Origin: Escherichia coli
GTDB taxonomy: Bacteria; Pseudomonadota; Gammaproteobacteria; Enterobacterales; Enterobacteriaceae
Assembly: GCF_024700885.2 (NCBI RefSeq)
Contig: NZ_CP117016.1
Direction: 5' to 3' (one strand)
DNA: 64,000 bases
Notes under the pieces: generated by a model
What the model saw: the letters and a program-made list of their open reading frames with translations, nothing else
Databases searched by the model: none
What the model was told of the DNA's origin: nothing
Part shown: piece after piece, positions 1 through 64,000 of the stretch
How the letters are laid out: each line of letters begins with the position of its first letter
How positions within the stretch are numbered: position 1 is the first letter of the stretch
Translations under genes and position numbers: made by a program

Positions 1-18
1 CCGGAAAAATCAACCTTG

Positions 19-840
19 TTACCTAGTTACCTTTTTTAACTGCCGCTCAGCCCATGCTTCTTCAATATCAAACCGGGTCACCAGCGCATCATAGAATTTC
101 TTAACTGTTTTTTCCCATGACGCGCGTGTTATCTGGTTTGTCACCTCGCATATAGCATTAAATGCCTCCGTTGATGGTAGCCTTTCATAGCCACGACCAC
201 CACAACGCTGGCAGTCTCTGATAACAGGCATACCACGTTTTACCGACTCTTCACGATGAATGGCGACACCACGCCCACGGCAATCCTTACAGGCGGTGGA
301 AACCTCACCCTTCCCGCCACACTCCGGACAGGCAACTTTTACCACCTCCCTGACTTTTTTCCATTCTTCCCAGTAAGACGGATACACACCTTTCGTACAC
401 TTTGCCCATACCGGCGGCTTACCATCCGGATACTGGACCTTGTTTGTAAAAACTACGCTTTCAATAAATTTTTCCCCATAGCAACAAGGGCACAGCTTTT
501 TACTCGCTGCGCTGCGGGCATAATCCTCAAAAGCGCACGAAGCCATAATGCGCATCACTACCGGTTTTATTTCTGCCGGAAGTTTTCTCAACGCCGCCAC
601 ACGATCGCACCGACTGAGTGCATAATCTGCCAGTAATTCTGTTGCCCGCGCCCTGTCATTCATACTGATGCCCATCTTCCCCAGGAACGCAGAAAACCCC
701 ATCTCAGCCCGATTCTGTGTCATGCCCTGCGCGGCCATCACATCAGTGATACTCAGCGCATCTTTTGACGTTGAGGCCGATGCATCGGTCAGGCAAGGGG
801 ATTTTGGGGAGTAGTATTTCGGTAAATCTTCCAGTTTCAT
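19..840 (-). CDS. phage late-gene antitermination protein Q-like (QuuQ-type, zinc-finger)
   Basis: 273-aa ORF with repeated CxxCxGxG zinc-finger motifs (CPECGGKG, CKDCRGRG, CQRCGGRG); lies downstream of rusA and the DUF968 gene, the position of Q in lambdoid nin/late-control regions. Family call from memory. Confidence 0.55.
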   Translation of the reverse strand: MKLEDLPKYYSPKSPCLTDASASTSKDALSITDVMAAQGMTQNRAEMGFSAFLGKMGISMNDRARATELLADYALSRCDRVAALRKLPAEIKPVVMRIMASCAFEDYARSAASKKLCPCCYGEKFIESVVFTNKVQYPDGKPPVWAKCTKGVYPSYWEEWKKVREVVKVACPECGGKGEVSTACKDCRGRGVAIHREESVKRGMPVIRDCQRCGGRGYERLPSTEAFNAICEVTNQITRASWEKTVKKFYDALVTRFDIEEAWAERQLKKVTR

Positions 841-1211
841 TTTTTGACCTGCTCTTCATGCATTATGGGGTAAATCTTCACCCCCAGACGTCCACCAGAT
901 ACTGGCTGACCACGAACGATATTGATTTCATCAAACTGCTCATCGTCCATTAACACTCCCGCATGCGTCAGCGCATCCAGCGGTGCTTTCAGGATATTGT
1001 CCAGGTCGCGACGACGCTTATCCGGTGGCTCTGCAATCACCTTTATCGCCAGCCTTCCGGACAGGCTTAATTTCAGCCGCTGCTGGCGAACAATAAGCGC
1101 CACAGCACGGCGATAACGCTTTCCCTCCTCCGAGATAAAATATGTGCTGCCACGGCGTCGCCAGTAAGTGTTCACCGTCGGCGGGTAAGGTAAAACCAAA
1201 TCTATGAGCAT
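837..1211 (-). CDS. rusA: RusA-family Holliday junction resolvase
   Basis: 124-aa ORF with the RusA signature DKRRRDLDN and overall RusA-like pattern; start overlaps the upstream gene stop. Confidence 0.8.
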   Translation of the reverse strand: MLIDLVLPYPPTVNTYWRRRGSTYFISEEGKRYRRAVALIVRQQRLKLSLSGRLAIKVIAEPPDKRRRDLDNILKAPLDALTHAGVLMDDEQFDEINIVRGQPVSGGRLGVKIYPIMHEEQVKK

Positions 1212-1223
1212 CAGTCACCTCTT

Positions 1224-2273
1224 TTACCCAAGCACGCCAGTTGCAAAGGCGTGATCAAGAAAACGAAAAATTAAATCAACCTGAGAACCATGCTTTTCTT
1301 CGAACGCCAGCGGATCCGCATGAAGCTCGTTGTGATGCTCCCGACACAGCGGTAGCGTGAAAATATCGTGAGATTTTGTCCCCATTCCGCCCTGACCATG
1401 ACCAATCAGGTGATGGGGATCGTCGGCTGGCTTACCACAACACGCACACGGCTGTGTCTTCACCCAGCGTGTGTATTTCTCGTTAACCCAGCGGCGACGT
1501 TTAGGTCGTTTCATGAAAGATTCCGGAGACTCAGGATCAACGGCAATGCTGACCACCGTCTTTTCCTGTGGTGGGTTCTGTTGCTGGTGGGCGTGAGGCA
1601 GCGGCGCAAGATTTTTTGTGCGCTGTTTCAGTATGCTGGTGGCGGTCTGCTCTCCCGGTACGATGTCGCTTTCACGGTACATTGAGCGGATTTTTTCCGC
1701 ACGCAACCCCAGCGAACGACGTAATACCGCTTCCGGTAGCGCGTCCGCCACCTGATTGCGGACCGCCCACCAGGATAATTCAGCCAGAGATAATTCACGC
1801 TCCTGCGTACCGCTTATTGCGTGACCGATGACGTCAATCATCCATGCTGACAGGTTTTGATGAGCAACTTGCTCGAGTGATTCGGATGTCTGGTCACGCA
1901 GCTGGTTGTCGCAGTGCCAGCACAACACCATTGCGCCGGTACCATAACGGTGAATGACGGTTTCGCTGTGATGATAATCGCCGTGTGGCCACTGGCAGGA
2001 TTTAATATGGCGCAACAGCCAGTCAGACAATGCACCAGCACCACCAGCAGCACGAATCACCCGTGCGTTACTGAAAAACGGCAGCAATGTTTTGTCTTCC
2101 ACCAGCGGCTGGCGAGCGGCAGGAACGACCCCGGACGGCAGATTACGCATGCTTTTCGGTTCCGGCTCCACCAGTAACCGGGTATTGTGGAATACCGGCA
2201 TGGATTCACGGCCCGGCTTAACGATCACCAGCCCGAGTTCCGGTACCAGAACAGGTCGAAGTAATACCCGCAC
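1224..2273 (-). CDS. DUF968 (YdfU-like) prophage protein with C-terminal HNH-like Cys/His motif
   Basis: 349-aa ORF; C-terminus CACCGKPADDPHHLIGHGQGG...CREHHNELH resembles the HNH-like motif of the DUF968 family found next to Q in Qin-type prophages. Confidence 0.6.
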   Translation of the reverse strand: MRVLLRPVLVPELGLVIVKPGRESMPVFHNTRLLVEPEPKSMRNLPSGVVPAARQPLVEDKTLLPFFSNARVIRAAGGAGALSDWLLRHIKSCQWPHGDYHHSETVIHRYGTGAMVLCWHCDNQLRDQTSESLEQVAHQNLSAWMIDVIGHAISGTQERELSLAELSWWAVRNQVADALPEAVLRRSLGLRAEKIRSMYRESDIVPGEQTATSILKQRTKNLAPLPHAHQQQNPPQEKTVVSIAVDPESPESFMKRPKRRRWVNEKYTRWVKTQPCACCGKPADDPHHLIGHGQGGMGTKSHDIFTLPLCREHHNELHADPLAFEEKHGSQVDLIFRFLDHAFATGVLG

Positions 2274-2274
2274 G

Positions 2275-2664
2275 TTACCTCCAGATGCGTTGCTGGAATG
2301 TGCGGGATGGACGCGGTGGGCGTTCGGAGTAAGGCAATCTGACTGAGATTATCCAGTGACGGTAGTCGAGGCTAAGGGCTTTTTTAACCTCGTATCCGCG
2401 CCTGCGGTAACACTGAATTATCCATTCAGCCTGCTCTTCAGTGCATGGTGGATGCTGGAACCAGTCCGATTTGAATGCATGAAAACGCCGTCCGCACCTG
2501 CTGGCAAAGACGGCAGAATCATCAGAATTGTGTAATTTGGTATCGTGCGCCATCGGTTGTCTCTGCTGGCGCAGCAGGTGCCAGTTGTTCAGGCTGGCGT
2601 ATAAAGTATAAATAAACTGGTTCCAGTGTAAAGCCCCTACATTAATGGAATAAAAGTCAAACAA
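2275..2664 (-). CDS. hypothetical prophage protein (position of rem in Qin-like prophages); true start may be an internal Met
   Basis: 129-aa ORF directly upstream of and abutting the DUF968 gene; no recognisable motif. Confidence 0.3.
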   Translation of the reverse strand: MFDFYSINVGALHWNQFIYTLYASLNNWHLLRQQRQPMAHDTKLHNSDDSAVFASRCGRRFHAFKSDWFQHPPCTEEQAEWIIQCYRRRGYEVKKALSLDYRHWIISVRLPYSERPPRPSRTFQQRIWR

Positions 2665-2919
2665 CAGATTGTTGGGATAAACACAACGCTTATTATTAAA
2701 AGCGATTAGATAAATTAAATTTTAATGTTATGCAATTTTACCAGATCATCATAACATCTCGTTTGAAACCACCGAAACAACAACCATATCAATATTGATT
2801 ATGTTAAAGTGAGTAAATATGGAAAACAACAAATCTGCACATTACGCTCCTTTTTTATCTGTGATACTTTTTGTTTTATGCTGTGTGTGGGCATTATTTT
2901 TATAAAAATATTCACAGAT

Positions 2920-2943
2920 AAAATAAACCCGCCGAAGCGGGTT
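2920..2943 (-). terminator. rho-independent terminator at the 3' end of the hok transcript
   Basis: On the minus strand, hairpin AACCCGCTTCGGCGGGTT followed by a T-tract (plus strand aaaataaacccgccgaagcgggtt), about 70 nt downstream of the hok stop. Confidence 0.55.
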
Positions 2944-3011
2944 AAGTGCGGGTGCATTGAGGATGCCTGACACATCCGAGGTGGCGAGGGATTTCTCCCT
3001 CGCCGGGTCTC

Positions 3012-3167
3012 TTACTCCTCAGGTTCGTAAACTGTGAAGACAGCGACCTCCGTCTGGCCGGTTCGGATTCGTACCTCGCAGAGGTCTTTCCTCGTTACCA
3101 GTGCCGTCACTATGACGGTTAAACAGATGACGATCAGGGCGATTAACATCGCCTTTTGCTGCTTCAT
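3012..3167 (-). CDS. hok: Hok/Gef-family type I toxin (51 aa membrane peptide)
   Basis: Minus-strand ORF below the 60-aa cutoff of the ORF track; translation MKQQKAMLIALIVICLTVIVTALVTRKDLCEVRIRTGQTEVAVFTVYEPEE is essentially the HokD/Hok sequence as I recall it. Structured GC-rich 3' region and upstream leader present. Confidence 0.85.
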   Translation of the reverse strand: MKQQKAMLIALIVICLTVIVTALVTRKDLCEVRIRTGQTEVAVFTVYEPEE

Positions 3168-3424
3168 AGCCTGCTTCTCCTTGACCTTTCGGTCCGTAAG
3201 AGGCTAATCTCTATGTGTCGCATAGATATGGCCTCAGATTAATGTTAAACGTCTTGCAGGACGCGTAATGTTACCTGGGGCTTTTCTCTATCTGCCGTTG
3301 GTGTTCATGCCCGAGGCAGATAGCCTCAAGCACCCGCAGTCATTCTACTTAACTAAGATTTCCCCGCAAACCGTTTTTGTCCAGCACAATAAATATCCAA
3401 CTAAACCAATGGAGTTCGCTGTAT

Positions 3425-3604
3425 TTACCGCCAGTATTCAATGCACATGACCGCCATGAACACCCCTAAAAAAAGGGCATTTATATATCCAAATATTAAT
3501 ATCAAAACATCAACTTTTTCCATATACCTTGCTGTGAAGATGATGGGCATACATGATACGAACAACCAGAACGCAACAAACAAAAACTGCAATGCGTTTT
3601 TCAT
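3425..3604 (-). CDS. hypothetical small hydrophobic (membrane) protein
   Basis: 59-aa ORF from internal Met (MKNALQFLFVAFWLFVSCMPIIF...) in an AT-rich stretch; two predicted hydrophobic segments; no family assignment. Confidence 0.3.
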   Translation of the reverse strand: MKNALQFLFVAFWLFVSCMPIIFTARYMEKVDVLILIFGYINALFLGVFMAVMCIEYWR

Positions 3605-4144
3605 TATTCCTCCTACAATCAATGTGCAATTACATTTAAACACACCTCAATTTGGCCGGACATATAAATATCTAAACTAGAAAAAATCACTTACATAGCG
3701 TTACAAACTCTTTAGTCTAAAGGTTCATCGTAAAACATTCCCCATACTTATCAGTCCGTTCCGCGCCAGGTAGCTTATTGCCTTATCTGGCAACCTATAA
3801 TCAGGTTTCCGCTTTTTCAGTTGGCTGGTCGTTTAACCGACATAGTTAACCCATTAATCTAGTTGCCGGATGTTGGTGGATTTTCGCGTTTTAGTTGTTC
3901 ATAAAAGTGCACAGCTTTAACCAGTTCTTCTGATGTAACCAGGGCTGGTGAGGCAGTGAATAAGGCCTGAATTTGATAGTTCGGCCTGTCGTTACAATCC
4001 TCTTTTTTCGGTACATATTTCCAGTCAACAGACCACTACTTCTCCTGAAAGTCCGTAACGCCTTTTTTCACGTAGCGATATCGCCATGCCACTGGTTTTG
4101 CTTGCCCCGCCGTTTCATACCCTTCCTGATAATTAATCTCGCTC

Positions 4145-4319
4145 ATTCATCGCCCCACTCATCACAATATGCTTCGACCGGATTTTTTCCTGCTTCATAA
4201 TCATCACGCCATGCTTCAGCATCAGCAGCACTGCCACCACGTAACTCTGCATAGTCCATTAACAGTTCATGCCATTTTTCAAAACTGACGTTGTATTTAG
4301 TTGAACCAAAATCAGCCAT
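4145..4319 (-). CDS. hypothetical small acidic protein (58 aa)
   Basis: ORF MADFGSTKYNVSFEKWHELLMDYAELRGGSAADAEAWRDDYEAGKNPVEAYCDEWGDE; start overlaps the stop of the upstream 60-aa ORF; below the ORF-track cutoff. Confidence 0.3.
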
Positions 4320-4494
4320 TTTGCTCTTCCTCTTCGTCTTTTATTTCGTGATATGAGTAATTGCAGTAGTTAAAGAAAATACCTTTTGCTTCGTCATGTA
4401 TTTCATCAGGCGTCGCATCAGCATCCACTTCGAATTCATCCTCGAAATCTCCACCAGCCATTCCCGTTTCAATAATTATTTTGAACTTTCGCAT
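4312..4494 (-). CDS. hypothetical small highly acidic protein (60 aa)
   Basis: ORF rich in D/E (GDFEDEFEVDADATPDEIHDE...DEEEEQ); translationally coupled to the next small ORF. Confidence 0.3.
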   Translation of the reverse strand: MRKFKIIIETGMAGGDFEDEFEVDADATPDEIHDEAKGIFFNYCNYSYHEIKDEEEEQNG

Positions 4495-5001
4495 TTCACT
4501 ACCGCCCTTTCGGGTGGCCTCCTGCTGTTCTGAGGGTGCAGAAATCCCTCCGGTTAAGGATTAAATTTTTAACAGTGCTAAATTTAATTATTCAGTTTTG
4601 GATTTTGTCACCCTGCGTATCCGCGCTTTCCCGTTACGCTCAATCTGAATTAGCTTTTCTATATTTTTTCGCCTTTCCCGTTCCTCCTGGCGCAAGAGCC
4701 TTACATCATCTGCCAGTCTGGTTTCTCTTTTCGCCACAGAGAGCATCCAGTCAAATGGCTCCACAACTGCACCGCAGATTTTACAGCGGACCTGACGCTC
4801 TTTTTCGTCAACCCGGACAGAAGCGTGATGGCAATATGGTCTTTCCGATGGCTCATAAAGAAAATTAACCTGATTACGAGGGTCATCCTCTTTTATCGGA
4901 AATAAAACGATATTGCTTAACTAATCCTCTGGTTTTATTTCCATGCTCCTCTCCTTTGATGCGAATGCCAGCGGCAATTGAAGCCTGATAGCTAATTTCA
5001 C

Positions 5002-5424
5002 TCACAGTACCGCCTCCTGAAAATTACCCTGATAGAAAGCCAGTACACGCTGCATAGCTTCGCTCTTCCGGCACTCGCGACAGATTATATTCAGGCGCCT
5101 GTCGTAGCGGCGTATTTCTCCGTCTGGTAATGACCAGATTAGGTCCGGATCAACCGCAGATGGTTTCTTCGGCTTTGCCCTTGAGAGCTTTTTACGGGCA
5201 TTTTGCCAGTCCTTACGCGCCTGTTCAGACGGGAATAACCCGTAACCAGAGTTGTATACATCGCCACTGGCAACCAGCTCTCTGGCCAGAACGCTCATCA
5301 GATATCTTGTTGCCCCAGTTTTAGTTTCCAGTCGTCGTAACGTCTCGCGCCCACTCTGGCGTACGAGTTCAACAACCTGCCCTTTAATTTTTTCCCGCTC
5401 TTCTTGTGTAAAAACTTTTGCCAC
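5002..5424 (-). CDS. hypothetical prophage protein (140 aa)
   Basis: ORF immediately downstream of the replication gene in the same operon orientation; basic, with a CRECRK motif; no confident family. Confidence 0.4.
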   Translation of the reverse strand: MAKVFTQEEREKIKGQVVELVRQSGRETLRRLETKTGATRYLMSVLARELVASGDVYNSGYGLFPSEQARKDWQNARKKLSRAKPKKPSAVDPDLIWSLPDGEIRRYDRRLNIICRECRKSEAMQRVLAFYQGNFQEAVL

Positions 5425-5464
5425 AAGCCCTCCTGAAAATTACCTCATGACCAGAAATTAACAC

Positions 5465-6541
5465 TTACCCCCTGAAGCCCGGCGGAATTTCGTTATCCGG
5501 TTCAGAAATATGATTCACACAACGCTGGTTGTTCGTGCCGCTTACCGGGAGCAACCAGGGGTTCTCAAAATTCCGGTCCGGTCCAAAAAACGTCGTCGCT
5601 CGCTGAACAAATTCCGTTCCCGTTTTCCCGGTAGCCGCCAAGTATCTTGCGTAACGCCTCACGCCATCCAGCATGGCCTCTGGTGGCACCCCCTCGCGTA
5701 ATCTGGCCTTCCAGGCACTGAAAGCGGATTTCTTCGGGTTTGCTCCGGCACGCAACGGGTACTCCCGCCAGACCTGTTCGAACACATCCGGATAATCCAC
5801 TCGTCCCACAGACTGCCCGGTGTTTTCCGGGACTACCCGATCGGCTTCCCGCTGAATGGCGGAATCGGCTTCGGGCTGCTGCAGTTGGTGTGATTGCTCC
5901 GGCCTTGCGGTCATCACCTGCTGCACAGCGCCCGAATCGGCTTTCAGCGCATACGCTGAATCGGCTTCCGGTGTCGTGCCTGCTGGCTGACCAAGATTGA
6001 CGGTCTGAACATCCCCTGCCTGGTTCGTGGCGTTTTTTACGCCATGGACCATAGTGTTTTGATCTTCTTGATCTGTATCTTTATCTGTATCTTTATCTGT
6101 CGTGACTCGTCGTGACATGTGCGTGACATTTCGTGACGCGCCGTGACAATCGCCATTTTGTTCCCGCTTTCTTTCCCTCTCTCGCTGCGCCCTCTTGCGC
6201 TCTGCAGGAGATTTTGCGGTTTGCGAAATATTGCCGTTGTCCTCTTTAAGCACCTGGCGTTTTTCCCATCCAGTGATTAAATCACCATCAAGTACCCGCC
6301 CCTGCATCGTCTGCAAAATTGAATCAATTACCTCTTCTGTCACGTCGAGCGCACTTGCCAAATCTTCTGTCGTGACATCAATGTGACCTCGCGTGACATT
6401 TCGTGACGCGCTCACCAGGAGGTGGATATACACTGCCATCACTGTTGCAATTGGCTGCCCTGACACCCTGGCAATTGTTCGCCACTTAGGGTCATTTGGC
6501 ATGTCATGCCATAATCTGAGCCAGGCGTTAGCCATACTCAC
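5465..6541 (-). CDS. putative phage replication initiation protein (lambda O-like / YdaU DUF1376-like)
   Basis: 358-aa ORF downstream of the cro-like and YdaT-like genes; embeds two arrays of CGTGAC repeats at about 10-bp spacing, as lambda ori lies within O; contains a DKDTDKDTD linker repeat. Confidence 0.6.
   Translation of the reverse strand: MSMANAWLRLWHDMPNDPKWRTIARVSGQPIATVMAVYIHLLVSASRNVTRGHIDVTTEDLASALDVTEEVIDSILQTMQGRVLDGDLITGWEKRQVLKEDNGNISQTAKSPAERKRAQRERERKREQNGDCHGASRNVTHMSRRVTTDKDTDKDTDQEDQNTMVHGVKNATNQAGDVQTVNLGQPAGTTPEADSAYALKADSGAVQQVMTARPEQSHQLQQPEADSAIQREADRVVPENTGQSVGRVDYPDVFEQVWREYPLRAGANPKKSAFSAWKARLREGVPPEAMLDGVRRYARYLAATGKTGTEFVQRATTFFGPDRNFENPWLLPVSGTNNQRCVNHISEPDNEIPPGFRG
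6101..6147. repeat. iteron-like array: 5 x CGTGAC at 10-11 bp spacing (candidate phage ori)
   Basis: CGTGAC at 6101, 6111, 6122, 6132, 6142; preceded by tandem 12-bp repeat atctgtatcttt at 6071-6100. Confidence 0.55.
6371..6407. repeat. second iteron-like array: 4 x (C/T)GTGAC at 10-11 bp spacing
   Basis: Repeats at 6371, 6382, 6392, 6402; shares an identical 20-bp block gcgtgacatttcgtgacgcg with the first array (6121-6140 vs 6391-6410). Confidence 0.55.
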
Positions 6542-6606
6542 CTCTTTTGATACCGAATCTTTTTACTCACAAATTGCCGGAAGTGATCCGGTATGAATAT
6601 TGCGAG

Positions 6607-7032
6607 TCAATGCACAGCCACAATATTTCCTGCAGGGCCACCACGATTCATCTGGTTGAAACCAGCGATCGCCACTGCGACAAAATCATCAGCGTCTCTC
6701 ACCAGTCGTTCCCGCGTCTCCACTAGTTCCCGAAAATAGGCTGAGCTATGACTGCGCATTCGGGCCACCAGCAGAGGTGGCATTGCTTTTTCGATAGCTG
6801 GTAACAACGCCTGAATTTTTTTAACCGCATCAGGGGTGTCTTTCTCCACCCAGCGGAAAATTTTCTGAGTATTGCGAGCCAGGGCTTCCGGATGGCTGTC
6901 GTCATACAGTTCCGGGAACGTCATTCCCAGCTCGAAATACGCTTTGGTAATTTTCACAGCCGGTACTTTTTCGCCGTCCGGATGCGCCCAGGCATTCATC
7001 GCCATGCGGATGTGTTCATGCTTGATTTTCAT
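6607..7032 (-). CDS. YdaT-like prophage protein
   Basis: 141-aa ORF MKIKHEHIRMAMNAWAHPDGEKVP... matching my recollection of Rac YdaT; follows the cro-like gene with ATGA overlap. Confidence 0.6.
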   Translation of the reverse strand: MKIKHEHIRMAMNAWAHPDGEKVPAVKITKAYFELGMTFPELYDDSHPEALARNTQKIFRWVEKDTPDAVKKIQALLPAIEKAMPPLLVARMRSHSSAYFRELVETRERLVRDADDFVAVAIAGFNQMNRGGPAGNIVAVH

Positions 7033-7283
7033 GAATCAACTCCCATCAGCTTTTTCGTAGTAGTTTTATTCCTGCCAATAGTTAAAATTGCATCGGCAGA
7101 AAATAATCCGTTTGATGCAAGAGCGATTTTTTCAGCGTAATTTGTTTCGCCGGTATATTCTGTGCGAGGCAATTTTCCGTTATCCATCCATTTATAGATT
7201 GCTCTTTGGCTGACACCACAAACGTCGGCCACAACAGCAACGCGAACAGTTTTGATTACATCTTCAAGTGTTTTCTGGTTCAT
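7029..7283 (-). CDS. Cro-like / YdaS-like HTH regulator
   Basis: 84 aa from internal Met (MNQKTLEDVIK...); HTH-like segment VCGVSQRAIYKWM; divergent from the DicA-like repressor gene. Start chosen to leave a 79-bp operator region. Confidence 0.55.
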   Translation of the reverse strand: MNQKTLEDVIKTVRVAVVADVCGVSQRAIYKWMDNGKLPRTEYTGETNYAEKIALASNGLFSADAILTIGRNKTTTKKLMGVDS

Positions 7284-7362
7284 ATCACCCTCACAATGTG
7301 AACTTTGAGTACATGCTATAACAGAACTGACAGTACATTCAAGAGCGAATATCATTGAACTT

Positions 7363-7782
7363 ATGGTTCATGAAGATAAAGCGCGTAAAGAGTTCGCCAG
7401 TAGGCTTGCGCTAGCCTGTGAAAACGCTGGTTATGAACAACATGGAAGGCAGGCAGAAATTGCCCGTCGAATGAAATTAACACCAAAAGCGGTTAGCAAA
7501 TGGTTTAATGGCGAAACAATTCCTCGCCGGGAGAAATTAAGGGAATTAGCAACACTAATAGGAACAACACCAACCTATCTTTTGGGAGAGGATACAGAAG
7601 AAAGTGGACAGGTACGTTTCTATCAGGAGTTAAATCCAAGACAAAAAATCATCATTGACCTTCTGGACGAGCTCCCTGACAGTGAGACAGATGAACTTTT
7701 AAAAACTCTTGAAGAGAAAAAACAGAAGTACAATGCAATTTACGAAGAGTTAGCACGAAAGAAAAAACAAAAAGCCTCTTAA
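7363..7782 (+). CDS. DicA/RacR-like XRE-family HTH repressor (immunity repressor)
   Basis: 139-aa ORF with N-terminal HTH and acidic C-terminal helix; heads the ydfABC-dicF-dicB module as dicA does in Qin. Confidence 0.6.
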   Translation: MVHEDKARKEFASRLALACENAGYEQHGRQAEIARRMKLTPKAVSKWFNGETIPRREKLRELATLIGTTPTYLLGEDTEESGQVRFYQELNPRQKIIIDLLDELPDSETDELLKTLEEKKQKYNAIYEELARKKKQKAS

Positions 7783-8079
7783 ACCAGCATAAATCCGGTA
7801 GCGCCTTCCTCCGGGTTTGTGCTTCACTTTATCCCATCTCATTTTTTTACACACAAAATGTACTAAAAGTACTTTACAACAATGAACGCAAAGTACATTA
7901 TATACCTACCACCCACCCCGCCCCACAGAATGCAGGGCAATACTTCGAGTTACCAGGCAGTGGTCAGGGGTTAAGTAGCCAGCCCGAGGCGTAAGAACAT
8001 GACGGCAGGGTTCAACTTTAATAACTATGCAGCAGGTTTTTGTTCCGCTACCCCGGCGTTAAGGGGAAATGAGGTCAGC

Positions 8080-8235
8080 ATGGATACTATCGATCTTGGC
8101 AACAACGAATCTCTGGTGTACGGCGTGTTTCCCAACCAGGACGGCACCTTCACCGCAATGACGTATACCAAAAGCAAAACGTTTAAAACCGAATCTGGAG
8201 CGCGTCGCTGGCTGGAAAGAAATTCAGGTGGGTGA
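8080..8235 (+). CDS. ydfA: YdfA-like small prophage protein
   Basis: 51-aa ORF MDTIDLGNNESLVYGVFPNQDGTF... with good SD (aaggggaaatgagg); matches my recollection of Qin YdfA. Confidence 0.55.
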   Translation: MDTIDLGNNESLVYGVFPNQDGTFTAMTYTKSKTFKTESGARRWLERNSGG

Positions 8236-8236
8236 T

Positions 8237-8368
8237 ATGGATTTCGACACAATCATGGAAAAGGCTTACGAAGAATACTTCGAAGGCCTTGCCGAAGGCG
8301 AAGAAGCTCTCAGCTTCAGCGAATTTAAACAGGCGCTTTCCAGTTCGGCAAAATCTAACGGCTGATAA
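8237..8368 (+). CDS. ydfB: YdfB-like small prophage protein
   Basis: 43-aa ORF MDFDTIMEKAYEEYFEGLAEGEE... immediately after ydfA (1-bp gap). Confidence 0.5.
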
Positions 8369-8394
8369 GCGAAACAGCACCGCGAGGAATCAGC

Positions 8395-8613
8395 GTGCAG
8401 AAACGAGAACCCGTCATCATCGCGCCAGACTATACCGATGATGAACTTTATGAGTGGATGCGCCAGAAAATTAATGCAGCGCAGGATCTGAAATGGGCTA
8501 ATGAAGCCAGGGCTAAGCAGGCTGAAAATCTGTCCGCTCTGGAGCAGGATATCACCAATCTGGAAAAAGCAGCGGCATTAAGCATTGCCAGAATGATTAC
8601 ATACCCGCGTTAG
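8395..8613 (+). CDS. ydfC: YdfC-like prophage protein
   Basis: 72-aa ORF MQKREPVIIAPDYTDDELYEWMRQKINAAQDLKWANEARAKQ...; order ydfA-ydfB-ydfC as in the Qin dicB operon. Confidence 0.55.
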   Translation: MQKREPVIIAPDYTDDELYEWMRQKINAAQDLKWANEARAKQAENLSALEQDITNLEKAAALSIARMITYPR

Positions 8614-8954
8614 TAGCTAATCAACAAAGCTAAGGTTAGTAATTAAGGAGTTCTCCACGGGTGAGGTGGAGTGCGTGCGCCGGACACGGGTGAGCATCCG
8701 GCACTGACAGTTTACTGAAAGGATATTTCCCTGAAAAGTCAGACCATAACGCGAAAGCGCACGGCGAGGTAGCTGGTTCATAGATAGCCTGTCGTTAAAT
8801 TTTCGTCGACCGTGCGCTTCCGGTTGTGGCAATCCGCGAAATGGCGCGGCGGTAAGTATGGCGGGGTTATTCCTTCCCCCGTTGAGGACACCGGGTTGTC
8901 AGGTTGACCATACGCTTAAGTGACAACCCCGCTGCAACGCCCTCTGTTATCAAT

Positions 8955-9007
8955 TTTCTGGTGACGTTTGGCGGTATCAGTTTTACTCCGTGACTGCTCT
9001 GCCGCCC
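8955..9007 (+). ncRNA. dicF: DicF small RNA (ftsZ-targeting sRNA processed from the dicB operon transcript)
   Basis: 53-nt stretch tttctggtgacgtttggcggtatcagttttactccgtgactgctctgccgccc followed by TTTTT; matches the DicF sequence as I recall it and sits between ydfC and dicB. Confidence 0.75.
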
Positions 9008-9181
9008 TTTTTAAAGTGAATTTTGTGATGCGGTGAATGCGGCTAAGCGCACGCGGAACAGTTAAAACCAAAAACAGTGTTATGGGTGGATTCTCTGTAT
9101 CCGGCGTTAATTGTTAACTGGTTAACGTCACCTGGAGGCACCAGGCACCGCATCACAAAACTCATTGTTGAGGGCGCGATA

Positions 9182-9370
9182 ATGAAAACGTTATTACCAA
9201 ACGTTAATACGTCTGAAGGTTGTTTTGAAATTGGTGTCACTATCAGTAATCCTGTATTTACTGAAGAGGCCATTAACAAAAGAAAACACGAACGGGAGTT
9301 ATTAAATAAAGTATGCATTGTTTCAATGCTGGCCCGTTTACGTCTGATGCCAAAAGGATGTGCACAATGA
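9182..9370 (+). CDS. dicB: cell-division inhibitor DicB
   Basis: 62-aa product MKTLLPNVNTSEGCFEIGVTISNPVFTEEAINKRKHERELLNKVCIVSMLARLRLMPKGCAQ is near-identical to DicB as I recall it. Confidence 0.85.
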   Translation: MKTLLPNVNTSEGCFEIGVTISNPVFTEEAINKRKHERELLNKVCIVSMLARLRLMPKGCAQ

Positions 9371-9558
9371 ATCCAGTATTTGCACTTATTCTGACGGTTT
9401 TTCTTGTTTCCGGAGAGCCAGTTGATATTGCAGTCAGTGTTCACAGAACAATGCAGGAATGTATGGCAGCAGCAACCGAACAGAAAATTCCAGGCAACTG
9501 TTATCCGGTCGATAAAGTTATTCACCAGGATAATAACGAAATCCCGGCAGGATTTTAA
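9367..9558 (+). CDS. ydfD: YdfD-like small protein with N-terminal hydrophobic segment
   Basis: 63-aa ORF MNPVFALILTVFLVSGEPVDIAV...; ATGA overlap with dicB stop. Confidence 0.65.
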   Translation: MNPVFALILTVFLVSGEPVDIAVSVHRTMQECMAAATEQKIPGNCYPVDKVIHQDNNEIPAGF

Positions 9559-9651
9559 AACAGCACCGTAATAAATATCCAGTTTCATTCTTATATGTCA
9601 GCAATGGCAGAGATTTGTTCACCCTTAAATCTGTGATGAGGTTTATCAATA

Positions 9652-12093
9652 ATGAGCACTGATAAAGAAGAATTTGCACTATATTGCGAAGCAAAAAATG
9701 ACAAAGTAAGAAAACGCCTAGGAATTAAAGGTGGTTTTTACTGGACTACAGCAAAAAAATTATCTGTTGCAATCTCCCGCTGCATTACCGCAATGGATGA
9801 CAACGATTATGATGAAGACGACTTTAAAAAACCCGTCCGCGTCAATTTGCCCGTTGTTGACGACCTTCCGCCAGAAGGCGTGTTTGATACTGAATTCTGC
9901 AACCGCTATGAAAAAGGCGGGAAAGATGGCATCACAATGACATTTATCGGCCCTTCCCCCTCTGTTCAGGACAAATCAGCCAGCACTGATAATACCAACA
10001 TCAACGGCGAAGACATGACTGAGATTGAGGAGAGCATGCTTCTACCTGTCTCCGGTCAGGAACTGCCCATTCGTTGGCTTGCTCAACACGGCAGCGAAAA
10101 ACCAGTAACGCACGTTTCACGCGACGAACTCCAGGCATTACACATTGCACGGGCTGAAGAACTACCGGCTGTTACTGCCCTGGCTATTTCGCATAAAACC
10201 AGTCTGCTCGACTCGCTGGAGATTCGCGACCTCCACAAACTGGTTCGTGACACTGACAAAGTTTTCCCTAATCCTGGTAATTCAGACCTGGGACTAATAA
10301 CTGCTTTTTTCGAAGCATACCTGGACGCTGACTACACTGATCGGGGTCTGCTGACAAAAGAGTGGATGAAAGGAAATCGTGTTTCACGCATCACCCGCAC
10401 GGCTTCCGGTGCTAATGCTGGCGGTGGGAACAAAACCGATCGCAGTCCGAATTTAGTACACACCCTCGACACACTGGATGTGGAGATTGCAGCAGCCACA
10501 CTTCCGATGGATTTTAATATTTATGAAATTCCGGGCAGCGTTTATCGTCGCGCAAAAGAAGTAGTCCTGAAAAAAGAAAGTCCGTTCAAAGAATGGTCCG
10601 CAGCACTTCGTGCAACCCCGGGTATTCTGGACTATTCCCGCGCCGCTATTTTTGCACTTATCCGAAGCGCACACCCTGAATTTTATCACTACCCGGGACG
10701 CCTTCAGGGGTATATCAACGCCTATTTGACGGAAACTGATCACGAGAACCCCAGCAAGGAAACTCTCACAGCTGCCCGGCATACGCCGGAAAAAGATATC
10801 CTGGAAGAAATTAACCGCGAGGTGGTTACTGAGCGTGAAACAGAAGAAGAAAAACCACAACCATCTGACGCAATGGCAGGTGAACAGGCAACAACTGAAA
10901 CAATGGAACCGGATACAACTGAACATTGCCAGAACGCGCAGTCGCTGGATGCTCAGTCGCAGGTGAGTTCCGCTAACCAAGTAAAAGTCACCGCTGACGA
11001 AGTAAACAAAATTATGCAGGCAGCCAATATCAGCCAGCCTGACGCCGATAAGTTACTTGCTGTATCGCGTGGTGAATTTGTTGAGGGGATTAGCGACCCT
11101 AATGATCCGAAATGGGTCAAGGGGATCCAGACTCGCGATTCTGTGAACCAGAACCAGCATGAATCGGAACGGAACGACCAAAAAGCGGAACAAAACAGCC
11201 CAAATGCGTTACAAAACGAGCCAGAAACGAAACAATCCGAACCAGTAGCGCAACAGGAACCGGAAAAAGTCTGCACCGCCTGCGGTCAGAGCGGTGGCGG
11301 CAACTGCCCTGATTGTGGCGCGGTGATGGGCGACGCAACATACCAGAAAACATTCGATGAAGAGAATCAGGTTGAAGTTCAGGAAAATGATCCGGAGGAA
11401 ATGGAAGGCGCTGAACATCCACACAAGGAGAATGCTGGCAGCGCTCAGGACCACGCCAGCGATAGTAAAACTGGCGAGACGGCAGATCCCTTAATTACGG
11501 TGAATGGTCATCACGAAATCACATCCACCAGCAGGACGTGTGACCATCTAATGATCGACCTTGAAACCATGGGAAAAAATCCTGATGCCCCGATCATCTC
11601 AATAGGTGCAATATTTTTCGATCCGCAAACCGGAGATATGGGACCGGAATTTAGTAAGACTATCGATCTGGAAACTGCTGGCGGAGTCATTGATCGGGAC
11701 ACCATTAAATGGTGGCTTAAGCAATCACGCGAAGCGCAATCTGCCATTATGACCGATGAAATCCCGTTAGATGATGCACTGTTACAATTGCGGGAATTTA
11801 TCGACGAAAACTCCGGTGAATTTTTTGTTCAGGTCTGGGGAAATGGAGCCAACTTCGACAACACGATTTTGCGCCGTTCATACGAACGGCAGGGGATCCC
11901 CTGCCCGTGGCGTTACTACAACGATCGCGATGTACGCACAATCGTTGAGCTGGGGAAAGCCATAGACTTCGATGCCAGAACGGCTATTCCATTCGAAGGT
12001 GAGCGCCATAATGCACTTGATGACGCTCGTTACCAGGCAAAATACGTTTCAGCTATCTGGCAAAAACTGATCCCGAGTCAGGCTGATTTTTAA
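9652..12093 (+). CDS. YdfE-like large prophage protein with C-terminal DEDDh (DnaQ-like) 3'-5' exonuclease domain
   Basis: 813-aa ORF; the C-terminal ~190 aa carry exonuclease motifs (MIDLETMG..., ...[13 protein letters not shown]..., ...HNALDDAR); preceded by an acidic low-complexity linker and a Cys4 zinc ribbon (CTACG...CPDCG); in the ydfE position between ydfD and xis. Confidence 0.6.
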
Positions 12094-12151
12094 TGTTCAA
12101 CCCTGATCGCCGCTAACCGCATATAGTTAGCGGCGGTTATGAGATATAGCT

Positions 12152-12355
12152 ATGAGCAGCTTATTTTTAACCGAAGATGAATTGCTAATATTAACGGGCT
12201 GCAAATATGCAAGCCACCAGCGAAAATGGTTAATGGAAAACGGGCTTCCGTTCTATACCAATCGTAGTGGCAAACCGATTGTCAGCCGGGATCTATTTAC
12301 CTGCAATAAAACTTTACCACCACGCGAGGTAGAGCCGAATTTTGGTGCGATCTGA
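12152..12355 (+). CDS. xis: excisionase (Xis-like)
   Basis: 67-aa ORF immediately upstream of and overlapping (ATGA-type) the integrase start. Confidence 0.6.
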   Translation: MSSLFLTEDELLILTGCKYASHQRKWLMENGLPFYTNRSGKPIVSRDLFTCNKTLPPREVEPNFGAI

Positions 12356-13380
12356 TGGGAAGACGAAGGAAAAATCCTGAACACGAAAAATTACCTCCAA
12401 ATGTATACCCAAATAAATATAGTTATGTATGGAAACCAACATCCAGAGAATCTGTAACACTAACCGCCATCAAGGATGGTTTAGCTGCTTTATGGAAAAA
12501 GTATGAGGAAACTGTAAATAATCGCGATCGTGCAATGACATTCGGTCGCTTGTGGGAAAAATTCCTCGCCAGCGCCTGTTACAGTGACCTTAGCCCAAGA
12601 ACACAAAAAGATTATCTGCAACATCAAAAAAAGTTGCTTGCCGTATTCGGTAAGGTACCAGCGGATTCCATAAAACCAGAACACATCCGTCGATACATGG
12701 ACAAAAGAGGGGAACAGAGCAAAACGCAAGCCAACCATGAAAAAAGCAGTATGTCCCGCGTTTACAGTTGGGGATATGAGCGAGGGTACGTGAAGGTTAA
12801 CCCATGTGCAGGTGTAAGTAAATTCAAGGCCAAAAACCGCGAACGATATGTAACCGACAAAGAATACCAGGCAGTATTAAGCGTTGCACCTCTTCCTGTT
12901 TTTATCGCAATGGAAATTGCCTATCTGTGTGCAGCGAGGGTTTCCGATGTGTTATCGCTGAAATGGGAGCAGATTGGAAACGACGGGATCTTTATCCAGC
13001 AAGGGAAAACAGGGAAAAAACAGATAAAAGCATGGAGTCCACGATTACAGGCGGCGATCGAAAAAGCAAAACAGTTACCAACATCCGCCTATGTAATCAG
13101 CAATCAATACGGCAACCGATATATGTACAAAGGCTTTAACGAAATGTGGGTAGAAGCAAGAAATCGCGCAGGCAAAATTTCAGGTATTTTAACCGACTTC
13201 ACCTTTCATGATCTGAAGGCGAAAGGAATTTCAGACTATGAAGGAAGCAGTCGGGATAAGCAACTTTTCTCTGGTCACAAAACCGAGGGGCAAGTGCTAA
13301 TCTATGACAGGAAGGTTAAAGTTTCACCGACACTTGATGTCCCGTTACCTGAAAATATTCCAAGAAAATATTCCAAGTAA
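12355..13380 (+). CDS. int: lambda-family tyrosine integrase
   Basis: 341-aa ORF starting MGRRR... like lambda Int; transcribed toward the tRNA-Ser 3' end, which lies 52 bp downstream. Confidence 0.85.
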   Translation: MGRRRKNPEHEKLPPNVYPNKYSYVWKPTSRESVTLTAIKDGLAALWKKYEETVNNRDRAMTFGRLWEKFLASACYSDLSPRTQKDYLQHQKKLLAVFGKVPADSIKPEHIRRYMDKRGEQSKTQANHEKSSMSRVYSWGYERGYVKVNPCAGVSKFKAKNRERYVTDKEYQAVLSVAPLPVFIAMEIAYLCAARVSDVLSLKWEQIGNDGIFIQQGKTGKKQIKAWSPRLQAAIEKAKQLPTSAYVISNQYGNRYMYKGFNEMWVEARNRAGKISGILTDFTFHDLKAKGISDYEGSSRDKQLFSGHKTEGQVLIYDRKVKVSPTLDVPLPENIPRKYSK

Positions 13381-13432
13381 TTCCAAGTGTGATTTTTGTC
13401 ACTGACTTAATGATGTATAAGTGATTGAATTT

Positions 13433-13522
13433 TGGCGGAGAGAGGGGGATTTGAACCCCCGGTAGAGTTGCCCCTACTCCGGTTTTCGAGACCGGTCCGT
13501 TCAGCCGCTCCGGCATCTCTCC
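13433..13522 (-). tRNA. serU: tRNA-Ser (anticodon CGA)
   Basis: Reverse complement reads GGAGAGATGCCGGAGCGGCTGAACGGACCGGTCTCGAAAACCGG...CTCTCTCCGCCA, a 90-nt class II tRNA with anticodon CGA and encoded CCA. Confidence 0.9.
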
Positions 13523-13615
13523 GTTCAGATGGTTGCCATGATGCCAGGAAATTTGGCATTTTAACAGTCCCTGTCCGTGCAATTTTGTTCAAGTGACGAG
13601 TTTGCGAGCAAAACG

Positions 13616-14413
13616 ATGATTAAGTGGCCCTGGAAAGTACAAGAATCAGCACATCAAACTGCCCTTCCCTGGCAGGAAGCACTATCGATCCCCCTTTTAA
13701 CGTGTCTGACGGAACAGGAACAAAGCAAATTAGTCACTCTTGCCGAACGTTTTTTACAGCAAAAGCGGCTTGTTCCTTTACAGGGCTTTGAACTGGATTC
13801 ATTAAGAAGCTGCCGGATAGCACTTCTATTTTGCCTGCCCGTTCTGGAGTTAGGACTGGAATGGCTGGATGGTTTTCATGAAGTCTTAATTTATCCTGCG
13901 CCATTTGTGGTCGATGACGAATGGGAAGACGATATCGGTTTGGTGCATAACCAACGTATTGTTCAGTCAGGTCAGAGCTGGCAGCAAGGGCCTATCGTTT
14001 TGAACTGGTTGGATATACAAGATTCTTTTGATGCTTCTGGTTTTAACCTGATTATTCATGAAGTCGCTCATAAGCTGGACACCCGTAATGGCGATCGCGC
14101 CAGCGGAGTTCCCTTTATTCCGTTGCGTGAGGTTGCTGGCTGGGAACACGATCTTCATGCTGCAATGAACAATATTCAGGAAGAAATCGAATTAGTTGGC
14201 GAGAATGCGGCGAGCATCGATGCTTATGCTGCCAGTGATCCTGCTGAATGTTTTGCCGTACTTTCTGAATATTTCTTTAGCGCCCCAGAACTTTTTGCTC
14301 CTCGTTTCCCTTCATTGTGGCAACGTTTCTGCCAATTTTATCAACAAGATCCTTTGCAGAGACTGCATCACGCTAATGATACAGACTCGTTTTCGGCGAC
14401 GAATGTTCATTAA
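13616..14413 (+). CDS. mtfA: Mlc titration factor A (MtfA/YeeI)
   Basis: 265 aa from internal Met [14 protein letters not shown]...; HEVAHKLD zinc-peptidase-like motif; conserved serU-mtfA-asnT synteny of E. coli. Confidence 0.85.
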
Positions 14414-14466
14414 TTAACAACTTTGCAGATTAATTAACCAATTGAAATGGCTTATGAAATTTAGTG

Positions 14467-14495
14467 TTGACAGACAAGGTACCGCTAAGTAATAT
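14467..14495 (+). promoter_or_regulatory. sigma70 promoter of asnT (TTGACA-17bp-TAATAT, GC-rich discriminator)
   Basis: ttgaca at 14467-14472 and taatat at 14490-14495, followed by gcgcccc; the same architecture precedes all four tRNA-Asn copies. Confidence 0.55.
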
Positions 14496-14513
14496 GCGCC
14501 CCGTTCTCACGAT

Positions 14514-14589
14514 TCCTCTGTAGTTCAGTCGGTAGAACGGCGGACTGTTAATCCGTATGTCACTGGTTCGAGTCCAGTCAGAGGAGCCA
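14514..14589 (+). tRNA. asnT: tRNA-Asn (GUU)
   Basis: 76-nt TCCTCTGTAGTTCAGTCGGTAGAACGGCGGACTGTTAATCCGTATGTCACTGGTTCGAGTCCAGTCAGAGGAGCCA; its 3' end is the HPI attachment site. Confidence 0.95.
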
Positions 14590-14750
14590 ATTTTCTGTTT
14601 TCTTGCATCCTTGCGAATCTTTATCTGATGTTGATTCAACAGGTTAGTGTGAAAACTCTTCTCGGTGCATTTTGATTTTACCCTACGCATCGGGAAAAAT
14701 TGGTGGTCAAATCTGGGGTCGGGTTAGTTCGATAATGGAGTGACCCCCAT

Positions 14751-16013
14751 ATATCCCTTACCGACGCAAAAATCCGCACCCTCAAGCCTTCTGATAAACC
14801 CTTTAAAGTCTCCGATTCTCACAGTCTGTATCTGCGGGTCAAGCCGGGTGGCTCCCGCCACTGGTATCTCAAATACCGTATTAGCGGTAAAGAATCCCGC
14901 ATTGCGCTGGGTGCCTATCCAGCCATCTCCCTGTCTGATGCGCGACAGCAACGTGAAGGTATCCGTAAAATGCTGGCGCTGAATATCAACCCGGTACAGC
15001 AGCGGGCTGCTGTACGTGGCTCACGAACACCGGAGAAAGTTTTTAAAAACGTGGCGCTGGCGTGGCATAAAAGTAACAGGAAATGGTCGCAGAACACCGC
15101 CGACCGTCTGCTTGCCAGCCTGAACAATCACATCTTTCCGGTCATCGGGAACCTACCTGTATCAGAACTTAAACCCCGTCATTTCATTGACCTGCAGAAA
15201 GGGATCGAGGAAAAAGGTCTGCTGGAGGTTGCGTCCCGCACACGGCAGCACCTGAGTAACATAATACGCCATGCGGTCCATCAGGAGTTAATCGATACGA
15301 ACCCTGCAGCAAACCTTGGCGGCGTGACCACACCTCCTGTCAGACGGCACTATCCTGCCCTGCCGCTGGAGCGGCTGCCTGAACTGCTTGAACGTATTGG
15401 GGCATATCATCAGGGCCGTGAACTGACCCGGCATGCCGTTCTGCTGATGCTGCATGTGTTCATTCGCTCCAGTGAACTGCGTTTCGCCCGCTGGTCAGAG
15501 ATTGATTTCACAAACCGAGTCTGGACGATACCCGCGACGCGAGAACCCATTATTGGCGTGCATTATTCCGGCCGCGGGGCAAAAATGCGAATGCCGCATA
15601 TCGTCCCCCTCTCAGAACAGTCCATCGCCATTCTGAAACAGATTAAGGATATCACCGGTAATAATGAACTGATCTTCCCCGGCGACCATAACCCGTATAA
15701 GCCAATGTGTGAAAACACGGTCAATAAGGCACTGCGGGTGATGGGTTACGACACGAAAAAGGATATCTGCGGTCACGGCTTCCGGGCAATGGCATGCAGT
15801 GCGCTGATGGAATCGGGTTTATGGGCAAAGGACGCAGTAGAACGCCAGATGAGTCATCAGGAGCGCAATACCGTGCGCATGGCTTATATTCATAAGGCAG
15901 AGCACCTGGAAGCCCGCAAAGCGATGATGCAGTGGTGGTCGGATTATCTGGAAGCATGCCGAGAATCTTATGCACCGCCTTATACAATTGGTAAAAATAA
16001 GTTTATCCCATAG
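14751..16013 (+). CDS. int: P4-family tyrosine integrase of the High-Pathogenicity Island; no canonical start codon in frame
   Basis: Frame open from stop at 14733 to 16013; in-frame N-terminal region ...SLTDAKIRTLKPSDKPFKVSDSHSLYLRVKPGGSRHWYLKYRISGKESRIALGAYPAIS... is the P4-type arm-binding domain, but there is no ATG/GTG/TTG before the Met at 14970 (codon 14751-14753 is ATA). The 5' coordinate is therefore uncertain. Confidence 0.75.
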   Translation: MSLTDAKIRTLKPSDKPFKVSDSHSLYLRVKPGGSRHWYLKYRISGKESRIALGAYPAISLSDARQQREGIRKMLALNINPVQQRAAVRGSRTPEKVFKNVALAWHKSNRKWSQNTADRLLASLNNHIFPVIGNLPVSELKPRHFIDLQKGIEEKGLLEVASRTRQHLSNIIRHAVHQELIDTNPAANLGGVTTPPVRRHYPALPLERLPELLERIGAYHQGRELTRHAVLLMLHVFIRSSELRFARWSEIDFTNRVWTIPATREPIIGVHYSGRGAKMRMPHIVPLSEQSIAILKQIKDITGNNELIFPGDHNPYKPMCENTVNKALRVMGYDTKKDICGHGFRAMACSALMESGLWAKDAVERQMSHQERNTVRMAYIHKAEHLEARKAMMQWWSDYLEACRESYAPPYTIGKNKFIP

Positions 16014-16206
16014 TATACTAACGAATCCCACACTCTGGCAAATTACCACCACCTCCACAGGAGGTGGTTCTATATAGACTTTTATCAACTTCATGACGAA
16101 AAACACCTATTTTATCCCAAAAGAAGACAATAGAGTCACAGAGGAATCAAAGAGCGACTCAATTGTCTTTGGACAGTCTGGTTGTGAGGTTAGAAAACAG
16201 TTACTC

Positions 16207-17511
16207 CTACACCATTAAATAGGGCGCAATGCTCGCTAATTTCTCCCGGGTTTCTGTCAGTTCGCGTTCCGGCGTAGATTGCGCGATGATTCCCGCCCCC
16301 GCCTGTATCCAGCAGCGCTGGCTATCCTGAAATACGGAACGCAGAACTAGCGCCGCATCAAAGCGCGTATCGTCCAGCAGCAGGATTGCGCCGGAATAAA
16401 GCTCTCGCGGCGTCTTCTCAATTTGCATAATCGCGTTCAGAGCAGCATTTTTAGGGATACCTGAGGCGGTAATCGACGGAAACAGCACGGTAAACGCATC
16501 CCAGGCATCCTTGTTTTCCGCAAGCTGACCGCTCACGCCAGACCCCAGATGCTGAACGCTGCCGCGCTGGCGAACCGACATTAAATCTTCAACCACCACG
16601 CTGCCCGGCTGGCAAACAGCCTCCAGTTCAGCAATAGCTTCTTTGACAGAAAGGATATGCTCAAGCACCTCTTTACTGTCGTGCAGCAGTTCTGCCTCTT
16701 TCGCCTTATTATGCTCCGGGTTTCCCATGCGATCGCGGGTGCCCGCAAGCGGTTCAGTGACCACTTTATTGCCCGTCACTGACATCACCAGTTCCGGGCT
16801 AAAGCCCAGCGCTTCGCGTCCTTCCTGACGGAACATAAACGAGCGCACAGGCGTGTTTGCCTGCCGCCCGTATAACAGCGTGGCGGGCATATCAATCCGC
16901 GATGGCAGGGGAATGGCGCGCGAGACAATCACTTTGACATACTCGCCACGGCGGATCTCCGCAACGGCGCGCGCAACCTGTTGTTTATATGCCTCACCAT
17001 TGAGGGCGGTATCCACCGCCAGTGGTGCGTTCTGCGTCGTTGTACCGGCCTCTTTTACCCACTCGCACAAACGTCGGCACCCGTCGGCGGAGTCCGCATA
17101 AACGGTGACATTTCCCTTTTCAAAAATAAGTTCTTCACGGGGAACGGTTAACGTCAGCAGCGGCCACTCCCCGGCGTTAAAGGCAATCCCCCGCGCATGC
17201 GCCGCAAAGTTGAACCCAACCTGTCCATATACCCGACGTCCTTTCACCTGAGGATGCGCCATAAAACGACGCGCGCAGTCGGCAATGGAATCCACCGCCC
17301 ATTTTTGCTCCCCAGCATCATCAATAAATGTCGCCTGCGTTCCGTCGGCATTAATGTGCAGCCGTGCCTGGCACCCTTTGCCTAAATACCAACAGGGTTG
17401 ACGCTCATAGACATAACACTCTTCTTCTGCGAACTGGCGTAAAACGCCAGAAATCGTCGGTAGCCATTGTTCCTCTGGTAACGCCAGATGTAGAAATTCA
17501 CTGATTTTCAT
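16207..17511 (-). CDS. ybtS: salicylate synthase YbtS (Irp9)
   Basis: 434-aa chorismate-utilising enzyme ORF; last gene of the ybtPQXS operon, next to int as in the Yersinia HPI. Confidence 0.9.
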   Translation of the reverse strand: MKISEFLHLALPEEQWLPTISGVLRQFAEEECYVYERQPCWYLGKGCQARLHINADGTQATFIDDAGEQKWAVDSIADCARRFMAHPQVKGRRVYGQVGFNFAAHARGIAFNAGEWPLLTLTVPREELIFEKGNVTVYADSADGCRRLCEWVKEAGTTTQNAPLAVDTALNGEAYKQQVARAVAEIRRGEYVKVIVSRAIPLPSRIDMPATLLYGRQANTPVRSFMFRQEGREALGFSPELVMSVTGNKVVTEPLAGTRDRMGNPEHNKAKEAELLHDSKEVLEHILSVKEAIAELEAVCQPGSVVVEDLMSVRQRGSVQHLGSGVSGQLAENKDAWDAFTVLFPSITASGIPKNAALNAIMQIEKTPRELYSGAILLLDDTRFDAALVLRSVFQDSQRCWIQAGAGIIAQSTPERELTETREKLASIAPYLMV

Positions 17512-17538
17512 CCCTTACCTCTCTGTGTTATTCCCGGA

Positions 17539-18819
17539 TCAATCAATTGCGCTTGTCATCAGTTCTCTTGCCGAATGCAGCCGGATATAAGCAACCCACG
17601 CCGCCAGCAACGTGAATGCCCCGGCAAACAGGAAGCAGGCCGCATAGCCAAAATGTTGAGCAACAACGCCACCGATAACGCCAGCCAGAATGGCGATTGC
17701 CGCGTCAGTACATTGAAAGAGGGTGAAGTCGACACCGGCCTGCAAAGGCGATGAAAGCGACATCAGCGTGGCGTAAAGACAGACCAGCGCGCAGGCCAGC
17801 GAAATGGACTGGACAATGACCAGACACTGGAGAATCTGCAGCAGCAGATGACCCGGCGCCATCATGAGCGTCATCACCACCGCCAGCAGCGCGATCCCCT
17901 GGACGCCATAAGCCGTCAACAGCGCTCTGCCGGGTGAGGTGTATTTCATCAGCAATCCGCCGGCCAGCGTTCCTGCTATGCCCGCTGCAATATTGCCGCC
18001 GCTGAACAGCGCGCCCAATGCGGACATGCTCAACCCATGATCCAACAACAGCGGTGCCAGAAGAGGCAGCACAAACCGCATGCCTGAATTCAGCATCAAT
18101 ACCAGCAGTAAGCCCAGGCGCGCCTGCTTCCTCCTTAGCGCATAACCTAACGCCGGAACATGCGGGATAGTCGCTGTTCGCGTCGGCTCCGTAATGCGCC
18201 ACAGCGGGAGTGACAGCGCCATAATCAGCACCGCCATCATCAGCATGGCGACAGGCCAGCCGGATGCCGCCGACAGCATCAGGAACACCCCGCCGCCGCA
18301 CATCATTCCCAGATAGCTGCCGCCGACCTGCACGCTGTTTCCCCAGCCGTAACCCGTGCGGGTCAGTTGATCGACACAAAAGCCGTCGCTGGCGATATCA
18401 ATGGTGGAGGCGACCGTGCCTGCCACCATAAACAGAACAAATAACGCGACGATTTGCGTATCGGGGAATCCCCCTTCTCGCCCAAACCAGCCAATCGCTG
18501 CGGCAATAGTCAGGATCGCCGCTAGCGCGACCTGACCACGCAGGATTAACATGCGGGAACGGCGTTCCTGGCTACCGGGCGGAAGCCGCCAGCGCTCGAT
18601 CCACGGCGCCCAAATAAACTTCAGCGCCCAGGGCAGCATAAACAGGGTTGTCGCACCGGCAAGCGCCAGCGAACCGCCAGCAGCGCGCACCAGCGCGGGT
18701 AAGGACTGCATAGACAGCGCCGATACCAGACTCTGCGTCACATAGACGCCGGCAATAGCAAAAATCACCCGCCCGGTCGTCAACGTCAGAGGTTTCACAT
18801 TCGACTGAACATCACTCAT
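17539..18819 (-). CDS. ybtX: MFS-type inner-membrane protein YbtX (Irp8)
   Basis: Polytopic membrane protein; start set at internal Met (MSDVQSNVKPLTL...), giving 426 aa and an 8-bp overlap with the ybtQ stop; the 467-aa extended ORF is probably not used. Confidence 0.85.
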   Translation of the reverse strand: MSDVQSNVKPLTLTTGRVIFAIAGVYVTQSLVSALSMQSLPALVRAAGGSLALAGATTLFMLPWALKFIWAPWIERWRLPPGSQERRSRMLILRGQVALAAILTIAAAIGWFGREGGFPDTQIVALFVLFMVAGTVASTIDIASDGFCVDQLTRTGYGWGNSVQVGGSYLGMMCGGGVFLMLSAASGWPVAMLMMAVLIMALSLPLWRITEPTRTATIPHVPALGYALRRKQARLGLLLVLMLNSGMRFVLPLLAPLLLDHGLSMSALGALFSGGNIAAGIAGTLAGGLLMKYTSPGRALLTAYGVQGIALLAVVMTLMMAPGHLLLQILQCLVIVQSISLACALVCLYATLMSLSSPLQAGVDFTLFQCTDAAIAILAGVIGGVVAQHFGYAACFLFAGAFTLLAAWVAYIRLHSARELMTSAID

Positions 18820-20614
18820 GCACCCACTCTCCAGACGCGGAACCCCCGTCGTCGCGCCACACGCGCGCGGCCATTTGCGCCTGCCACAGCGCCTGATAAC
18901 GTCCATGATGTGAGAGCAATTGCGCATGAGTACCCTGCTCAACCACCTGTCCCTCTTCCATCACCAGAATGTTTCCGGCCCCGGCGATGGTGGATAAACG
19001 GTGAGCGATGATAATCACCGTCCGGTTGTGAACCAGGTTATCGATCGCTTTTTGCACCGCCAGCTCGCTTTCAATATCCAGCGCGGCAGTCGGTTCATCG
19101 AGAATGACGACCGGCGCGTTTTTCAATAACGCTCTGGCAATGGAAATCCGCTGGCGCTCGCCGCCCGATAGCTGGCCGCCCATCTCTCCCATTGGCGTCA
19201 GCCAGCCTTGCGGAAGACGGGAAATAAACTCAAGGCACTGCGCCGCGCGGGCGGCCTCTTCTACCTCCTGCCGCGTCGCCTGTGGGCGCGCGATACGGAT
19301 ATTCGCCAGCAGCGTGTCATCAAACAGCCAGACATCCTGGAAAACAACAGAAATCAGGCTATTGAGCTGTTCCGGCGTCAGGCGGCGAATATCGACGCCG
19401 CCAATAGAAATCTGCCCTTGCTGCGGATCGGCATAGCGCATTAACAGTTTGGTGACCGTAGTTTTGCCTGCGCCGGAGGCACCCACCAGCGCGCTCATAC
19501 TGGCTGCCGGGAACGTCAAAGAAACATGATTAAGCGCGTGGCCGTCACCTTCTTCGTAGCGATAGCTGACGTTGTCAAAGCGGATATCGTAACGTTCCGG
19601 CATCTCGCTTTGCTCTGCGACGGGAAGCGGTGCTATCGCCATAAACTGCTCAATCCGTTGCAGGGCGCTGGCGATCAGTTCCACAACCGAGGTGTAGCTG
19701 ATAAACATCGCCATCGGTTCTGCGAAGCGCATAATCATCGCGACGGCGGCAATCAAAAAGGCGAGGTTCAGAGTGCCCGTCACTACCCAGACGATCCCGG
19801 ATAACACCACCACCTGTAGGCCCAACTCCACGACGCTGGCGATCAGCATCGTTGCGCCAGCGCCCTGACGGTGAGTGCGGGTCTGTAAGTTTTCCAGCGC
19901 ATTGAAATGCGCCAGCAGCGCCCGGCTTTTATCGGCATCGCTGCCGCAGGTGCGCAATACCATCATCCCCTGAGCAAATTCAACGATATCGCCGCTCAGA
20001 CGCTGGTGCGCTTCCCCCAGCGTCTGCATTTGTCGCCGCATCGCCGGGCGGCGCCAGTAATAAAACGGCACCAGCAGAGGGAAGATCAGCAACATCACCA
20101 GCCCCAGCCGCCAGTCTATCCACAATGTCGCCAGCGACGCCGTCAGCGGCGTGACAATGGTGAGCAGCAAAATATTGGCTATCGCAATAACATAATTGAG
20201 GTTTTCATCCACGCTGCCCAGCAGCAAGGCGTTCATTTCACCCGCCCTGCCGCGCTGGAGCTTATCCAGCGGCACGCGGCGTAACTGCTCGCCAAGTCGC
20301 AGGCGCAACTCATGGGTAGCCTGCGCCAGATGACCACGGTATTCAAAGCCCAGGCCATACCAGCGTAGCACCAGCGTCACAATTGCGGCGACGCTGAAGG
20401 CCATAGCCCAGTTAAGAAGTTGCGGCGCGTCTCCCCGTAACAGCGCATCAATGATCGGATAAAGACAGGCAAAGGCGATCCCCTGCATGAATGCCGCCAG
20501 CAACAGCGCCAGCATACTGCGTCGCAGCATCCTGGCCTGACTGCCAACGCTGGAGATAAGCTGGCGCCAGATGACGCGCCAGGCCAGGTTATCCGCAGGA
20601 TTATTGTCTTTCAT
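18812..20614 (-). CDS. ybtQ: ABC transporter permease/ATPase fusion YbtQ (Irp7)
   Basis: 600 aa from internal Met; N-terminal six-TM exporter-type domain plus Walker A GASGAGKTT and signature LSGGERQRISIARAL; overlaps ybtP stop by 14 bp. Confidence 0.9.
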   Translation of the reverse strand: MKDNNPADNLAWRVIWRQLISSVGSQARMLRRSMLALLLAAFMQGIAFACLYPIIDALLRGDAPQLLNWAMAFSVAAIVTLVLRWYGLGFEYRGHLAQATHELRLRLGEQLRRVPLDKLQRGRAGEMNALLLGSVDENLNYVIAIANILLLTIVTPLTASLATLWIDWRLGLVMLLIFPLLVPFYYWRRPAMRRQMQTLGEAHQRLSGDIVEFAQGMMVLRTCGSDADKSRALLAHFNALENLQTRTHRQGAGATMLIASVVELGLQVVVLSGIVWVVTGTLNLAFLIAAVAMIMRFAEPMAMFISYTSVVELIASALQRIEQFMAIAPLPVAEQSEMPERYDIRFDNVSYRYEEGDGHALNHVSLTFPAASMSALVGASGAGKTTVTKLLMRYADPQQGQISIGGVDIRRLTPEQLNSLISVVFQDVWLFDDTLLANIRIARPQATRQEVEEAARAAQCLEFISRLPQGWLTPMGEMGGQLSGGERQRISIARALLKNAPVVILDEPTAALDIESELAVQKAIDNLVHNRTVIIIAHRLSTIAGAGNILVMEEGQVVEQGTHAQLLSHHGRYQALWQAQMAARVWRDDGGSASGEWVHE

Positions 20615-22403
20615 TTTCCACCACCTCTTCCTGTGTTCCACCCGGCACCCAATGCTGCGCCTGCTGATAGTGTTGCCAGAGCCGTTGATACAGGCCGCCC
20701 TGCGCCAACAGTTGCGTATGGTTCCCCATTTCCCTGAGTTGTCCGTCGGAAAACAGCAATATCACATCGGCCTGAGTCACCATTGAGAGACGATGCGCGA
20801 CCATGATGACCGTCCGGCCACGCATGGCCGCCGCGAGCGCCTTGATAAGCGCCGCTTCGTTTTCCGGGTCAGCAAACGCCGTCGCCTCATCGAGCACCAG
20901 GATGGGGCGATCCTGCAAAAGCGCCCGGGCGATAGTAATGCGCTGCCGCTGGCCGCCGGAGAGAAATACCCCACGTTCCCCGACTCGAGTGTTGTAACCT
21001 TCTGGCAGAGCGCTAATAAAATCATGGGCCTGCGCCACTCTGGCCGCCGCTATAACCGCCTCCAGCGGCGTATCCGGCGCGCCCAGACGAATGTTATTGG
21101 CTATCGTGTCGGCAAAAAGGAAGTTGTCCTGAAACACAAACGAGAGTTGCTTCATCAGGGTGTCCGTCTGCATATCACGCAGATCCACGCCGCCAATACG
21201 GATATGGCCTTTGTCCGGGTCGGCGTAACGCAGCAGCAAGCGCGCCACGGTGCTTTTTCCGGCGCCGCTTGGCCCGACCAGCGCCACAATTTGCCCGGCA
21301 GGCACATGAAAGCTCACCTCCTGCAACGCGGCGCCAGTACGCGCTTGCGGATAATGAAAGCTCACCTGCTCAAAGGTAATGCTCGCCTCTTGCGGCTGCT
21401 GGTCAGACTGCGGCAGCGATAACTCCGGCATCGCGAGAACCTGATAAATACGCTGAATGCTTAAACGCGTTTGCGCGACCAGGTTATTGAGCATCATCAT
21501 TGGCATTACGGCTTCGGCCATTCCGCTGCCCAGCAGTAAAACGGCCACCCACGCGATAAAATCGAAACTGCCATAGTGCAACAGGCCGTATCCCGACCAG
21601 ATCAGGACAAACAGGGTCGGGAGAGGATTCAGAATCGAGAAGGAAAAACGCGCTGAAAAACCGGCTTTGCGATACCAGGTTTTGAGCACATCGACCCACT
21701 CTTCAAGGGCGCGTTGATAGCGCAAAAAACTGGTGCTGCCGCTATCAAACGTTCTCACCACGGGCATGGCCTGCACGAACTCAATAACCGCCGCGCTAAC
21801 CTGCTCGCGCGCCTTATGATAACGCTGAGCCATATTTTCCGAACGCTGGCGGGCGAGCACGAGAACAACCGATCCAAACGCCAGTACCCCCAGCGTCGCG
21901 ATTGCCAGCCGCCAGTCCAGCCAGAACAAGATAACGATTGTCGCCAGCGGCATGATGATCGCGCGGGCATAGAGCGGCGTGCTGTCGGCCACAAAAATAT
22001 GTAACGACTTCACGTCATCCAGCATCACTTTCGCCACTGACCCGCTGCCCATTTGCTGTAACACGCCAGGCGGAAGCTGCAATGCTTTACGGGCTAACCT
22101 GCTGCGCAGAATGTTCTCCAGATGAAAAGCCGCGTAATGAGAGGTGTTGAACGCCTGTAAGCGCAGAACAAAAGTTAAGACCACGCAGCCGATCACGCCG
22201 CCCAGCGGCCAGGCCGGAATAGCGTCAGGCGTCGCGCGAATGTCACGCAGGCTCCACGCCAGAAAAAGGAGCGCCCCCAGGCTGGTTAATGCCGCCAGCC
22301 CCGCCAGCGCCATAGCTAAAATAACCTTCCTGCGAACCGGTGTAATCACCTGCCAGAGAGGAAATCGGGACAGCGATTCAGTATTGGATGATTGAGATGA
22401 CAT
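20601..22403 (-). CDS. ybtP: ABC transporter permease/ATPase fusion YbtP (Irp6)
   Basis: 600-aa ORF; Walker A GPSGAGKST, signature LSGGQRQRITIARAL; first gene of ybtPQXS, divergent from ybtA. Confidence 0.9.
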   Translation of the reverse strand: MSSQSSNTESLSRFPLWQVITPVRRKVILAMALAGLAALTSLGALLFLAWSLRDIRATPDAIPAWPLGGVIGCVVLTFVLRLQAFNTSHYAAFHLENILRSRLARKALQLPPGVLQQMGSGSVAKVMLDDVKSLHIFVADSTPLYARAIIMPLATIVILFWLDWRLAIATLGVLAFGSVVLVLARQRSENMAQRYHKAREQVSAAVIEFVQAMPVVRTFDSGSTSFLRYQRALEEWVDVLKTWYRKAGFSARFSFSILNPLPTLFVLIWSGYGLLHYGSFDFIAWVAVLLLGSGMAEAVMPMMMLNNLVAQTRLSIQRIYQVLAMPELSLPQSDQQPQEASITFEQVSFHYPQARTGAALQEVSFHVPAGQIVALVGPSGAGKSTVARLLLRYADPDKGHIRIGGVDLRDMQTDTLMKQLSFVFQDNFLFADTIANNIRLGAPDTPLEAVIAAARVAQAHDFISALPEGYNTRVGERGVFLSGGQRQRITIARALLQDRPILVLDEATAFADPENEAALIKALAAAMRGRTVIMVAHRLSMVTQADVILLFSDGQLREMGNHTQLLAQGGLYQRLWQHYQQAQHWVPGGTQEEVVENERQ

Positions 22404-22481
22404 GGGAGTAACTGAATTTCCTGATGAATTTTTACGGACGCCAAAAACGACAATTCAGGGTGGCGTTCTGAGAATTAATGT

Positions 22482-22536
22482 GAATAATAACCATTATCAA
22501 TAACTCATCTACCCCATTCGGTTCTATTTATACCCG
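22482..22536 (-). promoter_or_regulatory. ybtP promoter region: Fur-box-like sequence plus YbtA repeat (RS) in reverse orientation
   Basis: gaataataaccattatc (22482-22498) resembles the Fur consensus; the reverse complement of 22509-22536 (cgggtataaatagaaccgaatggggtag) parallels the RS palindromes upstream of irp2 and fyuA. Confidence 0.45.
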
Positions 22537-22569
22537 CATTGGTCTAAGCCACAGGGAGATAACCAGGTC

Positions 22570-23529
22570 ATGACGGAGTCACCGCAAACGCAATCTGAAA
22601 TCTCTATTCACCAGTTGGTGGTCGGGAAACCTGCAAACGATGGCAATATTCCTGCTCAGTGTGAACTGCTGCGCTGTTCGTTGCAGGAAGGTATGGATAT
22701 TTTGCTCTGGAGGGGCCATTTTGCGCGGCCAGAGACGTTGCAGCTACACGACGATCTGGGCAGGATTAACTTCTCGTGCATCCTGGAAGGCACATCGCGC
22801 TTTGCGATTCAGGGACTCCGGCGCCACACCGACTGGGAGCTTGCGCGCAATCGCCATTACATTACCCATACGCCAGACTGTCGCGGCAGCGCCTCCTATT
22901 GTGGCCGATTCGAGAGCATTACCCTCTCCTTCAGCCCTGAAACCCTCGCGCTGTGGGTGCCGGATATTAGCGCGGTCATTAAGAATAAGATCGACTCCCA
23001 CTGCTGTTGCCAGCAGCAGCGTTGTAATGCTGAAACCCACTTAACGGCTCAGGCCTTGCGTCACGCGCTGATGCGCATGCACGGCGGCTTCAGTCATGAA
23101 CAAAAGCCGTCGACGCTATGGTTGCAGGGGCAAAGTCTGGTCATGCTCAGCCTGGTGCTGGATGAACATCGCGAAGACGCCAGTTGCCTCTCCTGCCACT
23201 TCAACCCGATGGAACGCCAGAAACTGCTGCGGGCGAAGGATCTGCTGCTGGCTGATCTGACGCAAGCGCCGGGCGTCGCGGAGCTGGCCAGAGAGTCCGG
23301 TCTGAGCGTTCTCAAAATTAAGCGAGGCTTCCGCGTTCTGTTCAACAACAGCGTCTATGGCCTGTTTCAGGCTGAACGAATGCAGGAAGCCAGAAGACGC
23401 CTGGCCAACGGCAATACCTCCGTCATGACGGTGGCGGCCGATCTGGGCTATGCCAACGCCAGCCATTTCTCTGCCGCCTTCCAGAAACAGTTTGGCGTAA
23501 CTCCTTCGACCTTTAAACGCGGGATGTAA
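22570..23529 (+). CDS. ybtA: AraC-family transcriptional activator YbtA
   Basis: 319-aa ORF with C-terminal AraC-type HTH (...GYANASHFSAAFQKQFGVTPSTF); located between ybtP and irp2. Confidence 0.9.
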   Translation: MTESPQTQSEISIHQLVVGKPANDGNIPAQCELLRCSLQEGMDILLWRGHFARPETLQLHDDLGRINFSCILEGTSRFAIQGLRRHTDWELARNRHYITHTPDCRGSASYCGRFESITLSFSPETLALWVPDISAVIKNKIDSHCCCQQQRCNAETHLTAQALRHALMRMHGGFSHEQKPSTLWLQGQSLVMLSLVLDEHREDASCLSCHFNPMERQKLLRAKDLLLADLTQAPGVAELARESGLSVLKIKRGFRVLFNNSVYGLFQAERMQEARRRLANGNTSVMTVAADLGYANASHFSAAFQKQFGVTPSTFKRGM

Positions 23530-23563
23530 CCGGGGTCGCGCCCCCCTAAACTCCTCCCTGACA

Positions 23564-23598
23564 GAGGCCCGGATACCCCATCCGGGCCTCTGTTCTTT
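23564..23598 (+). terminator. rho-independent terminator after ybtA
   Basis: Inverted repeat agaggcccgga / tccgggcctct followed by gttcttt. Confidence 0.5.
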
Positions 23599-23611
23599 CC
23601 GCCTGTTACCA

Positions 23612-23676
23612 ACCCGAAACGGGCATAAATAAACCCGTTTCGGGTAGCATCCAATTGTTAATAATTATTATTCTCA
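23612..23676 (+). promoter_or_regulatory. irp2 promoter: 38-bp RS palindrome (YbtA site) plus Fur-box-like sequence
   Basis: acccgaaacgggcataaataaacccgtttcgggtagca (23612-23649) is near-identical to the element at 42895-42932 upstream of fyuA; AT-rich Fur-like ttgttaataattattattctc at 23656-23676. Confidence 0.55.
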
Positions 23677-23719
23677 TATGAGTAATGCTTTTCGGTAAGA
23701 CGTGCCATCAGGAGGAAGA

Positions 23720-26700
23720 ATGATTTCTGGCGCACCATCTCAGGATTCGCTGTTACCGGACAACCGCCACGCGGCTGATTACCAACAATTACGCGAGCGG
23801 CTCATACAGGAACTGAATTTAACGCCGCAGCAGTTACATGAAGAGAGCAACCTGATCCAGGCCGGCCTGGATTCCATAAGATTGATGAGATGGTTACACT
23901 GGTTTCGTAAAAATGGCTACCGCCTTACCCTTCGCGAGCTGTATGCCGCCCCCACGCTGGCGGCATGGAACCAGTTAATGCTCAGCCGGTCGCCGGAGAA
24001 CGCGGAAGAAGAAACGCCGCCCGACGAATCATCCTGGCCGAACATGACCGAAAGTACCCCCTTCCCATTGACGCCAGTACAGCACGCCTACCTGACGGGC
24101 CGCATGCCGGGGCAGACGCTTGGCGGCGTGGGTTGCCACCTGTATCAGGAGTTTGAAGGCCATTGTCTGACGGCGTCGCAGCTGGAGCAGGCCATCACGA
24201 CCTTGCTGCAACGCCACCCAATGCTGCATATCGCCTTTCGCCCCGACGGGCAGCAGGTCTGGCTACCGCAACCTTACTGGAACGGCGTCACCGTTCATGA
24301 TTTACGCCATAACGACGCTGAAAGCCGCCAGGCCTATCTGGACGCACTGCGCCAGCGCCTGAGCCACCGTCTTTTACGCGTGGAAATCGGCGAAACGTTT
24401 GATTTTCAGCTGACGCTCTTGCCGGACAATCGCCACCGCCTCCATGTCAATATTGACCTGCTGATTATGGATGCCTCCAGCTTTACGCTTTTCTTCGATG
24501 AGCTTAACGCCCTGCTGGCCGGAGAATCGCTGCCGGCTATCGACACCCGCTATGATTTCCGCTCGTATTTGCTGCACCAGCAGAAGATTAATCAACCACT
24601 GAGAGACGACGCGCTCGCTTACTGGCTGGCGAAAGCATCGACGCTTCCCCCCGCGCCCGTCTTGCCGCTGGCCTGCGAACCCGCCACGCTATGTGAAGTC
24701 CGTAATACCCGACGCCGCATGATTGTCCCGGCAACACGCTGGCACGCCTTTAGCAACCGGGCCGGCGAGTATGGCGTGACGCCGACAATGGCACTGGCGA
24801 CCTGTTTTTCTGCCGTGCTGGCTCGCTGGGGCGGCCTGACGCGTCTGCTGCTTAACATCACCTTATTCGACCGCCAGCCGCTGCACCCGGCGGTTGGCGC
24901 GATGCTTGCCGACTTCACCAATATTCTTCTGCTGGATACCGCCTGCGATGGCGATACCGTCAGCAACCTGGCGCGTAAAAACCAGCTCACGTTTACGGAG
25001 GACTGGGAGCATCGCCACTGGTCCGGCGTCGAATTACTCCGTGAACTCAAACGCCAGCAGCGCTACCCCCACGGCGCCCCGGTGGTATTTACCAGCAATC
25101 TGGGGCGTTCCCTCTACAGCAGCCGCGCAGAATCGCCGTTGGGCGAGCCGGAATGGGGCATCTCGCAAACGCCGCAGGTCTGGATAGATCATCTGGCGTT
25201 CGAGCATCACGGCGAGGTCTGGCTACAATGGGACAGCAACGACGCGCTGTTCCCTCCGGCGTTAGTCGAAACATTGTTCGACGCCTACTGCCAGTTGATT
25301 AACCAACTCTGCGATGACGAAAGCGCCTGGCAAAAGCCGTTCGCAGATATGATGCCCGCCAGCCAGCGCGCGATACGCGAACGGGTCAACGCCACCGGCG
25401 CCCCCATTCCCGAAGGCTTGCTGCATGAAGGCATTTTCCGTATCGCTCTGCAACAGCCGCAGGCGCTGGCGGTAACGGACATGCGTTATCAGTGGAATTA
25501 TCATGAGCTGACAGACTATGCCCGCCGTTGCGCGGGCAGGTTAATCGAGTGCGGGGTTCAGCCCGGCGATAATGTGGCTATCACGATGTCGAAAGGCGCA
25601 GGACAACTTGTTGCGGTTCTGGCCGTCCTGCTGGCCGGGGCGGTTTACGTTCCGGTTTCGCTGGATCAGCCTGCCGCACGGCGCGAGAAAATCTACGCTG
25701 ACGCCAGCGTCCGGCTGGTGCTCATTTGTCAGCACGACGCCAGCGCCGGGTCAGACGATATTCCCGTCCTTGCCTGGCAGCAGGCCATTGAGGCGGAGCC
25801 GATCGCCAACCCGGTAGTACGCGCCCCCACGCAACCGGCCTACATTATCTACACCTCCGGCTCTACCGGTACGCCGAAAGGGGTAGTCATTTCTCACCGG
25901 GGAGCGCTTAACACCTGTTGCGATATCAATACCCGCTATCAGGTTGGCCCGCATGACAGGGTGCTGGCCCTCTCCGCCCTACATTTTGATTTATCGGTTT
26001 ACGACATTTTTGGCGTACTGCGCGCGGGCGGCGCGCTGGTGATGGTGATGGAAAATCAACGGCGCGATCCTCACGCATGGTGTGAGCTGATCCAGCGCCA
26101 TCAGGTCACGCTCTGGAACAGCGTCCCGGCGCTGTTCGATATGCTGCTGACCTGGTGTGAAGGTTTCGCCGACGCCACGCCGGAAAACCTGCGCGCAGTG
26201 ATGCTTTCCGGCGACTGGATCGGGCTTGACCTCCCCGCCCGTTATCGGGCCTTCCGGCCACAAGGACAATTTATCGCGATGGGCGGTGCCACCGAGGCGT
26301 CTATCTGGTCTAACGCCTGCGAAATTCACGACGTCCCCGCCCACTGGCGCTCCATCCCTTACGGTTTTCCGCTAACCAACCAACGCTACCGGGTGGTGGA
26401 TGAACAGGGCCGGGACTGCCCTGACTGGGTGCCGGGTGAATTATGGATTGGCGGCATTGGGGTCGCGGAAGGCTATTTCAACGATCCCCTGCGTAGCGAG
26501 CAGCAATTTTTGACGCTCCCGGACGAGCGCTGGTATCGCACCGGCGATCTCGGCTGCTACTGGCCAGATGGCACAATCGAGTTCCTCGGTCGTCGTGACA
26601 AGCAGGTCAAAGTCGGAGGATATCGCATCGAGCTGGGCGAAATCGAAAGCGCGCTCAGCCAGCTGGCGGGGGTGAAACAAGCAACCGTTCTGGCGATCGG

Positions 26701-29700
26701 CGAAAAAGAAAAAACGCTGGCGGCATACGTTGTTCCTCAGGGCGAGGCTTTTTGCGTTACCGATCATCGGAACCCGGCACTGCCGCAGGCGTGGCACACG
26801 CTTGCGGGAACGTTGCCCTGTTGCGCCATCTCGCCAGAGATCTCCGCAGAACAGGTAGCCGATTTCCTTCAGCATCGCCTGCTAAAACTGAAGCCGGGTC
26901 ACACCGCTGGCGCCGATCCTCTCCCCCTGATGAACTCACTCGCTATCCAGCCGCGCTGGCAGGCCGTGGTGGAACGCTGGTTAGCATTTCTGGTGACACA
27001 ACGGCGACTGAAGCCCGCTGCTGAAGGTTATCAGGTCTGCGCTGGTGAAGAACGCGAGGATGAGCACCCGCACTTCAGCGGACATGATTTAACGTTATCG
27101 CAAATTCTTCGCGGTGCCCGTAACGAACTGTCGTTACTGAACGACGCGCAGTGGTCGCCGGAAAGCCTGGCCTTTAACCATCCGGCCAGCGCCCCGTATA
27201 TTCAGGAACTGGCGACAATTTGCCAACAGCTTGCACAGCGCTTACAGCGCCCGGTACGCCTGCTTGAGGTGGGAACCCGCACTGGCCGCGCCGCAGAATC
27301 GCTGTTAGCACAGCTCAACGCCGGACAGATTGAGTATGTCGGGCTTGAGCAGAGCCAGGAGATGCTGCTGAGCGCCCGGCAGAGGCTCGCCCCCTGGCCT
27401 GGCGCCCGTCTGTCCCTCTGGAATGCAGACACGCTGGCGACGCACGCTCACTCGGCGGACATTATCTGGCTTAATAACGCCCTGCATCGTCTGCTGCCGG
27501 AAGATCCCGGGCTCCTTGCGACATTACAACAGCTTGCCGTTCCCGGCGCGCTGCTCTACGTGATGGAGTTTCGCCAGTTAACGCCGTCCGCCCTACTCAG
27601 CACGCTCCTGTTAACCAATGGGCAGCCGGAGGCCTTGCTGCATAACAGCGCCGACTGGGCGGCATTATTTAGCGCGGCCGGCTTCAACTGTCAGCATGGC
27701 GATGAGGTCGCGGGGTTACAACGCTTCCTCGTACAATGTCCTGACAGGCAGGTGCGCCGCGATCCCCGTCAACTTCAGGCCGCCCTCGCCGGGAGTCTGC
27801 CGGGGTGGATGGTGCCGCAACGGATCGTATTCCTCGACGCCTTACCGCTGACGGCTAACGGGAAAATTGACTACCAGGCGCTGAAGCGTCGTCATACCCC
27901 TGAAGCGGAAAACCCGGCCGAAGCGGATTTACCCCAGGGCGACATTGAAAAACAGGTTGCCGCCCTCTGGCAGCAACTCTTATCAACTGGCAATGTCACC
28001 AGAGAAACCGACTTCTTCCAGCAAGGCGGCGATAGCCTGCTGGCGACCCGTCTGACCGGGCAACTTCATCAGGCAGGTTATGAAGCGCAATTAAGCGACC
28101 TGTTTAATCATCCCCGGCTGGCGGATTTTGCCGCCACGCTGCGGAAAACCGACGTCCCGGTCGAACAACCATTCGTCCACTCCCCTGAAGATCGCTACCA
28201 GCCCTTTGCGCTTACCGACGTGCAGCAGGCTTACCTGGTGGGGCGTCAGCCGGGCTTTGCCCTGGGCGGCGTCGGCTCACATTTCTTTGTTGAATTTGAA
28301 ATTGCCGATCTGGACCTCACCCGGCTGGAGACGGTCTGGAACCGATTAATCGCCCGCCACGATATGCTGCGCGCCATCGTGCGTGATGGACAGCAACAGG
28401 TGCTCGAACAGACGCCCCCTTGGGTGATACCCGCACACACCCTCCATACGCCTGAAGAGGCGTTGCGGGTGCGCGAAAAACTGGCGCATCAGGTACTCAA
28501 CCCCGAAGTGTGGCCGGTATTCGATCTCCAGGTCGGATACGTGGACGGGATGCCTGCCCGCCTGTGGCTGTGTCTGGATAACCTGTTGCTTGACGGTCTG
28601 AGCATGCAGATCCTGCTGGCGGAGCTGGAGCACGGCTACCGCTACCCGCAACAGCTGCTTCCGCCGCTGCCCGTCACCTTCAGGGATTATCTGCAACAAC
28701 CCTCGCTACAGTCGCCCAATCCAGATTCTCTGGCATGGTGGCAGGCGCAGCTTGATGATATTCCTCCGGCGCCTGCGTTGCCGCTGCGCTGCTTGCCTCA
28801 GGAGGTTGAAACACCGCGCTTCGCCCGCCTGAACGGCGCACTGGACAGCACGCGCTGGCATCGGCTGAAAAAACGGGCGGCTGACGCCCATCTCACCCCG
28901 TCGGCCGTACTGTTGTCGGTGTGGTCAACGGTTCTCTCTGCATGGAGTGCACAGCCTGAGTTCACGCTTAACCTTACGCTTTTCGACAGGCGACCGCTGC
29001 ACCCGCAAATCAACCAGATTCTGGGCGATTTCACCTCGCTGATGCTGCTGAGCTGGCATCCCGGCGAAAGCTGGCTGCACAGCGCGCAGTCACTACAGCA
29101 GCGGCTGAGCCAGAACCTCAACCACCGCGATGTGTCAGCCATCCGCGTGATGCGTCAACTGGCGCAACGGCAAAACGTGCCTGCCGTTCCGATGCCCGTC
29201 GTCTTTACCAGCGCACTGGGCTTTGAGCAGGATAACTTCCTCGCCCGGCGTAATCTGCTCAAACCGGTCTGGGGCATCTCCCAGACGCCGCAGGTCTGGC
29301 TCGATCACCAGATTTATGAATCCGAAGGCGAACTGCGCTTTAACTGGGATTTTGTCGCCGCGCTGTTTCCTGCCGGGCAGGTGGAGCGCCAGTTTGAACA
29401 GTATTGCGCATTGCTAAACCGAATGGCCGAGGATGAAAGCGGCTGGCAACTGCCGCTCGCCGCGCTGGTGCCTCCCGTTAAACACGCAGGGCAATGCGCA
29501 GAGCGCTCACCGCGCGTATGCCCTGAGCACTCTCAGCCACACATTGCGGCGGACGAGAGCACCGTCAGCCTGATTTGCGACGCCTTCCGCGAGGTGGTTG
29601 GCGAGTCTGTCACGCCCGCAGAAAACTTCTTTGAGGCGGGCGCAACGTCGCTGAATCTGGTGCAACTGCACGTTTTGTTACAACGTCACGAATTTTCCAC

Positions 29701-29827
29701 CCTGACGTTGCTTGACCTCTTCACCCACCCTTCTCCTGCTGCCCTGGCCGATTATCTGGCCGGCGTCGCCACGGTGGAGAAAACAAAACGACCTCGCCCT
29801 GTTCGCCGTCGTCAGCGGCGGATATAG
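23720..29827 (+). CDS. irp2: yersiniabactin NRPS HMWP2 (ArCP-Cy-A-PCP-Cy-PCP)
   Basis: 2035 aa from Met at 23720 (strong SD aggagg); carrier-protein Ser motifs [24 protein letters not shown]; cyclisation DxxxxD motifs DLLIMDASS and DNLLLDGLS; adenylation core [12 protein letters not shown]. Confidence 0.92.
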
Positions 29828-29914
29828 CGCGAAGCAAACTGATTTTCCCCGGAACGCCATCGCGAACGCATGGCGTTCCATTGACTTTGTGAATCTTAGG
29901 AAACGGGACCGATT

Positions 29915-32900
29915 ATGGATAACTTGCGCTTCTCTTCTGCGCCGACAGCAGATTCCATTGATGCATCGATCGCTCAACACTACCCGGACTGCGAACCTGT
30001 CGCGGTTATCGGCTACGCCTGCCATTTTCCTGAATCGCCGGATGGCGAAACGTTCTGGCAAAATCTGCTGGAAGGTCGTGAATGCAGCCGACGCTTTACG
30101 CGCGAAGAGCTTCTGGCCGTCGGTCTGGATGCCGCCATCATTGACGATCCTCATTATGTCAATATCGGTACGGTGTTAGACAACGCCGACTGCTTCGACG
30201 CCACCCTGTTTGGCTATTCGCGACAGGAAGCGGAGTCGATGGACCCGCAGCAGCGCCTGTTTTTGCAGGCGGTCTGGCATGCGCTGGAACATGCCGGTTA
30301 TGCCCCCGGCGCCGTCCCCCATAAGACCGGCGTTTTCGCCTCTTCCCGGATGAGTACCTACCCCGGTCGCGAAGCATTGAACGTGACAGAAGTCGCGCAG
30401 GTAAAAGGTCTGCAATCTCTGATGGGCAATGATAAAGACTATATTGCCACCCGCGCCGCGTACAAACTCAACCTGCACGGCCCGGCGTTATCGGTACAGA
30501 CCGCCTGCTCCAGCTCGCTGGTTGCCGTGCATCTGGCCTGTGAAAGCCTGCGCGCAGGCGAATCCGATATGGCGGTGGCCGGCGGCGTGGCGCTCTCTTT
30601 CCCCCAGCAGGCGGGCTATCGCTACCAGCCCGGAATGATTTTCTCTCCCGATGGCCACTGTCGTCCTTTTGACGCCTCGGCTGAGGGCACCTGGGCCGGT
30701 AATGGTCTCGGCTGCGTGGTTCTGCGTCGCCTGAAAGACGCGCTACTGTCAGGCGATCCGATTATCTCGGTGATCCTCTCCAGCGCGGTCAATAACGACG
30801 GCAACAGAAAGGTCGGCTATACCGCCCCTTCCGTCGCCGGGCAGCAGGCGGTCATCGAAGAGGCGTTAATGCTGGCGGCCATCGACGACAGGCAGGTAGG
30901 TTACATTGAAACCCACGGCACCGGCACACCGCTGGGCGATGCGATTGAAATAGAAGCGTTACGCAACGTCTATGCGCCGCGCCCGCAGGACAGGCGCTGT
31001 GCGCTCGGTTCCGTGAAAAGCAATATGGGGCATCTGGATACCGCGGCAGGCATTGCCGGACTGCTGAAAACCGTTCTGGCCGTCAGTCGCGGACAAATTC
31101 CACCCTTATTGAATTTCCACACCCCCAACCCGGCGCTGAAGCTTGAGGAGAGCCCCTTTACCGTACCAGTGTCGGCGCAAGCGTGGCAGGATGAAATGCG
31201 CTATGCGGGCGTATCCTCCTTTGGTATTGGCGGCACCAACTGCCATATGATCGTCGCCTCGCTGCCCGATGCGCTCAACGCGCGCCTCCCCAATACGGAT
31301 GGCGGCAGAAAAAGTACTGCGCTGCTGCTCAGCGCCGCCAGCGACAGCGCGTTGCGGCGGCTGGCGACGGATTATGCCGGGGCGCTGAGGAAGAATGCGG
31401 ATGCCAGCGATCTGGCCTTCACGGCCCTGCACGCGCGCCGTCTCGATCTTCCTTTCCGCCTGGCGGTGCCATTAAACCGTGAAACCGCCGACGCGCTCAG
31501 CACCTGGGCTAGTGAGAAATCGGGGGCGCAGGTATACAGCGGCCACGGCGCCAGCGGCAAGCAGGTGTGGCTGTTTACCGGCCAGGGCTCGCACTGGCGC
31601 ACTATGGGCCAAACGATGTACCAGCACTCAACGGCGTTTGCCGACACGCTGGATCGCTGTTTTTCCGCCTGTAGCGAAATGCTCACGCCGTCACTGCGCG
31701 AAGCGATGTTTAACCCCGATTCGGCGCAGCTGGACAATATGGCCTGGGCGCAGCCGGCGATTGTCGCGTTTGAAATCGCGATGGCGGCGCACTGGCGTGC
31801 TGAAGGACTGAAGCCAGACTTCGCCATTGGGCATTCCGTCGGTGAATTTGCCGCTGCCGTTGTCTGCGGACACTATACGATTGAACAGGTCATGCCACTG
31901 GTTTGTCGGCGCGGCGCGCTAATGCAGCAGTGCGCAAGCGGCGCGATGGTGGCGGTATTTGCAGACGAAGACACGCTGATGCCGCTGGCTCGCCAGTTTG
32001 AGCTGGATCTCGCCGCCAACAACGGTACGCAACATACGGTATTTTCCGGGCCGGAAGCCCGTCTCGCGGTATTTTGCGCCACGCTCTCGCAGCATGACAT
32101 TAACTATCGTCGCCTGAGCGTAACCGGTGCGGCGCACTCCGCTTTACTGGAGCCGATACTCGATCGGTTCCTGGACACCTGCGCGGGACTGCACGCGGAG
32201 CCGGGGCAAATACCGATTATTTCCACGCTCACCGCCGACGTCATTGATGAGTCAACGCTCAACCAGGCGGATTACTGGCGCCGACACATGCGCCAGCCGG
32301 TGCGTTTTATCCAGAGTATTCAGGTGGCGCATCAGCTCGGCGCCCGCGTTTTTCTGGAGATGGGGCCCGATGCCCAGTTGGTTGCTTGCGGGCAGCGCGA
32401 ATACCGCGATAACGCATACTGGATAGCCAGCGCCCGGCGTAACAAAGAGGCGAGCGATGTCCTCAATCAGGCCCTGCTCCAGCTTTACGCTGCCGGCGTC
32501 GCCCTACCGTGGGCCGACCTGCTGGCGGGCGATGGACAACGTATCGCTGCGCCATGTTATCCGTTTGATACTGAACGTTACTGGAAAGAGCGCGTCTCCC
32601 CGGCCTGCGAGCCTGCCGACGCAGCGCTGTCTGCCGGGCTGGAGGTGGCGAGTCGCGCCGCGACAGCGCTCGATCTCCCTCGCCTGGAAGCGCTTAAACA
32701 GTGCGCCACGCGACTGCACGCCATCTACGTCGATCAACTGGTACAACGCTGTACCGGCGATGCCATTGAGAACGGCGTGGACGCCATGACCATCATGCGC
32801 CGTGGACGTCTGCTGCCCCGCTACCAGCAGCTACTCCAGCGCCTGCTGAATAACTGCGTGGTCGACGGCGATTACCGCTGCACCGACGGGCGATACGTCC

Positions 32901-35900
32901 GCGCCCGCCCCATTGAACATCAACAGCGGGAATCACTGCTGACGGAACTTGCCGGTTATTGTGAAGGTTTTCAGGCTATTCCCGACACCATCGCCCGTGC
33001 CGGCGATCGGTTATATGAAATGATGAGCGGCGCGGAAGAACCGGTGGCGATTATCTTCCCGCAAAGCGCCTCCGACGGCGTGGAAGTGCTGTATCAGGAA
33101 TTCAGCTTTGGCCGCTATTTCAACCAAATCGCCGCCGGGGTATTACGCGGCATTGTCCAGACGCGTCAGCCCCGCCAGCCGTTGCGTATTCTTGAAGTTG
33201 GCGGCGGAACCGGCGGCACCACCGCGTGGCTGCTGCCGGAACTCAACGGCGTTCCGGCACTGGAGTACCATTTCACCGATATCTCGGCGCTGTTCACCCG
33301 TCGCGCCCAGCAGAAATTCGCCGACTACGATTTTGTGAAGTATAGCGAGCTGGATCTCGAAAAAGAGGCGCAGTCTCAGGGTTTCCAGGCACAGTCTTAC
33401 GATCTTATCGTGGCAGCGAACGTGATTCACGCCACCCGCCATATTGGCCGCACGCTCGATAATCTGCGCCCCCTGCTCAAGCCGGGCGGGCGCCTGCTGA
33501 TGCGCGAAATCACCCAGCCAATGCGTCTGTTTGACTTCGTTTTCGGCCCGCTGGTTCTTCCGCTACAGGATCTCGACGCCCGCGAAGGTGAGTTATTCCT
33601 CACCACCGCTCAGTGGCAACAACAGTGCCGCCACGCCGGATTCAGCAAAGTGGCGTGGCTACCGCAGGATGGCAGCCCGAACGCCGGGATGAGCGAACAT
33701 ATCATTCTCGCCACGCTGCCCGGTCAGGCGGTTAGCGCCGTAACATTCACCGCGCCATCAGAACCCGTGTTGGGGCAGGCGCTGACGGATAACGGTGATT
33801 ATCTCGCCGACTGGTCTGATTGCGCAGGTCAGCCCGAACAGTTTAACGCCCGCTGGCAGGAGGCATGGCGTCTGCTTTCACAGCGTCATGGCGACGCTCT
33901 GCCTGTGGAACCGCCCCCCGTCGCCGCCCCGGAGTGGCTGGGGAAGGTTCGCTTAAGCTGGCAAAACGAAGCCTTTTCCCGCGGTCAGATGCGCGTTGAA
34001 GCCCGTCATCCTGCTGGCGAGTGGCTGCCGCTATCGCCCGCCGCGCCTCTTCCTGCGCCGCAAACGCATTATCAATGGCGCTGGACGCCCCTCAACGTCG
34101 CCAGCATTGACCATCCGCTTACCTTTAGCTTCAGCGCCGGTACGCTTGCGCGCAGCGACGAGCTGGCGCAATACGACATCATTCACGATCCGCACGCCTC
34201 TTCACGACTGATGATTGTTGAGGAGAGCGAGGATACGCTGGCCTTAGCGGAGAAAGTGATAGCAGCGCTCACCGCCAGCGCAGCCGGATTGATTGTGGTT
34301 ACTCGCCGCGCGTGGCGAGTCGAGGAAAATGAAGCACTCTCTGCATCCCATCACGCGCTATGGGCCTTGCTTCGCGTCGCGGCCAACGAACAGCCGGAAC
34401 GGTTGCTTGCCGCCATCGATCTCGCCGAAAACACCCCGTGGGAAACGCTGCATCAAGGGTTGAGCGCAGTCTCACTATCACAGCGCTGGCTCGCCGCACG
34501 GGGTGACACCCTTTGGCTTCCTTCACTGTCGCCCAATACGGGATGCGCCGCTGAATTACCGGCAAACGTGTTTACCGGCGATAGCCGCTGGCATCTGGTG
34601 ACCGGAGCGTTTGGCGGATTAGGCCGCCTTGCCGTGAACTGGCTCAGAGAAAAAGGGGCGCGACGCATCGCCCTGCTGGCGCCGCGCGTGGATGAGTCAT
34701 GGCTACGCGACGTGGAGGGCGGGCAGACGCGCGTCTGCCGTTGTGATGTGGGCGATGCCGGGCAACTGGCCACGGTTCTTGACGATCTGGCGGCCAACGG
34801 CGGCATTGCCGGAGCGATTCATGCCGCTGGCGTATTGGCTGACGCGCCCTTGCAGGAGCTTGATGACCACCAGCTGGCTGCCGTTTTCGCGGTAAAAGCG
34901 CAGGCGGCAAGCCAGCTGTTGCAAACCCTGCGCAACCACGACGGACGCTATCTTATTCTCTACTCTTCCGCTGCCGCCACCCTCGGCGCGCCGGGTCAGA
35001 GCGCCCATGCGCTGGCCTGCGGCTACCTGGACGGGCTGGCCCAGCAGTTTTCCACCCTTGATGCGCCGAAAACGCTCTCTGTCGCCTGGGGCGCATGGGG
35101 AGAAAGCGGTCGGGCGGCCACGCCGGAAATGCTGGCGACGCTCGCCAGCCGAGGTATGGGCGCGTTAAGCGATGCCGAAGGCTGCTGGCACCTGGAACAG
35201 GCGGTGATGCGCGGCGCCCCGTGGCGACTGGCGATGCGCGTTTTTACCGACAAAATGCCCCCGTTACAACAGGCTCTGTTTAACATCAGCGCCACAGAAA
35301 AAGCCGCAACGCCGGTCATTCCTCCTGCTGATGACAACGCCTTTAACGGCAGCCTGAGCGATGAAACAGCGGTGATGGCATGGCTGAAAAAGCGGATTGC
35401 GGTTCAGCTAAGGCTGAGCGATCCGGCGTCACTGCATCCAAACCAGGATCTGTTGCAACTCGGCATGGACTCGCTGCTCTTCCTTGAACTCAGTAGCGAT
35501 ATTCAGCACTACCTGGGTGTACGCATCAATGCGGAACGGGCGTGGCAGGATCTGTCTCCTCATGGACTCACGCAGCTTATCTGTTCTAAGCCAGAGGCGA
35601 CGCCTGCCGCTTCGCAGCCGGAAGTGTTGCGGCACGACGCCGACGAGCGTTATGCGCCCTTCCCTTTGACGCCCATTCAGCACGCCTACTGGCTGGGGCG
35701 AACCCACCTCATTGGCTATGGCGGCGTCGCCTGTCACGTCCTGTTTGAGTGGGATAAACGCCACGATGAGTTCGATCTCGCCATACTGGAGAAAGCATGG
35801 AACCAGCTCATCGCACGCCACGATATGTTGCGTATGGTGGTTGATGCCGACGGGCAGCAGCGAATCCTGGCGACAACGCCGGAGTATCACATCCCGCGTG

Positions 35901-38900
35901 ACGATCTGCGCGCGCTTTCCCCGGAAGAACAGCGCATCGCGCTGGAAAAACGGCGGCATGAACTGAGCTATCGCGTTTTGCCTGCCGACCAGTGGCCTCT
36001 TTTTGAGCTGGTGGTCAGCGAAATCGACGATTGCCATTACCGTCTGCATATGAACCTCGACCTTTTGCAGTTTGATGTGCAGAGTTTTAAAGTCATGATG
36101 GACGACCTGGCGCAGGTCTGGCGCGGTGAAACGCTGGCACCGCTCGCTATTACCTTCCGTGATTATGTGATGGCTGAACAGGCGCGCCGACAGACATCGG
36201 CATGGCACGATGCCTGGGATTACTGGCAGGAAAAACTGCCGCAACTGCCCTTAGCGCCAGAGCTGCCGGTGGTTGAGACGCCCCCGGAAACGCCACACTT
36301 CACCACCTTCAAATCGACGATCGGCAAGACAGAATGGCAGGCCGTGAAACAGCGCTGGCAGCAGCAAGGCGTCACACCGTCTGCCGCGCTGCTCACGCTG
36401 TTTGCCGCCACCCTTGAGCGCTGGAGCCGTACCACAACATTTACGCTGAACCTGACGTTCTTCAATCGCCAGCCGATCCATCCGCAAATCAACCAGTTGA
36501 TTGGTGATTTTACCTCCGTCACGCTGGTTGATTTTAACTTCTCAGCGCCGGTGACGTTGCAAGAGCAGATGCAACAGACCCAACAGCGCCTCTGGCAAAA
36601 CATGGCGCACAGTGAAATGAACGGTGTTGAGGTGATCCGTGAGCTGGGCCGCCTGCGCGGATCACAACGTCAACCGCTGATGCCGGTAGTGTTTACCAGT
36701 ATGCTGGGGATGACGCTGGAAGGCATGACTATCGATCAGGCGATGAGCCATCTGTTCGGCGAACCCTGCTATGTATTCACGCAAACGCCGCAGGTCTGGC
36801 TGGATCATCAGGTCATGGAGAGTGACGGCGAGTTGATGTTTAGCTGGTACTGCATGGACAACGTGCTGGAACCCGGCGCTGCCGAGGCGATGTTTAATGA
36901 CTATTGCGCCATCCTGCAAGCCGTCATCGCCGCCCCTGAAAGCCTGAAGACTCTCGCCAGCGGCATCGCCAGGCACATTCCCCGCCGACGCTGGCCGCTG
37001 AACGCGCAGGCGGACTACGACCTGCGGGATATTGAGCAGGCGACGCTCGAATACCCCGGCATCCGGCAGGCCAGAGCGGAAATAACCGAACAGGGCGCGT
37101 TGACGCTGGATATCGTGATGGCCGACGATCCTTCGCCATCAGCGGCGATGCCTGATGAGCACGAACTTACCCAACTGGCGCTGCCGTTGCCTGAGCAGGC
37201 GCAGCTTGATGAGCTGGAGGCGACCTGGCGCTGGCTGGAGGCGCGTGCGCTACAGGGGATCGCGGCTACGCTAAATCGTCACGGCCTGTTTACCACGCCG
37301 GAGATCGCCCATCGCTTTAGCGCAATAGTACAGGCGCTGTCCTCGCAAGCGTCTCACCAGCGTCTGCTGCGCCAGTGGCTACAGTGTCTGACGGAAAGAG
37401 AGTGGTTAATCCGCGAAGGTGAAAGCTGGCGCTGCCGCATTCCGCTCAGCGAGATTCCTGAGCCTCAGGAAGCGTGCCCGCAAAGCCAATGGAGCCAGGC
37501 GCTGGCGCAGTATCTGGAAACCTGCATCGCCCGGCACGACGCCCTCTTCTCCGGGCAGTGTTCTCCGCTGGAATTGCTGTTCAACGAGCAGCATCGCGTT
37601 ACCGACGCGCTGTATCGCGACAACCCCGCCAGCACCTGTCTGAATCGCTATACCGCGCAGATTGCCGCCTTGTGCAGCGCAGAACGGATTCTGGAGGTTG
37701 GCGCCGGAACCGCAGCCACTACCGCGCCGGTGCTGAAGGCCACGCGGAACACGCGACAGTCGTACCACTTCACGGACGTCTCCGCGCAGTTCCTCAATGA
37801 CGCCAGAGCCCGTTTCCATGATGAATCGCAGGTGTCTTATGCCTTGTTCGACATCAACCAGCCGCTGGATTTCACCGCCCACCCGGAGGCGGGTTACGAC
37901 CTGATCGTTGCCGTCAATGTGCTCCACGACGCCAGCCATGTCGTCCAGACGTTGCGCAGATTAAAACTGTTGCTGAAAGCCGGCGGACGTTTGCTGATCG
38001 TTGAAGCGACGGAGCGAAACAGCGTATTCCAGCTGGCGAGCGTGGGCTTTATTGAGGGATTAAGCGGATACCGCGATTTCCGCCGCCGGGATGAGAAACC
38101 GATGCTCACCCGCTCCGCATGGCAGGAGGTTCTCGTTCAGGCCGGGTTTGCAAACGAGCTGGCGTGGCCCGCGCAGGAATCGTCGCCGCTGCGCCAGCAT
38201 CTGCTGGTAGCGCGTTCGCCTGGCGTAAATCGCCCGGATAAAAAAGCCGTGAGCCGCTATTTACAGCAGCGCTTTGGCACCGGTCTGCCCATTTTACAGA
38301 TCCGGCAAAGAGAAGCGTTATTTACGCCGCTGCATGCCCCGTCTGATGCGCCGACTGAGCCAGCCAAACCCACGCCAGTTGCCGGGGGGAATCCGGCACT
38401 GGAAAAACAGGTGGCTGAACTCTGGCAATCGCTGCTGTCTCGCCCCGTGGCAAGGCATCACGACTTTTTCGAACTGGGCGGCGACAGCCTGATGGCGACA
38501 AGGATGGTCGCGCAGCTAAACCGGAGAGGGATTGCCAGGGCTAACCTTCAGGATCTGTTCAGCCATTCGACGCTGAGCGACTTCTGCGCCCATCTACAGG
38601 CGGCTACGTCAGGAGAGGACAACCCGATACCCCTTTGCCAGGGCGACGGTGAGGAAACCCTGTTTGTCTTCCACGCTTCAGACGGCGATATCAGCGCCTG
38701 GCTGCCGCTCGCTAGCGCGTTGAACAGGCGCGTTTTCGGCCTGCAAGCAAAATCGCCGCAGCGCCTTGCCACGCTCGACCAGATGATCGATGAGTATGTC
38801 GGGTGCATCCGTCGTCAGCAGCCTCACGGCCCTTATGTGCTGGCGGGTTGGTCGTATGGCGCGTTTCTTGCGGCGGGCGCCGCACAACGCCTGTACGCCA

Positions 38901-39406
38901 AAGGCGAGCAGGTTCGGATGGTGTTAATCGATCCCGTGTGCCGACAGGATTTCTGTTGCGAAAACCGGGCGGCCCTGCTGCGCCTGTTAGCCGAAGGACA
39001 AACGCCTCTGGCACTGCCCGAACATTTCGACCAGCAGACGCCCGACAGCCAGCTTGCCGACTTTATTAGCCTCGCTAAAACGGCCGGTATGGTGTCGCAA
39101 AACCTGACGCTGCAAGCGGCAGAAACGTGGCTCGACAACATCGCGCATCTGCTGCGTTTACTGACTGAGCATACGCCGGGCGAAAGCGTTCCGGTCCCCT
39201 GTCTCATGGTGTATGCCGCCGGGAGACCCGCGCACTGGACGCCAGCAGAAACCGAGTGGCAGGGCTGGATAAACAACGCCGACGACGCTGTGATTGAAGC
39301 CAGCCACTGGCAAATCATGATGGAAGCCCCCCACGTTCAGGCTTGTGCGCAACACATTACGCGCTGGCTTTGCGCAACCTCAACGCAACCGGAGAACACG
39401 TTATGA
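29915..39406 (+). CDS. irp1: yersiniabactin PKS/NRPS hybrid HMWP1 (KS-AT-MT-KR-ACP-Cy-MT-PCP-TE)
   Basis: 3163-aa ORF; KS active site TACSSSLVA, AT GHSVGE, SAM motifs ILEVGGGTGG and ILEVGAGTAA, KR GAFGGLGR, ACP LGMDSLL, Cy DLLQFDVQS, PCP GGDSLMATRM, TE GWSYGA. Confidence 0.95.
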   Translation: MDNLRFSSAPTADSIDASIAQHYPDCEPVAVIGYACHFPESPDGETFWQNLLEGRECSRRFTREELLAVGLDAAIIDDPHYVNIGTVLDNADCFDATLFGYSRQEAESMDPQQRLFLQAVWHALEHAGYAPGAVPHKTGVFASSRMSTYPGREALNVTEVAQVKGLQSLMGNDKDYIATRAAYKLNLHGPALSVQTACSSSLVAVHLACESLRAGESDMAVAGGVALSFPQQAGYRYQPGMIFSPDGHCRPFDASAEGTWAGNGLGCVVLRRLKDALLSGDPIISVILSSAVNNDGNRKVGYTAPSVAGQQAVIEEALMLAAIDDRQVGYIETHGTGTPLGDAIEIEALRNVYAPRPQDRRCALGSVKSNMGHLDTAAGIAGLLKTVLAVSRGQIPPLLNFHTPNPALKLEESPFTVPVSAQAWQDEMRYAGVSSFGIGGTNCHMIVASLPDALNARLPNTDGGRKSTALLLSAASDSALRRLATDYAGALRKNADASDLAFTALHARRLDLPFRLAVPLNRETADALSTWASEKSGAQVYSGHGASGKQVWLFTGQGSHWRTMGQTMYQHSTAFADTLDRCFSACSEMLTPSLREAMFNPDSAQLDNMAWAQPAIVAFEIAMAAHWRAEGLKPDFAIGHSVGEFAAAVVCGHYTIEQVMPLVCRRGALMQQCASGAMVAVFADEDTLMPLARQFELDLAANNGTQHTVFSGPEARLAVFCATLSQHDINYRRLSVTGAAHSALLEPILDRFLDTCAGLHAEPGQIPIISTLTADVIDESTLNQADYWRRHMRQPVRFIQSIQVAHQLGARVFLEMGPDAQLVACGQREYRDNAYWIASARRNKEASDVLNQALLQLYAAGVALPWADLLAGDGQRIAAPCYPFDTERYWKERVSPACEPADAALSAGLEVASRAATALDLPRLEALKQCATRLHAIYVDQLVQRCTGDAIENGVDAMTIMRRGRLLPRYQQLLQRLLNNCVVDGDYRCTDGRYVRARPIEHQQRESLLTELAGYCEGFQAIPDTIARAGDRLYEMMSGAEEPVAIIFPQSASDGVEVLYQEFSFGRYFNQIAAGVLRGIVQTRQPRQPLRILEVGGGTGGTTAWLLPELNGVPALEYHFTDISALFTRRAQQKFADYDFVKYSELDLEKEAQSQGFQAQSYDLIVAANVIHATRHIGRTLDNLRPLLKPGGRLLMREITQPMRLFDFVFGPLVLPLQDLDAREGELFLTTAQWQQQCRHAGFSKVAWLPQDGSPNAGMSEHIILATLPGQAVSAVTFTAPSEPVLGQALTDNGDYLADWSDCAGQPEQFNARWQEAWRLLSQRHGDALPVEPPPVAAPEWLGKVRLSWQNEAFSRGQMRVEARHPAGEWLPLSPAAPLPAPQTHYQWRWTPLNVASIDHPLTFSFSAGTLARSDELAQYDIIHDPHASSRLMIVEESEDTLALAEKVIAALTASAAGLIVVTRRAWRVEENEALSASHHALWALLRVAANEQPERLLAAIDLAENTPWETLHQGLSAVSLSQRWLAARGDTLWLPSLSPNTGCAAELPANVFTGDSRWHLVTGAFGGLGRLAVNWLREKGARRIALLAPRVDESWLRDVEGGQTRVCRCDVGDAGQLATVLDDLAANGGIAGAIHAAGVLADAPLQELDDHQLAAVFAVKAQAASQLLQTLRNHDGRYLILYSSAAATLGAPGQSAHALACGYLDGLAQQFSTLDAPKTLSVAWGAWGESGRAATPEMLATLASRGMGALSDAEGCWHLEQAVMRGAPWRLAMRVFTDKMPPLQQALFNISATEKAATPVIPPADDNAFNGSLSDETAVMAWLKKRIAVQLRLSDPASLHPNQDLLQLGMDSLLFLELSSDIQHYLGVRINAERAWQDLSPHGLTQLICSKPEATPAASQPEVLRHDADERYAPFPLTPIQHAYWLGRTHLIGYGGVACHVLFEWDKRHDEFDLAILEKAWNQLIARHDMLRMVVDADGQQRILATTPEYHIPRDDLRALSPEEQRIALEKRRHELSYRVLPADQWPLFELVVSEIDDCHYRLHMNLDLLQFDVQSFKVMMDDLAQVWRGETLAPLAITFRDYVMAEQARRQTSAWHDAWDYWQEKLPQLPLAPELPVVETPPETPHFTTFKSTIGKTEWQAVKQRWQQQGVTPSAALLTLFAATLERWSRTTTFTLNLTFFNRQPIHPQINQLIGDFTSVTLVDFNFSAPVTLQEQMQQTQQRLWQNMAHSEMNGVEVIRELGRLRGSQRQPLMPVVFTSMLGMTLEGMTIDQAMSHLFGEPCYVFTQTPQVWLDHQVMESDGELMFSWYCMDNVLEPGAAEAMFNDYCAILQAVIAAPESLKTLASGIARHIPRRRWPLNAQADYDLRDIEQATLEYPGIRQARAEITEQGALTLDIVMADDPSPSAAMPDEHELTQLALPLPEQAQLDELEATWRWLEARALQGIAATLNRHGLFTTPEIAHRFSAIVQALSSQASHQRLLRQWLQCLTEREWLIREGESWRCRIPLSEIPEPQEACPQSQWSQALAQYLETCIARHDALFSGQCSPLELLFNEQHRVTDALYRDNPASTCLNRYTAQIAALCSAERILEVGAGTAATTAPVLKATRNTRQSYHFTDVSAQFLNDARARFHDESQVSYALFDINQPLDFTAHPEAGYDLIVAVNVLHDASHVVQTLRRLKLLLKAGGRLLIVEATERNSVFQLASVGFIEGLSGYRDFRRRDEKPMLTRSAWQEVLVQAGFANELAWPAQESSPLRQHLLVARSPGVNRPDKKAVSRYLQQRFGTGLPILQIRQREALFTPLHAPSDAPTEPAKPTPVAGGNPALEKQVAELWQSLLSRPVARHHDFFELGGDSLMATRMVAQLNRRGIARANLQDLFSHSTLSDFCAHLQAATSGEDNPIPLCQGDGEETLFVFHASDGDISAWLPLASALNRRVFGLQAKSPQRLATLDQMIDEYVGCIRRQQPHGPYVLAGWSYGAFLAAGAAQRLYAKGEQVRMVLIDPVCRQDFCCENRAALLRLLAEGQTPLALPEHFDQQTPDSQLADFISLAKTAGMVSQNLTLQAAETWLDNIAHLLRLLTEHTPGESVPVPCLMVYAAGRPAHWTPAETEWQGWINNADDAVIEASHWQIMMEAPHVQACAQHITRWLCATSTQPENTL

Positions 39407-40503
39407 TGCCGTCCGCCTCCCCAAAACAACGCGTACTGATTGTGGGCGCCAAATTTGGCGAAATGTACCTGAATGCCTTTATGCAGCCCCCGGAGGGGCT
39501 GGAACTGGTCGGCCTGCTGGCGCAGGGAAGCGCCCGTTCAAGAGAGCTGGCTCATGCGTTTGGCATTCCGCTGTATACCTCGCCGGAACAGATAACCAGG
39601 ATGCCGGATATCGCCTGTATTGTCGTGCGTTCGACCGTCGCCGGAGGAACCGGTACGCAGCTTGCCAGACACTTTCTGACGCGCGGCGTACACGTCATTC
39701 AGGAGCATCCCCTCCACCCGGATGACATCAGTTCCTTACAAACGCTGGCGCAGGAACAGGGCTGCTGCTATTGGGTAAACACGTTTTATCCGCATACGCG
39801 CGCGGGACGCACATGGCTTCGCGATGCGCAGCAGCTGCGTCGCTGTCTGGCTAAGACGCCGCAGGTGGTCCACGCCACCACCAGCCGACAGTTGCTCTAC
39901 TCCACTCTGGATTTGTTGTTGCTGGCTCTGGGCGTTGATGCCGTCGCCGTGGAGTGCGACGTGGTTGGCAGCTTTAGCGATTTTCACTGTCTGAGACTCT
40001 TCTGGCCGGAGGGAGAAGCCTGCCTGCTGCTTCAGCGCTATCTCGATCCTGACGATCCAGATATGCATAGCCTTATCATGCACCGCCTGCTGCTGGGCTG
40101 GCCGGAAGGTCATCTTTCGCTGGAGGCGAGCTACGGCCCCGTCATCTGGTCATCCAGCCTGTTTGTCGCAGACCATCAGGAGAACGCCCACAGCCTCTAC
40201 CGCAGACCGGAGATCCTGCGCGATCTGCCGGGTCTGACGCGCAGCGCGGCGCCCCTGAGCTGGCGCGACTGCTGCGAAACCGTCGGGCCGGAGGGCGTCA
40301 GCTGGTTGCTACACCAGTTGCGCAGCCATCTGGCGGGCGAACATCCACCAGCGGCCTGCCAAAGCGTACATCAGATCGCGTTATCACGTTTATGGCAGCA
40401 GATTTTACGTAAGACCGGCAATGCGGAGATCAGACGCCTGACGCCGCCGCACCACGACCGGTTAGCCGGTTTCTACAACGATGATGATAAGGAGGCGCTG
40501 TGA
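39403..40503 (+). CDS. ybtU: thiazolinyl reductase YbtU (Irp3)
   Basis: About 366 aa from Met overlapping the irp1 stop (ttATGATG); N-terminal NAD(P)-binding-like VLIVGAKFGEMY. Confidence 0.85.
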   Translation: MMPSASPKQRVLIVGAKFGEMYLNAFMQPPEGLELVGLLAQGSARSRELAHAFGIPLYTSPEQITRMPDIACIVVRSTVAGGTGTQLARHFLTRGVHVIQEHPLHPDDISSLQTLAQEQGCCYWVNTFYPHTRAGRTWLRDAQQLRRCLAKTPQVVHATTSRQLLYSTLDLLLLALGVDAVAVECDVVGSFSDFHCLRLFWPEGEACLLLQRYLDPDDPDMHSLIMHRLLLGWPEGHLSLEASYGPVIWSSSLFVADHQENAHSLYRRPEILRDLPGLTRSAAPLSWRDCCETVGPEGVSWLLHQLRSHLAGEHPPAACQSVHQIALSRLWQQILRKTGNAEIRRLTPPHHDRLAGFYNDDDKEAL

Positions 40504-41303
40504 CGCAATCTGCAATGTGCATACCGCTGTGGCCCGCCCGGAACGGCAATACTGCGCATCTGGTCATGTGCCCTTTCGCTGGCGGCAGCAGTAGCGCGTT
40601 TCGCCACTGGCAAGCTGAGCAACTGGCTGATTGCGCGCTTTCTCTGGTGACCTGGCCGGGGCGCGATCGCCTTCGCCATCTGGAACCGCTCAGAAGCATT
40701 ACACAACTGGCGGCACTGCTGGCGAACGAGCTGGAAGCATCCGTATCGCCTGACACGCCGCTTTTACTCGCCGGGCACAGCATGGGGGCGCAGGTGGCGT
40801 TTGAAACCTGCCGACTTCTGGAGCAACGGGGGCTTGCGCCACAAGGACTGATTATTTCCGGGTGCCATGCCCCGCATCTGCATTCTGAACGCCAGCTCAG
40901 CCATCGCGATGATGCCGACTTTATCGCTGAGCTGATAGACATTGGCGGATGTTCTCCTGAACTGCGGGAAAACCAGGAATTAATGTCGCTGTTTCTTCCT
41001 CTTCTGCGCGCTGATTTTTACGCCACCGAGAGCTATCACTACGACTCGCCCGACGTCTGTCCGCCGCTGCGCACGCCTGCGCTGTTATTGTGCGGCAGCC
41101 ACGATCGCGAAGCCTCCTGGCAGCAGGTCGATGCCTGGCGTCAGTGGCTGAGCCACGTTACAGGCCCGGTGGTGATTGACGGCGATCATTTCTATCCCAT
41201 TCAACAAGCCCGGTCCTTTTTTACGCAGATTGTCCGCCATTTTCCCCACGCATTTTCTGCAATGACCGCGTTGCAAAAACAGCCCAGTACTTCAGAAAGG
41301 TGA
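40500..41303 (+). CDS. ybtT: type II thioesterase YbtT (Irp4)
   Basis: 267-aa ORF with GxSxG nucleophile GHSMGAQVAFE; GTG start overlapping the ybtU stop (GTGA). Confidence 0.88.
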   Translation: MTQSAMCIPLWPARNGNTAHLVMCPFAGGSSSAFRHWQAEQLADCALSLVTWPGRDRLRHLEPLRSITQLAALLANELEASVSPDTPLLLAGHSMGAQVAFETCRLLEQRGLAPQGLIISGCHAPHLHSERQLSHRDDADFIAELIDIGGCSPELRENQELMSLFLPLLRADFYATESYHYDSPDVCPPLRTPALLLCGSHDREASWQQVDAWRQWLSHVTGPVVIDGDHFYPIQQARSFFTQIVRHFPHAFSAMTALQKQPSTSER

Positions 41304-41306
41304 CGC

Positions 41307-42884
41307 ATGAATTCTTCCTTTGAATCTCTGATTGAACAGTATCCCTTACCCATTGCCGAACAGTTGCACCACTGGGCGGCCCGTTATGCCTCGCGAATTG
41401 CCGTCGTTGATGCAAAGGGGTCGTTAACCTACAGCGCGCTTGATGCACAAGTTGACGAACTTGCCGCAGGTCTGTCATCACTGGGTTTGCGTTCGGGGGA
41501 GCATGTAATTGTGCAGCTTCCCAACGACAATGCGTTTGTTACCCTGCTGTTCGCCTTGTTAAGACTGGGCGTTATCCCCGTGCTGGCGATGCCCTCGCAA
41601 CGGGCGCTGGATATCGACGCGCTGATTGAGCTGGCGCAACCCGTCGCTTACGTTATTCACGGGGAAAACCACGCAGAGCTGGCCCGACAGATGGCGCACA
41701 AACACGCCTGCTTGCGTCATGTTCTGGTCGCTGGAGAGACCGTGAGCGACGATTTTACGCCGCTCTTCTCCCTTCACGGTGAGCGACAGGCATGGCCGCA
41801 GCCTGATGTTTCCGCCACCGCGTTGTTGTTGCTCTCAGGCGGCACAACCGGCACGCCCAAACTCATCCCGCGCCGACATGCCGACTATAGCTATAACTTC
41901 AGCGCTTCTGCTGAACTGTGCGGCATCAGCCAACAGAGCGTGTATCTCGCCGTCCTCCCGGTGGCGCATAACTTTCCGCTGGCCTGCCCCGGTATTCTGG
42001 GAACGCTTGCCTGCGGCGGAAAAGTGGTGCTGACCGACAGCGCCAGCTGTGATGAGGTGATGCCTTTAATCGCGCAGGAAAGAGTGACTCACGTCGCCCT
42101 GGTTCCGGCGCTGGCGCAATTATGGGTGCAGGCCAGGGAGTGGGAAGACAGCGACCTTTCGTCGCTGCGCGTCATTCAGGCAGGCGGCGCCCGGCTCGAC
42201 CCGACGCTTGCTGAGCAGGTTATCGCCACCTTTGACTGTACCCTGCAACAGGTTTTCGGTATGGCGGAAGGCCTGCTCTGTTTTACCCGGCTGGACGATC
42301 CGCATGCCACCATTCTCCACAGCCAGGGGCGCCCGTTGTCCCCTCTGGATGAAATCCGCATCGTTGATCAAGACGAGAACGACGTCGCGCCGGGCGAAAC
42401 CGGGCAATTGTTAACGCGCGGCCCTTATACCATTTCGGGCTATTACCGCGCCCCTGCCCACAACGCGCAGGCCTTTACCGCGCAAGGGTTTTACCGCACA
42501 GGCGACAATGTCAGGCTGGATGAGGTGGGGAACCTGCACGTTGAGGGACGCATAAAAGAGCAGATCAACCGCGCCGGAGAAAAAATAGCCGCGGCTGAAG
42601 TGGAATCGGCACTGCTGCGTTTAGCGGAAGTGCAAGATTGCGCGGTGGTCGCCGCGCCGGACACGCTGCTTGGCGAGCGGATTTGCGCGTTTATCATCGC
42701 GCAGCAGGTGCCAACTGACTATCAGCAGTTGCGTCAACAACTGACCCGTATGGGGCTCAGCGCGTGGAAAATTCCTGACCAAATCGAGTTTCTGGACCAC
42801 TGGCCGCTCACCGCCGTCGGCAAGATAGACAAAAAACGCCTGACGGCTCTCGCCGTCGACCGTTATCGCCATTCTGCCCAATAA
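41307..42884 (+). CDS. ybtE: salicyl-AMP ligase YbtE (Irp5)
   Basis: 525-aa stand-alone adenylation enzyme; core motif SGGTTGTPKLIPRRH and C-terminal GKIDKKRL. Confidence 0.92.
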   Translation: MNSSFESLIEQYPLPIAEQLHHWAARYASRIAVVDAKGSLTYSALDAQVDELAAGLSSLGLRSGEHVIVQLPNDNAFVTLLFALLRLGVIPVLAMPSQRALDIDALIELAQPVAYVIHGENHAELARQMAHKHACLRHVLVAGETVSDDFTPLFSLHGERQAWPQPDVSATALLLLSGGTTGTPKLIPRRHADYSYNFSASAELCGISQQSVYLAVLPVAHNFPLACPGILGTLACGGKVVLTDSASCDEVMPLIAQERVTHVALVPALAQLWVQAREWEDSDLSSLRVIQAGGARLDPTLAEQVIATFDCTLQQVFGMAEGLLCFTRLDDPHATILHSQGRPLSPLDEIRIVDQDENDVAPGETGQLLTRGPYTISGYYRAPAHNAQAFTAQGFYRTGDNVRLDEVGNLHVEGRIKEQINRAGEKIAAAEVESALLRLAEVQDCAVVAAPDTLLGERICAFIIAQQVPTDYQQLRQQLTRMGLSAWKIPDQIEFLDHWPLTAVGKIDKKRLTALAVDRYRHSAQ

Positions 42885-42894
42885 GCGCAAACCG

Positions 42895-42964
42895 ACCCGA
42901 AACAGGTTGAAATAAACCCGTTTCGGGTAGCACTACTATTAGAAATAGTTATCATTTTCAATTC
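42895..42964 (+). promoter_or_regulatory. fyuA promoter: RS palindrome (YbtA site) plus Fur box
   Basis: acccgaaacaggttgaaataaacccgtttcgggtagca (42895-42932) and ttagaaatagttatcattttcaattc (42939-42964) with Fur-consensus-like core. Confidence 0.55.
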
Positions 42965-43014
42965 ACCATTGTCGGTATTTTTGGCGTTTCGCCGTCTTAC
43001 AGGGACTCACAACA

Positions 43015-45036
43015 ATGAAAATGACACGGCTTTATCCTCTGGCCTTGGGGGGATTATTGCTCCCCGCCATTGCTAATGCCCAGACTTCACAGCAAGACGA
43101 AAGCACGCTGGTGGTTACCGCCAGTAAACAATCTTCCCGCTCGGCATCAGCCAACAACGTCTCGTCTACTGTTGTCAGCGCGCCGGAATTAAGCGACGCC
43201 GGCGTCACCGCCAGCGACAAACTCCCCAGAGTCTTGCCCGGGCTCAATATTGAAAATAGCGGCAACATGCTTTTTTCGACGATCTCGCTACGCGGCGTCT
43301 CTTCAGCGCAGGACTTCTATAACCCCGCCGTCACCCTGTATGTCGATGGCGTCCCTCAGCTTTCCACCAACACCATCCAGGCGCTTACCGATGTGCAAAG
43401 CGTGGAGTTGCTGCGAGGCCCACAGGGAACGTTATATGGCAAAAGCGCTCAGGGCGGGATCATCAACATCGTCACCCAGCAGCCGGACAGCACGCCGCGC
43501 GGCTATATTGAAGGCGGCGTCAGTAGCCGCGACAGTTATCGAAGTAAGTTCAACCTGAGCGGCCCCATTCAGGATGGCCTGCTGTACGGCAGCGTCACCC
43601 TGTTACGCCAGGTTGATGACGGCGACATGATTAACCCCGCGACGGGAAGCGATGACTTAGGCGGCACCCGCGCCAGCATAGGGAATGTGAAACTGCGTCT
43701 GGCGCCGGACGATCAGCCCTGGGAAATGGGCTTTGCCGCCTCACGCGAATGTACCCGCGCCACCCAGGACGCCTATGTGGGATGGAATGATATTAAGGGC
43801 CGTAAGCTGTCGATCAGCGATGGTTCACCAGACCCGTACATGCGGCGCTGCACTGACAGCCAGACCCTGAGTGGGAAATACACCACCGATGACTGGGTTT
43901 TCAACCTGATCAGCGCCTGGCAGCAGCAGCATTATTCGCGCACCTTCCCTTCCGGTTCGTTAATCGTCAATATGCCTCAGCGCTGGAATCAGGATGTGCA
44001 GGAGCTGCGCGCCGCAACCCTGGGCGATGCGCGTACCGTTGATATGGTGTTTGGGCTGTACCGGCAGAACACCCGCGAGAAGTTAAATTCAGCCTACGAC
44101 ATGCCGACAATGCCTTATTTAAGCAGTACCGGCTATACCACCGCTGAAACGCTGGCCGCATACAGTGACCTGACCTGGCATTTAACCGATCGTTTTGATA
44201 TCGGCGGCGGCGTGCGCTTCTCGCATGATAAATCCAGTACACAATATCACGGCAGCATGCTCGGCAACCCGTTTGGCGACCAGGGTAAGAGCAATGACGA
44301 TCAGGTGCTCGGGCAGCTATCCGCAGGCTATATGCTGACCGATGACTGGAGAGTGTATACCCGTGTAGCCCAGGGATATAAACCTTCCGGGTACAACATC
44401 GTGCCTACTGCGGGTCTTGATGCCAAACCGTTCGTCGCCGAGAAATCCATCAACTATGAACTTGGCACCCGCTACGAAACCGCTGACGTCACGCTGCAAG
44501 CCGCGACGTTTTATACCCACACCAAAGACATGCAGCTTTACTCTGGCCCGGTCGGGATGCAGACATTAAGCAATGCGGGTAAAGCCGACGCCACCGGCGT
44601 TGAGCTTGAAGCGAAGTGGCGGTTTGCGCCAGGCTGGTCATGGGATATCAATGGCAACGTGATCCGTTCCGAATTCACCAATGACAGTGAGTTGTATCAC
44701 GGTAACCGGGTGCCGTTCGTACCACGTTATGGCGCGGGAAGCAGCGTGAACGGCGTGATTGATACGCGCTATGGCGCACTGATGCCCCGACTGGCGGTTA
44801 ATCTGGTCGGGCCGCATTATTTCGATGGCGACAACCAGTTGCGGCAAGGCACCTATGCCACCCTGGACAGCAGCCTGGGCTGGCAGGCGACTGAACGGAT
44901 GAACATTTCCGTCTATGTCGATAACCTGTTCGACCGTCGTTACCGTACCTATGGCTACATGAACGGCAGCAGCGCCGTCGCGCAGGTCAATATGGGTCGC
45001 ACCGTCGGTATCAATACGCGAATTGATTTCTTCTGA
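43015..45036 (+). CDS. fyuA: TonB-dependent yersiniabactin/pesticin outer-membrane receptor FyuA (Psn)
   Basis: 673-aa ORF with N-terminal signal peptide, plug and beta-barrel pattern, C-terminal aromatic residue (...NTRIDFF). Confidence 0.92.
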   Translation: MKMTRLYPLALGGLLLPAIANAQTSQQDESTLVVTASKQSSRSASANNVSSTVVSAPELSDAGVTASDKLPRVLPGLNIENSGNMLFSTISLRGVSSAQDFYNPAVTLYVDGVPQLSTNTIQALTDVQSVELLRGPQGTLYGKSAQGGIINIVTQQPDSTPRGYIEGGVSSRDSYRSKFNLSGPIQDGLLYGSVTLLRQVDDGDMINPATGSDDLGGTRASIGNVKLRLAPDDQPWEMGFAASRECTRATQDAYVGWNDIKGRKLSISDGSPDPYMRRCTDSQTLSGKYTTDDWVFNLISAWQQQHYSRTFPSGSLIVNMPQRWNQDVQELRAATLGDARTVDMVFGLYRQNTREKLNSAYDMPTMPYLSSTGYTTAETLAAYSDLTWHLTDRFDIGGGVRFSHDKSSTQYHGSMLGNPFGDQGKSNDDQVLGQLSAGYMLTDDWRVYTRVAQGYKPSGYNIVPTAGLDAKPFVAEKSINYELGTRYETADVTLQAATFYTHTKDMQLYSGPVGMQTLSNAGKADATGVELEAKWRFAPGWSWDINGNVIRSEFTNDSELYHGNRVPFVPRYGAGSSVNGVIDTRYGALMPRLAVNLVGPHYFDGDNQLRQGTYATLDSSLGWQATERMNISVYVDNLFDRRYRTYGYMNGSSAVAQVNMGRTVGINTRIDFF

Positions 45037-45044
45037 TTATTGTA

Positions 45045-45074
45045 AAAGGGATACCGAAAAGGTATCCCTTTTAC
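45045..45074 (+). terminator. hairpin terminator downstream of fyuA
   Basis: aaaagggatacc-gaaaa-ggtatcccttttac, 9 bp after the fyuA stop; the 3' T-tract is short. Confidence 0.45.
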
Positions 45075-45606
45075 ACCACTAGTTAAAACCAGTAACTCAG
45101 CAGAGTCGCAAAAAATATTAATCCATAGTGATTATTTAAACAATGAAATTGCGATTAGGATAAATAGATTTAACTTTCTCGTTCCTTTCTCTCCTTATAC
45201 TAAAGAAATAATCATATCAAAATAAAAATTCACAACAGTGCAACATTAAAAAATACAACCAACAAACAATCCTATATACAAGGCACATCTCCAGAATATA
45301 AAAGCACAGACAAACAACCTAAAAAAAACAACCCCATACATATAAATTATTTTATAGGTAAAATAGATTATATATTCTCATAGCTACCACAAACTATACT
45401 AGCCTGAACTATATTTATTCTGCTGCAATCAATGCATACATAACACAAATATCACTCAGGTACACTACTCAAACCACGCTGGGATTTTTCCTCAAGTTAT
45501 AATCATCACCCCGAAAATCATTCGGCATTTACTCATTAAATAGTCACCCCAGGTGATGCTGCCAACTTACTGATTTAGTGTATGATGGTGTTTTTGAGGT
45601 GCTCCA

Positions 45607-45882
45607 GTGGCTTCTGTTTCTATCAGCTGTCCCTCCTGTTCAGCTACTGACGGGGTGGTGCGTAACGGCAAAAGCACCGCCGGACATCAGCGCTATCTCT
45701 GCTCTCACTGCCGTAAAACATGGCAACTGCAGTTCACTTACACCGCTTCTCAACCCGGTACGCACCAGAAAATCATTGATATGGCCATGAATGGCGTTGG
45801 ATGCCGGGCAACTGCCCGCATTATGGGCGTTGGCCTCAACACGATTTTACGTCACTTAAAAAACTCAGGCCGCAGTCGGTAA
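45607..45882 (+). CDS. insA: IS1 InsA
   Basis: 91-aa product [24 protein letters not shown]... (GTG start), the zinc-finger InsA. Confidence 0.88.
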
Positions 45883-46304
45883 CCTCGCGCATACAGCCGG
45901 GCAGTGACGTCATCGTCTGCGCGGAAATGGACGAACAGTGGGGCTATGTCGGGGCTAAATCGCGCCAGCGCTGGCTGTTTTACGCGTATGACAGGCTCCG
46001 GAAGACGGTTGTTGCGCACGTATTCGGTGAACGCACTATGGCGACGCTGGGGCGTCTTATGAGCCTGCTGTCACCCTTTGACGTGGTGATATGGATGACG
46101 GATGGCTGGCCGCTGTATGAATCCCGCCTGAAGGGAAAGCTGCACGTAATCAGCAAGCGATATACGCAGCGAATTGAGCGGCATAACCTGAATCTGAGGC
46201 AGCACCTGGCACGGCTGGGACGGAAGTCGCTGTCGTTCTCAAAATCGGTGGAGCTGCATGACAAAGTCATCGGGCATTATCTGAACATAAAACACTATCA
46301 ATAA
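45801..46304 (+). CDS. insB: IS1 InsB reading frame (expressed as InsAB' by -1 frameshift)
   Basis: 167-aa ORF overlapping the insA 3' end in the -1 frame. Confidence 0.8.
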
Positions 46305-46319
46305 GTTGGAGTCATTACC

Positions 46320-46708
46320 CCGTATTGCAGTGTTATATTCTTCGCTAAATCTTTTATTTCTTTTAATGTTGCGTGATCCTGCATAGTCATTGTGACTAAT
46401 GTTAATTTAGTCTGTTCAAGTTTGAGCGCATTAAAGACTTCTAAATTAATTGTCGACGTAACAATTAATAGATGCTTAATTTTATGCAATTCAAGCGCCC
46501 GAATAACAGGAAAGATGGCCATAGCATCGCCAATCTGATCGGGAATATGTATGACAACAAAGTCTGTTTTTTCAATATTAAAATTATAAGCTTTATAATC
46601 GTAGTAACTAAATGCAATACGTCTCAACAATGATACTAAAAACATAACTAACCTCGCCTCCCTACTGGTTATAATGCAATGCAGTCTATCAGAATCATCA
46701 GGGTGCAA
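46320..46708 (-). pseudogene. yeeL: 5' fragment of a glycosyltransferase-family-9-like gene (yeeL-like), truncated by IS1
   Basis: ORF ...LVMFLVSLLRRIAFSYYDYKAYNFNIEKTDFVVIHIPDQIGDAMAIFPVIRALEL... resembles the N-terminus of heptosyltransferase-type GT9 proteins; its reading frame runs into the IS1 end at 46319. Confidence 0.5.
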
Positions 46709-46959
46709 TTTTGTGCATATGCGGACTTTTATGTTTCATATCTCGAACCTGTGGGCCATCTGCTTAATCCTTAAACAACACCAGCAACTCCTGCGCTTTC
46801 ATCTTCCATCGAATTTTTCATGTTGCCGCTAATCAGCCATAAAATCATTTGCAGATGCGCTCTGTCGAGGTAGTCTCATAAGGTTCGTTTATAGATCGAC
46901 GGCAATGTGAGTTACCTTTTCCATACTAATTATAAAAAGACAGTACAAACAGGATCATT

Positions 46960-48276
46960 ATGGACTCCACGCTCATCTCCACTCGTCCCGATGAAGGGAC
47001 GCTTTCGTTAAGTCGCGCCCGACGAGCTGCGTTAGGCAGTTTCGCTGGTGCCGTCGTCGACTGGTATGATTTTTTACTCTATGGCATTACCGCCGCACTG
47101 GTGTTTAATCGCGAGTTTTTCCCGCAAGTAAGCCCGGCGATGGGAACGCTCGCCGCATTTGCCACCTTTGGTGTCGGCTTCCTTTTCCGACCGCTCGGCG
47201 GTGTCATTTTCGGTCACTTTGGTGACCGACTGGGACGTAAGCGCATGTTAATGCTGACCGTCTGGATGATGGGCATCGCGACAGCCTTGATTGGTATTCT
47301 TCCTTCATTCTCGACCATTGGGTGGTGGGCACCTATTTTGCTGGTGACACTGCGTGCCATTCAGGGATTTGCCGTCGGCGGCGAATGGGGAGGCGCAGCG
47401 TTGCTTTCCGTTGAAAGTGCGCCGAAAAATAAAAAAGCCTTTTACAGTAGCGGTGTACAAGTTGGCTACGGAGTAGGTTTACTGCTTTCAACCGGACTGG
47501 TTTCATTGATCAGTATGATGACGACTGACGTACAGTTTTTAAGCTGGGGCTGGCGCATTCCTTTCCTGTTTAGCATCGTACTGGTACTGGGAGCATTGTG
47601 GGTGCGCAATGGCATGGAGGAGTCCGCGGAATTTGAACAACAGCAACATAATCAAGCGGCCGCGAAAAAACGCATCCCGGTTATCGAAGCTCTGTTACGA
47701 CATCCCGGTGCTTTCCTGAAGATTATTGCGCTACGACTGTGCGAGTTGCTGACGATGTACATCGTTACCGCCTTTGCACTTAATTATTCAACCCAGAATA
47801 TGGGGTTACCGCGCGAACTTTTCCTTAATATTGGTTTGCTGGTAGGTGGATTAAGCTGCCTGACAATTCCCTGTTTTGCCTGGCTTGCCGATCGTTTTGG
47901 TCGCCGCAGGTTTTATATCACAGGTGCGTTAATCGGAATGTTGAGCGCATTTCCTTTCTTTATGGCGCTTGAAGCACAATCTATTTTCTGGATAGTTTTC
48001 TTCTCCATAATGCTGGCAAACATTGCGCATGACATGGTGGTGTGTGTGCAACAACCGATGTTTACCGAAATGTTTGGTGCCAGTTATCGCTATAGTGGCG
48101 CTGGAGTCGGTTATCAGGTTGCCAGTGTGGTTGGTGGTGGATTTACACCTTTTATTGCCGCTGCACTCATCACTTACTTTGCCGGGAACTGGCATAGCGT
48201 CGCCATTTATTTGCTGGCTGGATGCCTGATTTCCGCAATAACCGCTTTGTTGATGAAAGACAATCAACGCGCTTGA
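46960..48276 (+). CDS. shiA: shikimate/dehydroshikimate MFS transporter ShiA
   Basis: 438-aa MFS ORF with sugar-transporter motifs (GHFGDRLGRKR); conserved position before amn. Confidence 0.88.
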   Translation: MDSTLISTRPDEGTLSLSRARRAALGSFAGAVVDWYDFLLYGITAALVFNREFFPQVSPAMGTLAAFATFGVGFLFRPLGGVIFGHFGDRLGRKRMLMLTVWMMGIATALIGILPSFSTIGWWAPILLVTLRAIQGFAVGGEWGGAALLSVESAPKNKKAFYSSGVQVGYGVGLLLSTGLVSLISMMTTDVQFLSWGWRIPFLFSIVLVLGALWVRNGMEESAEFEQQQHNQAAAKKRIPVIEALLRHPGAFLKIIALRLCELLTMYIVTAFALNYSTQNMGLPRELFLNIGLLVGGLSCLTIPCFAWLADRFGRRRFYITGALIGMLSAFPFFMALEAQSIFWIVFFSIMLANIAHDMVVCVQQPMFTEMFGASYRYSGAGVGYQVASVVGGGFTPFIAAALITYFAGNWHSVAIYLLAGCLISAITALLMKDNQRA

Positions 48277-48377
48277 TAGCCTGGCGAAGATCATCCGATC
48301 TTCGCCTTACACTTTTGTTTCACATTCCTGTGACATACTATCGGATGTGCGGTAATTGTATGGAACAGGAGACACAC

Positions 48378-49832
48378 ATGAATAATAAGGGCTCCGGTCT
48401 GACCCCAGCTCAGGCACTGGATAAACTCGACGCGCTGTATGAGCAATCTGTAGTTGCTTTACGCAACGCCATTGGCAACTATATTACAAGTGGCGAATTA
48501 CCTGATGAAAACGCCCGCAAACAAGGTCTTTTTGTCTATCCATCACTGACCGTAACTTGGGATGGTAGCACAACCAATCCCCCTAAAACGCGCGCATTTG
48601 GTCGTTTTACTCACGCAGGCAGCTACACCACCACGATTACTCGCCCTACTCTCTTTCGTTCGTATCTCAATGAACAACTTACGTTGCTGTATCAGGATTA
48701 TGGTGCGCATATCTCGGTGCAACCCTCGCAGCATGAAATCCCTTATCCTTATGTCATTGATGGCTCTGAATTGACACTTGATCGCTCAATGAGCGCTGGG
48801 TTAACTCGCTATTTCCCGACAACAGAACTGGCGCAAATTGGCGATGAAACTGCAGACGGCATTTATCATCCAACTGAATTCTCCCCGCTATCGCATTTTG
48901 ATGCGCGCCGCGTCGATTTTTCCCTCGCGCGGTTGCGCCATTATACCGGTACGCCAGTTGAACATTTTCAGCCGTTCGTCTTGTTTACCAACTACACACG
49001 TTATGTGGATGAATTCGTTCGTTGGGGATGCAGCCAGATCCTCGATCCTGATAGTCCCTACATTGCCCTTTCTTGTGCTGGCGGGAACTGGATCACCGCC
49101 GAAACCGAAGCGCCAGAAGAAGCCATTTCCGACCTTGCATGGAAAAAACACCAGATGCCCGCGTGGCATTTAATTACCGCCGATGGTCAGGGTATTACTC
49201 TGGTGAATATTGGCGTGGGACCGTCAAATGCTAAAACCATCTGCGATCATCTGGCAGTACTACGCCCGGATGTCTGGTTGATGATTGGTCACTGTGGTGG
49301 CTTACGTGAAAGCCAGGCCATTGGCGATTATGTACTTGCACATGCTTATTTACGCGATGATCACGTTCTTGATGCGGTTCTGCCGCCCGATATTCCTATT
49401 CCAAGCATTGCTGAAGTGCAACGTGCGCTTTATGACGCTACCAAGTTAGTCAGCGGCAGGCCCGGTGAGGAAGTCAAACAGCGGCTGCGTACAGGTACTG
49501 TGGTAACCACAGATGACAGGAACTGGGAATTACGTTACTCAGCTTCTGCACTTCGTTTTAACTTAAGCCGGGCCGTGGCAATTGATATGGAAAGTGCAAC
49601 CATTGCCGCGCAAGGATATCGTTTCCGCGTGCCATACGGGACACTACTGTGTGTTTCAGATAAACCGTTGCATGGCGAGATTAAACTTCCCGGCCAGGCT
49701 AACCGTTTTTATGAAGGCGCTATTTCCGAACACCTGCAAATTGGCATTCGGGCGATCGATTTGCTGCGCGCAGAAGGCGACCGACTGCATTCACGTAAAT
49801 TACGAACCTTTAATGAGCCGCCGTTCCGATAA
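48378..49832 (+). CDS. amn: AMP nucleosidase
   Basis: 484 aa from Met MNNKGSGLTPAQALDKL...; the supplied ORF begins at an upstream in-frame Met that I consider unused. Confidence 0.88.
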   Translation: MNNKGSGLTPAQALDKLDALYEQSVVALRNAIGNYITSGELPDENARKQGLFVYPSLTVTWDGSTTNPPKTRAFGRFTHAGSYTTTITRPTLFRSYLNEQLTLLYQDYGAHISVQPSQHEIPYPYVIDGSELTLDRSMSAGLTRYFPTTELAQIGDETADGIYHPTEFSPLSHFDARRVDFSLARLRHYTGTPVEHFQPFVLFTNYTRYVDEFVRWGCSQILDPDSPYIALSCAGGNWITAETEAPEEAISDLAWKKHQMPAWHLITADGQGITLVNIGVGPSNAKTICDHLAVLRPDVWLMIGHCGGLRESQAIGDYVLAHAYLRDDHVLDAVLPPDIPIPSIAEVQRALYDATKLVSGRPGEEVKQRLRTGTVVTTDDRNWELRYSASALRFNLSRAVAIDMESATIAAQGYRFRVPYGTLLCVSDKPLHGEIKLPGQANRFYEGAISEHLQIGIRAIDLLRAEGDRLHSRKLRTFNEPPFR

Positions 49833-50174
49833 TAAGTTATGAACCTTCTTATCAGAAATAGATGTGAAGGATTAAGTAAGACATCTGGCAAATAGCCTGC
49901 AATAAACGCGGGCTGTTTGCTTCCTTGGGCAGATGCGAGTTTTATTATCGTCTTAATGATTTCCACATATTAAAAGCAAGTATGCTTTCAAAACACAATT
50001 ATAAAAAATCCCGCCAACAACATTAGTTTTTATAAAATTAAATATAAGATTATGGCTTTAGAATATTTTTATTTCTAATAGACGAGATTTTTCCTGTTAT
50101 GATATAATATGCTGAATTAACACATGTTAACGATTTACCAGTAATGTAAATAAATTTTCGAGGAGATCATTCCA

Positions 50175-50891
50175 GTGGGACGTAAATGGGCCAATATTGT
50201 TGCTAAAAAAACGGCTAAAGACGGTGCAACGTCTAAAATTTATGCAAAATTCGGTGTAGAAATCTATGCTGCTGCCAAACAAGGTGAACCCGATCCAGAA
50301 TTAAACACATCTTTAAAATTCGTTATTGAACGTGCAAAGCAGGCACAAGTTCCAAAGCACGTTATTGATAAAGCAATTGATAAAGCCAAAGGCGGTGGAG
50401 ATGAAACGTTCGTACAGGGACGTTATGAAGGCTTTGGTCCTAATGGCTCAATGATTATTGCTGAGACATTGACTTCAAATGTTAACCGTACGATTGCTAA
50501 CGTTCGCACAATTTTCAATAAAAAAGGCGGCAATATCGGAGCGGCAGGTTCTGTCAGCTATATGTTTGACAATACGGGTGTGATTGTATTTAAAGGAACA
50601 GACCCTGACCATATTTTTGAAATTTTGCTTGAAGCTGAAGTTGATGTTCGTGATGTAACTGAAGAAGAAGGTAATATTGTTATTTATACTGAACCTACTG
50701 ACCTTCATAAAGGAATCGCGGCGCTAAAAGCAGCTGGAATCACTGAGTTCTCAACAACAGAATTAGAAATGATTGCTCAATCTGAAGTTGAGCTTTCCCC
50801 AGAAGATTTAGAAATCTTTGAAGGGCTTGTTGATGCCCTTGAAGATGACGACGATGTACAAAAAGTTTATCATAACGTCGCAAATCTCTAA
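50175..50891 (+). CDS. yeeN: YebC/PmpR-family transcriptional regulator YeeN
   Basis: 238-aa ORF (GTG start) [17 protein letters not shown]..., typical YebC-family N-terminus. Confidence 0.88.
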
Positions 50892-51345
50892 TTATATGTT
50901 AAAGAAATCTGTCTTTATGGCAGATTTCTTTAATCTCATATAATCCTTATAAAAATATAATGTTTAACTCGTCATATTGCTTATAAAAAATCCCCGTTCC
51001 CAGAGAAATAATATTTATTAAAATGGCAGGTCTTCTTTTTCTGATTACCGAAGACAAAGTGGCAATTACGTATAGTTTCCCGATAAAGACGCGACAGCTA
51101 CATCCCGCATAAGGCATTTTTCTCTTTATCTTTGTACGGTACTTCATGGAACAGAATTTTTGACCTTGTGAATCGTGATGTCTGTTGGGGAGGAGCAATT
51201 TGCTCACTGAAGCGTGAGACTCGATTAAGCGCACGAAACACAGAAATCAAAAAACCCGGCCACTTTTTTACAAACTGACCGGGTAAAAATAATTTTTATT
51301 TTTTAACTGCCTTGAGACTCATAGAGATGTCTCAAAACTAAAATT

Positions 51346-51421
51346 TGGCTCCTCTGACTGGACTCGAACCAGTGACATACGGATTAACAGTCCGCCGTTC
51401 TACCAACTGAACTACAGAGGA
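51346..51421 (-). tRNA. asnW: tRNA-Asn (GUU), variant copy with one D-loop substitution
   Basis: Reverse complement is identical to the other three Asn tRNAs except AGTTGGTAG instead of AGTCGGTAG in the D-loop. Confidence 0.93.
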
Positions 51422-51439
51422 ATCGTGAGAACGAGGCGA

Positions 51440-51468
51440 ATATTAGCGATGCCCACCCACAATGTCAA
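51440..51468 (-). promoter_or_regulatory. sigma70 promoter of asnW
   Basis: On the minus strand TTGACA (51463-51468), 17-bp spacer, TAATAT (51440-51445), then GC-rich discriminator. Confidence 0.55.
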
Positions 51469-51521
51469 AGCCTGTTTTTTAAATTTGAAATCGTTTGCTG
51501 AAATAATCTGCATTTTGTTGT

Positions 51522-53009
51522 TTATTCCGACACAACTGGCTTTTTTTCACACTTTTGCGGTTCGGGTCGAGGGTATTTCCATAGCCAACGTCCAGTAACC
51601 ATTCGCCAGTAAAACAGCACGGCCCGCACAGCCCAGTCGGCAAACATTCCCATCCAGACACCAACCACACCCCAGCCAAGCATGATGCCCAGCACATAAC
51701 CGACGACAACCCGGCAACCCCACATGCTCAACATAGAAACCCACATAGCGTAACGGGCGTCACGAGCCCCCTTAAATCCAGCGGGTAGCACCCATGAGGC
51801 GGACCAAATAGGCATAAATAAAGCATTTAGCCAAATCAGAATCACAACGACATGTTTAACCTGTGGATCCTGGGTGTAAAACGATGCCATAACCCCGGCA
51901 AAGGGAGCCGTTAGCCAGGCGATGGCCGTTAATCCAAGAGTGGACAGCCAGAAGACATGCCGCAACTGAATCTCTGCTTGCGCTATCTGCCCTACCCCTA
52001 ACCTTCGGCCTGTAATGATCGTAGAAGCAGAGCCGAGCGCACTTCCGGGTAAGTTGATAAGAGCCGCAATTGAAAACGCGATAAAATTTCCGGCAATAAC
52101 ACTGGTCCCCATCCCGGCAACGAACATTTGGGTTAATAACCGACCACTGGTAAATAACACTGATTCGACACTCGCTGGAATACCAATCCCCATGACTTCC
52201 CAGATAATGCTAAAATTCAGCGGTTTAAAATAGCTCTTTAACGAAATCCTTAGCGCAGGATTAAAACCAATCGCCAGCACCCACAAAATTGCAACTGCGC
52301 CAATATAACGAGAAATGGTTAAACCCAACCCAGCCCCGACAAATCCCAGTCCCGGCCAGGAGAAAAGGCCGTAAATCAATATGCCGCTAATAATAATATT
52401 AAGAATATTCAGGCTACCGTTAATCAGTAGCGGTATTTTCGTATTCCCTGCACCACGAAGTGCCCCGCTACCAATCAAAGTGATGGCAGCTGCTGGATAA
52501 CTGAGTACCGTCAGCTCCAGATAAGTCAACGCCAGTGCTTTAACTTCTGTCGTGGCATCACCCGCGACGAAATCAATAATTTGCTCGCCAAAATGATGAA
52601 TAAGCGTTGCCAACAGTACGGCAAACAACGTCATGATCACCAATGACTGCCGCGTCGCCACCCTCGCTCGTCGTCGATCCCGCTTACCGAGACTAAATGC
52701 CACAACGACAGTAGTACCAAGATCGATAGCAGCAAAAAAAGCCATAATGACCATATTGAAGCTGTCCGCCAATCCCACGCCGGCCATCGCATCTTTTCCC
52801 AGCCAGCTGACCAGAAAAGTGCTCAGAACCCCCATCAACAGGACACAGGCATTCTCCATGAAGATAGGAACAGCAAGCGGGGTTATCTCGCGCCAGAACA
52901 ACACTTTGTAGCTCTTGCGTTTAGCGTGCCAGCGAGTGCCGTGAACAACCTGGCGTAAAGCAGAGGAGATATTCAAAGCCGACCTTAATTGCAGAAAGTG
53001 AAACCACAT
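51522..53009 (-). CDS. yeeO: MATE-family efflux transporter YeeO
   Basis: Polytopic membrane ORF; start set at Met MWFHFLQLRS... giving 495 aa; the 546-aa extended ORF would run into the asnU promoter region. Confidence 0.85.
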   Translation of the reverse strand: MWFHFLQLRSALNISSALRQVVHGTRWHAKRKSYKVLFWREITPLAVPIFMENACVLLMGVLSTFLVSWLGKDAMAGVGLADSFNMVIMAFFAAIDLGTTVVVAFSLGKRDRRRARVATRQSLVIMTLFAVLLATLIHHFGEQIIDFVAGDATTEVKALALTYLELTVLSYPAAAITLIGSGALRGAGNTKIPLLINGSLNILNIIISGILIYGLFSWPGLGFVGAGLGLTISRYIGAVAILWVLAIGFNPALRISLKSYFKPLNFSIIWEVMGIGIPASVESVLFTSGRLLTQMFVAGMGTSVIAGNFIAFSIAALINLPGSALGSASTIITGRRLGVGQIAQAEIQLRHVFWLSTLGLTAIAWLTAPFAGVMASFYTQDPQVKHVVVILIWLNALFMPIWSASWVLPAGFKGARDARYAMWVSMLSMWGCRVVVGYVLGIMLGWGVVGVWMGMFADWAVRAVLFYWRMVTGRWLWKYPRPEPQKCEKKPVVSE

Positions 53010-53125
53010 TTCAAATAATGAGGGAGAATCAGCAAAGCTGCAAAGATTTTCGCCAACAAATTGTCTGCAAATGCAACAAACTGTTGATAGAAACGGCAAA
53101 CAGTTGGGGAATTTAAAAATCGGGT

Positions 53126-53153
53126 TTGACAAAAGATTTTTCGCCGTTAAGAT
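53126..53153 (+). promoter_or_regulatory. sigma70 promoter of asnU
   Basis: ttgaca (53126-53131), 16-bp spacer, taagat (53148-53153), GC-rich discriminator before the tRNA. Confidence 0.55.
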
Positions 53154-53169
53154 GTGCCTCAACAGCGAT

Positions 53170-53245
53170 TCCTCTGTAGTTCAGTCGGTAGAACGGCGGA
53201 CTGTTAATCCGTATGTCACTGGTTCGAGTCCAGTCAGAGGAGCCA
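53170..53245 (+). tRNA. asnU: tRNA-Asn (GUU)
   Basis: 76-nt sequence identical to asnT. Confidence 0.95.
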
Positions 53246-53254
53246 AATTTCTGA

Positions 53255-53281
53255 AAAGCCCGCTTTTATAGCGGGCTTTTT
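53255..53281 (+). terminator. hairpin terminator after asnU (shared with convergent cbl)
   Basis: aaaagcccgc-ttttata-gcgggcttttt. Confidence 0.6.
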
Positions 53282-53282
53282 G

Positions 53283-54233
53283 CTATATCTGATAATCAAT
53301 TTCCTCTTCACTGTTTTCCATCACCTGGCGCTTGATATCCTCAACTGACAGTCCTGCATTACAAAGTTCCAGAAAGCGCCAGACATAGTTACGCTGAAGT
53401 TGTCCTCGCTTGAGTCCCAACCAGACAGTATTAGCATCGAAAAGATGCCGCGTATCCAGGCGGATTAAATTCTTTTCCTCTTGTTCACCGCTGGATTGTT
53501 CGGCAACTAATCCGATCCCAAGCCCAAGAGCAACATAGGTTTTAATGACATCAGAATCCTGCGCACTTAATACAATATCTGCCAGCAAACCTTTGCGGGC
53601 AAATGCGTCATCAATACGTGAGCGCCCCGTAATCCCCTGTCGGTAAGTGATTAACGGCCACTTCGCTATTGATTCCAGCGTCAATGGTGTAATTTGCGTC
53701 AAGGGATGATCGTGTGGAACAAGCAAACTATGGTGCCAACGAAACCACGGGAAGGCGACGAGCTGCGGGTCATTACTCAAACGCTCGCTGGCGATACCAA
53801 TATCAGCTTCGCCATTTTGCAACAACGTCGCAATTTCCTGTGGCGTACCCTGGATTAGCTCCAGCCGAACCTCCGGGAAAAGTTCGCGAAAAGCTTTAAT
53901 GACCTCAGGCAAGCTATAACGTGCCTGAGTATGCGTTGTTGCAATAGTGAGAACGCCAGACGTATCGTTGGTAAACAGGTCTGCAAGCCGACGAACATTA
54001 CTGGCTTCATTCAGAATACGTTCTGCAATGACCAGTAATGCTTTGCCCGGTTCAGTCATGCCCAGCAGTCGCTTACCTCGTCGAACAAATATTTCGATGC
54101 CAAGTTCATCCTCCAGTTCCCGAATATGACGGCTGACGCCGGACTGTGAGGTAAAAAGCATATTCGCAACCTCTGTCAGGTTGTAATCCTGACGTGCAGC
54201 CTCGCGGATTATCTTTAGTTGTTGGAAATTCAC
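53283..54233 (-). CDS. cbl: LysR-family regulator Cbl (cysteine regulon)
   Basis: 316-aa LysR-type ORF MNFQQLKIIREAARQDYNLTEVANMLFTSQSGVSRHIRELE...; nac-cbl pair between asnU and asnV. Confidence 0.85.
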   Translation of the reverse strand: MNFQQLKIIREAARQDYNLTEVANMLFTSQSGVSRHIRELEDELGIEIFVRRGKRLLGMTEPGKALLVIAERILNEASNVRRLADLFTNDTSGVLTIATTHTQARYSLPEVIKAFRELFPEVRLELIQGTPQEIATLLQNGEADIGIASERLSNDPQLVAFPWFRWHHSLLVPHDHPLTQITPLTLESIAKWPLITYRQGITGRSRIDDAFARKGLLADIVLSAQDSDVIKTYVALGLGIGLVAEQSSGEQEEKNLIRLDTRHLFDANTVWLGLKRGQLQRNYVWRFLELCNAGLSVEDIKRQVMENSEEEIDYQI

Positions 54234-54334
54234 GGTAAACTCCGGGCAGTTCAGATTTTCCGTTATTGTTAAAGTCTAATGCCCGGCATAACAAATAATA
54301 AAAACCCGCATCTTATTCCATCCCGATATAACGC

Positions 54335-55252
54335 TTAGCTCACCAATTGCCACTGCCTTTTTTCCATCACTGGAGAACTCATCACTGACATTAACAACTC
54401 TTTCACTGCCTGTGCCTGTGGTGATAAGTTCGCTCTGGCGGGTAAATTTAATGACAAAGAGAGACTCATGGAAGGTGTGGTAATGCGTGACATCCACCCG
54501 TTTACTGCGCCACATAACGAACGCGCGGCCGATTCGGGTAATACTGCAACGCCCATGCCGCTGGCAATCGCTGCGGTAAGCGTGGCAATAGACTCAATTT
54601 CACCAATGACTTTTGCCGTGAGTCGCCGTAGGGAAAAAGCCTCATCAACACGAAGTCTAACAGCACTGTAATCACTGGGAAGAAAGAGGTTCATTTGCGC
54701 AATAGCATTAACATCAACGCTTTGCCCCGGACAATCTTGAGTCCCTACCAGGAAAAGATCTTCTTTCAGTAAAGCCTGACTGGATACACCAGCCACAGGG
54801 GAATGCTCATAAATCACCGCCATATCGAGTTGGTGATTTATCAGTTTTTCGTTAAGCACTGCACCACTATTTTCATGAAGATAGATAACGACCTCCGGGA
54901 ATTCAGCGCGAACCGCCTGTAATAAGGGCATGGTGATGGATGACGCAGCGGTTCCTGGCGCAAAGCCAATCGAGACTTGCCCCGATAATGACTGACCAAC
55001 GTTATGCACCGCCAGTTGGGCCTGCTCACACTGACGTAAAATGGCCCGCGCATGGGTATAGAGAATTTTTCCGGCGTCTGTTGGCGTAACGCCCCGTTTT
55101 GTGCGAATCAAAAGTTGTTGATTTAACTCACCTTCCAGTGTGGCAACCTGCTGGCTGAGCGCTGGTTGTGCGATATGCAATACTTCAGCAGCCTGAGTCA
55201 GGCTACCAATATCTACAATTTTTACGAAGTATTTCAGGCGTCTGAAGTTCAT
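54335..55252 (-). CDS. nac: LysR-family nitrogen assimilation control protein Nac
   Basis: 305 aa from Met MNFRRLKYFVKIVDIGSLTQAAEVLHIAQPALSQQV...; the supplied ORF has a 10-codon upstream extension. Confidence 0.85.
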   Translation of the reverse strand: MNFRRLKYFVKIVDIGSLTQAAEVLHIAQPALSQQVATLEGELNQQLLIRTKRGVTPTDAGKILYTHARAILRQCEQAQLAVHNVGQSLSGQVSIGFAPGTAASSITMPLLQAVRAEFPEVVIYLHENSGAVLNEKLINHQLDMAVIYEHSPVAGVSSQALLKEDLFLVGTQDCPGQSVDVNAIAQMNLFLPSDYSAVRLRVDEAFSLRRLTAKVIGEIESIATLTAAIASGMGVAVLPESAARSLCGAVNGWMSRITTPSMSLSLSLNLPARANLSPQAQAVKELLMSVMSSPVMEKRQWQLVS

Positions 55253-55529
55253 GTTGCCTCCGGTTTTTGAGAATCGGCCCAAGTGCCGCCATTACTTACA
55301 ACCAGACTGCAAGATGCTTGCCAGTTTTATTTTGGCGTTGATGTACAAGCTAACCAACTGTCAAATAAGAGATTATGATAGATTCGTCATTGGCTCTTTT
55401 CACCAGCAGTCGCGTTCCCCTGCCCTATAAAAGGAGGGTATGCACCACGATGGTTCATTACCAATAAGATTGAAATCTCATCACTTTGTTGAAATTGACA
55501 GCAAACAAACAAAAAAATGCATTTCACCC

Positions 55530-55558
55530 TTTGACATCACCATGCACTGCCATTAATA
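55530..55558 (+). promoter_or_regulatory. sigma70 promoter of asnV
   Basis: ttgaca (55530-55535), 17-bp spacer, taatat (55553-55558), gcgcccc discriminator. Confidence 0.55.
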
Positions 55559-55577
55559 TGCGCCCCGTTCACACGAT

Positions 55578-55653
55578 TCCTCTGTAGTTCAGTCGGTAGA
55601 ACGGCGGACTGTTAATCCGTATGTCACTGGTTCGAGTCCAGTCAGAGGAGCCA
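55578..55653 (+). tRNA. asnV: tRNA-Asn (GUU)
   Basis: 76-nt sequence identical to asnT. Confidence 0.95.
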
Positions 55654-55659
55654 AATTCA

Positions 55660-55688
55660 AAAAAGCCTGCTTTCTAGCAGGCTTTTTG
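55660..55688 (+). terminator. hairpin terminator after asnV (shared with convergent ldtA)
   Basis: aaaaagcctgc-tttctag-caggctttttg. Confidence 0.6.
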
Positions 55689-55708
55689 CTTTCTAATTAC
55701 CAACGCTC

Positions 55709-56641
55709 TTAAAACATCTGTCTTGAACCAGAACTAATTTGCACAGGCATTCCCGATCGACGTTGCAACGCAGCATTTGCGCGATTCACATCAACTTCTT
55801 GCCCGTTGATAAACGCCCGCAAAGATGGGGTTACCGGCAATGGCACTTTTCGGTCAGACTCATATTCTGCACGATTGCGCGACAGCGGCTCATGAACTTC
55901 CAGCCAGTTCGAGCCATCTGGTTCAGTGGTGTATTTTACTGGCTGGTCGATAATTTGCACACGCGTTCCAACAGGAACATTATCAAACAGATATTTGATA
56001 TCGTCATTGCGCAGACGAATACAGCCCTGACTTACCCGAAGTCCAATACCAAAATTGGCATTGGTACCGTGGATGGCATACAACCTGCCAATATAAATCG
56101 CGTACAGCCCCATGGGATTATCGGGCCCCGCAGGAACAAATGCGGGCAAACTCTCCCCTCGTTTCGCATATTCGCGCCGAGTGTTCGGCGTTGGCGTCCA
56201 GGTTGGAGCTTCTTGTTTACGTTCAACGGTAGTCACCCAGTTACGCGGGGTTTCTCGCCCAGCCTGGCCGATACCAATAGGAAAGACTTCCACAGTATTA
56301 CTGTCTGGCGGGTAGTAATAAAGACGCATCTCAGCGACGTTAACCACAATCCCTTTACGAACAGTGGCGGGCAAAATCAGTTGCTGCGGAATGGTGAGTT
56401 GCGAGCCAGACTTCGGCAAGAAAACATCAGCGCCCGGATTCGCTTCCAGCATGTTACTTAACCCTTGCCCGTATTGTGCGGCAAAAGTCTCCAGCGGCTG
56501 GGTATTGTGATCAGGAACAGTTACAGTAAGCGACTGCCCCACCAAACGGCTACCCTCTGGAGGTAATGGATAAGTTACCGCCAGGCTAGTATGGCTGGCA
56601 AAAAGCAGAGCAAATGAGCAAAGAATATTTACACGACGCAT
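55709..56641 (-). CDS. ldtA: L,D-transpeptidase LdtA (ErfK)
   Basis: 310 aa with signal peptide and YkuD-type catalytic region (...[20 protein letters not shown]...). Confidence 0.85.
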
Positions 56642-56705
56642 CATGTCCCTTTCCTATGTCGCGAAAGCTATCCGTTAAGTATAGCTTTTATCAGACTTTT
56701 CGTTT

Positions 56706-57785
56706 TTAACTGTTCAAATCAGAAGTCGTATTCCCCGGTAGAACAATATTACTGGCAGCAAGTTCGCCCATGTTGTTATATATCGCACAGGCAGCTTCGA
56801 TGATGGGCATCGCCAGAGCTGCGCCACTCCCCTCACCTAAACGCATCTCCATATTGAGATAAGGCTCCAGCCCCAAATGCGACAGCGCTATACGCGCCCC
56901 TTTTTCTGCCGACAGGTGAGAAGGAATGAGATACGGTTTGATTGCAGGAGACATCTGGCAGGCTGCGAGCGCAGCAGCATAAGAAAGAAATCCATCCAGC
57001 AACACGGGTAAACCGCAGGAAGCAGCGCCTAACATCACGCCAGCCATTCCGACCAAATCAAATCCCCCCACTTTTGCCAGAACATCAACGCCATCCTGCG
57101 GATTTGGTTGATTCAACGTAATCGCCCGGCGCACAACATCAATTTTATTAGCCAGTTTATCTGTCGGCAGGTTTGCGCCAATCCCAACCACTTCTTCAGG
57201 ATCCCGGCCAGTGATTGTGCTGACTATTGCCGCTGCCGGTGTCGTGTTTGCCATCCCCAGTTCACCTACACCAAACAGCGTGACACCGTTTTTTGCCAGC
57301 TCCCGCGTATAACATATGACGTCCAAAAGCAACTTTTCAGCCTGACGGCGACTCATTGCCGGAGCTGAAGCAATATTGCCGCTACCTCGTGCGACACGCA
57401 TGTTGATAAGCCCGGGGATAGGCTCAGCACTATCAATACCAACATCAACTACGTGGACGTTAGCGCCCGCTTGTGCTGCCAGCACACACACGCCGGTTGT
57501 TCCGCGGGTCATATTTTCAGCCTGAATGGCTGTCACTTCTTTTGGGGAAATAGCGACCCCTTCCTCCCAGACGCCGTGATCGGCACACATAACCAGTACC
57601 GCTTTTTTGCCCACATGCGGTATGCCATTCAACCCCGGCATTCCCGCCAGTTGTATGGCAAGCGCCTCCAGCCTTCCCAGGCTACCAACAGGTTTGAGTA
57701 ACCCGTCAATATGCCGTTGTGCACGCGACATAGCGGCAGGATCGATAGCAGGGATCGTATTCAGTAAATCGGCAAGTGTTTGCAT
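56706..57785 (-). CDS. cobT: nicotinate-nucleotide:dimethylbenzimidazole phosphoribosyltransferase CobT
   Basis: 359-aa ORF; cobUST operon order. Confidence 0.9.
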
Positions 57786-57796
57786 GTCACGTCTCT

Positions 57797-64000: not shown

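Follow-up and report, generated by a model that had tools for sequence, protein, structure and literature searches.

Among the closest described systems is the dicBF operon of Qin, a cryptic prophage of Escherichia coli K-12. The operon, its small RNA DicF and the protein DicB are already known and have been the subject of decades of study. With Hfq, DicF represses translation of ftsZ and of metabolic mRNAs (PMC5069750, PMC10448788, bioRxiv 10.1101/708461, PMC8835842). In K-12, DicB acts through MinC against FtsZ-ring assembly, an inhibition that also depends on ZipA (PMC5069750, with DicB literature including bioRxiv 10.1101/708461). DicB also impairs inner-membrane phage receptors, and YdfD causes lysis (PMC5069750, PMC10448788, bioRxiv 10.1101/708461, PMC8835842). 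Longer DicF species have been described as well, one of 72 nt (PMC5069750) and one of 190 nt that depends on RNase III and is stable in stationary phase; an RNase III coordinate is given as '813/814' (PMC10448788). For Qin, a route of derepression by the antirepressor Rem has been described (PMC10448788).

Here we compare this system with a locus in a 64-kb stretch of E. coli DNA, called the window below. The dicF/dicB division-inhibition module at this locus, proposed in a preliminary description, is real. The locus is ordinary apart from a folded RNA just 5' of DicF.

The dicBF cassette

DicF had been placed at 8955-9007 and was said to be followed by a T-tract. Both statements hold. A scan with the Rfam DicF model RF00039 gave a significant match at 8956-9007 on the plus strand (76.7 bits, gathering threshold 48, E 3.6e-15), which covers the full model (positions 1-52 of 52). 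In a pairwise alignment, all 53 bases of 8955-9007 are identical to the annotated dicF of K-12 (b1574). The predicted fold contains a terminator hairpin at 8970-9006 (-15.9 kcal/mol), followed by UUUUU at 9008-9012, and leaves the 5' region single-stranded. DicF is located inside the dicB operon, between the end of ydfC at 8613 and the start of dicB at 9182. Its pairing with ftsZ would be expected from the 53/53 identity to the experimentally tested K-12 RNA. A crude RNAduplex energy against the K-12 ftsZ leader did not set DicF apart, as 33 of 500 shuffled DicF sequences were equally good. The RNA was also expected to escape annotation based on open reading frames, and the RefSeq pipeline (PGAP) indeed omits dicF at a 100%-identical locus. 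Adding it is one use of the present analysis for annotation.

The protein-coding genes of the operon are all on the plus strand. The first, ydfA (8080-8235), encodes a 51-residue DUF1391 protein of PHROG 751 that is 98% identical to K-12 YdfA, in agreement with the RefSeq annotation of the identical locus. It is followed by ydfB (8237-8365, 42 residues, 100% identical to K-12 YdfB) and ydfC (8395-8613, 72 residues, 98.6% identical to K-12 YdfC). The alignment shows a GTG start codon for ydfC in the window and ATG in K-12. The cell-division inhibitor gene dicB is located at 9182-9370 and encodes 62 residues. The description of this reading frame as a near-perfect DicB is supported by BLASTP, with 59 of 62 residues (95%) identical to K-12 DicB, and by a match to NCBIfam NF049927 over residues 1-62 of 62 (130.7 bits, cut-off 100). 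The start of ydfD (9367-9558) overlaps the dicB stop in the sequence ATGA. Its 63-residue product belongs to DUF1482 and PHROG 1092 and is 88.9% identical to K-12 YdfD, which is annotated as 'lysis protein'. The five genes ydfA, ydfB, ydfC, dicB and ydfD are all intact.

DNA alignment and protein comparisons agree that the order ydfABC-dicF-dicB-ydfD is that of K-12, as had been proposed, and the non-coding spacers are conserved too. The next gene in the operon differs. In the window, it is an intact exonuclease gene (9652-12093, plus strand, 813 residues), with matches to PHROG exonuclease families and a below-cut-off match of residues 1-616 to the NCBIfam exodeoxyribonuclease VIII model. In K-12, this position holds only ydfE, a pseudogene disrupted by IS2. 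In a survey of complete genomes, the dicBF cassette was found in 2411 of 5426 E. coli genomes, and it is therefore already known. With the operon long studied and the cassette present in nearly half of the complete genomes, this main finding is of little importance.

Immunity region and host prophage

The operon had been described as lying downstream of a DicA-like HTH repressor named dicA. The general assignment holds, and the name does not. The gene at 7363-7782 (plus strand) encodes 139 residues with an HTH_3 domain at residues 29-73 (E 5.5e-9), and its product is called 'CI repressor' in phage Tritos. It has the layout of a DicA-type protein, about 135 residues with an N-terminal HTH, and is co-oriented with and immediately upstream of the operon promoter; its last base is 7782, ahead of the promoter-like site at 7873-7901. 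It is 29% identical to DicA over 112 residues. Against the NCBIfam DicA subfamily model NF007257, however, it reaches 56.8 bits, below the cut-off of 101. By these comparisons, the protein is a distant relative of DicA and not its orthologue, and is the putative repressor of the downstream operon. The name 'DicA' is thus wrong for it, which matters when the trigger for derepression of the toxic operon is to be predicted.

Divergent from the repressor gene, an 84-residue Cro-like HTH protein is encoded at 7029-7283 on the minus strand (PHROG 35 transcriptional repressor, E 7e-14; Pfam HTH_17). BLASTP gave no alignment between it and K-12 DicC at E<=100. It is a functional analogue of DicC and Cro, not a homologue of DicC. 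A CII-like/YdaT gene and a replication gene are found beyond it.

Four operator-like 17-mers were found around the repressor gene. Two of them, GTGAAC-N5-GTACAT at 7298-7314 and CAGAAC-N5-GTACAT at 7322-7338 (repeat family D1), are 24 bp apart in the intergenic region between the cro-like and repressor genes. The site at 7322-7338 is the one of the four that deviates in its left half-site. In the promoter scan, this pair overlaps a promoter-like site at 7327-7355, from which the repressor mRNA would be nearly leaderless. The other two, ATGTAC-N5-GTACTT at 7858-7874 and ATGAAC-N5-GTACAT at 7882-7898 (repeats D1/D3/I11), overlap the -35 and -10 hexamers of the predicted operon promoter TTTACA-17-CATTAT (7873-7901, plus strand), the putative equivalent of pL and dicBp. 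The simple promoter scan gave seven sites in total against 4.6 in shuffled sequences, which is only a slight excess. The motif TGWAC-N5-GTAC has three matches in the 64-kb window, where 0.4 are expected, and all three flank the repressor gene. A 10-kb stretch of the K-12 Qin locus contains no match to it. The arrangement is that of a lambdoid switch, with divergent HTH genes, operators between them and a second set of operators over the promoter of the leftward operon. The repeats and their geometry suggest that the repressor binds these sites.

DNA homology to K-12 Qin extends only from about 8038 to about 9645, and the repressor gene and promoter region are without it. Because of this, and because the Cro-like partner shows no similarity to DicC and the operator motif is absent from Qin, the module reads as a dicBF cassette that recombination has placed behind another immunity region. 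We consider it very likely that a Tritos-like lambdoid prophage is integrated at serU, a tRNA-Ser gene, and that 7029-9558 comprises its immunity region and early-left ('pL-type') operon. A 100%-identical locus in E. coli MLI114 is part of a prophage that adjoins a tRNA-Ser gene and carries terminase, portal, capsid, lysis, Q, replication, exonuclease and integrase genes. In the immunity genes, operators and operon, which the comparison covers, phage Tritos (OV696610) and the window share the sizes of the CI and Cro genes (420 and 327 bp), the operator motif with the same three matches, and the order ydfABC-dicF-dicB-ydfD-exonuclease. DicF is annotated in Tritos. The lambdoid phages mEp460_ev081, Evi and vB_EcoS-813R8 are related to Tritos, and the same arrangement is found in the isolated phages mEp460_ev081 and Evi.

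Unlike Tritos, the window copy is an integrated prophage, and RefSeq marks the integrase of the identical MLI114 locus as frameshifted. The prophage may therefore not excise. The frameshift, together with the silence of the K-12 operon under standard conditions (PMC5069750), could point to an inert remnant whose sequence was kept while transcription and regulation were lost. Such a remnant is very improbable, as the six open reading frames are all intact, as are the promoter-like site, operators and terminator, the isolated phages Tritos, mEp460_ev081 and Evi have the same arrangement, and the exonuclease gene, a pseudogene in K-12, is intact here. It is very unlikely that the element is Qin itself, an orthologue of the K-12 cryptic prophage with true dicA and dicC: from ydfA to ydfD, gene order and sequence (about 97% identity) match Qin and hokD is on the same side, but the immunity region is of another type, no homologues of Rem, RelBE, DicC, YdfV or FlxA were found in the window, and the element is located at tRNA-Ser beside mtfA and asnT, not at rspB, and has full structural and lysis genes. 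The Rem route of derepression in Qin has no counterpart in the window.

Predicted control and processing of the operon transcript

In the lysogen, the CI-type repressor of the Tritos-like prophage would bind 17-bp sites of the form nTGwAC-N5-GTACAT, two between its gene and the divergent cro-like gene and two over the promoter at 7873-7901. Binding would silence ydfA-ydfB-ydfC-dicF-dicB-ydfD(-exonuclease-xis-int). Upon derepression, a polycistronic RNA would either terminate at the DicF hairpin or pass through it, as taken from the near-identical K-12 operon. Cleavage by RNase III in a long hairpin at about 8818 would produce the 190-nt species, and cleavage by RNase E at 8954/8955 the 53-nt DicF. 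A further RNase III cut, in a duplex formed by 9015-9034 and 9146-9165, would yield the 72-nt form. From the K-12 work, DicF and Hfq would then repress translation of ftsZ and metabolic mRNAs, DicB would block the FtsZ ring via MinC, and YdfD would lyse the cell. The derepression steps in this scheme come from work on the K-12 operon; sequence identity, gene order, the geometry of promoter and operators and the predicted RNA structures were computed here.

Two predicted structures on the plus strand fit the processing steps. An imperfect hairpin of about 22 bp at 8744-8829 (fold z = -3.1) is likely cut by RNase III to generate the 5' end of 190-nt DicF. The position of this end, about 8818, was derived from the length of the RNA (9007-190+1). 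In the spacer between dicF and dicB (9015-9165), the long-range duplex of 9015-9034 with 9146-9165 comprises about 20 bp, and the fold of 9005-9190 has z = -5.2. This duplex is likely the RNase III site that gives rise to the 3' end of 72-nt DicF (about 9026) and to a processed dicB leader. The predicted RNase III duplexes coincide with the published ends of the 190-nt and 72-nt species, the 5' end at 8818 being the derived one. The spacer also has a sub-threshold match to STnc100 in Rfam (38.8 bits, gathering threshold 47).

A structured RNA domain upstream of DicF

The 137 nt at 8818-8954 (plus strand), which make up the 5' part of the 190-nt species, form a structured RNA domain according to a covariance model (R1) and covariation. 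Its helices are H1 (8823-8830/8938-8945), H2 (8834-8838/8845-8849), H3 (8862-8866/8884-8888) and H4 (8900-8908/8928-8936). Among 57 distinct sequences, 95.4% of the cells are paired and 11 pairs are changed on both sides, and none of 500 shuffles reaches any of the measures. RNAalifold recovers H2-H4 unaided. A pseudoknot between GUAUGG (8856-8861) and CCAUAC (8915-8920) is probable in the modeled fold. The invariance of its strands is weak evidence, because the anchored pattern scans fix some columns by design. The only free position covaries, with UA in 51 sequences, CG in 2, UG in 2 and no unpaired cases. Searches of 7700-9700 against Rfam at E<=10 returned DicF and the sub-threshold STnc100, and no match to the domain. 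In the window, model R1 has a single match (8808-8951, 170 bits), and no second copy that could be an analogue of putR was found with it.

The domain is common to lambdoid prophages of Escherichia, Citrobacter, Trabulsiella, Izhakiella and Serratia symbiotica, and to P1/P7. In every case it is located in a repressor-controlled early operon, and model R1 finds one copy per prophage and none in the rightward operon. A hairpin and U-run follow within about 130 nt in 117 of 118 copies. The seed and terminator after the domain are variable and exchangeable between elements. While the downstream sRNA bodies are swapped, hardly any change is seen in the unpaired junction or in the loop of H4, from the E. 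coli prophages through P1/P7 to Serratia symbiotica and Izhakiella. That a conserved complex fold is joined to exchangeable DicF-like seeds points to a common device for biogenesis or regulation in temperate enterobacterial phages, and this side finding could matter more than the main one.

What the domain does can be read in several ways. It has nearly an even chance of being only a scaffold for processing and stability, inactive by itself, whose fold positions the cuts of RNase III and RNase E and shields the 190-nt precursor. One end falls at the derived RNase III 5' end and the other at the RNase E cut that creates DicF, the domain is joined to a seed and a terminator throughout, and in stationary phase the 190-nt species is stable (PMC10448788). 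The near-invariant junction and H4 loop, however, are under tighter constraint than would seem necessary for a cleavage guide, and P1 and cdtI-type phages are without the Qin-type RNase III hairpin. We tentatively suggest, as a somewhat less probable reading, that 8818-8954, with four or five helices backed by covariation, is a distinct RNA domain with its own function. It may control readthrough or processing in cis at the sRNA terminator, or act in trans after release by RNase E.

It is rather unlikely that the domain is a cis-acting put-like RNA that modifies RNA polymerase or termination, so that part of the transcription passes the DicF terminator to dicB or kil and the recombination genes. 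The put RNA, a cis-acting processive antiterminator, is about 70 nt long with two stem-loops and is present as one copy per early operon and two copies in HK022 (PMC9378689). Both RNAs are structured, and both lie close to the beginning of an early operon of a lambdoid element, with terminators downstream. The regular hairpin and U-run after the domain, where a long operon under repressor control begins, would suit such a role, as would the position of the P1 domain directly after the C1-controlled Pban promoter and before the tRNAs and ban. In addition, nothing resembling an N gene is apparent in the interval from the promoter to ydfA. However, the size and architecture differ, as the domain has about 120 nt with four helices and a pseudoknot. 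It is present once per prophage and not in the rightward operon, and model R1 gave no match to the HK022 genome at E<=1.

The same structured domain is found in the 'dicF-like region' of P1/P7, 3' of Pban, where model R1 scores 102-107 bits. Pairs in H3, H4 and the pseudoknot have changed in a compensatory manner, and the domain is followed by a terminator-like hairpin. The closing helix H1 pairs poorly in P1. Unlike in the window, the downstream RNA body is not DicF, and instead of division inhibitors the products of the operon are tRNAs and the Ban helicase. A riboswitch-like competition between GGCGG in the domain and the CCGCC strand of the terminator was rejected, because the terminator stem of P1 is unrelated although the domain is retained there.

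Sequences resembling dicF in prophages are reportedly the subject of a paper by Faubladier and Bouché from 1994, and the conservation 5' of dicF may thus have been described before. In our comparison, Rac-type prophages and Stx phage 75/02 encode a terminator-ended DicF-like RNA in the early-left operon, but with a different seed; Rac-SA53 and 75/02 are without the complete 5' domain. The RNA is followed by the same conserved spacer (9010-9166 type) and then by a small division inhibitor, which is Kil and not DicB.

The dicBF cassette and its regulatory RNA

The dicBF-type cell-division-inhibition module proposed at 7363-9558 in the preliminary description is real, and it was correctly interpreted apart from the identity of the repressor. 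Its cassette contains ydfA (8080-8235), ydfB (8237-8365), ydfC (8395-8613, GTG start), dicB (9182-9370) and ydfD (9367-9558), all on the + strand. Their products are 98%, 100%, 98.6%, 95% (59/62 residues) and 88.9% identical to the K-12 proteins, respectively. The dicB product scores 130.7 bits against the NCBIfam DicB model (cut-off 100). The ydfC-like and near-perfect DicB reading frames described on either side of DicF are thus confirmed.

An Rfam scan of the whole window at the gathering threshold placed DicF (RF00039) at 8956-9007 (+), with 76.7 bits (gathering score 48) and 52 of 52 model positions matched. The 53 nt at 8955-9007, the stretch assigned to DicF in the preliminary description, are the same as the annotated K-12 dicF at every base. 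The predicted fold has a single-stranded 5' part and a hairpin at 8970-9006, followed by UUUUU at 9008-9012, the T-tract noted earlier. ORF-based annotation was expected to miss this RNA. Indeed, the RefSeq/PGAP annotation of the 100% identical locus in NZ_CP117013 has no dicF ncRNA at 22015-22582 (window 8614-9181); dicF is annotated in the K-12 record and in phage Tritos.

The mechanism published for K-12 should hold for this operon too, given products that match their K-12 counterparts exactly or almost exactly. The operon would be kept off through DicA-type repression of its promoter (PMC10448788). In K-12, RNase III generates a 190-nt species from the polycistronic RNA, and RNase E the 53-nt DicF (PMC10448788, PMC5069750); RNase III also produces a 72-nt form (PMC5069750). 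Together with Hfq, DicF represses ftsZ, xylR, pykA and manX (PMC5069750 among other sources). DicB prevents FtsZ rings from assembling and gives protection from phages dependent on inner-membrane receptors (PMC5069750, bioRxiv 10.1101/708461, PMC8835842 among other sources), and YdfD is a lysis protein (K-12 annotation; bioRxiv 10.1101/708461, PMC8835842). A DicF-ftsZ duplex calculation did not discriminate, so target pairing here rests on identity to the tested K-12 RNA.

The predicted structures fit the published processing map. A hairpin of ~22 bp is predicted at 8744-8829 (z = -3.1); the distance from its duplex at ~8818 to 9007 is exactly 190 nt. Between 9015-9034 and 9146-9165, a long-range duplex of 20 bp is predicted (z = -5.2), and its position ~9026 is 72 nt from 8955. 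This duplex forms the base of the dicF-dicB spacer and would suit as the place where RNase III cuts to give the 72-nt form. The spacer also gives a match to STnc100 below threshold (9019-9159, +; 38.8 bits, gathering 47, E 2e-6), and in Rac-type phages this spacer is found ahead of kil. Downstream of ydfD is an intact gene for an 813-residue exonuclease (9652-12093, +); the corresponding position in K-12 is occupied only by the ydfE pseudogene, which IS2 has disrupted. The first 616 residues give a RecE (exodeoxyribonuclease VIII) match under the family cut-off, and the C-terminal portion hits other families of phage exonuclease.

The immunity region

Alignment with the K-12 Qin prophage locus confined DNA near-identity to ~8038 to ~9645. 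The left edge is 42 nt before the ydfA start and the right edge is just before the next ORF. To the left of ~8038, a stretch that takes in the repressor gene and all of the promoter region, the alignment found no DNA relatedness to Qin. The repressor (7363-7782, +) has 139 residues and an HTH_3 domain. It is 29% identical to DicA across 112 residues and scores 56.8 bits with the NCBIfam DicA model, under the cut-off of 101. The divergent Cro-like gene (7029-7283, -) encodes an 84-residue HTH protein with no detectable similarity to DicC. From these differences, the repressor counts as a heteroimmune protein distantly related to DicA, and the immunity type is different from that of Qin. The earlier description of a DicA-like HTH repressor therefore holds for role and distant ancestry, but the protein is not DicA itself.

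An operator-like 17-bp motif, nTGwAC-N5-GTACAT, occurs four times. One pair (7298-7314 and 7322-7338) is located between the cro-like and repressor genes and the other (7858-7874 and 7882-7898) follows the repressor gene, with 24 bp spacing in each. The core TGWAC-N5-GTAC has 3 matches in the 64 kb versus 0.4 expected, all at these two intergenic places. A promoter scan predicted the operon promoter at 7873-7901 (TTTACA-17-CATTAT), bracketed by the second pair. This is the geometry expected for operon repression, and we infer that the motifs are putative operators. A promoter-like site at 7327-7355, overlapped by the first pair, would yield a repressor mRNA almost without a leader. Phage Tritos, in which the CI and Cro genes are equal in size to those here, has three occurrences of the motif; the K-12 Qin locus has none.

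Prophage context and prevalence

E. coli MLI114 carries a locus with 100% identity to this region. In RefSeq, that locus is a lambdoid prophage with terminase, portal, capsid, lysis, Q, RusA, hokD and replication genes, a YdaT/CII-like gene, two HTH genes, ydfABC, dicB, ydfD, the exonuclease, a DUF4224 gene and an integrase. The integrase is flagged as frameshifted in RefSeq, whereas the window ORF at 12355-13380 (341 residues) reads through the catalytic region. The prophage adjoins tRNA-Ser(CGA) (13433-13522 in the window, -), followed by mtfA, asnT and the yersiniabactin island. By identity to MLI114, this island, with its own integrase, extends from ~14750 onward, right after the first of four identical tRNA-Asn genes (14514-14589, +; 51346-51421, -; 53170-53245, +; 55578-55653, +). 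The prophage also contains a hok/sok type I toxin-antitoxin locus at 3012-3335 (-), composed of sok RNA (3165-3335; RF01794, 100.8 bits) and a hokD ORF (3015-3167) 98% identical to K-12 HokD. Unlike in Qin, no relBE is beside it.

The dicBF system is already known and is very widespread in E. coli. Of 5426 complete genomes of this species, searched at coverage of at least 80%, 2411 have the cassette (8038-9645), 1046 the immunity region (7029-8037) and 262 both together (6600-9700). Isolated phages including Tritos (DicF annotated), mEp460_ev081 and Evi also carry the module.

A conserved RNA domain upstream of DicF

The conserved domain just 5' of DicF (8818-8954, +), which has no Rfam family (no match at E<=10), is the only part of the module that might repay experiments. 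When the non-coding sequence between ydfC and dicB was compared with phage genomes by distant BLAST, this segment proved to be conserved independently. It is present in lambdoid phages that lack DicF proper (cdtI, 2486-2628 of L004; 2H10; Stx2c phages; Salmonella phage F1055), in a Rac-like phage upstream of kil, and in P1 (2479-2615 of L003) and P7 directly behind the C1-controlled Pban promoter. P1's authors labeled this stretch a 'dicF-like region'. Pattern scans covering viral contigs and one genome per species found further variants in E. albertii, Citrobacter, Trabulsiella, Izhakiella (2-129 of L140) and Serratia symbiotica (7120-7266 of L137). R1, a covariance model built for the domain, detected a single copy in the window (8808-8951, 170 bits) and none in HK022.

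The proposed fold contains a closing helix H1 (GGUUGUGGC with GCUGCAACG), a hairpin H2 (CCGCG with CGCGG) and a 9-bp H4 (GGGUUGUCA with UGACAACCC; GAGUUGCCA with UGGCAACUC in P1; GGGUAACCA with UGGUUACCC in Izhakiella). The variable hairpin H3 has compensatory stems (CGGGG/CCCCG, CUGGG/CCCAG, CCCGGG/CCCGGG, CAGGG/CCCUG, CGAGG/CCUCG), and a UCCU-type motif occurs in the majority of its loops. A pseudoknot between junction GUAUGG and H4-loop CCAUAC (GCAUGG with CCAUGC in P1) is probable; the pattern scans fix parts of both regions by design. In a model-guided alignment of 57 distinct, closely related sequences, 95.4% of cells are paired and 11 of 33 pairs change on both sides. On every measure, all 500 shuffles stayed below the observed value; when the register is slid, pairing drops to 35-56%. 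RNAalifold on its own recovered H2, H3 and H4, and added a 3-bp helix (GGU with ACC) with covariation of its own.

The ends of the domain fall at the two published cuts, made by RNase III at ~8818 and by RNase E at 8954/8955. The domain therefore makes up the 5' 137 nt of the 190-nt DicF species already described. This species accumulates stably in stationary phase (PMC10448788); the same paper does not discuss structure or function of its 5' 137 nt. We tentatively propose that the domain may serve as a processing or stability scaffold. Some other or unassigned function takes the share left by this reading and by cis-acting control of terminator readthrough, which we consider unlikely. A hairpin and U-run follow within ~130 nt in 117 of 118 domain copies, and the bodies after the domain comprise at least eight different seed-and-terminator types.

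In the 'long' class of bodies (90-130 nt after the domain; F1055, two Trabulsiella loci, S. symbiotica and Izhakiella), the terminator hairpin encloses a Shine-Dalgarno-like GGAGG and then AUG (for example, GGAGGAGAAGAUAAUGUUCUACCG), which hints at either a very small ORF or a start site sequestered within the terminator. At 2500-2960, the record of 'Actinobacillus phage vB_Apl-pPE4' (PP818812) carries a Rac-like early region of E. coli type; it contains the domain and, upstream of kil, the DicF-like RNA duplicated in tandem. In the Aeromonas jumbo-phage AP1 record (MT713136), a 237-bp stretch shares 98% identity with the dicF-dicB region. Both records look like host misassignment or contamination. 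In an IMG/VR contig (651053022_000007; 2380-2480 of L169), the domain is cut off after H3 and fused to sequence like the 16S rRNA 3' end (GGATCACCTCCTTA), probably an assembly chimera.

Follow-up and report, generated by a model that had tools for sequence, protein, structure and literature searches.

The 813-residue protein encoded at positions 9652–12093 of the analyzed stretch of Escherichia coli DNA (64 kb in full length, hereafter the window) is a mosaic protein from the early left operon of a Qin/Rac-like lambdoid prophage, in which the N-terminal three quarters of RecE are joined to a DEDDh exonuclease domain. It is best described as a recE/ydfE recombinant, and we consider it on balance probable that it acts as a 3′→5′ DNA-end exonuclease tethered to a RecE scaffold and encoded in a dicBF-like operon next to xis-int, rather than as a RecET-type recombinase. 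The architecture is already catalogued and belongs to a prophage gene that is very frequent in E. coli: in a set of 5426 complete genomes of the species, 1244 have a place that covers 80% or more of it, and 4744 match some part of it. For this widespread gene our literature search returned no functional or experimental study of the 813-residue protein, and its database names vary between “exonuclease”, “3′-5′ exoribonuclease” and “exodeoxyribonuclease VIII”, in line with the loose annotation noted in the preliminary description of this DNA. That description had reported a prophage ORF combining acidic linkers, a zinc motif and a DEDDh domain, and all of these features are present. Its interpretation stood in part: the recE/ydfE position of the locus, the missing recT-like partner and the DEDDh nature of the catalytic domain were borne out, whereas the N-terminus that it had considered unassignable proved to be that of RecE.

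Domain layout and gene neighborhood

The gene was called in the ORF listing as a single ATG-initiated reading frame with a GAGG 10 nt 5′ of the start codon. Its product is 100% identical to RefSeq entry WP_001544673.1 (“exonuclease”) of E. coli strain 4/4, and 474 contigs in our protein collection carry it (entry P0001). The parts of the gene and its neighbors are arranged in the window as follows:

7158–7802, + strand: HTH protein at the position of DicA in K-12 Qin, heading the operon that ends with the exonuclease gene (annotation of a locus identical across the exonuclease gene; operon arrangement after K-12 Qin)
8956–9007, + strand: DicF sRNA of the same operon (Rfam RF00039, 76.7 bits)
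9182–9558, + strand: dicB (9182–9370) and a ydfD-like DUF1482 gene (9367–9558), directly upstream (annotation)
9652–12093, + strand: whole ORF, 813 residues plus stop, RecE N-terminal scaffold and DEDDh exonuclease (ORF listing, Pfam, NCBIfam, RecE alignment)
9664–9951, + strand: domain 1, folded α/β, residues 5–100, common to RecE-family proteins
9961–10113, + strand: linker, residues 104–154, disordered in the full-length model and partly ordered in the N-terminal-only model
10114–10401, + strand: domain 2, helical, residues 155–250, in the RecE-homologous region; F219 and W238 nearly invariant, dN/dS 0.14
10459–10827, + strand: domain 3, helical, residues 270–392, also found in RecE, full-length YdfE-type alleles and nuclease-less RecE-family proteins
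10828–10989, + strand: acidic disordered linker, residues 393–446 (charge and predicted model)
10990–11118, + strand: short two-helix module, residues 447–489, onset of the stretch common to RecE and full-length YdfE alleles
11272–11316, + strand: zinc-knuckle-like CxxC-x7-CxxC motif (C541, C544, C552, C555) in a disordered acidic region, present in K-12 RecE too
11495–11496, + strand: mosaic junction at codon 615, end of DNA similarity to genuine recE
11539–12090, + strand: DEDDh 3′-5′ exonuclease domain, Rv2179c/DexA-like, residues 630–813 (Pfam, PDB sequence match, Foldseek, pLDDT, dN/dS)
11557–11565, + strand: Exo I motif, codons D636-L637-E638 (conserved alignment columns)
11857–11859, + strand: Exo II catalytic aspartate, D736 in NGANFD (conserved alignment column)
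12007–12024, + strand: Exo III motif H786-x4-D791 (HNALDD), the defining mark of the DEDDh subclass (conserved alignment columns)
12152–13380, + strand: DUF4224 xis-like gene (12152–12355) and tyrosine integrase gene int (12355–13380), directly downstream (ORFs, annotation)
13436–13522, − strand: tRNA-Ser, end of the prophage (annotation, RNA search)

The low-complexity acidic linkers (residues ~361–446 and 556–615) carry a net charge of −5 to −9 per 30 residues. The zinc-knuckle-like region is poorly modelled by AlphaFold; its CxxC-x7-CxxC motif is kept in ~10–13 cluster representatives with such a module. Selection follows the folded parts: dN/dS amounts to 0.10–0.14 in N-terminal domains 1 and 2, to 0.04–0.08 in the DEDDh domain and to 0.5–0.6 in the linker and zinc region, so that purifying selection is evident in the DEDDh domain as well as in the folded domains of the N-terminus. 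An internal start at M634 (ATG) that would yield a free DEDDh domain was considered and rejected: the only upstream element is an AGGA at a distance of 14 nt, and because this is not a good ribosome-binding site, a separately translated nuclease is without support. Likewise, a scan for promoters and terminators around the gene returned sites no more numerous than in shuffled sequence, which leaves a promoter of its own unsupported.

The RecE scaffold and the mosaic junction

In the N-terminal ~500 residues, where the preliminary description had recognized no motif, Pfam Exonuc_VIII (PF06630) matches residues 57–189 (E 7e-36), and the NCBIfam RecE equivalog NF007259 is matched at profile positions 1–603, and only at these, with a whole-protein score of 946 bits that lies below the curated cut-off of 1269. 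Residues 58–616 align with residues 50–592 of K-12 RecE at 59% identity, the C-terminus remaining unmatched. At the DNA level, window positions 9625–11495 are 94.9% identical to a genuine recE-recT locus, beyond which no similarity is left, and the codons for residues 1–615 are ~95% identical to recE alleles that possess both the RecE nuclease domain and recT. The similarity ends at codon 615, near the start of the PD-(D/E)XK domain of RecE, which begins at residue 564 (PMC11611040) and is matched by PF12684 at RecE residues 615–850. This profile, which recognizes K-12 RecE as well as SPN3UB RecE, has no match in the 813-residue protein, and neither BLASTP nor phmmer detected any similarity to RecE 600–866. 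The full-length homology to RecE against which the earlier reading had been set is therefore found in three quarters of the protein and is absent from the catalytic quarter alone.

With the RecE of the K-12 Rac prophage (NF007259; PF06630 plus PF12684) the protein has in common the folded domains, acidic linkers and C4 motif of the N-terminal three quarters, as well as its place among the early left genes of a Rac/Qin-type prophage. The differences lie in the replacement of the PD-(D/E)XK 5′→3′ domain by a DEDDh domain and in the absence of recT, ralR and rcbA downstream, where the next gene is xis and not recT. A second comparison concerns the full-length YdfE-type exonuclease of Qin-like prophages (823 residues, e.g., WP_023363203.1), which is encoded at the same locus, between dicB-ydfD and xis-int at tRNA-Ser. 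Residues ~444–813 are common to both proteins, with nucleotide matches of ~94–97% over bases 1330–2442, and this stretch runs from the two-helix module through the zinc motif and the acidic linker to a protein-identical DEDDh domain; in contrast, no relationship exists over the first ~245 residues, and similarity is weak in residues 246–440. The kinship to full-length ydfE homologs thus holds for the C-terminal part and not for the YdfE N-terminus (1–256). K-12 YdfE, which is 100% identical to residues 1–256 of the 823-residue allele, was rejected as a homologue of the N-terminus studied here, to which it has no similarity: K-12 ydfE is an IS2-truncated pseudogene and a remnant of the 823-residue allele.

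The junction recurs in proteins that have no nuclease at all. The nuclease-less allele L122 departs from the gene studied here only a few codons from codon 615. The example of such “RecE-2” proteins (PMC12315714) is a 657-residue protein of E. coli IGC_EcoliInv_1.1, which is 66% identical over residues 1–611 and has the same junction, after which it continues into a 59-residue hydrophobic tail; its gene is followed by gam-bet-exo, and thus by an entire lambda Red module. In the set of cluster representatives at 50% identity, RecE N-terminal modules are combined with PD-(D/E)XK in at least 18 clusters, with DEDDh in at least 15 clusters and with no recognizable nuclease in at least 10 clusters. 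In nature, the RecE N-terminal scaffold thus occurs with PD-(D/E)XK and RecT, with DEDDh in the absence of an annealase, and nuclease-free. That one and the same N-terminus is reused whether the attached nuclease runs in one direction, in the other, or is missing argues for a function that is independent of the polarity of resection. The folded domains of this long-enigmatic ~600-residue region found no match among solved structures. The region matters in practice, because linear-linear “direct cloning” recombineering owes its efficiency to full-length RecE.

The DEDDh exonuclease domain

The C-terminal quarter is of DEDDh type and not of the RecE fold. PF16473 (Rv2179c-like) matches residues 632–803 (E 8e-68, 228 bits versus a cut-off of 27) and is covered from profile position 2 to 177 of 177. 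The five predicted catalytic residues D636, E638, D736, H786, and D791 are all present and align with D7, E9, D119, H186, and D191 of T4 DexA; their columns are invariant or nearly so in both of our alignments, those of Exo I (D636 and E638) being invariant in alignment A2 and conserved in 86/89 and 94/105 sequences in alignment A1. AlphaFold2 predicts an RNase H-like DEDDh fold for residues 630–810 with pLDDT above 90. The best Foldseek matches are the DexA structures 8ken and 8kel (E 7e-9, target TM 0.65–0.71), followed by RNase T, oligoribonuclease, REXO2 and the CBASS-associated Cap18; the PDB sequence search likewise returned T4 DexA (8kel). The modelled DEDDh fold predicts a polarity opposite to the 5′→3′ activity of RecE. 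The naming of the family points away from DNA ends, as the Pfam entry is called after an exoribonuclease and “3′-5′ exoribonuclease” is a common NCBI name.

Three relatives of the domain were compared. T4 DexA (exonuclease A; 8KEL/8KEN), the best PDB match, has the same fold and catalytic residues at 26% identity; it is, however, a stand-alone protein of 227 residues, whereas the domain described here forms the C-terminus of a scaffold protein and is devoid of the DexA-specific loops. DexA W152 is replaced by Y756 (of the 92 sequences aligned in this column, 37 have Trp and 18 have Tyr), and D708 corresponds to DexA D90. A transfer of the 5hmC-recognition residues of DexA and EcD to this protein was dropped, as the loop of DexA D169 is not reliably alignable. 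The closest stand-alone relative, the exonuclease of phage mEp235, is 59% identical across the whole domain. Exonucleases of this type are encoded in the same early-left operon near xis-int, but they are stand-alone proteins of ~182 residues whose genes lie amid an annealase, an SSB and an anti-RecBCD gene, in mEp235 between SSB and Abc2 of an Erf-SSB-exo-Abc2 module; in our locus these partners are absent and the domain is fused. DnaQ-like 3′-5′ nucleases are indeed known from lambdoid Rec modules and from sites near int (PMC12315714). The third relative is EcD or “HREX” (PMC12153337), a stand-alone protein of 189 residues that is likewise prophage-borne and falls into the same Pfam/PHROG family. 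It is distant: the EcD-like protein from L105, whose sequence was recovered via the published EcD cloning primer, is 36% identical over 180 residues, and EcD has an alanine (A78), with loss of a DexA tetramer contact, at the position of DexA D90 where the 813-residue protein has D708.

Locus, annealases, and candidate functions

The gene order at the locus is that of the dicBF operon of K-12 Qin, which in K-12 is repressed by DicA (PMC10448788). Because transcripts reaching ydfE were undetected in K-12 Northern blots (PMC10448788), expression of the operon-distal exonuclease gene is uncertain. In the matching RefSeq genomes, the adjacent int is annotated as frameshifted. Possibly the prophage is cryptic, and what preserves the gene may be a benefit at the level of the host and not of phage development. 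The number of places matching the gene has a median of 2 and a maximum of 9 per E. coli genome; several related early-left loci can therefore coexist in one cell.

In the loci that we compared, the fusion of RecE scaffold and DEDDh domain is nowhere accompanied by an annealase. In a tblastn search of the whole window, RecT (two types), Bet, Erf, lambda Exo, Gam, phage SSB and Gp157 had no match, and no annealase was found among the annotated and PHROG-scanned early genes. We further compared 80 IMG/VR loci whose proteins are at least 93% identical to the 813-residue protein over the first 400 residues: a DEDDh domain is present in 66 of the 80, and RecT accompanies none of these 66, whereas a PD-(D/E)XK match is found in 8 of the 80, 7 of which have RecT. 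Any nearby annealase is absent from the 66 close DEDDh relatives and from three diverged lineages (0/66 and 0/3); in the latter, the fusions are 38–48% identical and likewise lie directly upstream of xis/int or int.

On these grounds we favor the DNA-end exonuclease described at the outset, which would operate as follows. By analogy with K-12 Qin, lifting of the DicA-like repressor would permit transcription of ydfA-ydfB-ydfC-dicF-dicB-ydfD-exo-xis-int. The DEDDh domain would then strip nucleotides from free DNA 3′ ends by two-metal catalysis, like T4 DexA, its substrates being single-stranded tails and possibly duplex ends, while the RecE-type N-terminus would serve as a long flexible tether at the site or partner that it also serves in RecE. 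The protein would thus represent an annealase-independent module for trimming or degrading DNA ends, with host DNA, phage intermediates, or competitor DNA as candidate targets. As its predicted polarity is opposite to that of RecE and an annealase is absent, it would neither make nor anneal recombinogenic 3′ tails, which argues against a RecET-type recombinase.

A more far-reaching reading, conceivable but rather unlikely in our view, takes the RecE N-terminus for an autonomous targeting or regulatory module, behind which enterobacterial lambdoid phages swap effectors at a single recombination hot spot following the acidic linker. The effectors may then be a 5′→3′ nuclease with RecT, a DEDDh domain alone, or none beside lambda Red, and the DEDDh fusion may be an annealase-independent weapon directed at DNA ends or at some complex of the host; it might be a prophage-encoded nuclease for defence, counter-defence, or shut-off of host DNA. 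If this holds, the natural chimeras offer a handle on what the RecE N-terminus binds, and with a fusion acting in defence or host shut-off, E. coli immunity would gain a widespread activity encoded by prophages; if it is neither, the gene is simply a further mosaic allele from a part of the prophage where recombination is frequent.

An anti-phage or superinfection-exclusion nuclease, which would selectively degrade incoming phage DNA such as the hydroxymethylcytosine-modified DNA of T-even phages in the manner of EcD and benefit the lysogen, is an unlikely alternative to the DNA-end exonuclease. Its model is family member EcD itself, which is prophage-borne and, when supplied on a plasmid, makes E. 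coli resist T4; it degrades the DNA of T4 and leaves unmodified dsDNA undigested (Kang et al., NAR 2025, PMC12153337). In addition, DicB of the same operon is reported to be phage-protective, and an intact gene under purifying selection is found in a great many E. coli genomes despite the frameshift-annotated int. However, the domain is less similar to EcD (36%) than to the Rec-module exonuclease (59%), the residue that the study credits with the selectivity of EcD is not shared, as Asp D708 is kept, and the proposed 5hmC recognizer W152 of DexA (PMC12153337) is a tyrosine. PADLOC models were unmatched except for a generic CRISPR-associated DEDDh profile (E 8e-7). If K-12 is a guide, the lysogen keeps the operon repressed, so that a function in the induction phase fits better than standing immunity, and a defence function leaves the RecE scaffold unexplained.

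The RecE scaffold at the position of a Rec module in the early-left operon would be accounted for by an accessory recombination or repair nuclease that trims 3′ flaps or tails together with annealases or RecA from the host or other prophages; we nevertheless regard this as quite unlikely. It could draw on the coexistence of related early-left loci in one genome and on the closest stand-alone relative residing within an Erf-SSB-exo-Abc2 module, and DnaQ-like nucleases are counted as Rec-module members if contiguous with other Rec genes (PMC12315714). The same study, however, explicitly excludes int-proximal DnaQ-type genes from the Rec-module proteins and notes that 3′-5′ exonucleases usually inhibit recombination instead of promoting it, and the close and diverged relatives have no annealase nearby.

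Decidedly improbable is an RNA or oligonucleotide exonuclease that, like Rv2179c, oligoribonuclease or REXO2, would degrade nanoRNAs, nucleotide second messengers or the 3′ ends of RNA while the phage develops. PF16473 takes its name from the M. tuberculosis exoribonuclease Rv2179c, the NCBI name points in the same direction, the fold neighbors beyond DexA are RNase T, oligoribonuclease, REXO2 and Cap18, and the tyrosine in place of DexA W152 has its counterpart in REXO2 Y164 (PMC12153337, supplement). Yet DexA, an exonuclease of DNA, is the top match in both sequence and structure, the scaffold to which the domain is joined comes from a nuclease of DNA recombination, and its close stand-alone relatives are encoded amid DNA-metabolism genes. 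Moreover, the matched RNase T structures are complexes with ssDNA and duplex DNA; because RNase T acts on DNA too, the fold neighbors do not discriminate between substrates.

Finally, a functionless relic, i.e., a decaying recE/ydfE recombinant passively carried in cryptic prophages, is hardly credible and is largely refuted by the selection and conservation data: the frameshift annotation of the linked int, the IS2-truncated K-12 ydfE and truncated copies among the IMG/VR loci (by ORF length) would be in keeping with decay, but 41 of 68 complete copies among the close relatives from IMG/VR loci are exactly 813 residues long, at least 80% of the gene recurs in the 1244 complete genomes counted above, the folded domains have a dN/dS far below 1, no catalytic residue is lost, and the same architecture persists in lineages that are merely 38–48% identical.

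Domain composition and active site

The 813-residue protein is encoded by one ATG-initiated ORF in the ORF listing of the window, at 9652..12093 (+), with a GAGG 10 nt 5' of the ATG. At the DNA level the ORF is 100% identical to the E. coli strain 4/4 gene annotated 'exonuclease' (WP_001544673.1), and the exact protein is present on 474 contigs of a large protein collection. Its anatomy is near certain: the acidic linkers, cysteine motif and C-terminal exonuclease of the preliminary description are borne out by composition, a CxxC-x7-CxxC pattern and Pfam, respectively.

Features of the 813-residue protein
Residues 5-100: alpha/beta domain (AlphaFold2)
Residues 104-154: disorder in the full-length model; partial order when the N-terminal part is modelled alone (AlphaFold2)
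Residues ~155-250 and ~270-392: helical domains (AlphaFold2)
Residues ~361-446: first strongly acidic low-complexity stretch (composition)
Residues 393-446 and 490-627: disorder (AlphaFold2)
Residues 448-472: two short helices (AlphaFold2)
C541/C544/C552/C555: CxxC-x7-CxxC zinc motif (sequence)
Residues ~556-615: second strongly acidic low-complexity stretch (composition)
Residues 632-803: Rv2179c-like DEDDh exonuclease domain (Pfam, E 8e-68)

The mean pLDDT is 71.7 for the full length and 87.3 for residues 1-400 alone; it exceeds 90 across residues 630-810. This C-terminal domain, which makes the protein a member of PF16473, has a DexA-like fold, and its DEDDh active site is intact: D636, E638, D736, H786 and D791, the DEDDh set, are invariant or nearly so when the domain is aligned with T4 DexA, the exonuclease of phage mEp235 and varied members of the family. 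Foldseek against the PDB places T4 DexA (8KEN/8KEL) at the top, with RNase T, oligoribonuclease, REXO2 and Cap18 next, and by sequence DexA is the sole PDB match. The domain shares 59% identity with the stand-alone mEp235 exonuclease (182 aa), 36% with an EcD-like protein and 26% with T4 DexA.

The N-terminus, previously regarded as unassignable, is of RecE type by three lines of evidence: residues 57-189 fall to Pfam Exonuc_VIII (E 7e-36), the NCBI RecE equivalog model aligns its positions 1-603 of 877 with residues 1-616, and in BLASTP residues 58-616 are 59% identical to residues 50-592 of K-12 RecE, with the zinc motif and the two acidic linkers inside the aligned region. Homology to RecE thus extends over residues 1-616 and falls short of full length, as BLASTP finds no similarity to the RecE nuclease domain, and the equivalog score of 946 bits is short of the 1269-bit cut-off, since nothing in the protein matches the final quarter of the model. 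Moreover, the Pfam scan did not find PF12684 (PD-(D/E)XK), which ends both K-12 RecE and Salmonella phage SPN3UB RecE, so that the earlier assignment of a DEDDh domain in place of a RecE-type nuclease stands. The protein is outside the RecE equivalog family, as it lacks the RecE nuclease domain, scores under the cut-off and has no linked recT.

A RecE scaffold with exchangeable C-terminus

The IMG/VR loci L081-L085 encode proteins 95% identical to ours at residues 1-388 and 86-90% at 440-616, whose C-terminal nuclease domain matches the K-12 RecE one at 98-99% identity and is followed by recT. We place the RecE/DEDDh junction at codon 615, judging from sequence, because window 9625-11495 is 94.9% identical to the recE allele of L083 at the DNA level and similarity is lost abruptly after 11495. 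The RecE nuclease domain begins at residue 564 (PMC11611040); the PF12684 match on RecE covers residues 615-850.

K-12 ydfE of the Qin prophage (L123:3579-4499) is a pseudogene cut off by IS2 (IS2E), and its product corresponds with 100% identity to residues 1-256 of a separate 823-aa DEDDh-bearing allele (L006:4641-7112) at the same tRNA-Ser locus. K-12 YdfE was considered as a homologue of our N-terminus and rejected, being unrelated in sequence; the suggested comparison with full-length ydfE products does reveal shared sequence with the 823-aa allele, over residues ~444-813. Our protein consequently has three components: an N-terminus of RecE type, a middle stretch that RecE and full-length YdfE also have, and a DEDDh domain of YdfE type. 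The middle region 444-616 is common to at least three allele types, namely RecE, full-length YdfE and the window recombinant.

Pairwise Nei-Gojobori dN/dS is 0.10-0.14 in domains 1-2, 0.04-0.08 in the DEDDh domain and 0.5-0.6 in the linker and zinc region; by the low values in the former two, selection maintains both scaffold and nuclease. Within each sequence pair, divergence is sharply unequal from module to module, a sign of repeated recombination.

When 1.84 billion representatives were searched exhaustively with HMMER, 305 proteins matched at E <= 1e-30. Among the best 150 of these, clustered at 50% identity, the RecE N-terminal modules are joined to DEDDh in at least 15 clusters and to PD-(D/E)XK in at least 18, and lack a recognisable nuclease in at least 10; the nuclease-less group is borne out by Pfam and is the counterpart of the 'RecE-2' proteins (PMC12315714). 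In a set of 80 IMG/VR loci with at least 93% identity to our protein over the first 400 residues, DEDDh is present in 66, none with RecT, and PD-(D/E)XK matches in eight, seven with RecT. Diverged DEDDh fusions (P0134, P0142 and P0126; 38-48% identity) likewise lie directly 5' of xis/int or int, and an annealase is again missing.

In E. coli IGC_EcoliInv_1.1 (L122:3501-7216), the likeness of a nuclease-less 657-aa allele to our protein ends at our residue 611, and the allele terminates in a 59-aa hydrophobic tail; gam-bet-exo follows directly, then ralR and xisR, and the RecE scaffold here occurs together with an entire lambda Red module. A further partner arrangement, in another lineage, is seen at L013/L014:7442-7996: a nuclease-less 814-aa RecE-family protein, a Sipho_Gp157 gene (PF05565), two small ORFs, xis and int. 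In the representative P0127 (703 aa), the RecE N-terminus runs straight into a RecT domain (residues 528-678; Pfam RecT, E 1e-42), perhaps because a deletion fused the two or because of an error in assembly.

The PF06630 + PF16473 architecture is already recorded in thousands of database entries, and a 2025 paper (PMC12315714) described DnaQ-like nucleases of lambdoid early-left operons, among them sporadic cases close to int. The searchable literature yielded no description of the fusion as such, its fixed junction or its strict RecT exclusion, and no functional test. The architecture is therefore catalogued but uncharacterised, and it is chiefly useful as a natural experiment that bears on what the RecE N-terminus does.

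Prophage context

The prophage is Qin-like, and the exonuclease gene belongs to an early-left operon that resembles dicBF. The described position adjoining xis-int is correct, as is the missing recT-like partner: annealase, Gam, lambda Exo and phage SSB are undetectable within the whole window, the early genes of the prophage included.

Gene order around the exonuclease gene
+: HTH protein at the K-12 Qin DicA position, presumed repressor
+: ydfA (DUF1391), ydfB, ydfC
8956-9007 (+): DicF sRNA (Rfam 76.7 bits), same operon as the exonuclease gene
Directly before the exonuclease gene: dicB, then a ydfD-like DUF1482 gene
Directly after it: DUF4224 xis-like gene and int
13436-13522 (-): tRNA-Ser, prophage end; mtfA beyond
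14514-14586 (+): tRNA-Asn, then a second integrase and the yersiniabactin high-pathogenicity island, 14970 onward

In K-12, the dicBF operon is under DicA repression, only DicF, DicB and YdfD are characterised, and Northern blots detected no transcripts extending to ydfE (PMC10448788). The prophage may be cryptic, because the counterpart of its 341-aa integrase (12355-13380, +) is annotated in RefSeq as a frameshifted pseudogene in strains 4/4 and Esc29. The island carries ybtS, ybtX, ybtQ, ybtP, ybtA and irp2, and GC is 0.58-0.61 between about 18 and 44 kb. A sok antitoxin RNA matches at 3165-3335 (-; 100.8 bits), and hokD, in the annotation of the matching genome, overlaps the sok match at ~1148-1303.

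Proposed activity and alternatives

A disordered acidic tether of about 140 residues links the DEDDh domain to the conserved RecE scaffold. We lean towards a mechanism in which the protein, upon derepression, would digest DNA from its 3' ends in the 3'→5' direction by two-metal catalysis, with the scaffold positioning the activity; of these steps, we infer the DNA substrate and the targeting role of the scaffold. RecET-type resection and annealing would be beyond the protein, because its polarity would be opposite to that of RecE and RecT is absent.

An anti-phage nuclease is an unlikely alternative: EcD, an exonuclease of the same family as the DEDDh domain, protects against T4 (Kang et al., PMC12153337), but the two are 36% identical and the diagnostic Ala78 of EcD is Asp in our protein. 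We consider a recombination accessory, trimming flaps for example, slightly less probable still, and an exonuclease acting on RNA or oligonucleotides doubtful indeed. A relic is very improbable, because scaffold and nuclease are both under selection.

The EcD gene was recovered via its published cloning primer as a 189-aa gene on IMG/VR prophage contigs (L105:6401-6991, -; also L104, L108, L111, L118 and L119), with an in-frame MNHL before the published start. Since it sits on prophage contigs, one small ORF from a phage DNA methyltransferase, this 'bacterial' anti-T4 exonuclease is itself prophage-encoded.

Follow-up and report, generated by a model that had tools for sequence, protein, structure and literature searches.

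The stretch of DNA analysed here (the window) comprises 64,000 nucleotides of contig NZ_CP117016.1 of Escherichia coli (assembly GCF_024700885.2) and is identical to that of E. coli MLI114 (NZ_CP117013.1). According to the MLI114 annotation, a complete-looking lambdoid prophage of 44.5 kb lies to the left of the tRNA gene serU, and its right end (attR) is contained in the window (Table 1). The prophage genes run from int and those of the DUF4224 protein and an exonuclease to the tail fibre genes and, at the far end, a cargo gene. The cargo gene, which encodes a sensor-domain diguanylate cyclase, is located just inside attL and outside the window (43219-44550 of the MLI114 locus, L001). In O157 Sp14, the T3SS effector genes espJ and tccP are found at this place. 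The DUF4224 gene occupies the position expected of an excisionase/RDF. The serU gene itself is intact because the phage supplies its 3' 62 nt. Immediately to the right of mtfA is the yersiniabactin High Pathogenicity Island (window 14514-51421, ybtS through fyuA), which is inserted at a tRNA-Asn gene (14514-14589) and has its own P4-type integrase (14751-16013; ATT start according to PGAP). A single gene, mtfA, is thus flanked by two different integrative elements. Three further tRNA-Asn genes are present at 51346-51421 (-), 53170-53245 (+) and 55578-55653 (+), among yeeO, cbl and nac. An asn tRNA cluster is usual in E. coli, and its members are alternative integration sites for islands.

Table 1. 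Features at the right end of the prophage and at serU (window coordinates)
Feature	Position	Strand	Remarks
DUF4224 protein, 67 aa	12152..12355	+	Directly upstream of int
int, lambda-type tyrosine integrase, 341 aa	12355..13380	+	ORF; TAA at 13378-13380
int as flagged 'frameshifted' by PGAP	12355-13405		Also in EDL933 (L008), ST131 (L020), 2013C-4974 (L019)
Two perfect 13-bp units AAAATATTCCAAG	13352..13377	+	Unit number polymorphic (1-4) among E. coli prophages
Arm-type site 1 (candidate)	13355..13364	+	ATATTCCAAG; 8-mer ATTCCAAG at 13357-13364
Arm-type site 2 (candidate)	13368..13377	+	ATATTCCAAG; 13 bp past site 1
Arm-type site 3 (candidate)	13378..13387	+	TAATTCCAAG; 10 bp past site 2
Phage-derived 16 bp adjoining serU 3' end	13417..13432	.	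ATAAGTGATTGA vs native downstream ATAAGTCATTGA
attR copy of attL/attR identity block (att core), 62 bp	13433..13494	.	attL/attR comparison
serU anticodon loop	13484..13490	-	Flanked by 5-bp stem 13479-13483 / 13491-13495
tRNA-Ser(CGA), serU	13433..13522	-	ARAGORN; 3' end at 13433

The first-pass annotation had described a tandem repeat of 13-14 bp with a third TTCCAAG over the int stop codon. Direct reading of 13351-13387 gave exactly this arrangement, GAAAATATTCCAAG AAAATATTCCAAG TAA TTCCAAG. The exact unit is 13 bp long; AAAATATTCCAAG is present twice and is followed by a 10-bp partial copy, TAATTCCAAG (13378-13387). The 13-bp periodicity was recovered by Tandem Repeats Finder at 13351-13377 (2.1 copies, 100% match), together with an overlapping period-10 array at 13370-13388 (1.9 copies). 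An invariant 8-mer, ATTCCAAG, starts at 13357, 13370 and 13380 with a spacing of 13 and 10 bp, and the three copies straddle the int stop codon. Site 1, the outermost of the trio, lies inside the int coding sequence. Site 2 ends at the final sense codon of int, and the first three bases of site 3, which is nearest to the core, are the stop codon TAA. In terms of lambda, site 1 is the analogue of P'3 and site 3 that of P'1. TTCCAAG occurs four times in the 64-kb window versus 9.1 times expected from shuffles, and three of the four copies fall inside 30 bp at the repeat; this clustering is not due to chance. A terminator or sib-like retroregulation element was considered for the repeat and rejected, as neither terminator-like nor promoter-like sites were detected there when 13100-13700 was scanned. 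A coding repeat with a protein function was also rejected because the Int tail past about residue 330 is unconserved in homologues and the units are read in differing frames between alleles. Elsewhere in int, a weak and low-scoring 11-bp tandem, AAAACAGAGAA, was noted at 13006-13029 (2.2 copies, 84% match), and it is probably compositional.

The att core was delimited by comparison of attL with attR and by alignment against empty serU loci, the latter as the first-pass annotation had proposed. A second copy of serU 13433-13494 (62 bp, 100% identical) represents attL and lies 44.4 kb leftward, outside the window (L001 45141-45202). The identity block starts at the serU 3' end and reaches into the 5' strand of the anticodon stem, which is the extent characteristic of tRNA-gene integrases with a crossover in the anticodon loop. 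The anticodon loop is therefore a putative overlap (crossover) region, and the stem halves would be inverted core-type half-sites. The tRNA fragment likewise stops just beyond the anticodon loop in all of the five Int relatives described below. Empty serU loci, for example that of K-12, align with the window from 13417 on, so that the match begins 16 bp before the tRNA gene. Within these 16 bp there is a one-mismatch match to the IHF consensus (13418-13430, minus strand). The stretch 13417-13494 also serves as the attP core in several unrelated serU phages (ev099, mEp332, PhiR70_1 and SerU-LTIIb). The 16 bp resemble the native host sequence (attL flank, L001 45203-45219), and unrelated serU phages with lambda/HK97-type integrases have this stretch in common. 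This common stretch suggests either an older, longer attP/attB homology or an exchange of att cores between phages.

The attP of the prophage was rebuilt by joining the phage DNA of the attR side with that of the attL side, and positions were given relative to the centre of the anticodon loop. ATTCCAAG was found five times in the 44.5-kb prophage, and all of the copies are in the att arms, no more than about 130 bp from the att core copies. The tandem trio on the int-proximal arm is at -130 to -100. On the distal arm, an inverted copy (site 4) lies just inside attL at +47 to +54 and a direct copy (site 5) at +112 to +119 on the attL side; none was found elsewhere in the prophage. Perfect matches to the IHF consensus, WATCAANNNNTTR, were found at +25 and +80, and a match with a single mismatch at -69, all of these being consensus matches only. 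The two perfect matches sit between the core, site 4 and site 5, and the first of them has no mismatch in the diverged O157 arm either. On the distal arm, GAAAAATCAA(N4)TTA occurs twice, 55 bp apart (L001 reverse-complement 4774-4794 and 4829-4849); both fit the IHF consensus, bracket the inverted arm site and are recognisable in the diverged O157 arm. A crude shuffle test on the attP alone was only moderately significant, with 17 of 2000 shuffles reaching at least four copies of some 8-mer; it is a weak test because A/T-rich low-complexity 8-mers inflate the null. Lambda (J02459) was then read in the same orientation as the window attP, and its order is P'3, P'2, P'1, H', core, H2, inverted P2, H1 and direct P1. 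Its P'3 (AAATCATTAT on the other strand) overlaps the TAA stop of int, with P'2 lying 11 bp and P'1 another 10 bp further on, and a binding region for Int within the final 41 bp of the gene is annotated in the GenBank record. The window prophage thus has the order and orientation of lambda attP, with a tandem trio by int, an inverted inner distal site and a direct outer one.

The integrase encoded by the prophage is related to lambda Int. Its residues 1-313 align with residues 1-338 of lambda Int (phmmer; structures 1z1b and 5j0n; E = 6e-13), and the N-terminal signature MGRRR..LPPNxY, which reads MGRRR..LPPNVY here, is common to the two proteins. The catalytic tyrosine is Y317, and the conserved part stops near residue 328-330. 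The non-conserved tail, E333-K341, is encoded by the repeat. The Pfam domains reported were SAM-like and catalytic only, and the lambda arm-binding N-domain family was not reported at E <= 0.01. Therefore, the homology of the N-domain rests on the full-length alignment with lambda Int. By that alignment, Int appears to combine an arm-binding N-domain with core-binding and catalytic domains.

The first-pass annotation had also proposed a comparison with related prophages. Int relatives at 48-65% identity were collected by tblastn, and five of them were examined. All five have two to four tandem copies of an 8-mer of their own type at or just past the int stop, followed by the tRNA-derived core. 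In mEp390, ATGGCGAA is in tandem at +13, +26, +37 and +44 from the end of the int stop, and its distal copies are inverted at +224 and direct at +289. In Salmonella 118970_sal3, TTTTCTCA is found at +37, +50 and +60 in tandem, with an inverted copy at +215 and a direct one at +278. The same motif, TTTTCTCA, is at +36, +49 and +59 in Klebsiella ST101-KPC2phi6.3, of which only the prophage end (attR) was available. ZF40 carries ATTAGGAA in tandem at +31 and +43, inverted at +232 and, with one mismatch, direct at +296. In Stenotrophomonas BUCT709, ATTCTAAG is at -10, +3 and +14 across the TGA stop and, with one mismatch, inverted at +167. Its distal copies are degenerate, and visual inspection suggested a direct copy with two mismatches. 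The five relatives thus keep the layout and a tandem spacing of 12-13 and then 10-11 bp while the motif changes, and four different motifs are present among them. In mEp390, 118970_sal3 and ZF40, the relatives having both distal copies, the gap from the inverted to the direct copy is 63-65 bp. Between the window Int and these relatives, the N-domains are 30-48% identical versus 53-65% for the remainder of Int. The closest N-domain, that of BUCT709, goes with the closest motif, ATTCTAAG versus ATTCCAAG.

Alleles of the repeat were searched among complete E. coli genomes (n = 5426) using the native two-unit sequence as well as synthetic versions with one and three units. The int end was present in 1151 of the 5426 genomes (about 21%), and perfect alleles of one, two, three and four units were confirmed in fetched examples. 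The two-unit allele, found in the window, EDL933 and Sakai, is carried by about 1045 genomes (91%) and encodes an Int of 340/341 aa with the tail ...IPRKYSK. The one-unit allele (strain 121; 344 aa; tail ...IPSNSKCDFCH) is present in roughly 50 genomes, and this count is only a range (45-53) because the BLAST identity bands mix one- and three-unit genomes when hits are split. Three units were found in 26 genomes (for example F8797 and AVS0193), where a longer tail runs to a later stop and gives an Int of 359/360 aa. Four units were found in a single genome (Z1323HEC0355), whose Int of 358 aa also has a longer tail and ends in ...SNSKCDFCH like that of the one-unit allele. The alleles are clade-associated and look clade-stable rather than hypervariable; 24 of the 26 three-unit genomes are O157:H7-type, including TW14359, EC4115, SS17 and SS52. 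One, two and three units were all found among O157:H7-lineage prophages with a common private SNP, and unit changes have therefore taken place in recent times. In prophages from IMG/VR, the SNP types in the units lie, with a single exception, in the AAA spacer and not in ATATTCCAAG. Some lineages carry diverged units such as GATAATATTCCAAG. These unit variants were drawn from a search with the five-member Int alignment, which returned only near-identical E. coli prophages (94-100%). The 13 + 10 bp spacing must predate the lineage because it is common to relatives with unrelated motifs, and the two-unit state is old because some lineages carry diverged units. On these comparisons, the two-unit, three-site state is judged to be ancestral and family-typical rather than derived from a one-unit ancestor. 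As for the slippage duplication with a changed Int C-terminus that the first-pass annotation had considered, this idea is borne out in part by the alleles of one to four units and their differing tails. The notion of a derived duplication did not hold, since the two-unit form is the majority and family-typical state.

From these results, we propose that the ATTCCAAG sites at 13355-13387 are the int-proximal arm-type sites of the attP of a lambda-like heterobivalent integrase, comparable to P'1-P'3, with a probability of roughly 0.8. This reading agrees with the integrase-binding sites suggested in the first-pass annotation. It is based on the lambda-like five-site topology, with the 8-mer recurring inverted and direct on the far arm, and on the layout that the five relatives keep despite motif turnover. 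The small N-terminal domain of Int would bind these sites and the two further copies on the other attP arm, which are now located at the inner edge of attL, outside the window and at a distance of 44 kb. Its C-terminal domains would bind the core, namely the anticodon stem-loop of serU. IHF-type bends may then fold the arms onto the core to form a tetrameric intasome that could perform integration and excision. The int frame runs into the arm because there is no earlier stop codon, and the sites therefore double as codons for the non-conserved C-terminal tail. Replication slippage or unequal exchange may occasionally remove or add a 13-bp unit, which would give rise to the alleles of one to four units, and the Int tail would change along with the arm-site number each time. 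Arm-type sites beside int are ordinary and expected for a lambda-family integrase. The element is a new, uncharacterised member of a well-known type.

The alternative of a recent slipped-strand duplication, which would have left int as a frameshifted, inactive pseudogene and would have no role in DNA binding, is suggested by the existence of perfect one- to four-unit alleles, by the shift of the reading frame that a 13-bp unit brings about and by the annotation. Of five two-unit genomes inspected, four (MLI114, EDL933, an ST131 strain and 2013C-4974) have an int labelled 'frameshifted' by PGAP; in the fifth, an O111:H8 genome with an N-terminally truncated int, the flag was incomplete only. 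However, PGAP called the rarer one-, three- and four-unit forms intact, and the curated Sakai annotation lists the two-unit gene as an intact integrase (ECs_2773). The flag is probably an artefact of the choice of reference proteins, which would be minority-allele proteins, and many others among the roughly 1000 two-unit genomes may be affected. A pseudogene is further at odds with the majority status of the two-unit allele, with the three-site spacing in relatives with unrelated motifs and with the diverged units in some lineages. Even the one-unit allele still has two tandem sites. The frame change is confined to Int residues past about 336, beyond the conserved region and far from Y317, and the prophage with the same two-unit allele in Sakai, Sp14, excises. 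Its integrase was judged intact, and mitomycin C treatment yielded low levels of its circular attP junction, which was seen only after induction (Asadulghani et al. 2009, PMC2669165). Inactivation by a recent duplication is thus highly improbable.

Two further explanations concern the function of the repeat. The tandem copies might be binding sites of the DUF4224 protein as a Xis-like directionality factor instead of Int. The position of its gene immediately upstream of int fits this idea, and short tandem direct repeats in a single att arm are the usual targets of Xis-type proteins. However, Xis/RDF sites would be restricted to one arm, between an arm-type site and the core, whereas the motif occurs on each arm and in either orientation, in the P1/P2/P' pattern of lambda, and varies together with the N-domain of Int; this reading is considered very unlikely. 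In lambda attP, moreover, the Xis sites are on the arm opposite to the tandem trio. The 13-bp units might also be a phase-variable contingency locus, in which frequent, reversible changes of unit number would tune the stability of the prophage by switching the Int tail and the arm-site number. The range of one to four perfect units and the three alleles inside the clonal O157:H7 prophage lineage would be compatible with such a locus. Against it, one allele predominates, the three-unit genomes form an O157:H7-type group as expected of clade-stable alleles, two units are a very short tract for high-frequency slippage and no phenotype is known. We regard phase variation as highly improbable. Arm-type sites of Int are thus retained as the preferred reading of the repeat. 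A bolder extension of it, which is unlikely and is offered as a speculation, is that the units act as a mutable switch of the P'-like arm, that strains differ heritably in how firmly the prophage, with its effector or other cargo genes, is locked into serU and that the 'frameshifted' label hides a working integrase in about a thousand genomes. If so, unit loss would remove the outermost site (the P'3 analogue) and unit gain would add arm sites, each rewriting the Int tail. In lambda, P'3 is needed for integration but not for excision.

In the literature, we found Sp14 excision data and reviews, and no description of arm-type sites of the serU, Sp14 or CP-933U integrases. This analysis provides a motif and a full candidate attP map (five copies of ATTCCAAG, IHF-like sites and an anticodon-loop core) for a very common integrase of the serU/Sp14 type, which includes that of the O157:H7 prophage with espJ and tccP. 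The 'frameshifted' label on the commonest int allele matters for the prediction of prophage mobility. The polymorphism of one to four units is a small natural series of arm-site number and could serve to study arm-site stoichiometry. Unit number is also a possible lineage marker, as with the three units of the O157:H7 group that has TW14359 and EC4115.

Among known systems, O157 Sp14/CP-933U is similar in its integrase (about 95% DNA identity), in its serU site and in the two-unit repeat, which is present in both Sakai and EDL933. The prophages are otherwise mosaic or diverged, including the distal arm, and the cargo is a diguanylate cyclase here versus espJ/tccP there. The Sp14 distal arm is 62% identical (70/113 positions); site 5 is retained (8/8), whereas site 4 is imperfect (7/8; ATTCCAAA). 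The attPs of mEp390, ZF40, 118970_sal3 and BUCT709 (Int identity 48-61%) have the same succession of tandem sites and a tRNA 3' fragment. Their target tRNAs differ, that of mEp390 and ZF40 appearing to be a tRNA-Leu(UAA) fragment, and BUCT709 is the only one with sites that overlap the int stop as in the window prophage. Like lambda attP, that of the window prophage has three tandem direct sites at or over the int stop and, on the other arm, an inverted inner site and a direct outer site. Matches to the IHF consensus, as candidate bending sites, lie between its arm sites and the core. The two integrases are homologous over their full length, yet only about 22% identical. The arm motif differs, being ATTCCAAG here versus (C/A)AGTCACTAT in lambda, as does the spacing (13 + 10 bp versus 11 + 10 bp). 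A further difference from lambda is that two of the sites are perfect tandem units, of which strains carry different numbers. In place of a 15-bp intergenic core there is a 62-bp tRNA-Ser 3' fragment, and the trio is therefore about 45 bp further from the presumed crossover than in lambda. It would be 100-130 bp away if the crossover is in the anticodon loop, compared with 63-84 bp in lambda.

Follow-up and report, generated by a model that had tools for sequence, protein, structure and literature searches.

An apparently immobilized High-Pathogenicity Island with a complete yersiniabactin gene set at asnT of Escherichia coli

The siderophore genes at asnT

The window analyzed here, a stretch of 64,000 nucleotides from an Escherichia coli genome, shows 100% identity with the chromosome of E. 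coli MLI114 over 41.6 kb. That strain, isolated from human stool in Mali, is identical to the source strain. Gene coordinates are those of the RefSeq annotation of this identical record, in which all the siderophore genes are named (ybt, irp or fyuA) and pseudogene flags are absent. Between the tRNA gene asnT and an IS1 element lie 30,961 bp of island DNA (14591-45551) with a GC content of 58.0%, compared with 47.1% in the downstream flank (46320-59000). Along the window, GC is 0.55-0.62 across about 17 to 44 kb and about 0.45-0.50 outside. The left end and the coding part of the region comprise the following features.

14514-14589, plus strand: tRNA-Asn (GTT) asnT, the integration site (ARAGORN, Rfam)
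14751-16013, plus strand: int, P4-type tyrosine integrase, 420 codons, start ATA (RefSeq CDS; NCBIfam integrase domain)
16207-22313, minus strand: ybtPQXS operon (RefSeq; open frames)
16207-17511, minus strand: ybtS, salicylate synthase (RefSeq)
17539-18819, minus strand: ybtX, MFS transporter (RefSeq)
18812-20614, minus strand: ybtQ, inner-membrane ABC importer half (RefSeq)
20601-22313, minus strand: ybtP, inner-membrane ABC importer half (RefSeq)
22570-23529, plus strand: ybtA, AraC-type activator of the ybt operons, 319 aa (RefSeq name; open frame)
23720-29827, plus strand: irp2, encoding HMWP2, 2035 aa (Pfam; motifs; PDB matches)
29915-39406, plus strand: irp1, encoding HMWP1, 3163 aa (Pfam; motifs)
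39403-40503, plus strand: ybtU, thiazolinyl reductase (RefSeq)
40500-41303, plus strand: ybtT, type II thioesterase (RefSeq)
41307-42884, plus strand: ybtE, salicyl-AMP ligase (RefSeq)
43015-45036, plus strand: fyuA, TonB-dependent outer-membrane receptor for ferric yersiniabactin, also the pesticin receptor (PDB 4EPA; NCBIfam TonB-dependent siderophore receptor)

The eleven ybt, irp and fyuA genes form four operons in canonical order and orientation, a layout that fits the published one (PMC10136090). Together with int they make up twelve genes (int, ybtS-X-Q-P, ybtA, irp2, irp1, ybtU, ybtT, ybtE and fyuA), all of them open, with lengths as in the RefSeq annotation and without a single internal stop. 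An initial annotation, made from the sequence by itself, had described GC-rich DNA between asnT and IS1 carrying the full yersiniabactin gene set in this order and orientation, with intact domain motifs for every NRPS and PKS module and no frameshifts in the biosynthetic genes. The RefSeq names on the identical record, the synteny with E. coli K-12, the GC values and the frames given above, and the domain sets and structure matches that follow bear out this description.

The Pfam domains of HMWP2 run ArCP-Cy1-A-PCP1-Cy2-PCP2, with a methyltransferase-like insert embedded in the A domain. Carrier serines are found at residues 52, 1439 and 1977, the cyclization motifs read DLLIMDASS and DNLLLDGLS, and A-domain motifs are present. 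HMWP1 has the order KS-AT-MT-KR-ACP-Cy3-MT-PCP3-TE; its KS (QTACSSS), AT (GHSVG), Cy3 (DLLQFDVQS), PCP3 (GGDS) and TE (GWSYG) motifs were all found, as was the ACP serine, Ser1853.

Comparison with solved structures, made for FyuA, YbtS, YbtU and HMWP2, showed near-identity to characterized Ybt proteins. FyuA differs at one of 651 aligned residues (99.8% identical) from the "Pesticin receptor" chain PDB 4EPA. In YbtS, 2 of 433 residues deviate from 5JY9, and the match to the Irp9 chain 2FN0 is almost equally strong; YbtU differs at about 10 of 365 from 4GMF (YbtU/Irp3). HMWP2 strongly matches chains named HMWP2 or Irp2 (7RY6, 7JTJ, 5U3H and 2N6Z), with scores above 2 bits per residue for the Cy1, Cy2, PCP1 and ArCP fragments. 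These chains, whose molecule names are known, we take to be of Yersinia origin, and the comparison with Yersinia was made through them; the scanned contigs yielded Klebsiella, Raoultella and Salmonella loci only.

Among other proteins, YbtS, YbtU, YbtT and FyuA have RefSeq accessions that recur in other strains. The accession of the irp1 product differs from that in strain B771.

Biosynthesis, uptake and predicted regulation

In the known pathway, YbtS converts chorismate to salicylate, which is adenylated by YbtE and loaded onto the ArCP domain of HMWP2. HMWP2 adds and cyclizes two cysteines; a malonyl unit, bis-methylated and reduced, then comes from the PKS portion of HMWP1, and the third cysteine from its NRPS portion. 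The middle thiazoline is reduced by YbtU, the TE domain of HMWP1 sets the product free, and YbtT corrects misprimed carriers (PMC10136090). Ferric yersiniabactin would then enter the cell through FyuA, in a TonB-dependent manner, and YbtPQ. The four operons would be activated by YbtA and repressed by Fur, and Fur-box matches were found in three promoter regions, two of which also have a YbtA-box-like repeat.

22314-22569, no strand assigned: divergent ybtP/ybtA promoter region (best Fur-box match of the window)
23608-23675, plus strand: irp2 promoter elements (inverted repeat; Fur-box match)
42891-42959, plus strand: fyuA promoter elements (second repeat copy; Fur-box-like site)

The match in the divergent region (22480-22498) agrees with the Fur consensus at 15 of 19 positions, as does the predicted Fur box of the irp2 promoter (23657-23675). 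In the entire 64 kb, only three positions reach at least 14 of 19: 22480 and 22486, which overlap, and 23657. Upstream of irp2, a YbtA-box-like inverted repeat, CCCGAAAC...GTTTCGGG, occupies 23608-23649; a second 42-nt copy, 88% identical to the first, lies upstream of fyuA at 42891-42932, next to a Fur-box-like site (42941-42959) that matches at 13 of 19 positions. These elements predict promoters controlled by Fur and YbtA, and we infer that the siderophore is produced and regulated.

A cluster that is structurally intact and nevertheless silent, a relic left by missense changes, regulatory loss or want of a priming enzyme, is an unlikely reading. Production is beyond the reach of in silico work, missense changes could impair this particular allele, and some E. 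coli records carry frameshifted irp2, irp1, ybtU or ybtE. The phosphopantetheinyl transferase is encoded neither in the island nor in the window (PMC10136090, PMC3708854). It is, however, supplied from outside the island: the E. coli host provides EntD or ClbA, a difference from the Yersinia HPI (YbtD), and entD is a core gene of the species (PMC3708854). Against silence also stand the intact frames, catalytic motifs and promoter boxes, and the YbtS, YbtU, YbtT and FyuA accessions common to other strains.

The left border and the integrase gene

Homology to the K-12 segment serU-mtfA-asnT ends at 14593, and synteny with K-12 places the insertion point immediately 3' of asnT. The 17-bp att core CCAGTCAGAGGAGCCAA at 14574-14590 constitutes attL. 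An asn tRNA site and an adjacent P4-type integrase gene are thus both present, with int 161 bp downstream of asnT. The start codon of int is ATA in this strain, while ATG is found in three other E. coli islands or strains. The next in-frame ATG, at 14970, would give a product of 347 aa. The exact ATA-bearing sequence occurs in 860 of the 2009 genomes that contain this int 5' region. ATA is a weak translation initiator, and residual integrase may be made.

The right border, IS1 and deletions

Beyond fyuA, the order is a short tail, IS1, yeeL' and shiA.

45078-45551, no strand assigned: AT-rich remnant of the right arm, cut by IS1 (genome counts; no K-12 match)
45552-46319, plus strand: IS1, IS1A type, 768 bp (sequence; RefSeq; junctions of relatives)
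46319-46645, minus strand: yeeL' remnant, glycosyltransferase family 9, without C-terminus (RefSeq; K-12 comparison)

The 515 bp that follow the fyuA stop codon (45037-45551) have a GC content of 31% and contain no credible open reading frame, the longest being at most 31 aa. The initial annotation had ended the island at 45077, where just the terminator hairpin of fyuA (about 45049-45077) stops; island-specific DNA extends to 45551. The tail was not found in K-12 and is present in 2256 of 5426 E. coli genomes, approximately the number that carry the island. On ybt plasmids of Klebsiella pneumoniae, fyuA is followed by the same tail, and next come a hypothetical gene, an AlpA-family gene and IS100.

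Homology to K-12 resumes at 46320, making yeeL' the first chromosomal DNA past the island. IS1 is not flanked by a target-site duplication (left flank GTCACCCCA, right flank CCGTATTGC) and marks a deletion that took what remained of the island tail, together with yeeJ and the 3' part of yeeL. Only three complete genomes contain the left IS1 junction as one uninterrupted match; MLI114 alone has this right junction. The three strains share the left junction and have three different right junctions, indicating nested IS1 deletions.

Loss of mobility

Excision of the island requires Hef (PMC2704930), and the fyuA-side border with its direct repeat has been lost in all ECOR strains except ECOR31 (PMC2606025). 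A still-mobile HPI or ICE, excised by Int and Hef between attL and attR as in the Y. pseudotuberculosis HPI, the ECOR31 ICE and Klebsiella ICEKp, would agree with the full-length int frame adjoining asnT, the intact attL core and the three further, unoccupied asn tRNA genes close by. Outside the four asn tRNA genes, however, there is no second 17-bp att core even when up to three mismatches are allowed; neither an attR copy of the core nor a flanking pair of 17-bp direct repeats was found. The region after fyuA contains no Hef/AlpA-type excision-factor gene and no open reading frame longer than 31 aa, the interval from fyuA to shiA is free of transfer genes, int begins with ATA, and IS1 cuts the right arm short. 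That the island is fixed in E. coli has been published (PMC2606025). We consider mobility highly improbable, effectively refuted because attR is absent.

The segment 14591-45551 is best read as the immobilized remnant of an integrative element that targets asn tRNA genes. Its mobility module is decayed: attL is the sole att site left, the right arm has been lost together with the excision factor and attR, and the start codon of int is ATA. An additional IS1-adjacent deletion in the MLI114 lineage ran through yeeJ into yeeL. With its mobility module decayed, the island can spread only passively, together with flanking DNA, by homologous recombination. The description of the island as complete in the initial annotation therefore stands for the siderophore core and fails for the right arm, attR and the excision factor, which are missing (PMC2606025), and for the transfer module, of which there is none.

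It is possible, though doubtful, that the mobility module was dismantled stepwise while the siderophore cargo was held under purifying selection, and that the widespread ATA is a selected "locking" mutation and not neutral decay. The steps of such a sequence are the loss of attR and Hef, the ATG-to-ATA change in int, and the nested IS1 deletions that removed the adhesin gene yeeJ.

Relationship to known islands

In its asnT site, gene set and near-identical sequence, the region resembles the asnT-inserted, right-border-deleted HPI of E. coli carried by the majority of ECOR and ExPEC strains (Schubert et al. 2009, PMC2606025). It shares with that fixed form the lost fyuA-side direct repeat and a border deletion reaching adjacent backbone DNA (PMC2606025). 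It departs from the standard E. coli HPI in the extent of the loss: strain B771 keeps a tail of about 1 kb fused to the interior of yeeJ, whereas here the tail ends at IS1 after 515 bp, and the larger, IS1-associated deletion has taken yeeJ and part of yeeL.

The four-operon layout, gene order, asn-tRNA site and P4-type integrase are those of the Yersinia pestis and Y. pseudotuberculosis HPI (psn, irp2-irp1-ybtUTE, ybtA, ybtPQXS; PMC10136090). Further likenesses to the Yersinia island are proteins 97-99.8% identical to chains deposited as pesticin receptor, Irp9 and YbtU/Irp3, and consensus Fur-box matches at promoters. Unlike the Yersinia island, this one has no right-hand AT-rich arm, Hef, IS100 or attR, and its int start is mutated. 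With ICE-type HPIs (ECOR31 at asnV; Klebsiella ICEKp and ybt plasmids) it shares the ybt core and the first 500 bp or so after fyuA. The hypothetical gene, AlpA-family gene, TraR and IS100 that follow fyuA on Klebsiella plasmid pBio19 are absent here, and neither an ICE-type conjugation or DNA-processing module nor attR was found downstream of fyuA.

A different thiazoline siderophore cluster (pyochelin-, piscibactin- or Klebsiella-lineage ybt) would share this domain logic, and HMWP2 does align with PchE (7EMY, deposited as dihydroaeruginoic acid synthetase) at 749 bits, but such an origin has next to no chance, given a FyuA 99.8% identical to the pesticin receptor chain and only 92-97% protein identity (DNA 86-97%) to the FyuA of Klebsiella, Raoultella and Salmonella diarizonae representatives. 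This alternative is ruled out by the identity values.

The region is thus almost certainly the E. coli form of the Yersinia High-Pathogenicity Island, immobilized and carrying a complete yersiniabactin system. The case for this identification is made by the gene content, the intact frames, the domains with their motifs, the near-identity to solved chains, the promoter boxes and the borders, and no observation made in the region speaks against it.

Significance

As the initial annotation had judged, the island is already well described; it is an ordinary feature of E. coli and adds nothing new to biology. Positions 14400-39399 are covered to at least 80% in 2232 of 5426 complete E. coli genomes (about 41%). 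It is a recognized fitness and virulence factor of ExPEC, and yersiniabactin serves iron and zinc acquisition. The only points specific to this strain, an int start other than ATG and the loss of the adhesin gene yeeJ linked to IS1, are useful as lineage markers. The source strain carries the yersiniabactin island trait and provides an example of island fixation.

Gene content and start of the integrase gene

The window was compared by megablast (14400-39399 and 39400-56000) with 5,426 complete E. coli genomes. Strain MLI114, from human stool in Mali, matched at 100% identity over the full length, and the first of the two segments was at least 80% covered in 2232/5426 genomes (41%). The G+C content is 0.55-0.62 across about 17-44 kb vs 0.45-0.50 outside. 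ARAGORN places tRNA-Asn (GTT), asnT, at 14514-14589, and at Rfam gathering thresholds no other RNA was found within the island.

Genes of the island (coordinates from the RefSeq annotation of the identical MLI114 record, converted to window positions)
14751-16013, plus strand, int
16207-17511, minus strand, ybtS
17539-18819, minus strand, ybtX
18812-20614, minus strand, ybtQ
20601-22313, minus strand, ybtP
22570-23529, plus strand, ybtA
23720-29827, plus strand, irp2
29915-39406, plus strand, irp1
39403-40503, plus strand, ybtU
40500-41303, plus strand, ybtT
41307-42884, plus strand, ybtE
43015-45036, plus strand, fyuA

RefSeq flags none of these twelve as a pseudogene, and our own translation contained no internal stop in any of them. 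The gene set, order and place described in the initial annotation are confirmed by these RefSeq names and by the twelve open frames.

The start codon of int (14751-14753) is ATA; in three other E. coli islands this codon reads ATG. RefSeq nevertheless retains the full-length coding sequence. The next in-frame ATG lies at 14970 and opens a frame of 347 amino acids, which is why a generic ORF list gives only this shorter int frame. ATA is a very weak initiator. An exact 59/60-mer with ATA occurs in 860 of the 2009 E. coli genomes that have the window-type int 5' region, and ATA is therefore a common allele.

Megasynthases, regulation and proposed pathway

Domain orders of the two large synthases, HMWP2 and HMWP1, were obtained from Pfam scans of overlapping pieces.

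Domains of HMWP2 and HMWP1 (residues, Pfam)
HMWP2 22-82, ArCP
HMWP2 150-535, Cy1
HMWP2 575-1008, A, completed at 1348-1382 around the insert
HMWP2 1182-1279, methyltransferase-like insert embedded in A
HMWP2 1412-1474, PCP1
HMWP2 1530-1905, Cy2
HMWP2 1952-2013, PCP2
HMWP1 27-515, KS
HMWP1 551-846, AT
HMWP1 1093-1194, first MT
HMWP1 1559-1729, KR
HMWP1 1823-1888, ACP
HMWP1 1948-2266, Cy3
HMWP1 2593-2693, second MT
HMWP1 2832-2894, PCP3
HMWP1 from 2915, TE

The key residues are present: the carrier serines (that of HMWP1 PCP3, in GGDS, is residue 2858 of the window translation), the Cy DxxxxDxxS motifs, the A-domain core motifs, QTACSSS, GHSVG and GWSYG in the KS, AT and TE of HMWP1, and GHSMG in YbtT. 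Together with the domain orders, they bear out the initial reading of intact NRPS/PKS modules.

Only three positions in the whole window match the Fur consensus at 14/19 or better. Two of them, 22480 and 22486, overlap within the divergent ybtP/ybtA promoter, and the third, 23657, lies within the irp2 promoter; the fyuA promoter has a 13/19 match at 42941. A 42-nt box with the inverted repeat CCCGAAAC...GTTTCGGG (repeat family D8) is found upstream of both irp2 (23608-23649) and fyuA (42891-42932), the two copies being 88% identical. YbtA is an activator of ybt promoters, and we take these boxes to resemble its binding boxes. Although putative and derived from consensus scoring, the sites fit the description of the ybt locus as four Fur-repressed operons (PMC10136090).

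The published pathway (PMC10136090) was applied to the window genes by homology. Salicylate would be made by YbtS and loaded by YbtE onto HMWP2, which would condense and cyclise two cysteines; HMWP1 would add a methylated, reduced malonyl unit and a third cysteine, and YbtU would reduce the middle ring. The TE domain would release the product, with editing by YbtT, and the ferric complex would be imported via FyuA and YbtPQ, while YbtX has a link with zinc uptake. The gene for the priming phosphopantetheinyl transferase lies outside the island; in E. coli this enzyme is EntD or ClbA (PMC3708854). From these predictions we infer that the locus would produce yersiniabactin. A cluster that is structurally intact but silent is unlikely, given that frames, motifs and promoter boxes are all intact.

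Protein identity and lineage

An NCBIfam scan of the 12 proteins returned generic families only (salicylate synthase, thiazolinyl imide reductase, TonB-dependent siderophore receptor etc.) and no Ybt-specific name; the specific Ybt, Irp and FyuA names come from the RefSeq annotation of the identical record and from PDB identities. Against 4EPA, whose deposited name is pesticin receptor, a single one of 651 aligned FyuA residues is different; for YbtS against 5JY9 it is 2 of 433, with 2FN0 (deposited name Irp9) matched nearly as strongly, and for YbtU against 4GMF (deposited name YbtU/Irp3) about 10 of 365. The solved pieces of HMWP2 (Cy1 7RY6, Cy2 7JTJ, PCP1 5U3H, ArCP 2N6Z) score above 2 bits per residue. 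All these chains are, we presume, of Yersinia origin. The distant similarity to Ybt, Irp and FyuA that would have spoken against the initial annotation was thus not seen, and the identity values exclude a different thiazoline-siderophore cluster.

A single contig scan queried with FyuA retrieved loci of Klebsiella, Raoultella and Salmonella diarizonae, five in all, and each of them parts from the window directly after the fyuA terminator. In these species representatives FyuA is 92-97% identical in protein and the DNA 86-97% identical, lower values that place the window island in the Yersinia/E. coli lineage.

Island borders and loss of mobility

On the left side, homology to K-12 (serU-mtfA-asnT) stops at 14593, and the insertion therefore directly follows the 3' end of asnT; the 17-bp att core occupies 14574-14590. 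On the right side, K-12 homology restarts only at 46320, within yeeL. The fyuA terminator hairpin ends at 45077, where the initial annotation had closed the island, and is followed by a 474-bp AT-rich tail (45078-45551) that contains no ORF longer than 31 amino acids and, compared with shuffled sequence, no excess of promoter or terminator signals. The 515 bp beyond the fyuA stop are present in 2256/5426 genomes, approximately the number with the island, are absent from K-12, and lie after fyuA on ybt plasmids of K. pneumoniae as well; the tail is therefore island DNA, and the right end moves to 45551. So delimited, the island (14591-45551) measures 30,961 bp, with a GC content of 58.0% vs 47.1% in the downstream flank.

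To represent the right arm that the window lacks, we used pBio19 (comparison locus L018, NZ_CP096811.1), a conjugative IncF plasmid of K. pneumoniae with a ybt locus, whose region after fyuA presumably resembles the Yersinia right arm. It is about 99.5% identical to the window over fyuA and the tail, but beyond the tail it carries a hypothetical gene, a gene of the AlpA family, TraR and IS100, all four of which are missing from the window. The AlpA family is that of the excision factor Hef, which HPI excision in Yersinia also requires (PMC2704930).

Even when up to three mismatches were accepted, the att core occurred in the window only within the four asn tRNA genes, and attR is therefore missing. 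E. coli islands have been described in this state: in all HPI-positive ECOR strains except ECOR31 the fyuA-side border is deleted and the direct repeat lost, leaving the island fixed (PMC2606025). The lack of attR, excision factor and transfer genes rules out an island that is still mobile, or an ICE. The island had been called complete; the term fits its siderophore core but not the whole element, because attR, a Hef-family gene and the rest of the right arm are absent.

Neighbouring DNA

Three further asn tRNA genes, asnW, asnU and asnV (51346-51421, 53170-53245 and 55578-55653; ARAGORN), are unoccupied, each with an identical 17-bp att core; asnV is the insertion site of the ICE-type island of ECOR31 (PMC2606025). 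A lambdoid prophage integrated at tRNA-Ser serU (13433-13522) is represented in the window by its early half (1-13405), which one gene, mtfA, separates from the HPI. Besides the features listed below, this half has a DUF4224 gene. In MLI114 the prophage extends past the first position of the window, with genes for lysis, head and tail; in K-12 the serU site has no prophage.

Features of the prophage
12355-13405, integrase, frameshifted
9652-12093, exonuclease
8956-9007, DicF RNA, with dicB
about 3012-3335, hokD/sok
19-840, antiterminator

Downstream of cobU-cobS-cobT, a decayed patch (about 59100-64000) holds IS4, IS3 and ISL3 transposase pseudogenes and partial cobalamin biosynthesis, phosphotriesterase-related and gamma-glutamyltransferase genes, a layout also present in another strain.

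The IS1 junction and nested deletions

An IS1 (45552-46319) cuts the tail 515 bp after the fyuA stop and adjoins yeeL', a truncated yeeL; the usual E. coli form, represented by strain B771, instead has a tail of about 1 kb that is fused to the interior of yeeJ. The 9-bp IS1 flanks differ (GTCACCCCA vs CCGTATTGC); the target is thus not duplicated, which is what would be expected of an IS1-associated deletion. Among complete genomes, only MLI114, HSP60 and B19695 contain the left IS1 junction as a single uninterrupted match. Their right junctions, within yeeL or close to it, fall at different K-12-equivalent locus positions (HSP60 10142, B19695 10877, window 11004), with yeeL intact in HSP60, which points to nested deletions from one fixed IS1 end. 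A further IS1 in B19695 is flanked by a duplicated 9-bp target.

Z1323CEC0013 (comparison locus L010, NZ_CP148427.1), whose match ends at the fyuA terminator, was considered as an ICE-type island and rejected as an IS5-mediated deletion: an IS5-family element directly follows the terminator, then yeeL', an independent deletion at this same site. Its record carries frameshift flags on irp2, irp1, ybtU and ybtE, which may reflect genuine decay or errors of assembly.

The island in the window is the known, fixed, asnT-inserted HPI of E. coli, to which the small additions are its true right end, the apparent nested IS1 deletions and the ATA integrase allele. The IS1 deletion has removed yeeJ, the gene for an inverse-autotransporter adhesin, together with the 3' part of yeeL.

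Follow-up and report, generated by a model that had tools for sequence, protein, structure and literature searches.

The 64,000-nt stretch of Escherichia coli DNA analysed here (the window) carries a high-pathogenicity island (HPI) whose integrase gene, int, encodes a conserved N terminus with no ATG, GTG or TTG in frame, and whose expected start position is occupied by ATA. A preliminary description of the locus had proposed that translation begins at a rare codon, or else that a start-codon mutation leaves an N-truncated or untranslated integrase and so helps to fix the island in the chromosome. This raises the question of where the ATA came from, whether protein is still made from it, and whether it bears at all on the mobility of the island.

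Context and reading frame of int

The window runs from tRNA-Ser through mtfA, tRNA-Asn and int to ybtS on the opposite strand (Table 1). Strains in which the 1424-nt int region is identical are annotated with mtfA, tRNA-Asn, a tyrosine-type recombinase, ybtS-X-Q-P-A, irp2, irp1, ybtU-T-E and fyuA, and the ORF layout of the window holds the same complete ybtS-to-fyuA set. The island is the HPI at its usual E. coli position, asnT, with int directly 3′ of the attachment-site tRNA gene and adjoining the ybt cluster (tRNA-Asn 14514-14589, int from 14751, ybtS from 16207). No terminator-like site was found between asnT and int. After integration the asn tRNA promoter takes over from the integrase's own promoter (Auvray 2021, PMC8209727), and the asnT promoter of the window probably also drives read-through into int.

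Table 1 Features of the int region and the island borders (window coordinates)
Feature	Position	Strand	Basis
Sigma-70-like asnT promoter, TTGACA-17-TAATAT	14467..14495	+	10/12 consensus matches
tRNA-Asn (asnT), island attachment site	14514..14589	+	ARAGORN; mtfA upstream as in RefSeq
attL core (asnT 3′ 16-mer)	14574-14589	+	16-mer search
In-frame TAA closing the int frame upstream	14733..14735	+	Codon reading
GGAG Shine-Dalgarno, 10 nt before the start position	14737..14740	+	Conserved in all alleles and species examined
ATA at the homologous initiation codon, from ATG by G-to-A at 14753	14751..14753	+	Alignments; start of RefSeq CDS WP_024193699.1
int (intB) of the HPI, 420 codons and TAG stop, otherwise intact	14751..16013	+	Translation, Pfam
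Arm-type DNA-binding domain coding region (residues 3-87)	14757..15011	+	Pfam
Met74, first canonical in-frame start; weak AAGG 14 to 11 nt upstream	14970..14972	+	
Catalytic tyrosine-recombinase domain coding region (residues 224-384)	15420..15902	+	Pfam
ybtS, first yersiniabactin gene, marking the island as HPI	16207..17511	-	RefSeq annotation of identical DNA
fyuA, last island gene	43015..45036	+	ORF layout, RefSeq annotation of a strain with identical int region
Right junction of the island, without attR repeat	45037..45551	.	99-100% identical in ATA-type and ATG-type islands

Codon reading confirms that the int frame is open after the stop at 14733 and reaches its first canonical start at 14970, as first described. 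The codons are TAA (14733-35) TGG AGT GAC CCC CAT ATA (14751-53) TCC CTT ACC GAC, and the translation after the stop begins W S D P H I S L T D A K I R T L K P; up to codon 74 (ATG, 14970-72) the frame contains no ATG, GTG or TTG. The ORF listing, which admits these three starts, gives for int only a 347-aa ORF (14970-16013). A run of 72 codons free of internal ATG, GTG or TTG is mildly unusual (P ~0.05 from the triplet frequencies of the window). ATG alleles of the gene carry the same codons across this stretch, which leaves the A at 14753 as the single informative base. RefSeq places the start of the CDS on the ATA itself, yielding a 420-aa protein (WP_024193699.1 for the window allele), and likewise starts 420-aa proteins on ATA in the MS1494, ST1193 and GmF052 alleles.

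The P4-type N terminus said to be encoded upstream of Met74 is borne out by a match of residues 3-87 to Arm-DNA-bind_3 (PF13356, E=6.9e-23); it is followed by Phage_int_M (PF22022, residues 98-191) and Phage_integrase (PF00589, residues 224-384). The protein contains the motifs IRSSEL (R239), HGFR (H342, R345) and MAYIH (Y379), whose marked residues we take to be the R..HxxR..Y catalytic set of tyrosine recombinases. What departs from a canonical P4-type integrase gene is the start, ATA at 14751-53. The product is identical at 414 of 420 residues to a multispecies Enterobacterales protein (P0121), and its six replacements include Gly25Ser in the arm-binding domain, at a position that is glycine in all 13 other sequences examined. 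Compared with IntB of the Yersinia HPI, ICEEc1 and ICEKp1, the window int is the same gene with the same domains, the same Shine-Dalgarno sequence and the same position 161 nt downstream of the tRNA-Asn gene; it differs in having ATA for ATG, in the six replacements and in lacking an attR partner, and hence a substrate for excision.

Translation could instead begin at Met74, which would give a 347-aa integrase without the arm-binding domain, perhaps a core-binding, defective or dominant-negative recombinase. Met74 is the sole canonical in-frame start, its ORF appears in the ORF listing, and its product would keep the Phage_int_M and catalytic domains. However, it is preceded only by the weak AAGG, it is absent from the RefSeq annotation, and the same internal ATG in the same context is found in all ATG alleles, so that it does not set the ATA form apart. 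We consider initiation at Met74, from which most of the arm domain would be lost, very unlikely; the arm-less integrase of the preliminary description is conceivable at best.

Frequency and ancestry of the ATA codon

Alleles were counted in 5426 complete E. coli genomes with 40-nt megablast queries designed to make every 28-nt seed span the start codon. Queries of 91 nt proved unsuitable, because the ATG alleles carry linked differences and so seemed to have no exact match. The ATA 40-mer was found in 953 of the 5426 genomes (861 exact, 83 with one mismatch and 9 of a distinct type). The query for the ATG-TCC class matched 880 genomes: 537 carry the AZ162 type exactly, another 85 carry close variants of it, and the sequences of the other 258 are more divergent; these last lie at the identity level of a pks-island paralogue sampled at asnW, and the ATG-TCC count is accordingly taken as 622 (537 + 85). 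A third class, ATG-TTC (protein MFLTD...), is present in 612 genomes and includes O104:H4, EC11 and a Shiga-toxin strain. ATA thus accounts for ~44% of HPI-type int genes in complete E. coli genomes. Matches at asnW beside yeeO (Nissle, ECSC054) belong to the pks-island integrase, not to HPI int, and were set aside. A protein search with int returned only near-identical E. coli variants.

On the doubt raised about the A at 14753, the 861 exact matches in independent complete genomes establish that the base is real and rule out a sequencing or assembly error; moreover, at least 30 independent assemblies share the whole 1424-nt int region at 100% identity. A related idea is that the ATA is genuine and that ribosomes starting at GTG 14740 slip by -1 on the C5 run and so regain the int frame. 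There is indeed a C5 run just upstream, and the out-of-frame GTG opens an 80-aa ORF. Nevertheless, this GTG overlaps the Shine-Dalgarno sequence and has none of its own, and the same GTG and C-run occur in ATG alleles. Taken together, error and slippage have a negligible probability. The ATA start is an old, widespread E. coli allele.

To the question of whether ATG is the ancestral state at 14751, which the preliminary description had left to be checked, the answer is yes: the homologues recovered outside E. coli all carry ATG, and the sequence around it is otherwise the same. When one genome per bacterial species was scanned for the context GGAGTGACCCCCAT-NNN-TCCCTTA, all six species that matched had ATG (Izhakiella, Klebsiella spallanzanii, K. 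pneumoniae, Pantoea, Affinibrenneria and Raoultella); neither Yersinia nor E. coli was among the matches, presumably because the single genome standing for each of these species does not carry the island. P0121, which carries the source label 'MULTISPECIES ... [Enterobacterales]' and occurs on >1000 contigs, is matched exactly by the protein from Raoultella, and ten of ten further genomic contexts of P0121 also have ATG. The same is true of the pks-island int paralogue, and the two other E. coli allele classes (ATG-TCC and ATG-TTC) have ATG behind the same GGAG. The ATG of other species, of the P0121 contexts and of the pks paralogue argues that ATG is ancestral and ATA derived within E. coli; this polarity is read from sequences of other genera and from the multispecies label of P0121, with ATG presumed for Yersinia as well. 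Of the two possibilities raised initially, a rare start codon or a start-codon mutation, the mutation from ATG to ATA is the one that holds, and ATA, if used, would be a rare near-cognate start.

Attachment sites and the fixed island

The asn 16-mer that forms the attL core occurs in the window only in four asn tRNA genes, at 14574, 51346, 53230 and 55638. Between fyuA and shiA no copy of it was found, allowing up to 4 mismatches, in the window, in one more ATA strain or in the ATG strains AZ162 and EC11. The 515 nt after fyuA are common to all four strains compared, at 99-100% identity. Schubert et al. 2009 (PMC2606025) describe a unique right-border deletion in every HPI-positive ECOR strain except ECOR31; by the same account such a deletion makes site-specific mobilisation impossible and fixes the island (see also PMC8209727).

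The proposal that the start-codon mutation helps to fix the island does not survive this comparison, because ATG islands at asnT (AZ162, EC11) share the same attR-less right junction. As the loss of attR is common to ATG and ATA islands, it is either older than the start-codon change or unconnected with it, and without attR no Int protein could excise the island. The absence of attR is enough to explain why the island is immobile, and the ATA start is without consequence for mobility.

The window island shares with the fixed E. coli HPI of Schubert et al. 2009 (PMC2606025) the asnT insertion, the full ybt set and the loss of the right direct repeat; its sequence after fyuA is that of other E. 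coli, and there is no essential difference between the two. Keywords for the integrase start codon retrieved no discussion of it from the searchable text of that paper, and a full-text literature search found no paper discussing an ATA start codon in int. One peculiarity of the window strain lies just beyond the junction. A complete 768-bp IS1, beginning GGTGATGCTGCCAACTTACTGAT, occupies 45552-46319, 515 nt after fyuA, and contains an ORF (45801-46304, 167 aa) that matches the NCBIfam IS1 transposase at 1.8e-42. It stands in place of ~3.8 kb that in other strains hold yeeJ-like inverse-autotransporter remnants and a family 9 glycosyltransferase. This position suggests an IS1-mediated deletion beside the island, by which the yeeJ-remnant region adjacent to the otherwise typical fixed HPI was also removed.

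The other three tRNA-Asn genes of the window, asnW (51346-51421, - strand), asnU (53170-53245, +) and asnV (55578-55653, +), are unoccupied. No pks island or second integrase lies beside them, unlike in Nissle-type B2 strains.

Selection on int and the fate of its start codon

Polymorphism was compared in eight E. coli islands, four with ATA and four with ATG. In int we counted 19 nonsynonymous and 5 synonymous polymorphic sites (omega ~1.2, a value that rests on 24 sites in 8 strains and on very recent polymorphism, which inflates dN/dS), against 33 nonsynonymous and 41 synonymous sites in ybtS/X/Q/P/A of the same strains (omega 0.16-0.38; Fisher p=0.004 for the difference in N:S). The nonsynonymous changes in int occur in ATG lineages as well as in ATA lineages. 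When int is set against the more distant gene of K. pneumoniae ATCC 13883, pN/pS is 0.14-0.23, indicating that the gene was constrained before it became stranded in E. coli. In E. coli, int evolves without constraint whichever start codon it has.

We consider it likely that int is a vestigial gene in decay, and that the ATA start is a neutral part of this decay, a leaky knock-down that has hitchhiked with the island. A G-to-A transition would have turned the int ATG into ATA while keeping the Shine-Dalgarno sequence and the 420-codon frame, and the new allele would have arisen, or spread, in an integrase that, with no attR substrate, already had no job. Hecht et al. (bioRxiv 10.1101/063800) measured initiation from AUA at 1-2% of AUG in one system and at 0.02-3% in others, and the signal exceeded background every time. 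Ribosomes may still bind the GGAG of int, with the initiator tRNA pairing with AUA at a low rate, of the order of 1-2% of AUG. The allele would then be a knock-down of ~50- to 100-fold or stronger that leaves a trace of full-length Int rather than a clean null, and it could have reached ~44% by hitchhiking with successful island and host lineages. Both the level of residual translation and the neutrality of the G-to-A change are inferred.

A complete null, with no initiation at ATA and no protein of any kind, differs from such a knock-down in degree only. Near-cognate starts fall as low as 0.02% of AUG in single-copy constructs (bioRxiv 10.1101/063800), and the relaxed constraint on int is consistent with complete loss. 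Against this, int keeps an intact Shine-Dalgarno sequence at a distance that allows initiation, and none of the constructs of Hecht et al. (bioRxiv 10.1101/063800) showed AUA down at background. A full absence of product therefore seems highly improbable.

Near-cognate starts are conserved in some genes. The genes infC and pcnB have conserved near-cognate AUU starts. Similarly, lacI starts with GUG (PMC11445065). By analogy, the ATA of int could be a selected attenuator that keeps functional Int very low, possibly in an IF3-sensitive manner, like the AUU of infC and pcnB. As in these genes, a non-AUG codon behind a normal Shine-Dalgarno sequence lowers initiation in int, and initiation from AUA is measurable (Hecht et al., bioRxiv 10.1101/063800). 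The Shine-Dalgarno sequence, the frame and the catalytic motifs are all kept, and ATA is frequent (953 genomes) and found on at least three int backgrounds. The benefit might lie in keeping Int from driving rearrangements between the attL of asnT and the other asn tRNA genes, all three of which lie within 41 kb, the window containing four identical att cores at the positions given above. However, in infC, pcnB and lacI the orthologues share the odd codon and purifying selection acts on the protein, whereas the orthologues of int have ATG and int evolves neutrally. No orthologue recovered outside E. coli has ATA (ATG in 6 species and 10 contexts), the codon is polymorphic within E. coli, where ATG alleles are equally common, and the omega of int is significantly above that of its neighbours, with the window allele itself altered at the invariant Gly25. 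Selected attenuation is thus an unlikely explanation.

Some observations sit less easily with neutral decay. The ORF is intact in all ATA copies examined, with no frameshift in the five ATA alleles sampled, as would fit a protein that is still used. ATA also occurs on at least three int backgrounds, with an ATG allele (AZ162 type) nested among them, which could reflect recurrent mutation, or reversion under selection, in place of drift combined with recombination. We regard it as quite unlikely that the G-to-A change was favoured by selection, possibly recurring or reverting, and that Int dosage still matters in the immobilised island. If it were so, one reason could be recombination by residual Int between attL and the other asn tRNA genes, all three within 41 kb.

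The backgrounds in question are the window type, the MS1494/ST1193 type and GmF052, and the variable sites of int group in conflict with one another, a sign of intragenic recombination or recurrence. In GmF052 (L009 ~1400-1440; 9 complete genomes) ATA stands on an ACC-AGC (Ser5) background otherwise typical of the AZ162 ATG allele and comes with a TAA-to-TGA change in the upstream stop, which points either to a second origin of ATA or to recombination over a very short tract.

In a further variant of the ATA allele, the A at 14743 is replaced by CC (GTGCCCCCCCATATA). It is found in assembly LM996875.1 (L019 2983-3020; also L020 and L021) and in several independent sequencing runs, in the region equivalent to window 14734-14753. 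The replacement removes the TGA of the mini-frame ATG-GAG-TGA and brings ATG 14734 and GTG 14740 into frame with int, giving proteins that begin MECPPHISL... and MPPHISL..., for which gene callers report 424-426 aa (P0031, P0035). The variant had no match in complete genomes, which may be a true absence or the result of masking of its C7 run. The change is possibly a compensatory start, and as such it would also count against neutral decay of the ATA-type int.

The preference for neutral decay as a leaky knock-down bears on annotation more than on biology. The fixed island has been known since 2009 and the ATA start already stands in hundreds of RefSeq records; this is ordinary gene decay, of the kind to be expected when an integrase that is no longer needed loses its start codon, and it carries little weight for the biology of the island. 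Of the refuting observation named at the outset, functional homologues annotated with the same ATA, hundreds of RefSeq genomes supply the annotation alone. In ~44% of HPI-positive E. coli, gene callers limited to ATG, GTG and TTG will find a 347-aa integrase without the arm domain where RefSeq reports 420 aa, and automated calls of an 'intact integrase' or a 'mobile island' from either annotation are unreliable. The start-region classes ATA-TCC, ATG-TCC and ATG-TTC are handy markers for island lineages and for recombination.

Degenerative lesions of int in a persisting island are known from the deletion of intB bp 124-470 (Paauw et al. 2010, PMC2801613); that deletion certainly inactivates the gene, whereas the ATA of the window is a single-base change in an intact ORF and may be leaky. 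A lesion resembling the published one is present in the STEC strain 00_3230 (L017 1442-2357), whose int has an ATG-TTC start and an internal deletion and is annotated as frameshifted. Frameshifts are also annotated in ybtX of EC11 (L040 5233-6512) and in irp2 of an ST1193 isolate (L037 9311 onwards), so that, unless these are assembly errors, some islands also carry lesions in their yersiniabactin genes.

Follow-up and report, generated by a model that had tools for sequence, protein, structure and literature searches.

Near-identical palindromes of 38 bp at two promoters, together with a third, inverted copy close by, raise the question of whether such repeats are operators, RNA hairpins or dispersed mobile elements. 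We examined this question in a stretch of 64,000 nucleotides from Escherichia coli, the whole of which is referred to below as the window. The original prediction held that the repeats lie at the irp2, fyuA and ybtP promoters and combine a binding site for the regulator YbtA with a Fur operator, in the manner described for the ybt regulon of Yersinia. In extraintestinal E. coli, in Klebsiella and in Yersinia, yersiniabactin contributes to virulence and fitness as a major factor, and the operators in question set the timing of its production. The sites themselves, their spacing, their promoter specificity and their conservation were computed here; for the binding of Fur, the dependence on YbtA and the start of ybtA transcription we draw on published work.

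Genomic context of the repeats

Many E. coli chromosomes contain the segment 22300-23800 with 100% identity, and 2267 of 5426 complete genomes carry it. In the RefSeq annotation of one such 100% identical chromosome a tRNA-Asn gene and an integrase gene are accompanied by ybtS, ybtX, ybtQ and ybtP on the minus strand and by ybtA, irp2, irp1, ybtU, ybtT, ybtE and fyuA on the plus strand, which bears out the assignment of the repeats to irp2, fyuA and ybtP. Family searches recovered an ABC exporter, an AraC-type helix-turn-helix protein, a non-ribosomal peptide synthetase, a relative of salicyl-AMP ligases and a TonB-dependent siderophore receptor, and the database cluster nearest to the ybtA product (99% identical) bears the name YbtA. 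This region of the window is the yersiniabactin high-pathogenicity island of E. coli. The genes that matter for the following analysis are:

20601-22403, minus strand: ybtP, first gene of the ybtPQXS operon, activated (RefSeq start at 22313)
22570-23529, plus strand: ybtA, AraC-type regulator (RefSeq; Pfam HTH_18, 3.4e-19, residues 239-317)
23720-29827, plus strand: irp2 (HMWP2), first gene of the activated irp2-irp1-ybtUTE operon (RefSeq)
43015-45036, plus strand: fyuA, TonB-dependent yersiniabactin receptor, activated gene (RefSeq)

The start of ybtP is called differently by RefSeq (22313; 570 aa) and by the open frame, which reaches back to an ATG at 22403 (600 aa), and gene calls in related loci are divided in the same way (567-568 aa versus 600 aa). 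The window contains four tRNA-Asn genes (14514-14589, 51346-51421, 53170-53245 and 55578-55653). The island adjoins the first of these, with the integrase gene right behind it (14751-16013); tRNA-Asn genes are the classic insertion site of the island. The genes irp2 and irp1 contain many internal direct repeats of 60-80% identity (24000-37200, plus strand), spaced by 4116 and about 7480 nt; probably these are not regulatory but correspond to paralogous synthetase domains. Downstream of fyuA (45687-48494, plus strand) the RefSeq annotation has a gene with an inverse-autotransporter beta-domain and, behind it, an Ig-like-domain pseudogene disrupted by a frameshift. Towards the other end of the window, Rfam models detect a sok antitoxin RNA (3165-3335, minus strand; 100.8 bits) and a DicF RNA (8956-9007, plus strand; 76.7 bits), and the layout of open reading frames before about 13.4 kb departs from that of the reference genome annotation. 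From a comparison of the layouts, this DNA is probably different in the source strain and perhaps prophage-derived.

A bipartite element at three promoters

The two plus-strand 38-mers occur exactly where they had been placed and differ from each other, as stated, at 4 of 38 positions. The third, inverted copy that had been announced next to a Fur-like box in the ybtP-ybtA divergent region does exist there, but the interval originally given to it, 22509-22536, is wrong and spans one half-site, the spacer and only the edge of the other half-site. The predicted operators, with their scores against a matrix built from distant homologous sites (see below), are:

22507-22544, minus strand: YbtA operator directed towards ybtP (RS1+RS2), in the 5' leader of ybtA; 44.1 bits
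23612-23649, plus strand: YbtA operator of the irp2 promoter, ACCCGAAACGGGCATAAATAAACCCGTTTCGGGTAGCA; 44.6 bits
42895-42932, plus strand: YbtA operator of the fyuA promoter, ACCCGAAACAGGTTGAAATAAACCCGTTTCGGGTAGCA; 41.6 bits

Each 38-mer consists of a 13-bp half-site, an 8-bp A/T-rich spacer, a second 13-bp half-site and a terminal AGCA or AGAT, so that the half-sites start 21 bp apart. In the irp2 copy these parts are ACCCGAAACGGGC (23612-23624), ATAAATAA (23625-23632) and ACCCGTTTCGGGT (23633-23645), followed by AGCA; in the fyuA copy, which begins 10 nt past the stop codon of ybtE, the half-sites are 42895-42907 and 42916-42928; and the ybtP copy reads GACCAATGCGGGT ATAAATAG AACCGAATGGGGT AGAT on the minus strand. 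As each half-site is itself nearly palindromic (ACCCG-N3-CGGGT), the tandem pair doubles as a single long inverted repeat. The central triplets AAA and TTT bring this palindrome close to perfection at irp2 and fyuA, and the arms of the irp2 copy are complementary at 12 of 12 positions. The operators lie 70, 82 and 103 nt upstream of the start codons of irp2, fyuA and ybtP, respectively, and each points at its gene.

A degenerate pattern that covers both plus-strand 38-mers has only two matches on both strands of the 64 kb, against an expectation of 0.00 in 100 dinucleotide-preserving shuffles, and a chance origin of the 38-mers was rejected. A repeat finder reports the irp2 and fyuA copies as a 42-nt direct pair of 88% identity, the similarity of which ends at both edges. 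The ybtP copy agrees with the irp2 copy at 25 of 38 positions without gaps; this is the best non-self match among about 128,000 strand-positions, the next unrelated position reaching 22 of 38. A recent origin of one of these two sites from the other, by duplication or by gene conversion between the promoters, was also considered and rejected: the four differences persist in the orthologues of Serratia symbiotica, where the variants CAGGTTG (fyuA) and CGGG(C/G)AT (irp2) are both retained, and the likeness of the two sites is thus not the result of recent copying.

Predicted Fur boxes at a fixed offset from the repeats

To locate Fur boxes we scored ungapped matches to the 19-bp consensus GATAATGATAATCATTATC across the whole window (about 128,000 strand-positions). 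The boxes that adjoin the repeats are as follows, no strand being assigned to them:

22480-22498: Fur box common to the divergent, overlapping ybtP and ybtA promoters, GTGAATAATAACCATTATC; 15/19, joint best in the window
23657-23675: Fur box of the irp2 promoter, GTTAATAATTATTATTCTC; 15/19, joint best in the window, ending 44 nt before the irp2 ATG
42941-42959: Fur-like box of the fyuA promoter, AGAAATAGTTATCATTTTC; 13/19

A Fur-like sequence had been expected within 10 bp of each plus-strand 38-mer, which is correct: the gaps between the end of each of the three 38-mers and its box are 7, 8 and 8 nt. Measured from the GGGT of the proximal half-site, the boxes start after 11 (irp2), 12 (fyuA) and 12 (ybtP) nt. 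A score of 13/19 is reached by 24 of the about 128,000 strand-positions, which for the fyuA box taken alone is the background of the window, and this box appears convincing only through the offset that it shares with the others and through its conservation in orthologues. The fyuA operator and its Fur-like box are kept in Raoultella and two Klebsiella species, while the 8-nt linker between them varies.

Published gel-shift experiments agree with these positions. Fur shifted an irp2 promoter fragment with a predicted site identical to 23657-23675, and likewise a ybtA promoter fragment from the Salmonella plasmid pESI with the predicted site GTGAATAATAAGCATTATC (PMC11225919). The latter differs from 22480-22498 by one base. 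The same study places the ybtA transcription start 5 bp after its Fur box (PMC11225919).

Correspondence to the published repeated sequences

YbtA-binding "repeated sequences" (RS) and Fur boxes have been described at the irp2 and fyuA promoters and at the divergent, overlapping irp6 (ybtP)/ybtA promoters, and YbtA activates irp2, fyuA and irp6 and represses its own gene (PMC5634559, PMC8725597). We mapped the primers of the reporter constructs of PMC5634559 onto the window, which gives the following starting points:

22411: 3RS construct, whole region including RS3
22461: 2RS+ construct, Fur box, RS1 and RS2
22502: 2RS construct, RS1 and RS2
22529: 1RS construct, RS2 only

The starts at 22502 and 22529 bracket both half-sites of 22507-22544, which indicates that RS1 and RS2 are the two halves of the minus-strand copy. 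The single 38-bp palindromic element of the original prediction is thus counted in the literature as two sites, RS1 plus RS2, and RS3 was missing from that prediction. The 2RS+ and 2RS primers confine the Fur box to 22461-22501. Two YbtA sites have been reported in the ybtA 5' leader (PMC8805033), and these agree with a ybtA start near 22504 and an operator at 22507-22544. The ybtA leader also contains ACAGGGA (22552-22558, plus strand), which fits the CsrA motif ACARGGA, and binding of CsrA to this leader is on record (PMC8805033).

The 3RS and 2RS+ primers (PMC5634559) also bound the remaining published site:

22411-22460, plus strand: stretch in which RS3 must lie, beyond the shared Fur box in the direction of ybtP

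No significant match for RS3 was obtained in 22404-22470 with either the full 38-nt matrix or a 15-nt half-site matrix. The best half-site-like candidate, ACAATTCAGGGTGGC at 22450-22464, scores 3.7 bits and is not significant, which means that the motif model fails to cover every reported YbtA site. Within the RS3 stretch, GACGCCAAAA...GTGGCGTTCTGA is kept in close relatives. The ybtP/ybtA site coincides with the published RS1 and RS2 positions by way of the primers; the match of the irp2 and fyuA sites to YbtA footprints is indirect and draws on secondary sources and conservation.

Conservation of the module across YbtA homologues

We compared the window with ten further loci that encode YbtA homologues of 47-91% identity:

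ENA assembled contig (L007): YbtA identity 91%
Logan assembled contig (L002): 90%
Serratia symbiotica (L001): 79%
Pluralibacter gergoviae (L004): 57%
Xenorhabdus bovienii (L003): 56%
Pectobacterium (L005): 55%
Zymobacter (L010): 54%
Erwinia rhapontici (L006): 51%
Burkholderia oklahomensis (L008): 49%
Xanthomonas hydrangeae (L009): 47%

The operator module is present in all ten. With a matrix derived from the three sites of the window, the promoters at which operators were expected, namely the divergent region upstream of the regulator (with the site pointing away from it), the region downstream of the regulator and the receptor promoters, rank top in every locus. Their sites score 14.7-38.1 bits, against shuffle maxima that average 10.6-12.7 bits, the weakest being those of Xanthomonas (17.2 and 14.7 bits). 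In the reverse test a matrix was built solely from 17 sites of the loci with 47-57% identity and is thus independent of the window. This distant-site matrix yields 44.6 bits at irp2, 44.1 at ybtP and 41.6 at fyuA, compared with 7.6 for the best unrelated position in the 64 kb, and reverse-strand echoes of the palindromes at about 25 bits. By its score, the supposedly degenerate ybtP copy is in no way inferior to the other two as a family site.

The family consensus is naCCGATnCGGGtAGAAAnAgAnCCGaTTCGGGTAGnn, in which a half-site of 13-15 bp with the consensus aCCGATtCGGGTAGA occurs twice, 21 bp apart. The profiles of the left and right half-sites correlate at 0.83 in direct and at 0.71 in inverted orientation. 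In the distant sites the identity between the cores (7.6/13) equals the complementarity of the arms (7.4/13), which follows from the near-palindromic nature of the half-sites themselves; the flanking AG(A) alone favors a direct repeat. The perfect palindrome is a local feature of the island and no requirement of the family.

Of 27 sites from 11 loci, 19 have their best Fur match beginning 10-13 nt after GGGT, and a further five have it 6 nt after GGGT, equivalent to a shift by one hexamer. Two sites lack a Fur box (10966-11003, plus strand, in Erwinia rhapontici and 9932-9969, minus strand, in Zymobacter; best match 9/19), and the corresponding promoters might be YbtA-dependent without direct repression by Fur. 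Alignments of the intergenic regions show conserved blocks that coincide with the half-sites and the Fur boxes. The DNA-binding domain of YbtA is 69-90% identical among the homologues, whereas the N-terminal domain is 36-74% identical, a contrast that fits a conserved operator read by regulators with more diverged ligand-binding halves. A search of 100,044 species genomes with the exact 21-mer AAATAAACCCGTTTCGGGTAG returned four stretches, in the fyuA promoters of Raoultella and two Klebsiella species and in Xenorhabdus bovienii; this exact query is too strict for a survey of the family, and yielded no Yersinia sequence.

Several of the loci have peculiarities of their own. The Xenorhabdus bovienii homologue is an orphan with no yersiniabactin transport or synthesis genes nearby, and has operators with Fur-like boxes on both sides (9934-9971, minus strand; 10976-11013, plus strand), the latter followed by small unannotated frames only. 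In Pectobacterium and Erwinia rhapontici, ybtPQ-like exporters, the YbtA homologue, an MFS transporter and a TonB receptor form clusters for uptake only, each with three YbtA-type operators, and no synthetase genes are found within the 10-kb flanks; these may be siderophore-piracy loci. Immediately behind the YbtA homologue and its operator, Pectobacterium (11083-11505), Burkholderia oklahomensis (11367-11810) and Xanthomonas hydrangeae (11220-11657) have a gene for a protein of 140-147 aa without a Pfam match; the E. coli island lacks this gene. In Serratia symbiotica (11136-15379) a truncated irp2 homologue of 928 aa precedes a transposase gene, and the gene calls include no counterpart of irp1; even so, both the irp2 and the fyuA promoter retain an intact operator and Fur box. 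In Zymobacter a 682-nt gap upstream of the receptor (5607-6288, minus strand) contains two operator-plus-Fur modules about 440 nt apart, which suggests an uncalled small gene or a second promoter.

Operators, RNA hairpins or dispersed repeats

A palindrome that folds as well as those at irp2 and fyuA might act mainly at the RNA level, as a terminator or 3'-end stabilizer of the upstream, co-directional genes ybtA and ybtE. The predicted RNA folds are strong (irp2 copy, -21.7 kcal/mol, z = -6.7; fyuA copy, -20.2 kcal/mol, z = -4.9), and the fyuA copy, given its position just past ybtE, stands where no other terminator is visible. However, neither hairpin is followed by a plus-strand T-run, AGCATCC and AGCACTA being found there instead; a terminator scan flags the hairpins on the minus strand only, where no gene ends; and neither matches an Rfam family. 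The ybtP copy forms no such hairpin (-9.5 kcal/mol, z = -1.2), folding energies of 23 homologous sites range from -3.7 to -23.4 kcal/mol, and outside the irp2 and fyuA sites of the island the arms are on average complementary at 7.4 of 13 positions; conservation concerns base identity and not pairing. Moreover, ybtA already possesses a canonical terminator of its own just before the irp2 copy:

23560-23602, plus strand: intrinsic terminator of ybtA, with a GC-rich stem of 15 bp and then TTCTTTCC

The fold of 23540-23660 reaches -52.3 kcal/mol (z = -8.6), and the terminator separates the ybtA and irp2 transcription units. A role chiefly as RNA hairpins is accordingly highly improbable. A combined function, in which the irp2/fyuA palindrome is an operator that additionally forms a 3' hairpin insulating or stabilizing the ybtA and irp2-...-ybtE transcripts, is entertained because the only island copy without an upstream transcript, that of ybtP in the divergent region, is also the one that does not fold, and because the family consensus tolerates poor arm complementarity, so that a palindrome with 12-bp arms may exceed the needs of YbtA. 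We regard this addition as rather unlikely.

The 38-mer also resembles a dispersed repetitive extragenic palindrome or miniature mobile element in being palindromic, intergenic and present in more than one copy. Such an element should occur in many scattered copies, whatever the gene cluster, yet a 47-nt query was found in 2266 of the 5426 complete E. coli genomes, essentially the island count, at a median of four places per genome, which equals two loci on both strands owing to the palindrome. The likeness between the copies stops at the edges of the 42-nt block, and in the ten other loci the motif occurs only at promoters beside YbtA homologues; the probability of this explanation is practically nil. 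There is only a slim chance that a different regulator, for instance another host protein of the AraC type, shares these operators with YbtA or is their main reader. In favor of this, the ybtA promoter is reported to need the entire RS region for full activity even when YbtA and yersiniabactin are both absent, as in E. coli DH5alpha, and an unknown factor has been proposed (PMC5634559). The DH5alpha effect lies on the RS3 side and not in the 38-mer. In all loci examined, which range from Enterobacterales to Burkholderia and Xanthomonas, the motif is accompanied by a YbtA homologue, and the DNA-binding domain of YbtA is conserved along with it. Another factor may therefore act on the RS3 side, while YbtA stays the reader of the 38-mers.

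Taken together, the three sites are very probably cis-regulatory modules for YbtA and Fur at irp2, fyuA and ybtP, in the arrangement originally proposed. That reading draws on the ybtP/ybtA primers of PMC5634559, the Fur box of PMC11225919 and the conservation in ten of ten loci. The operators are real, functional, well conserved and already described, and their layout adds no new biology.

A model for activation and repression

Under the preferred reading, the irp2, fyuA and ybtP promoters would each carry a bipartite operator for the AraC-type activator YbtA, in which the phasing of 21 bp, or two helical turns, would place both half-sites on one face of the DNA. In the presence of iron, Fur would occupy the box overlapping the -10 region and block transcription. 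When iron is lacking Fur would leave, and YbtA, probably as a dimer loaded with yersiniabactin, would fill the two half-sites. The end of the proximal half-site lies about 10 bp before the Fur box, at the position expected for the -35 element. AraC-family activators usually have a half-site abutting the -35 element, where they contact RNA polymerase directly; the proximal half-site with CGGGTAG would likewise abut it and recruit RNA polymerase to promoters without a good -35 element of their own. A scan with the sigma-70 consensus detected nothing at the irp2 and ybtP/ybtA sites, and its sole match around fyuA lies on the minus strand, within the coding sequence of that gene; this absence of a recognizable sigma-70 promoter fits activator-dependent promoters. 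The -10 and -35 positions used here derive from the Fur box, the published ybtA start and the spacing. In the ybtP-ybtA region the operator faces ybtP and would lie at about +4 to +41 of the ybtA transcript, such that one binding event could activate ybtP and at the same time repress ybtA, a negative autoregulation in which bound YbtA might act as a roadblock.

Significance and comparison with known systems

The present analysis adds exact coordinates, the corrected third copy, the resolution of the 38-mer into two phased half-sites and the conservation of the module across gamma- and beta-proteobacteria. The consensus of two aCCGATtCGGGTAGA half-sites 21 bp apart with a Fur box 11-12 nt later, common to gamma- and beta-proteobacterial YbtA homologues, may be unpublished as such. 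It could serve the annotation of YbtA-type regulons elsewhere, including receptor-only "piracy" clusters.

In the pyochelin system of P. aeruginosa, the genes of which have a PchR-box (Michel et al. 2005, cited in PMC9774294), the AraC-type protein PchR is activated by its own siderophore and switches on Fur-repressed biosynthesis and receptor operons (PMC9774294). PchR thus resembles YbtA in role, both being siderophore-activated AraC-type regulators of Fur-repressed genes, and differs from it in recognition sequence and ligand. The PchR-box is about 32 bp long, with two heptamer direct repeats about 21 bp apart, and would match CGGGCAT-N14-CGGGTAG; for the YbtA operators the 21-bp phasing and the preference for direct repeats were seen here. 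P. aeruginosa PchR is not named among the 120 listed YbtA homologues.

By sequence, the closest relatives of YbtA with solved structures are the DNA-binding domains of SoxS and AraC. The YbtA half-sites, unlike AraC I1-I2, are near-palindromic (the pair being an inverted repeat as well), and their sequence alone leaves the orientation undecided. Otherwise the I1-I2 site is built as proposed for the YbtA sites, with two direct half-sites of about 15-17 bp, a phasing of 21 bp and a proximal half-site that abuts the -35 element. The closest parallel is the published yersiniabactin regulon itself, which has the same island, genes, promoters and layout as the window and from which nothing substantive differs here, the host being Yersinia in the one case and E. 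coli in the other.
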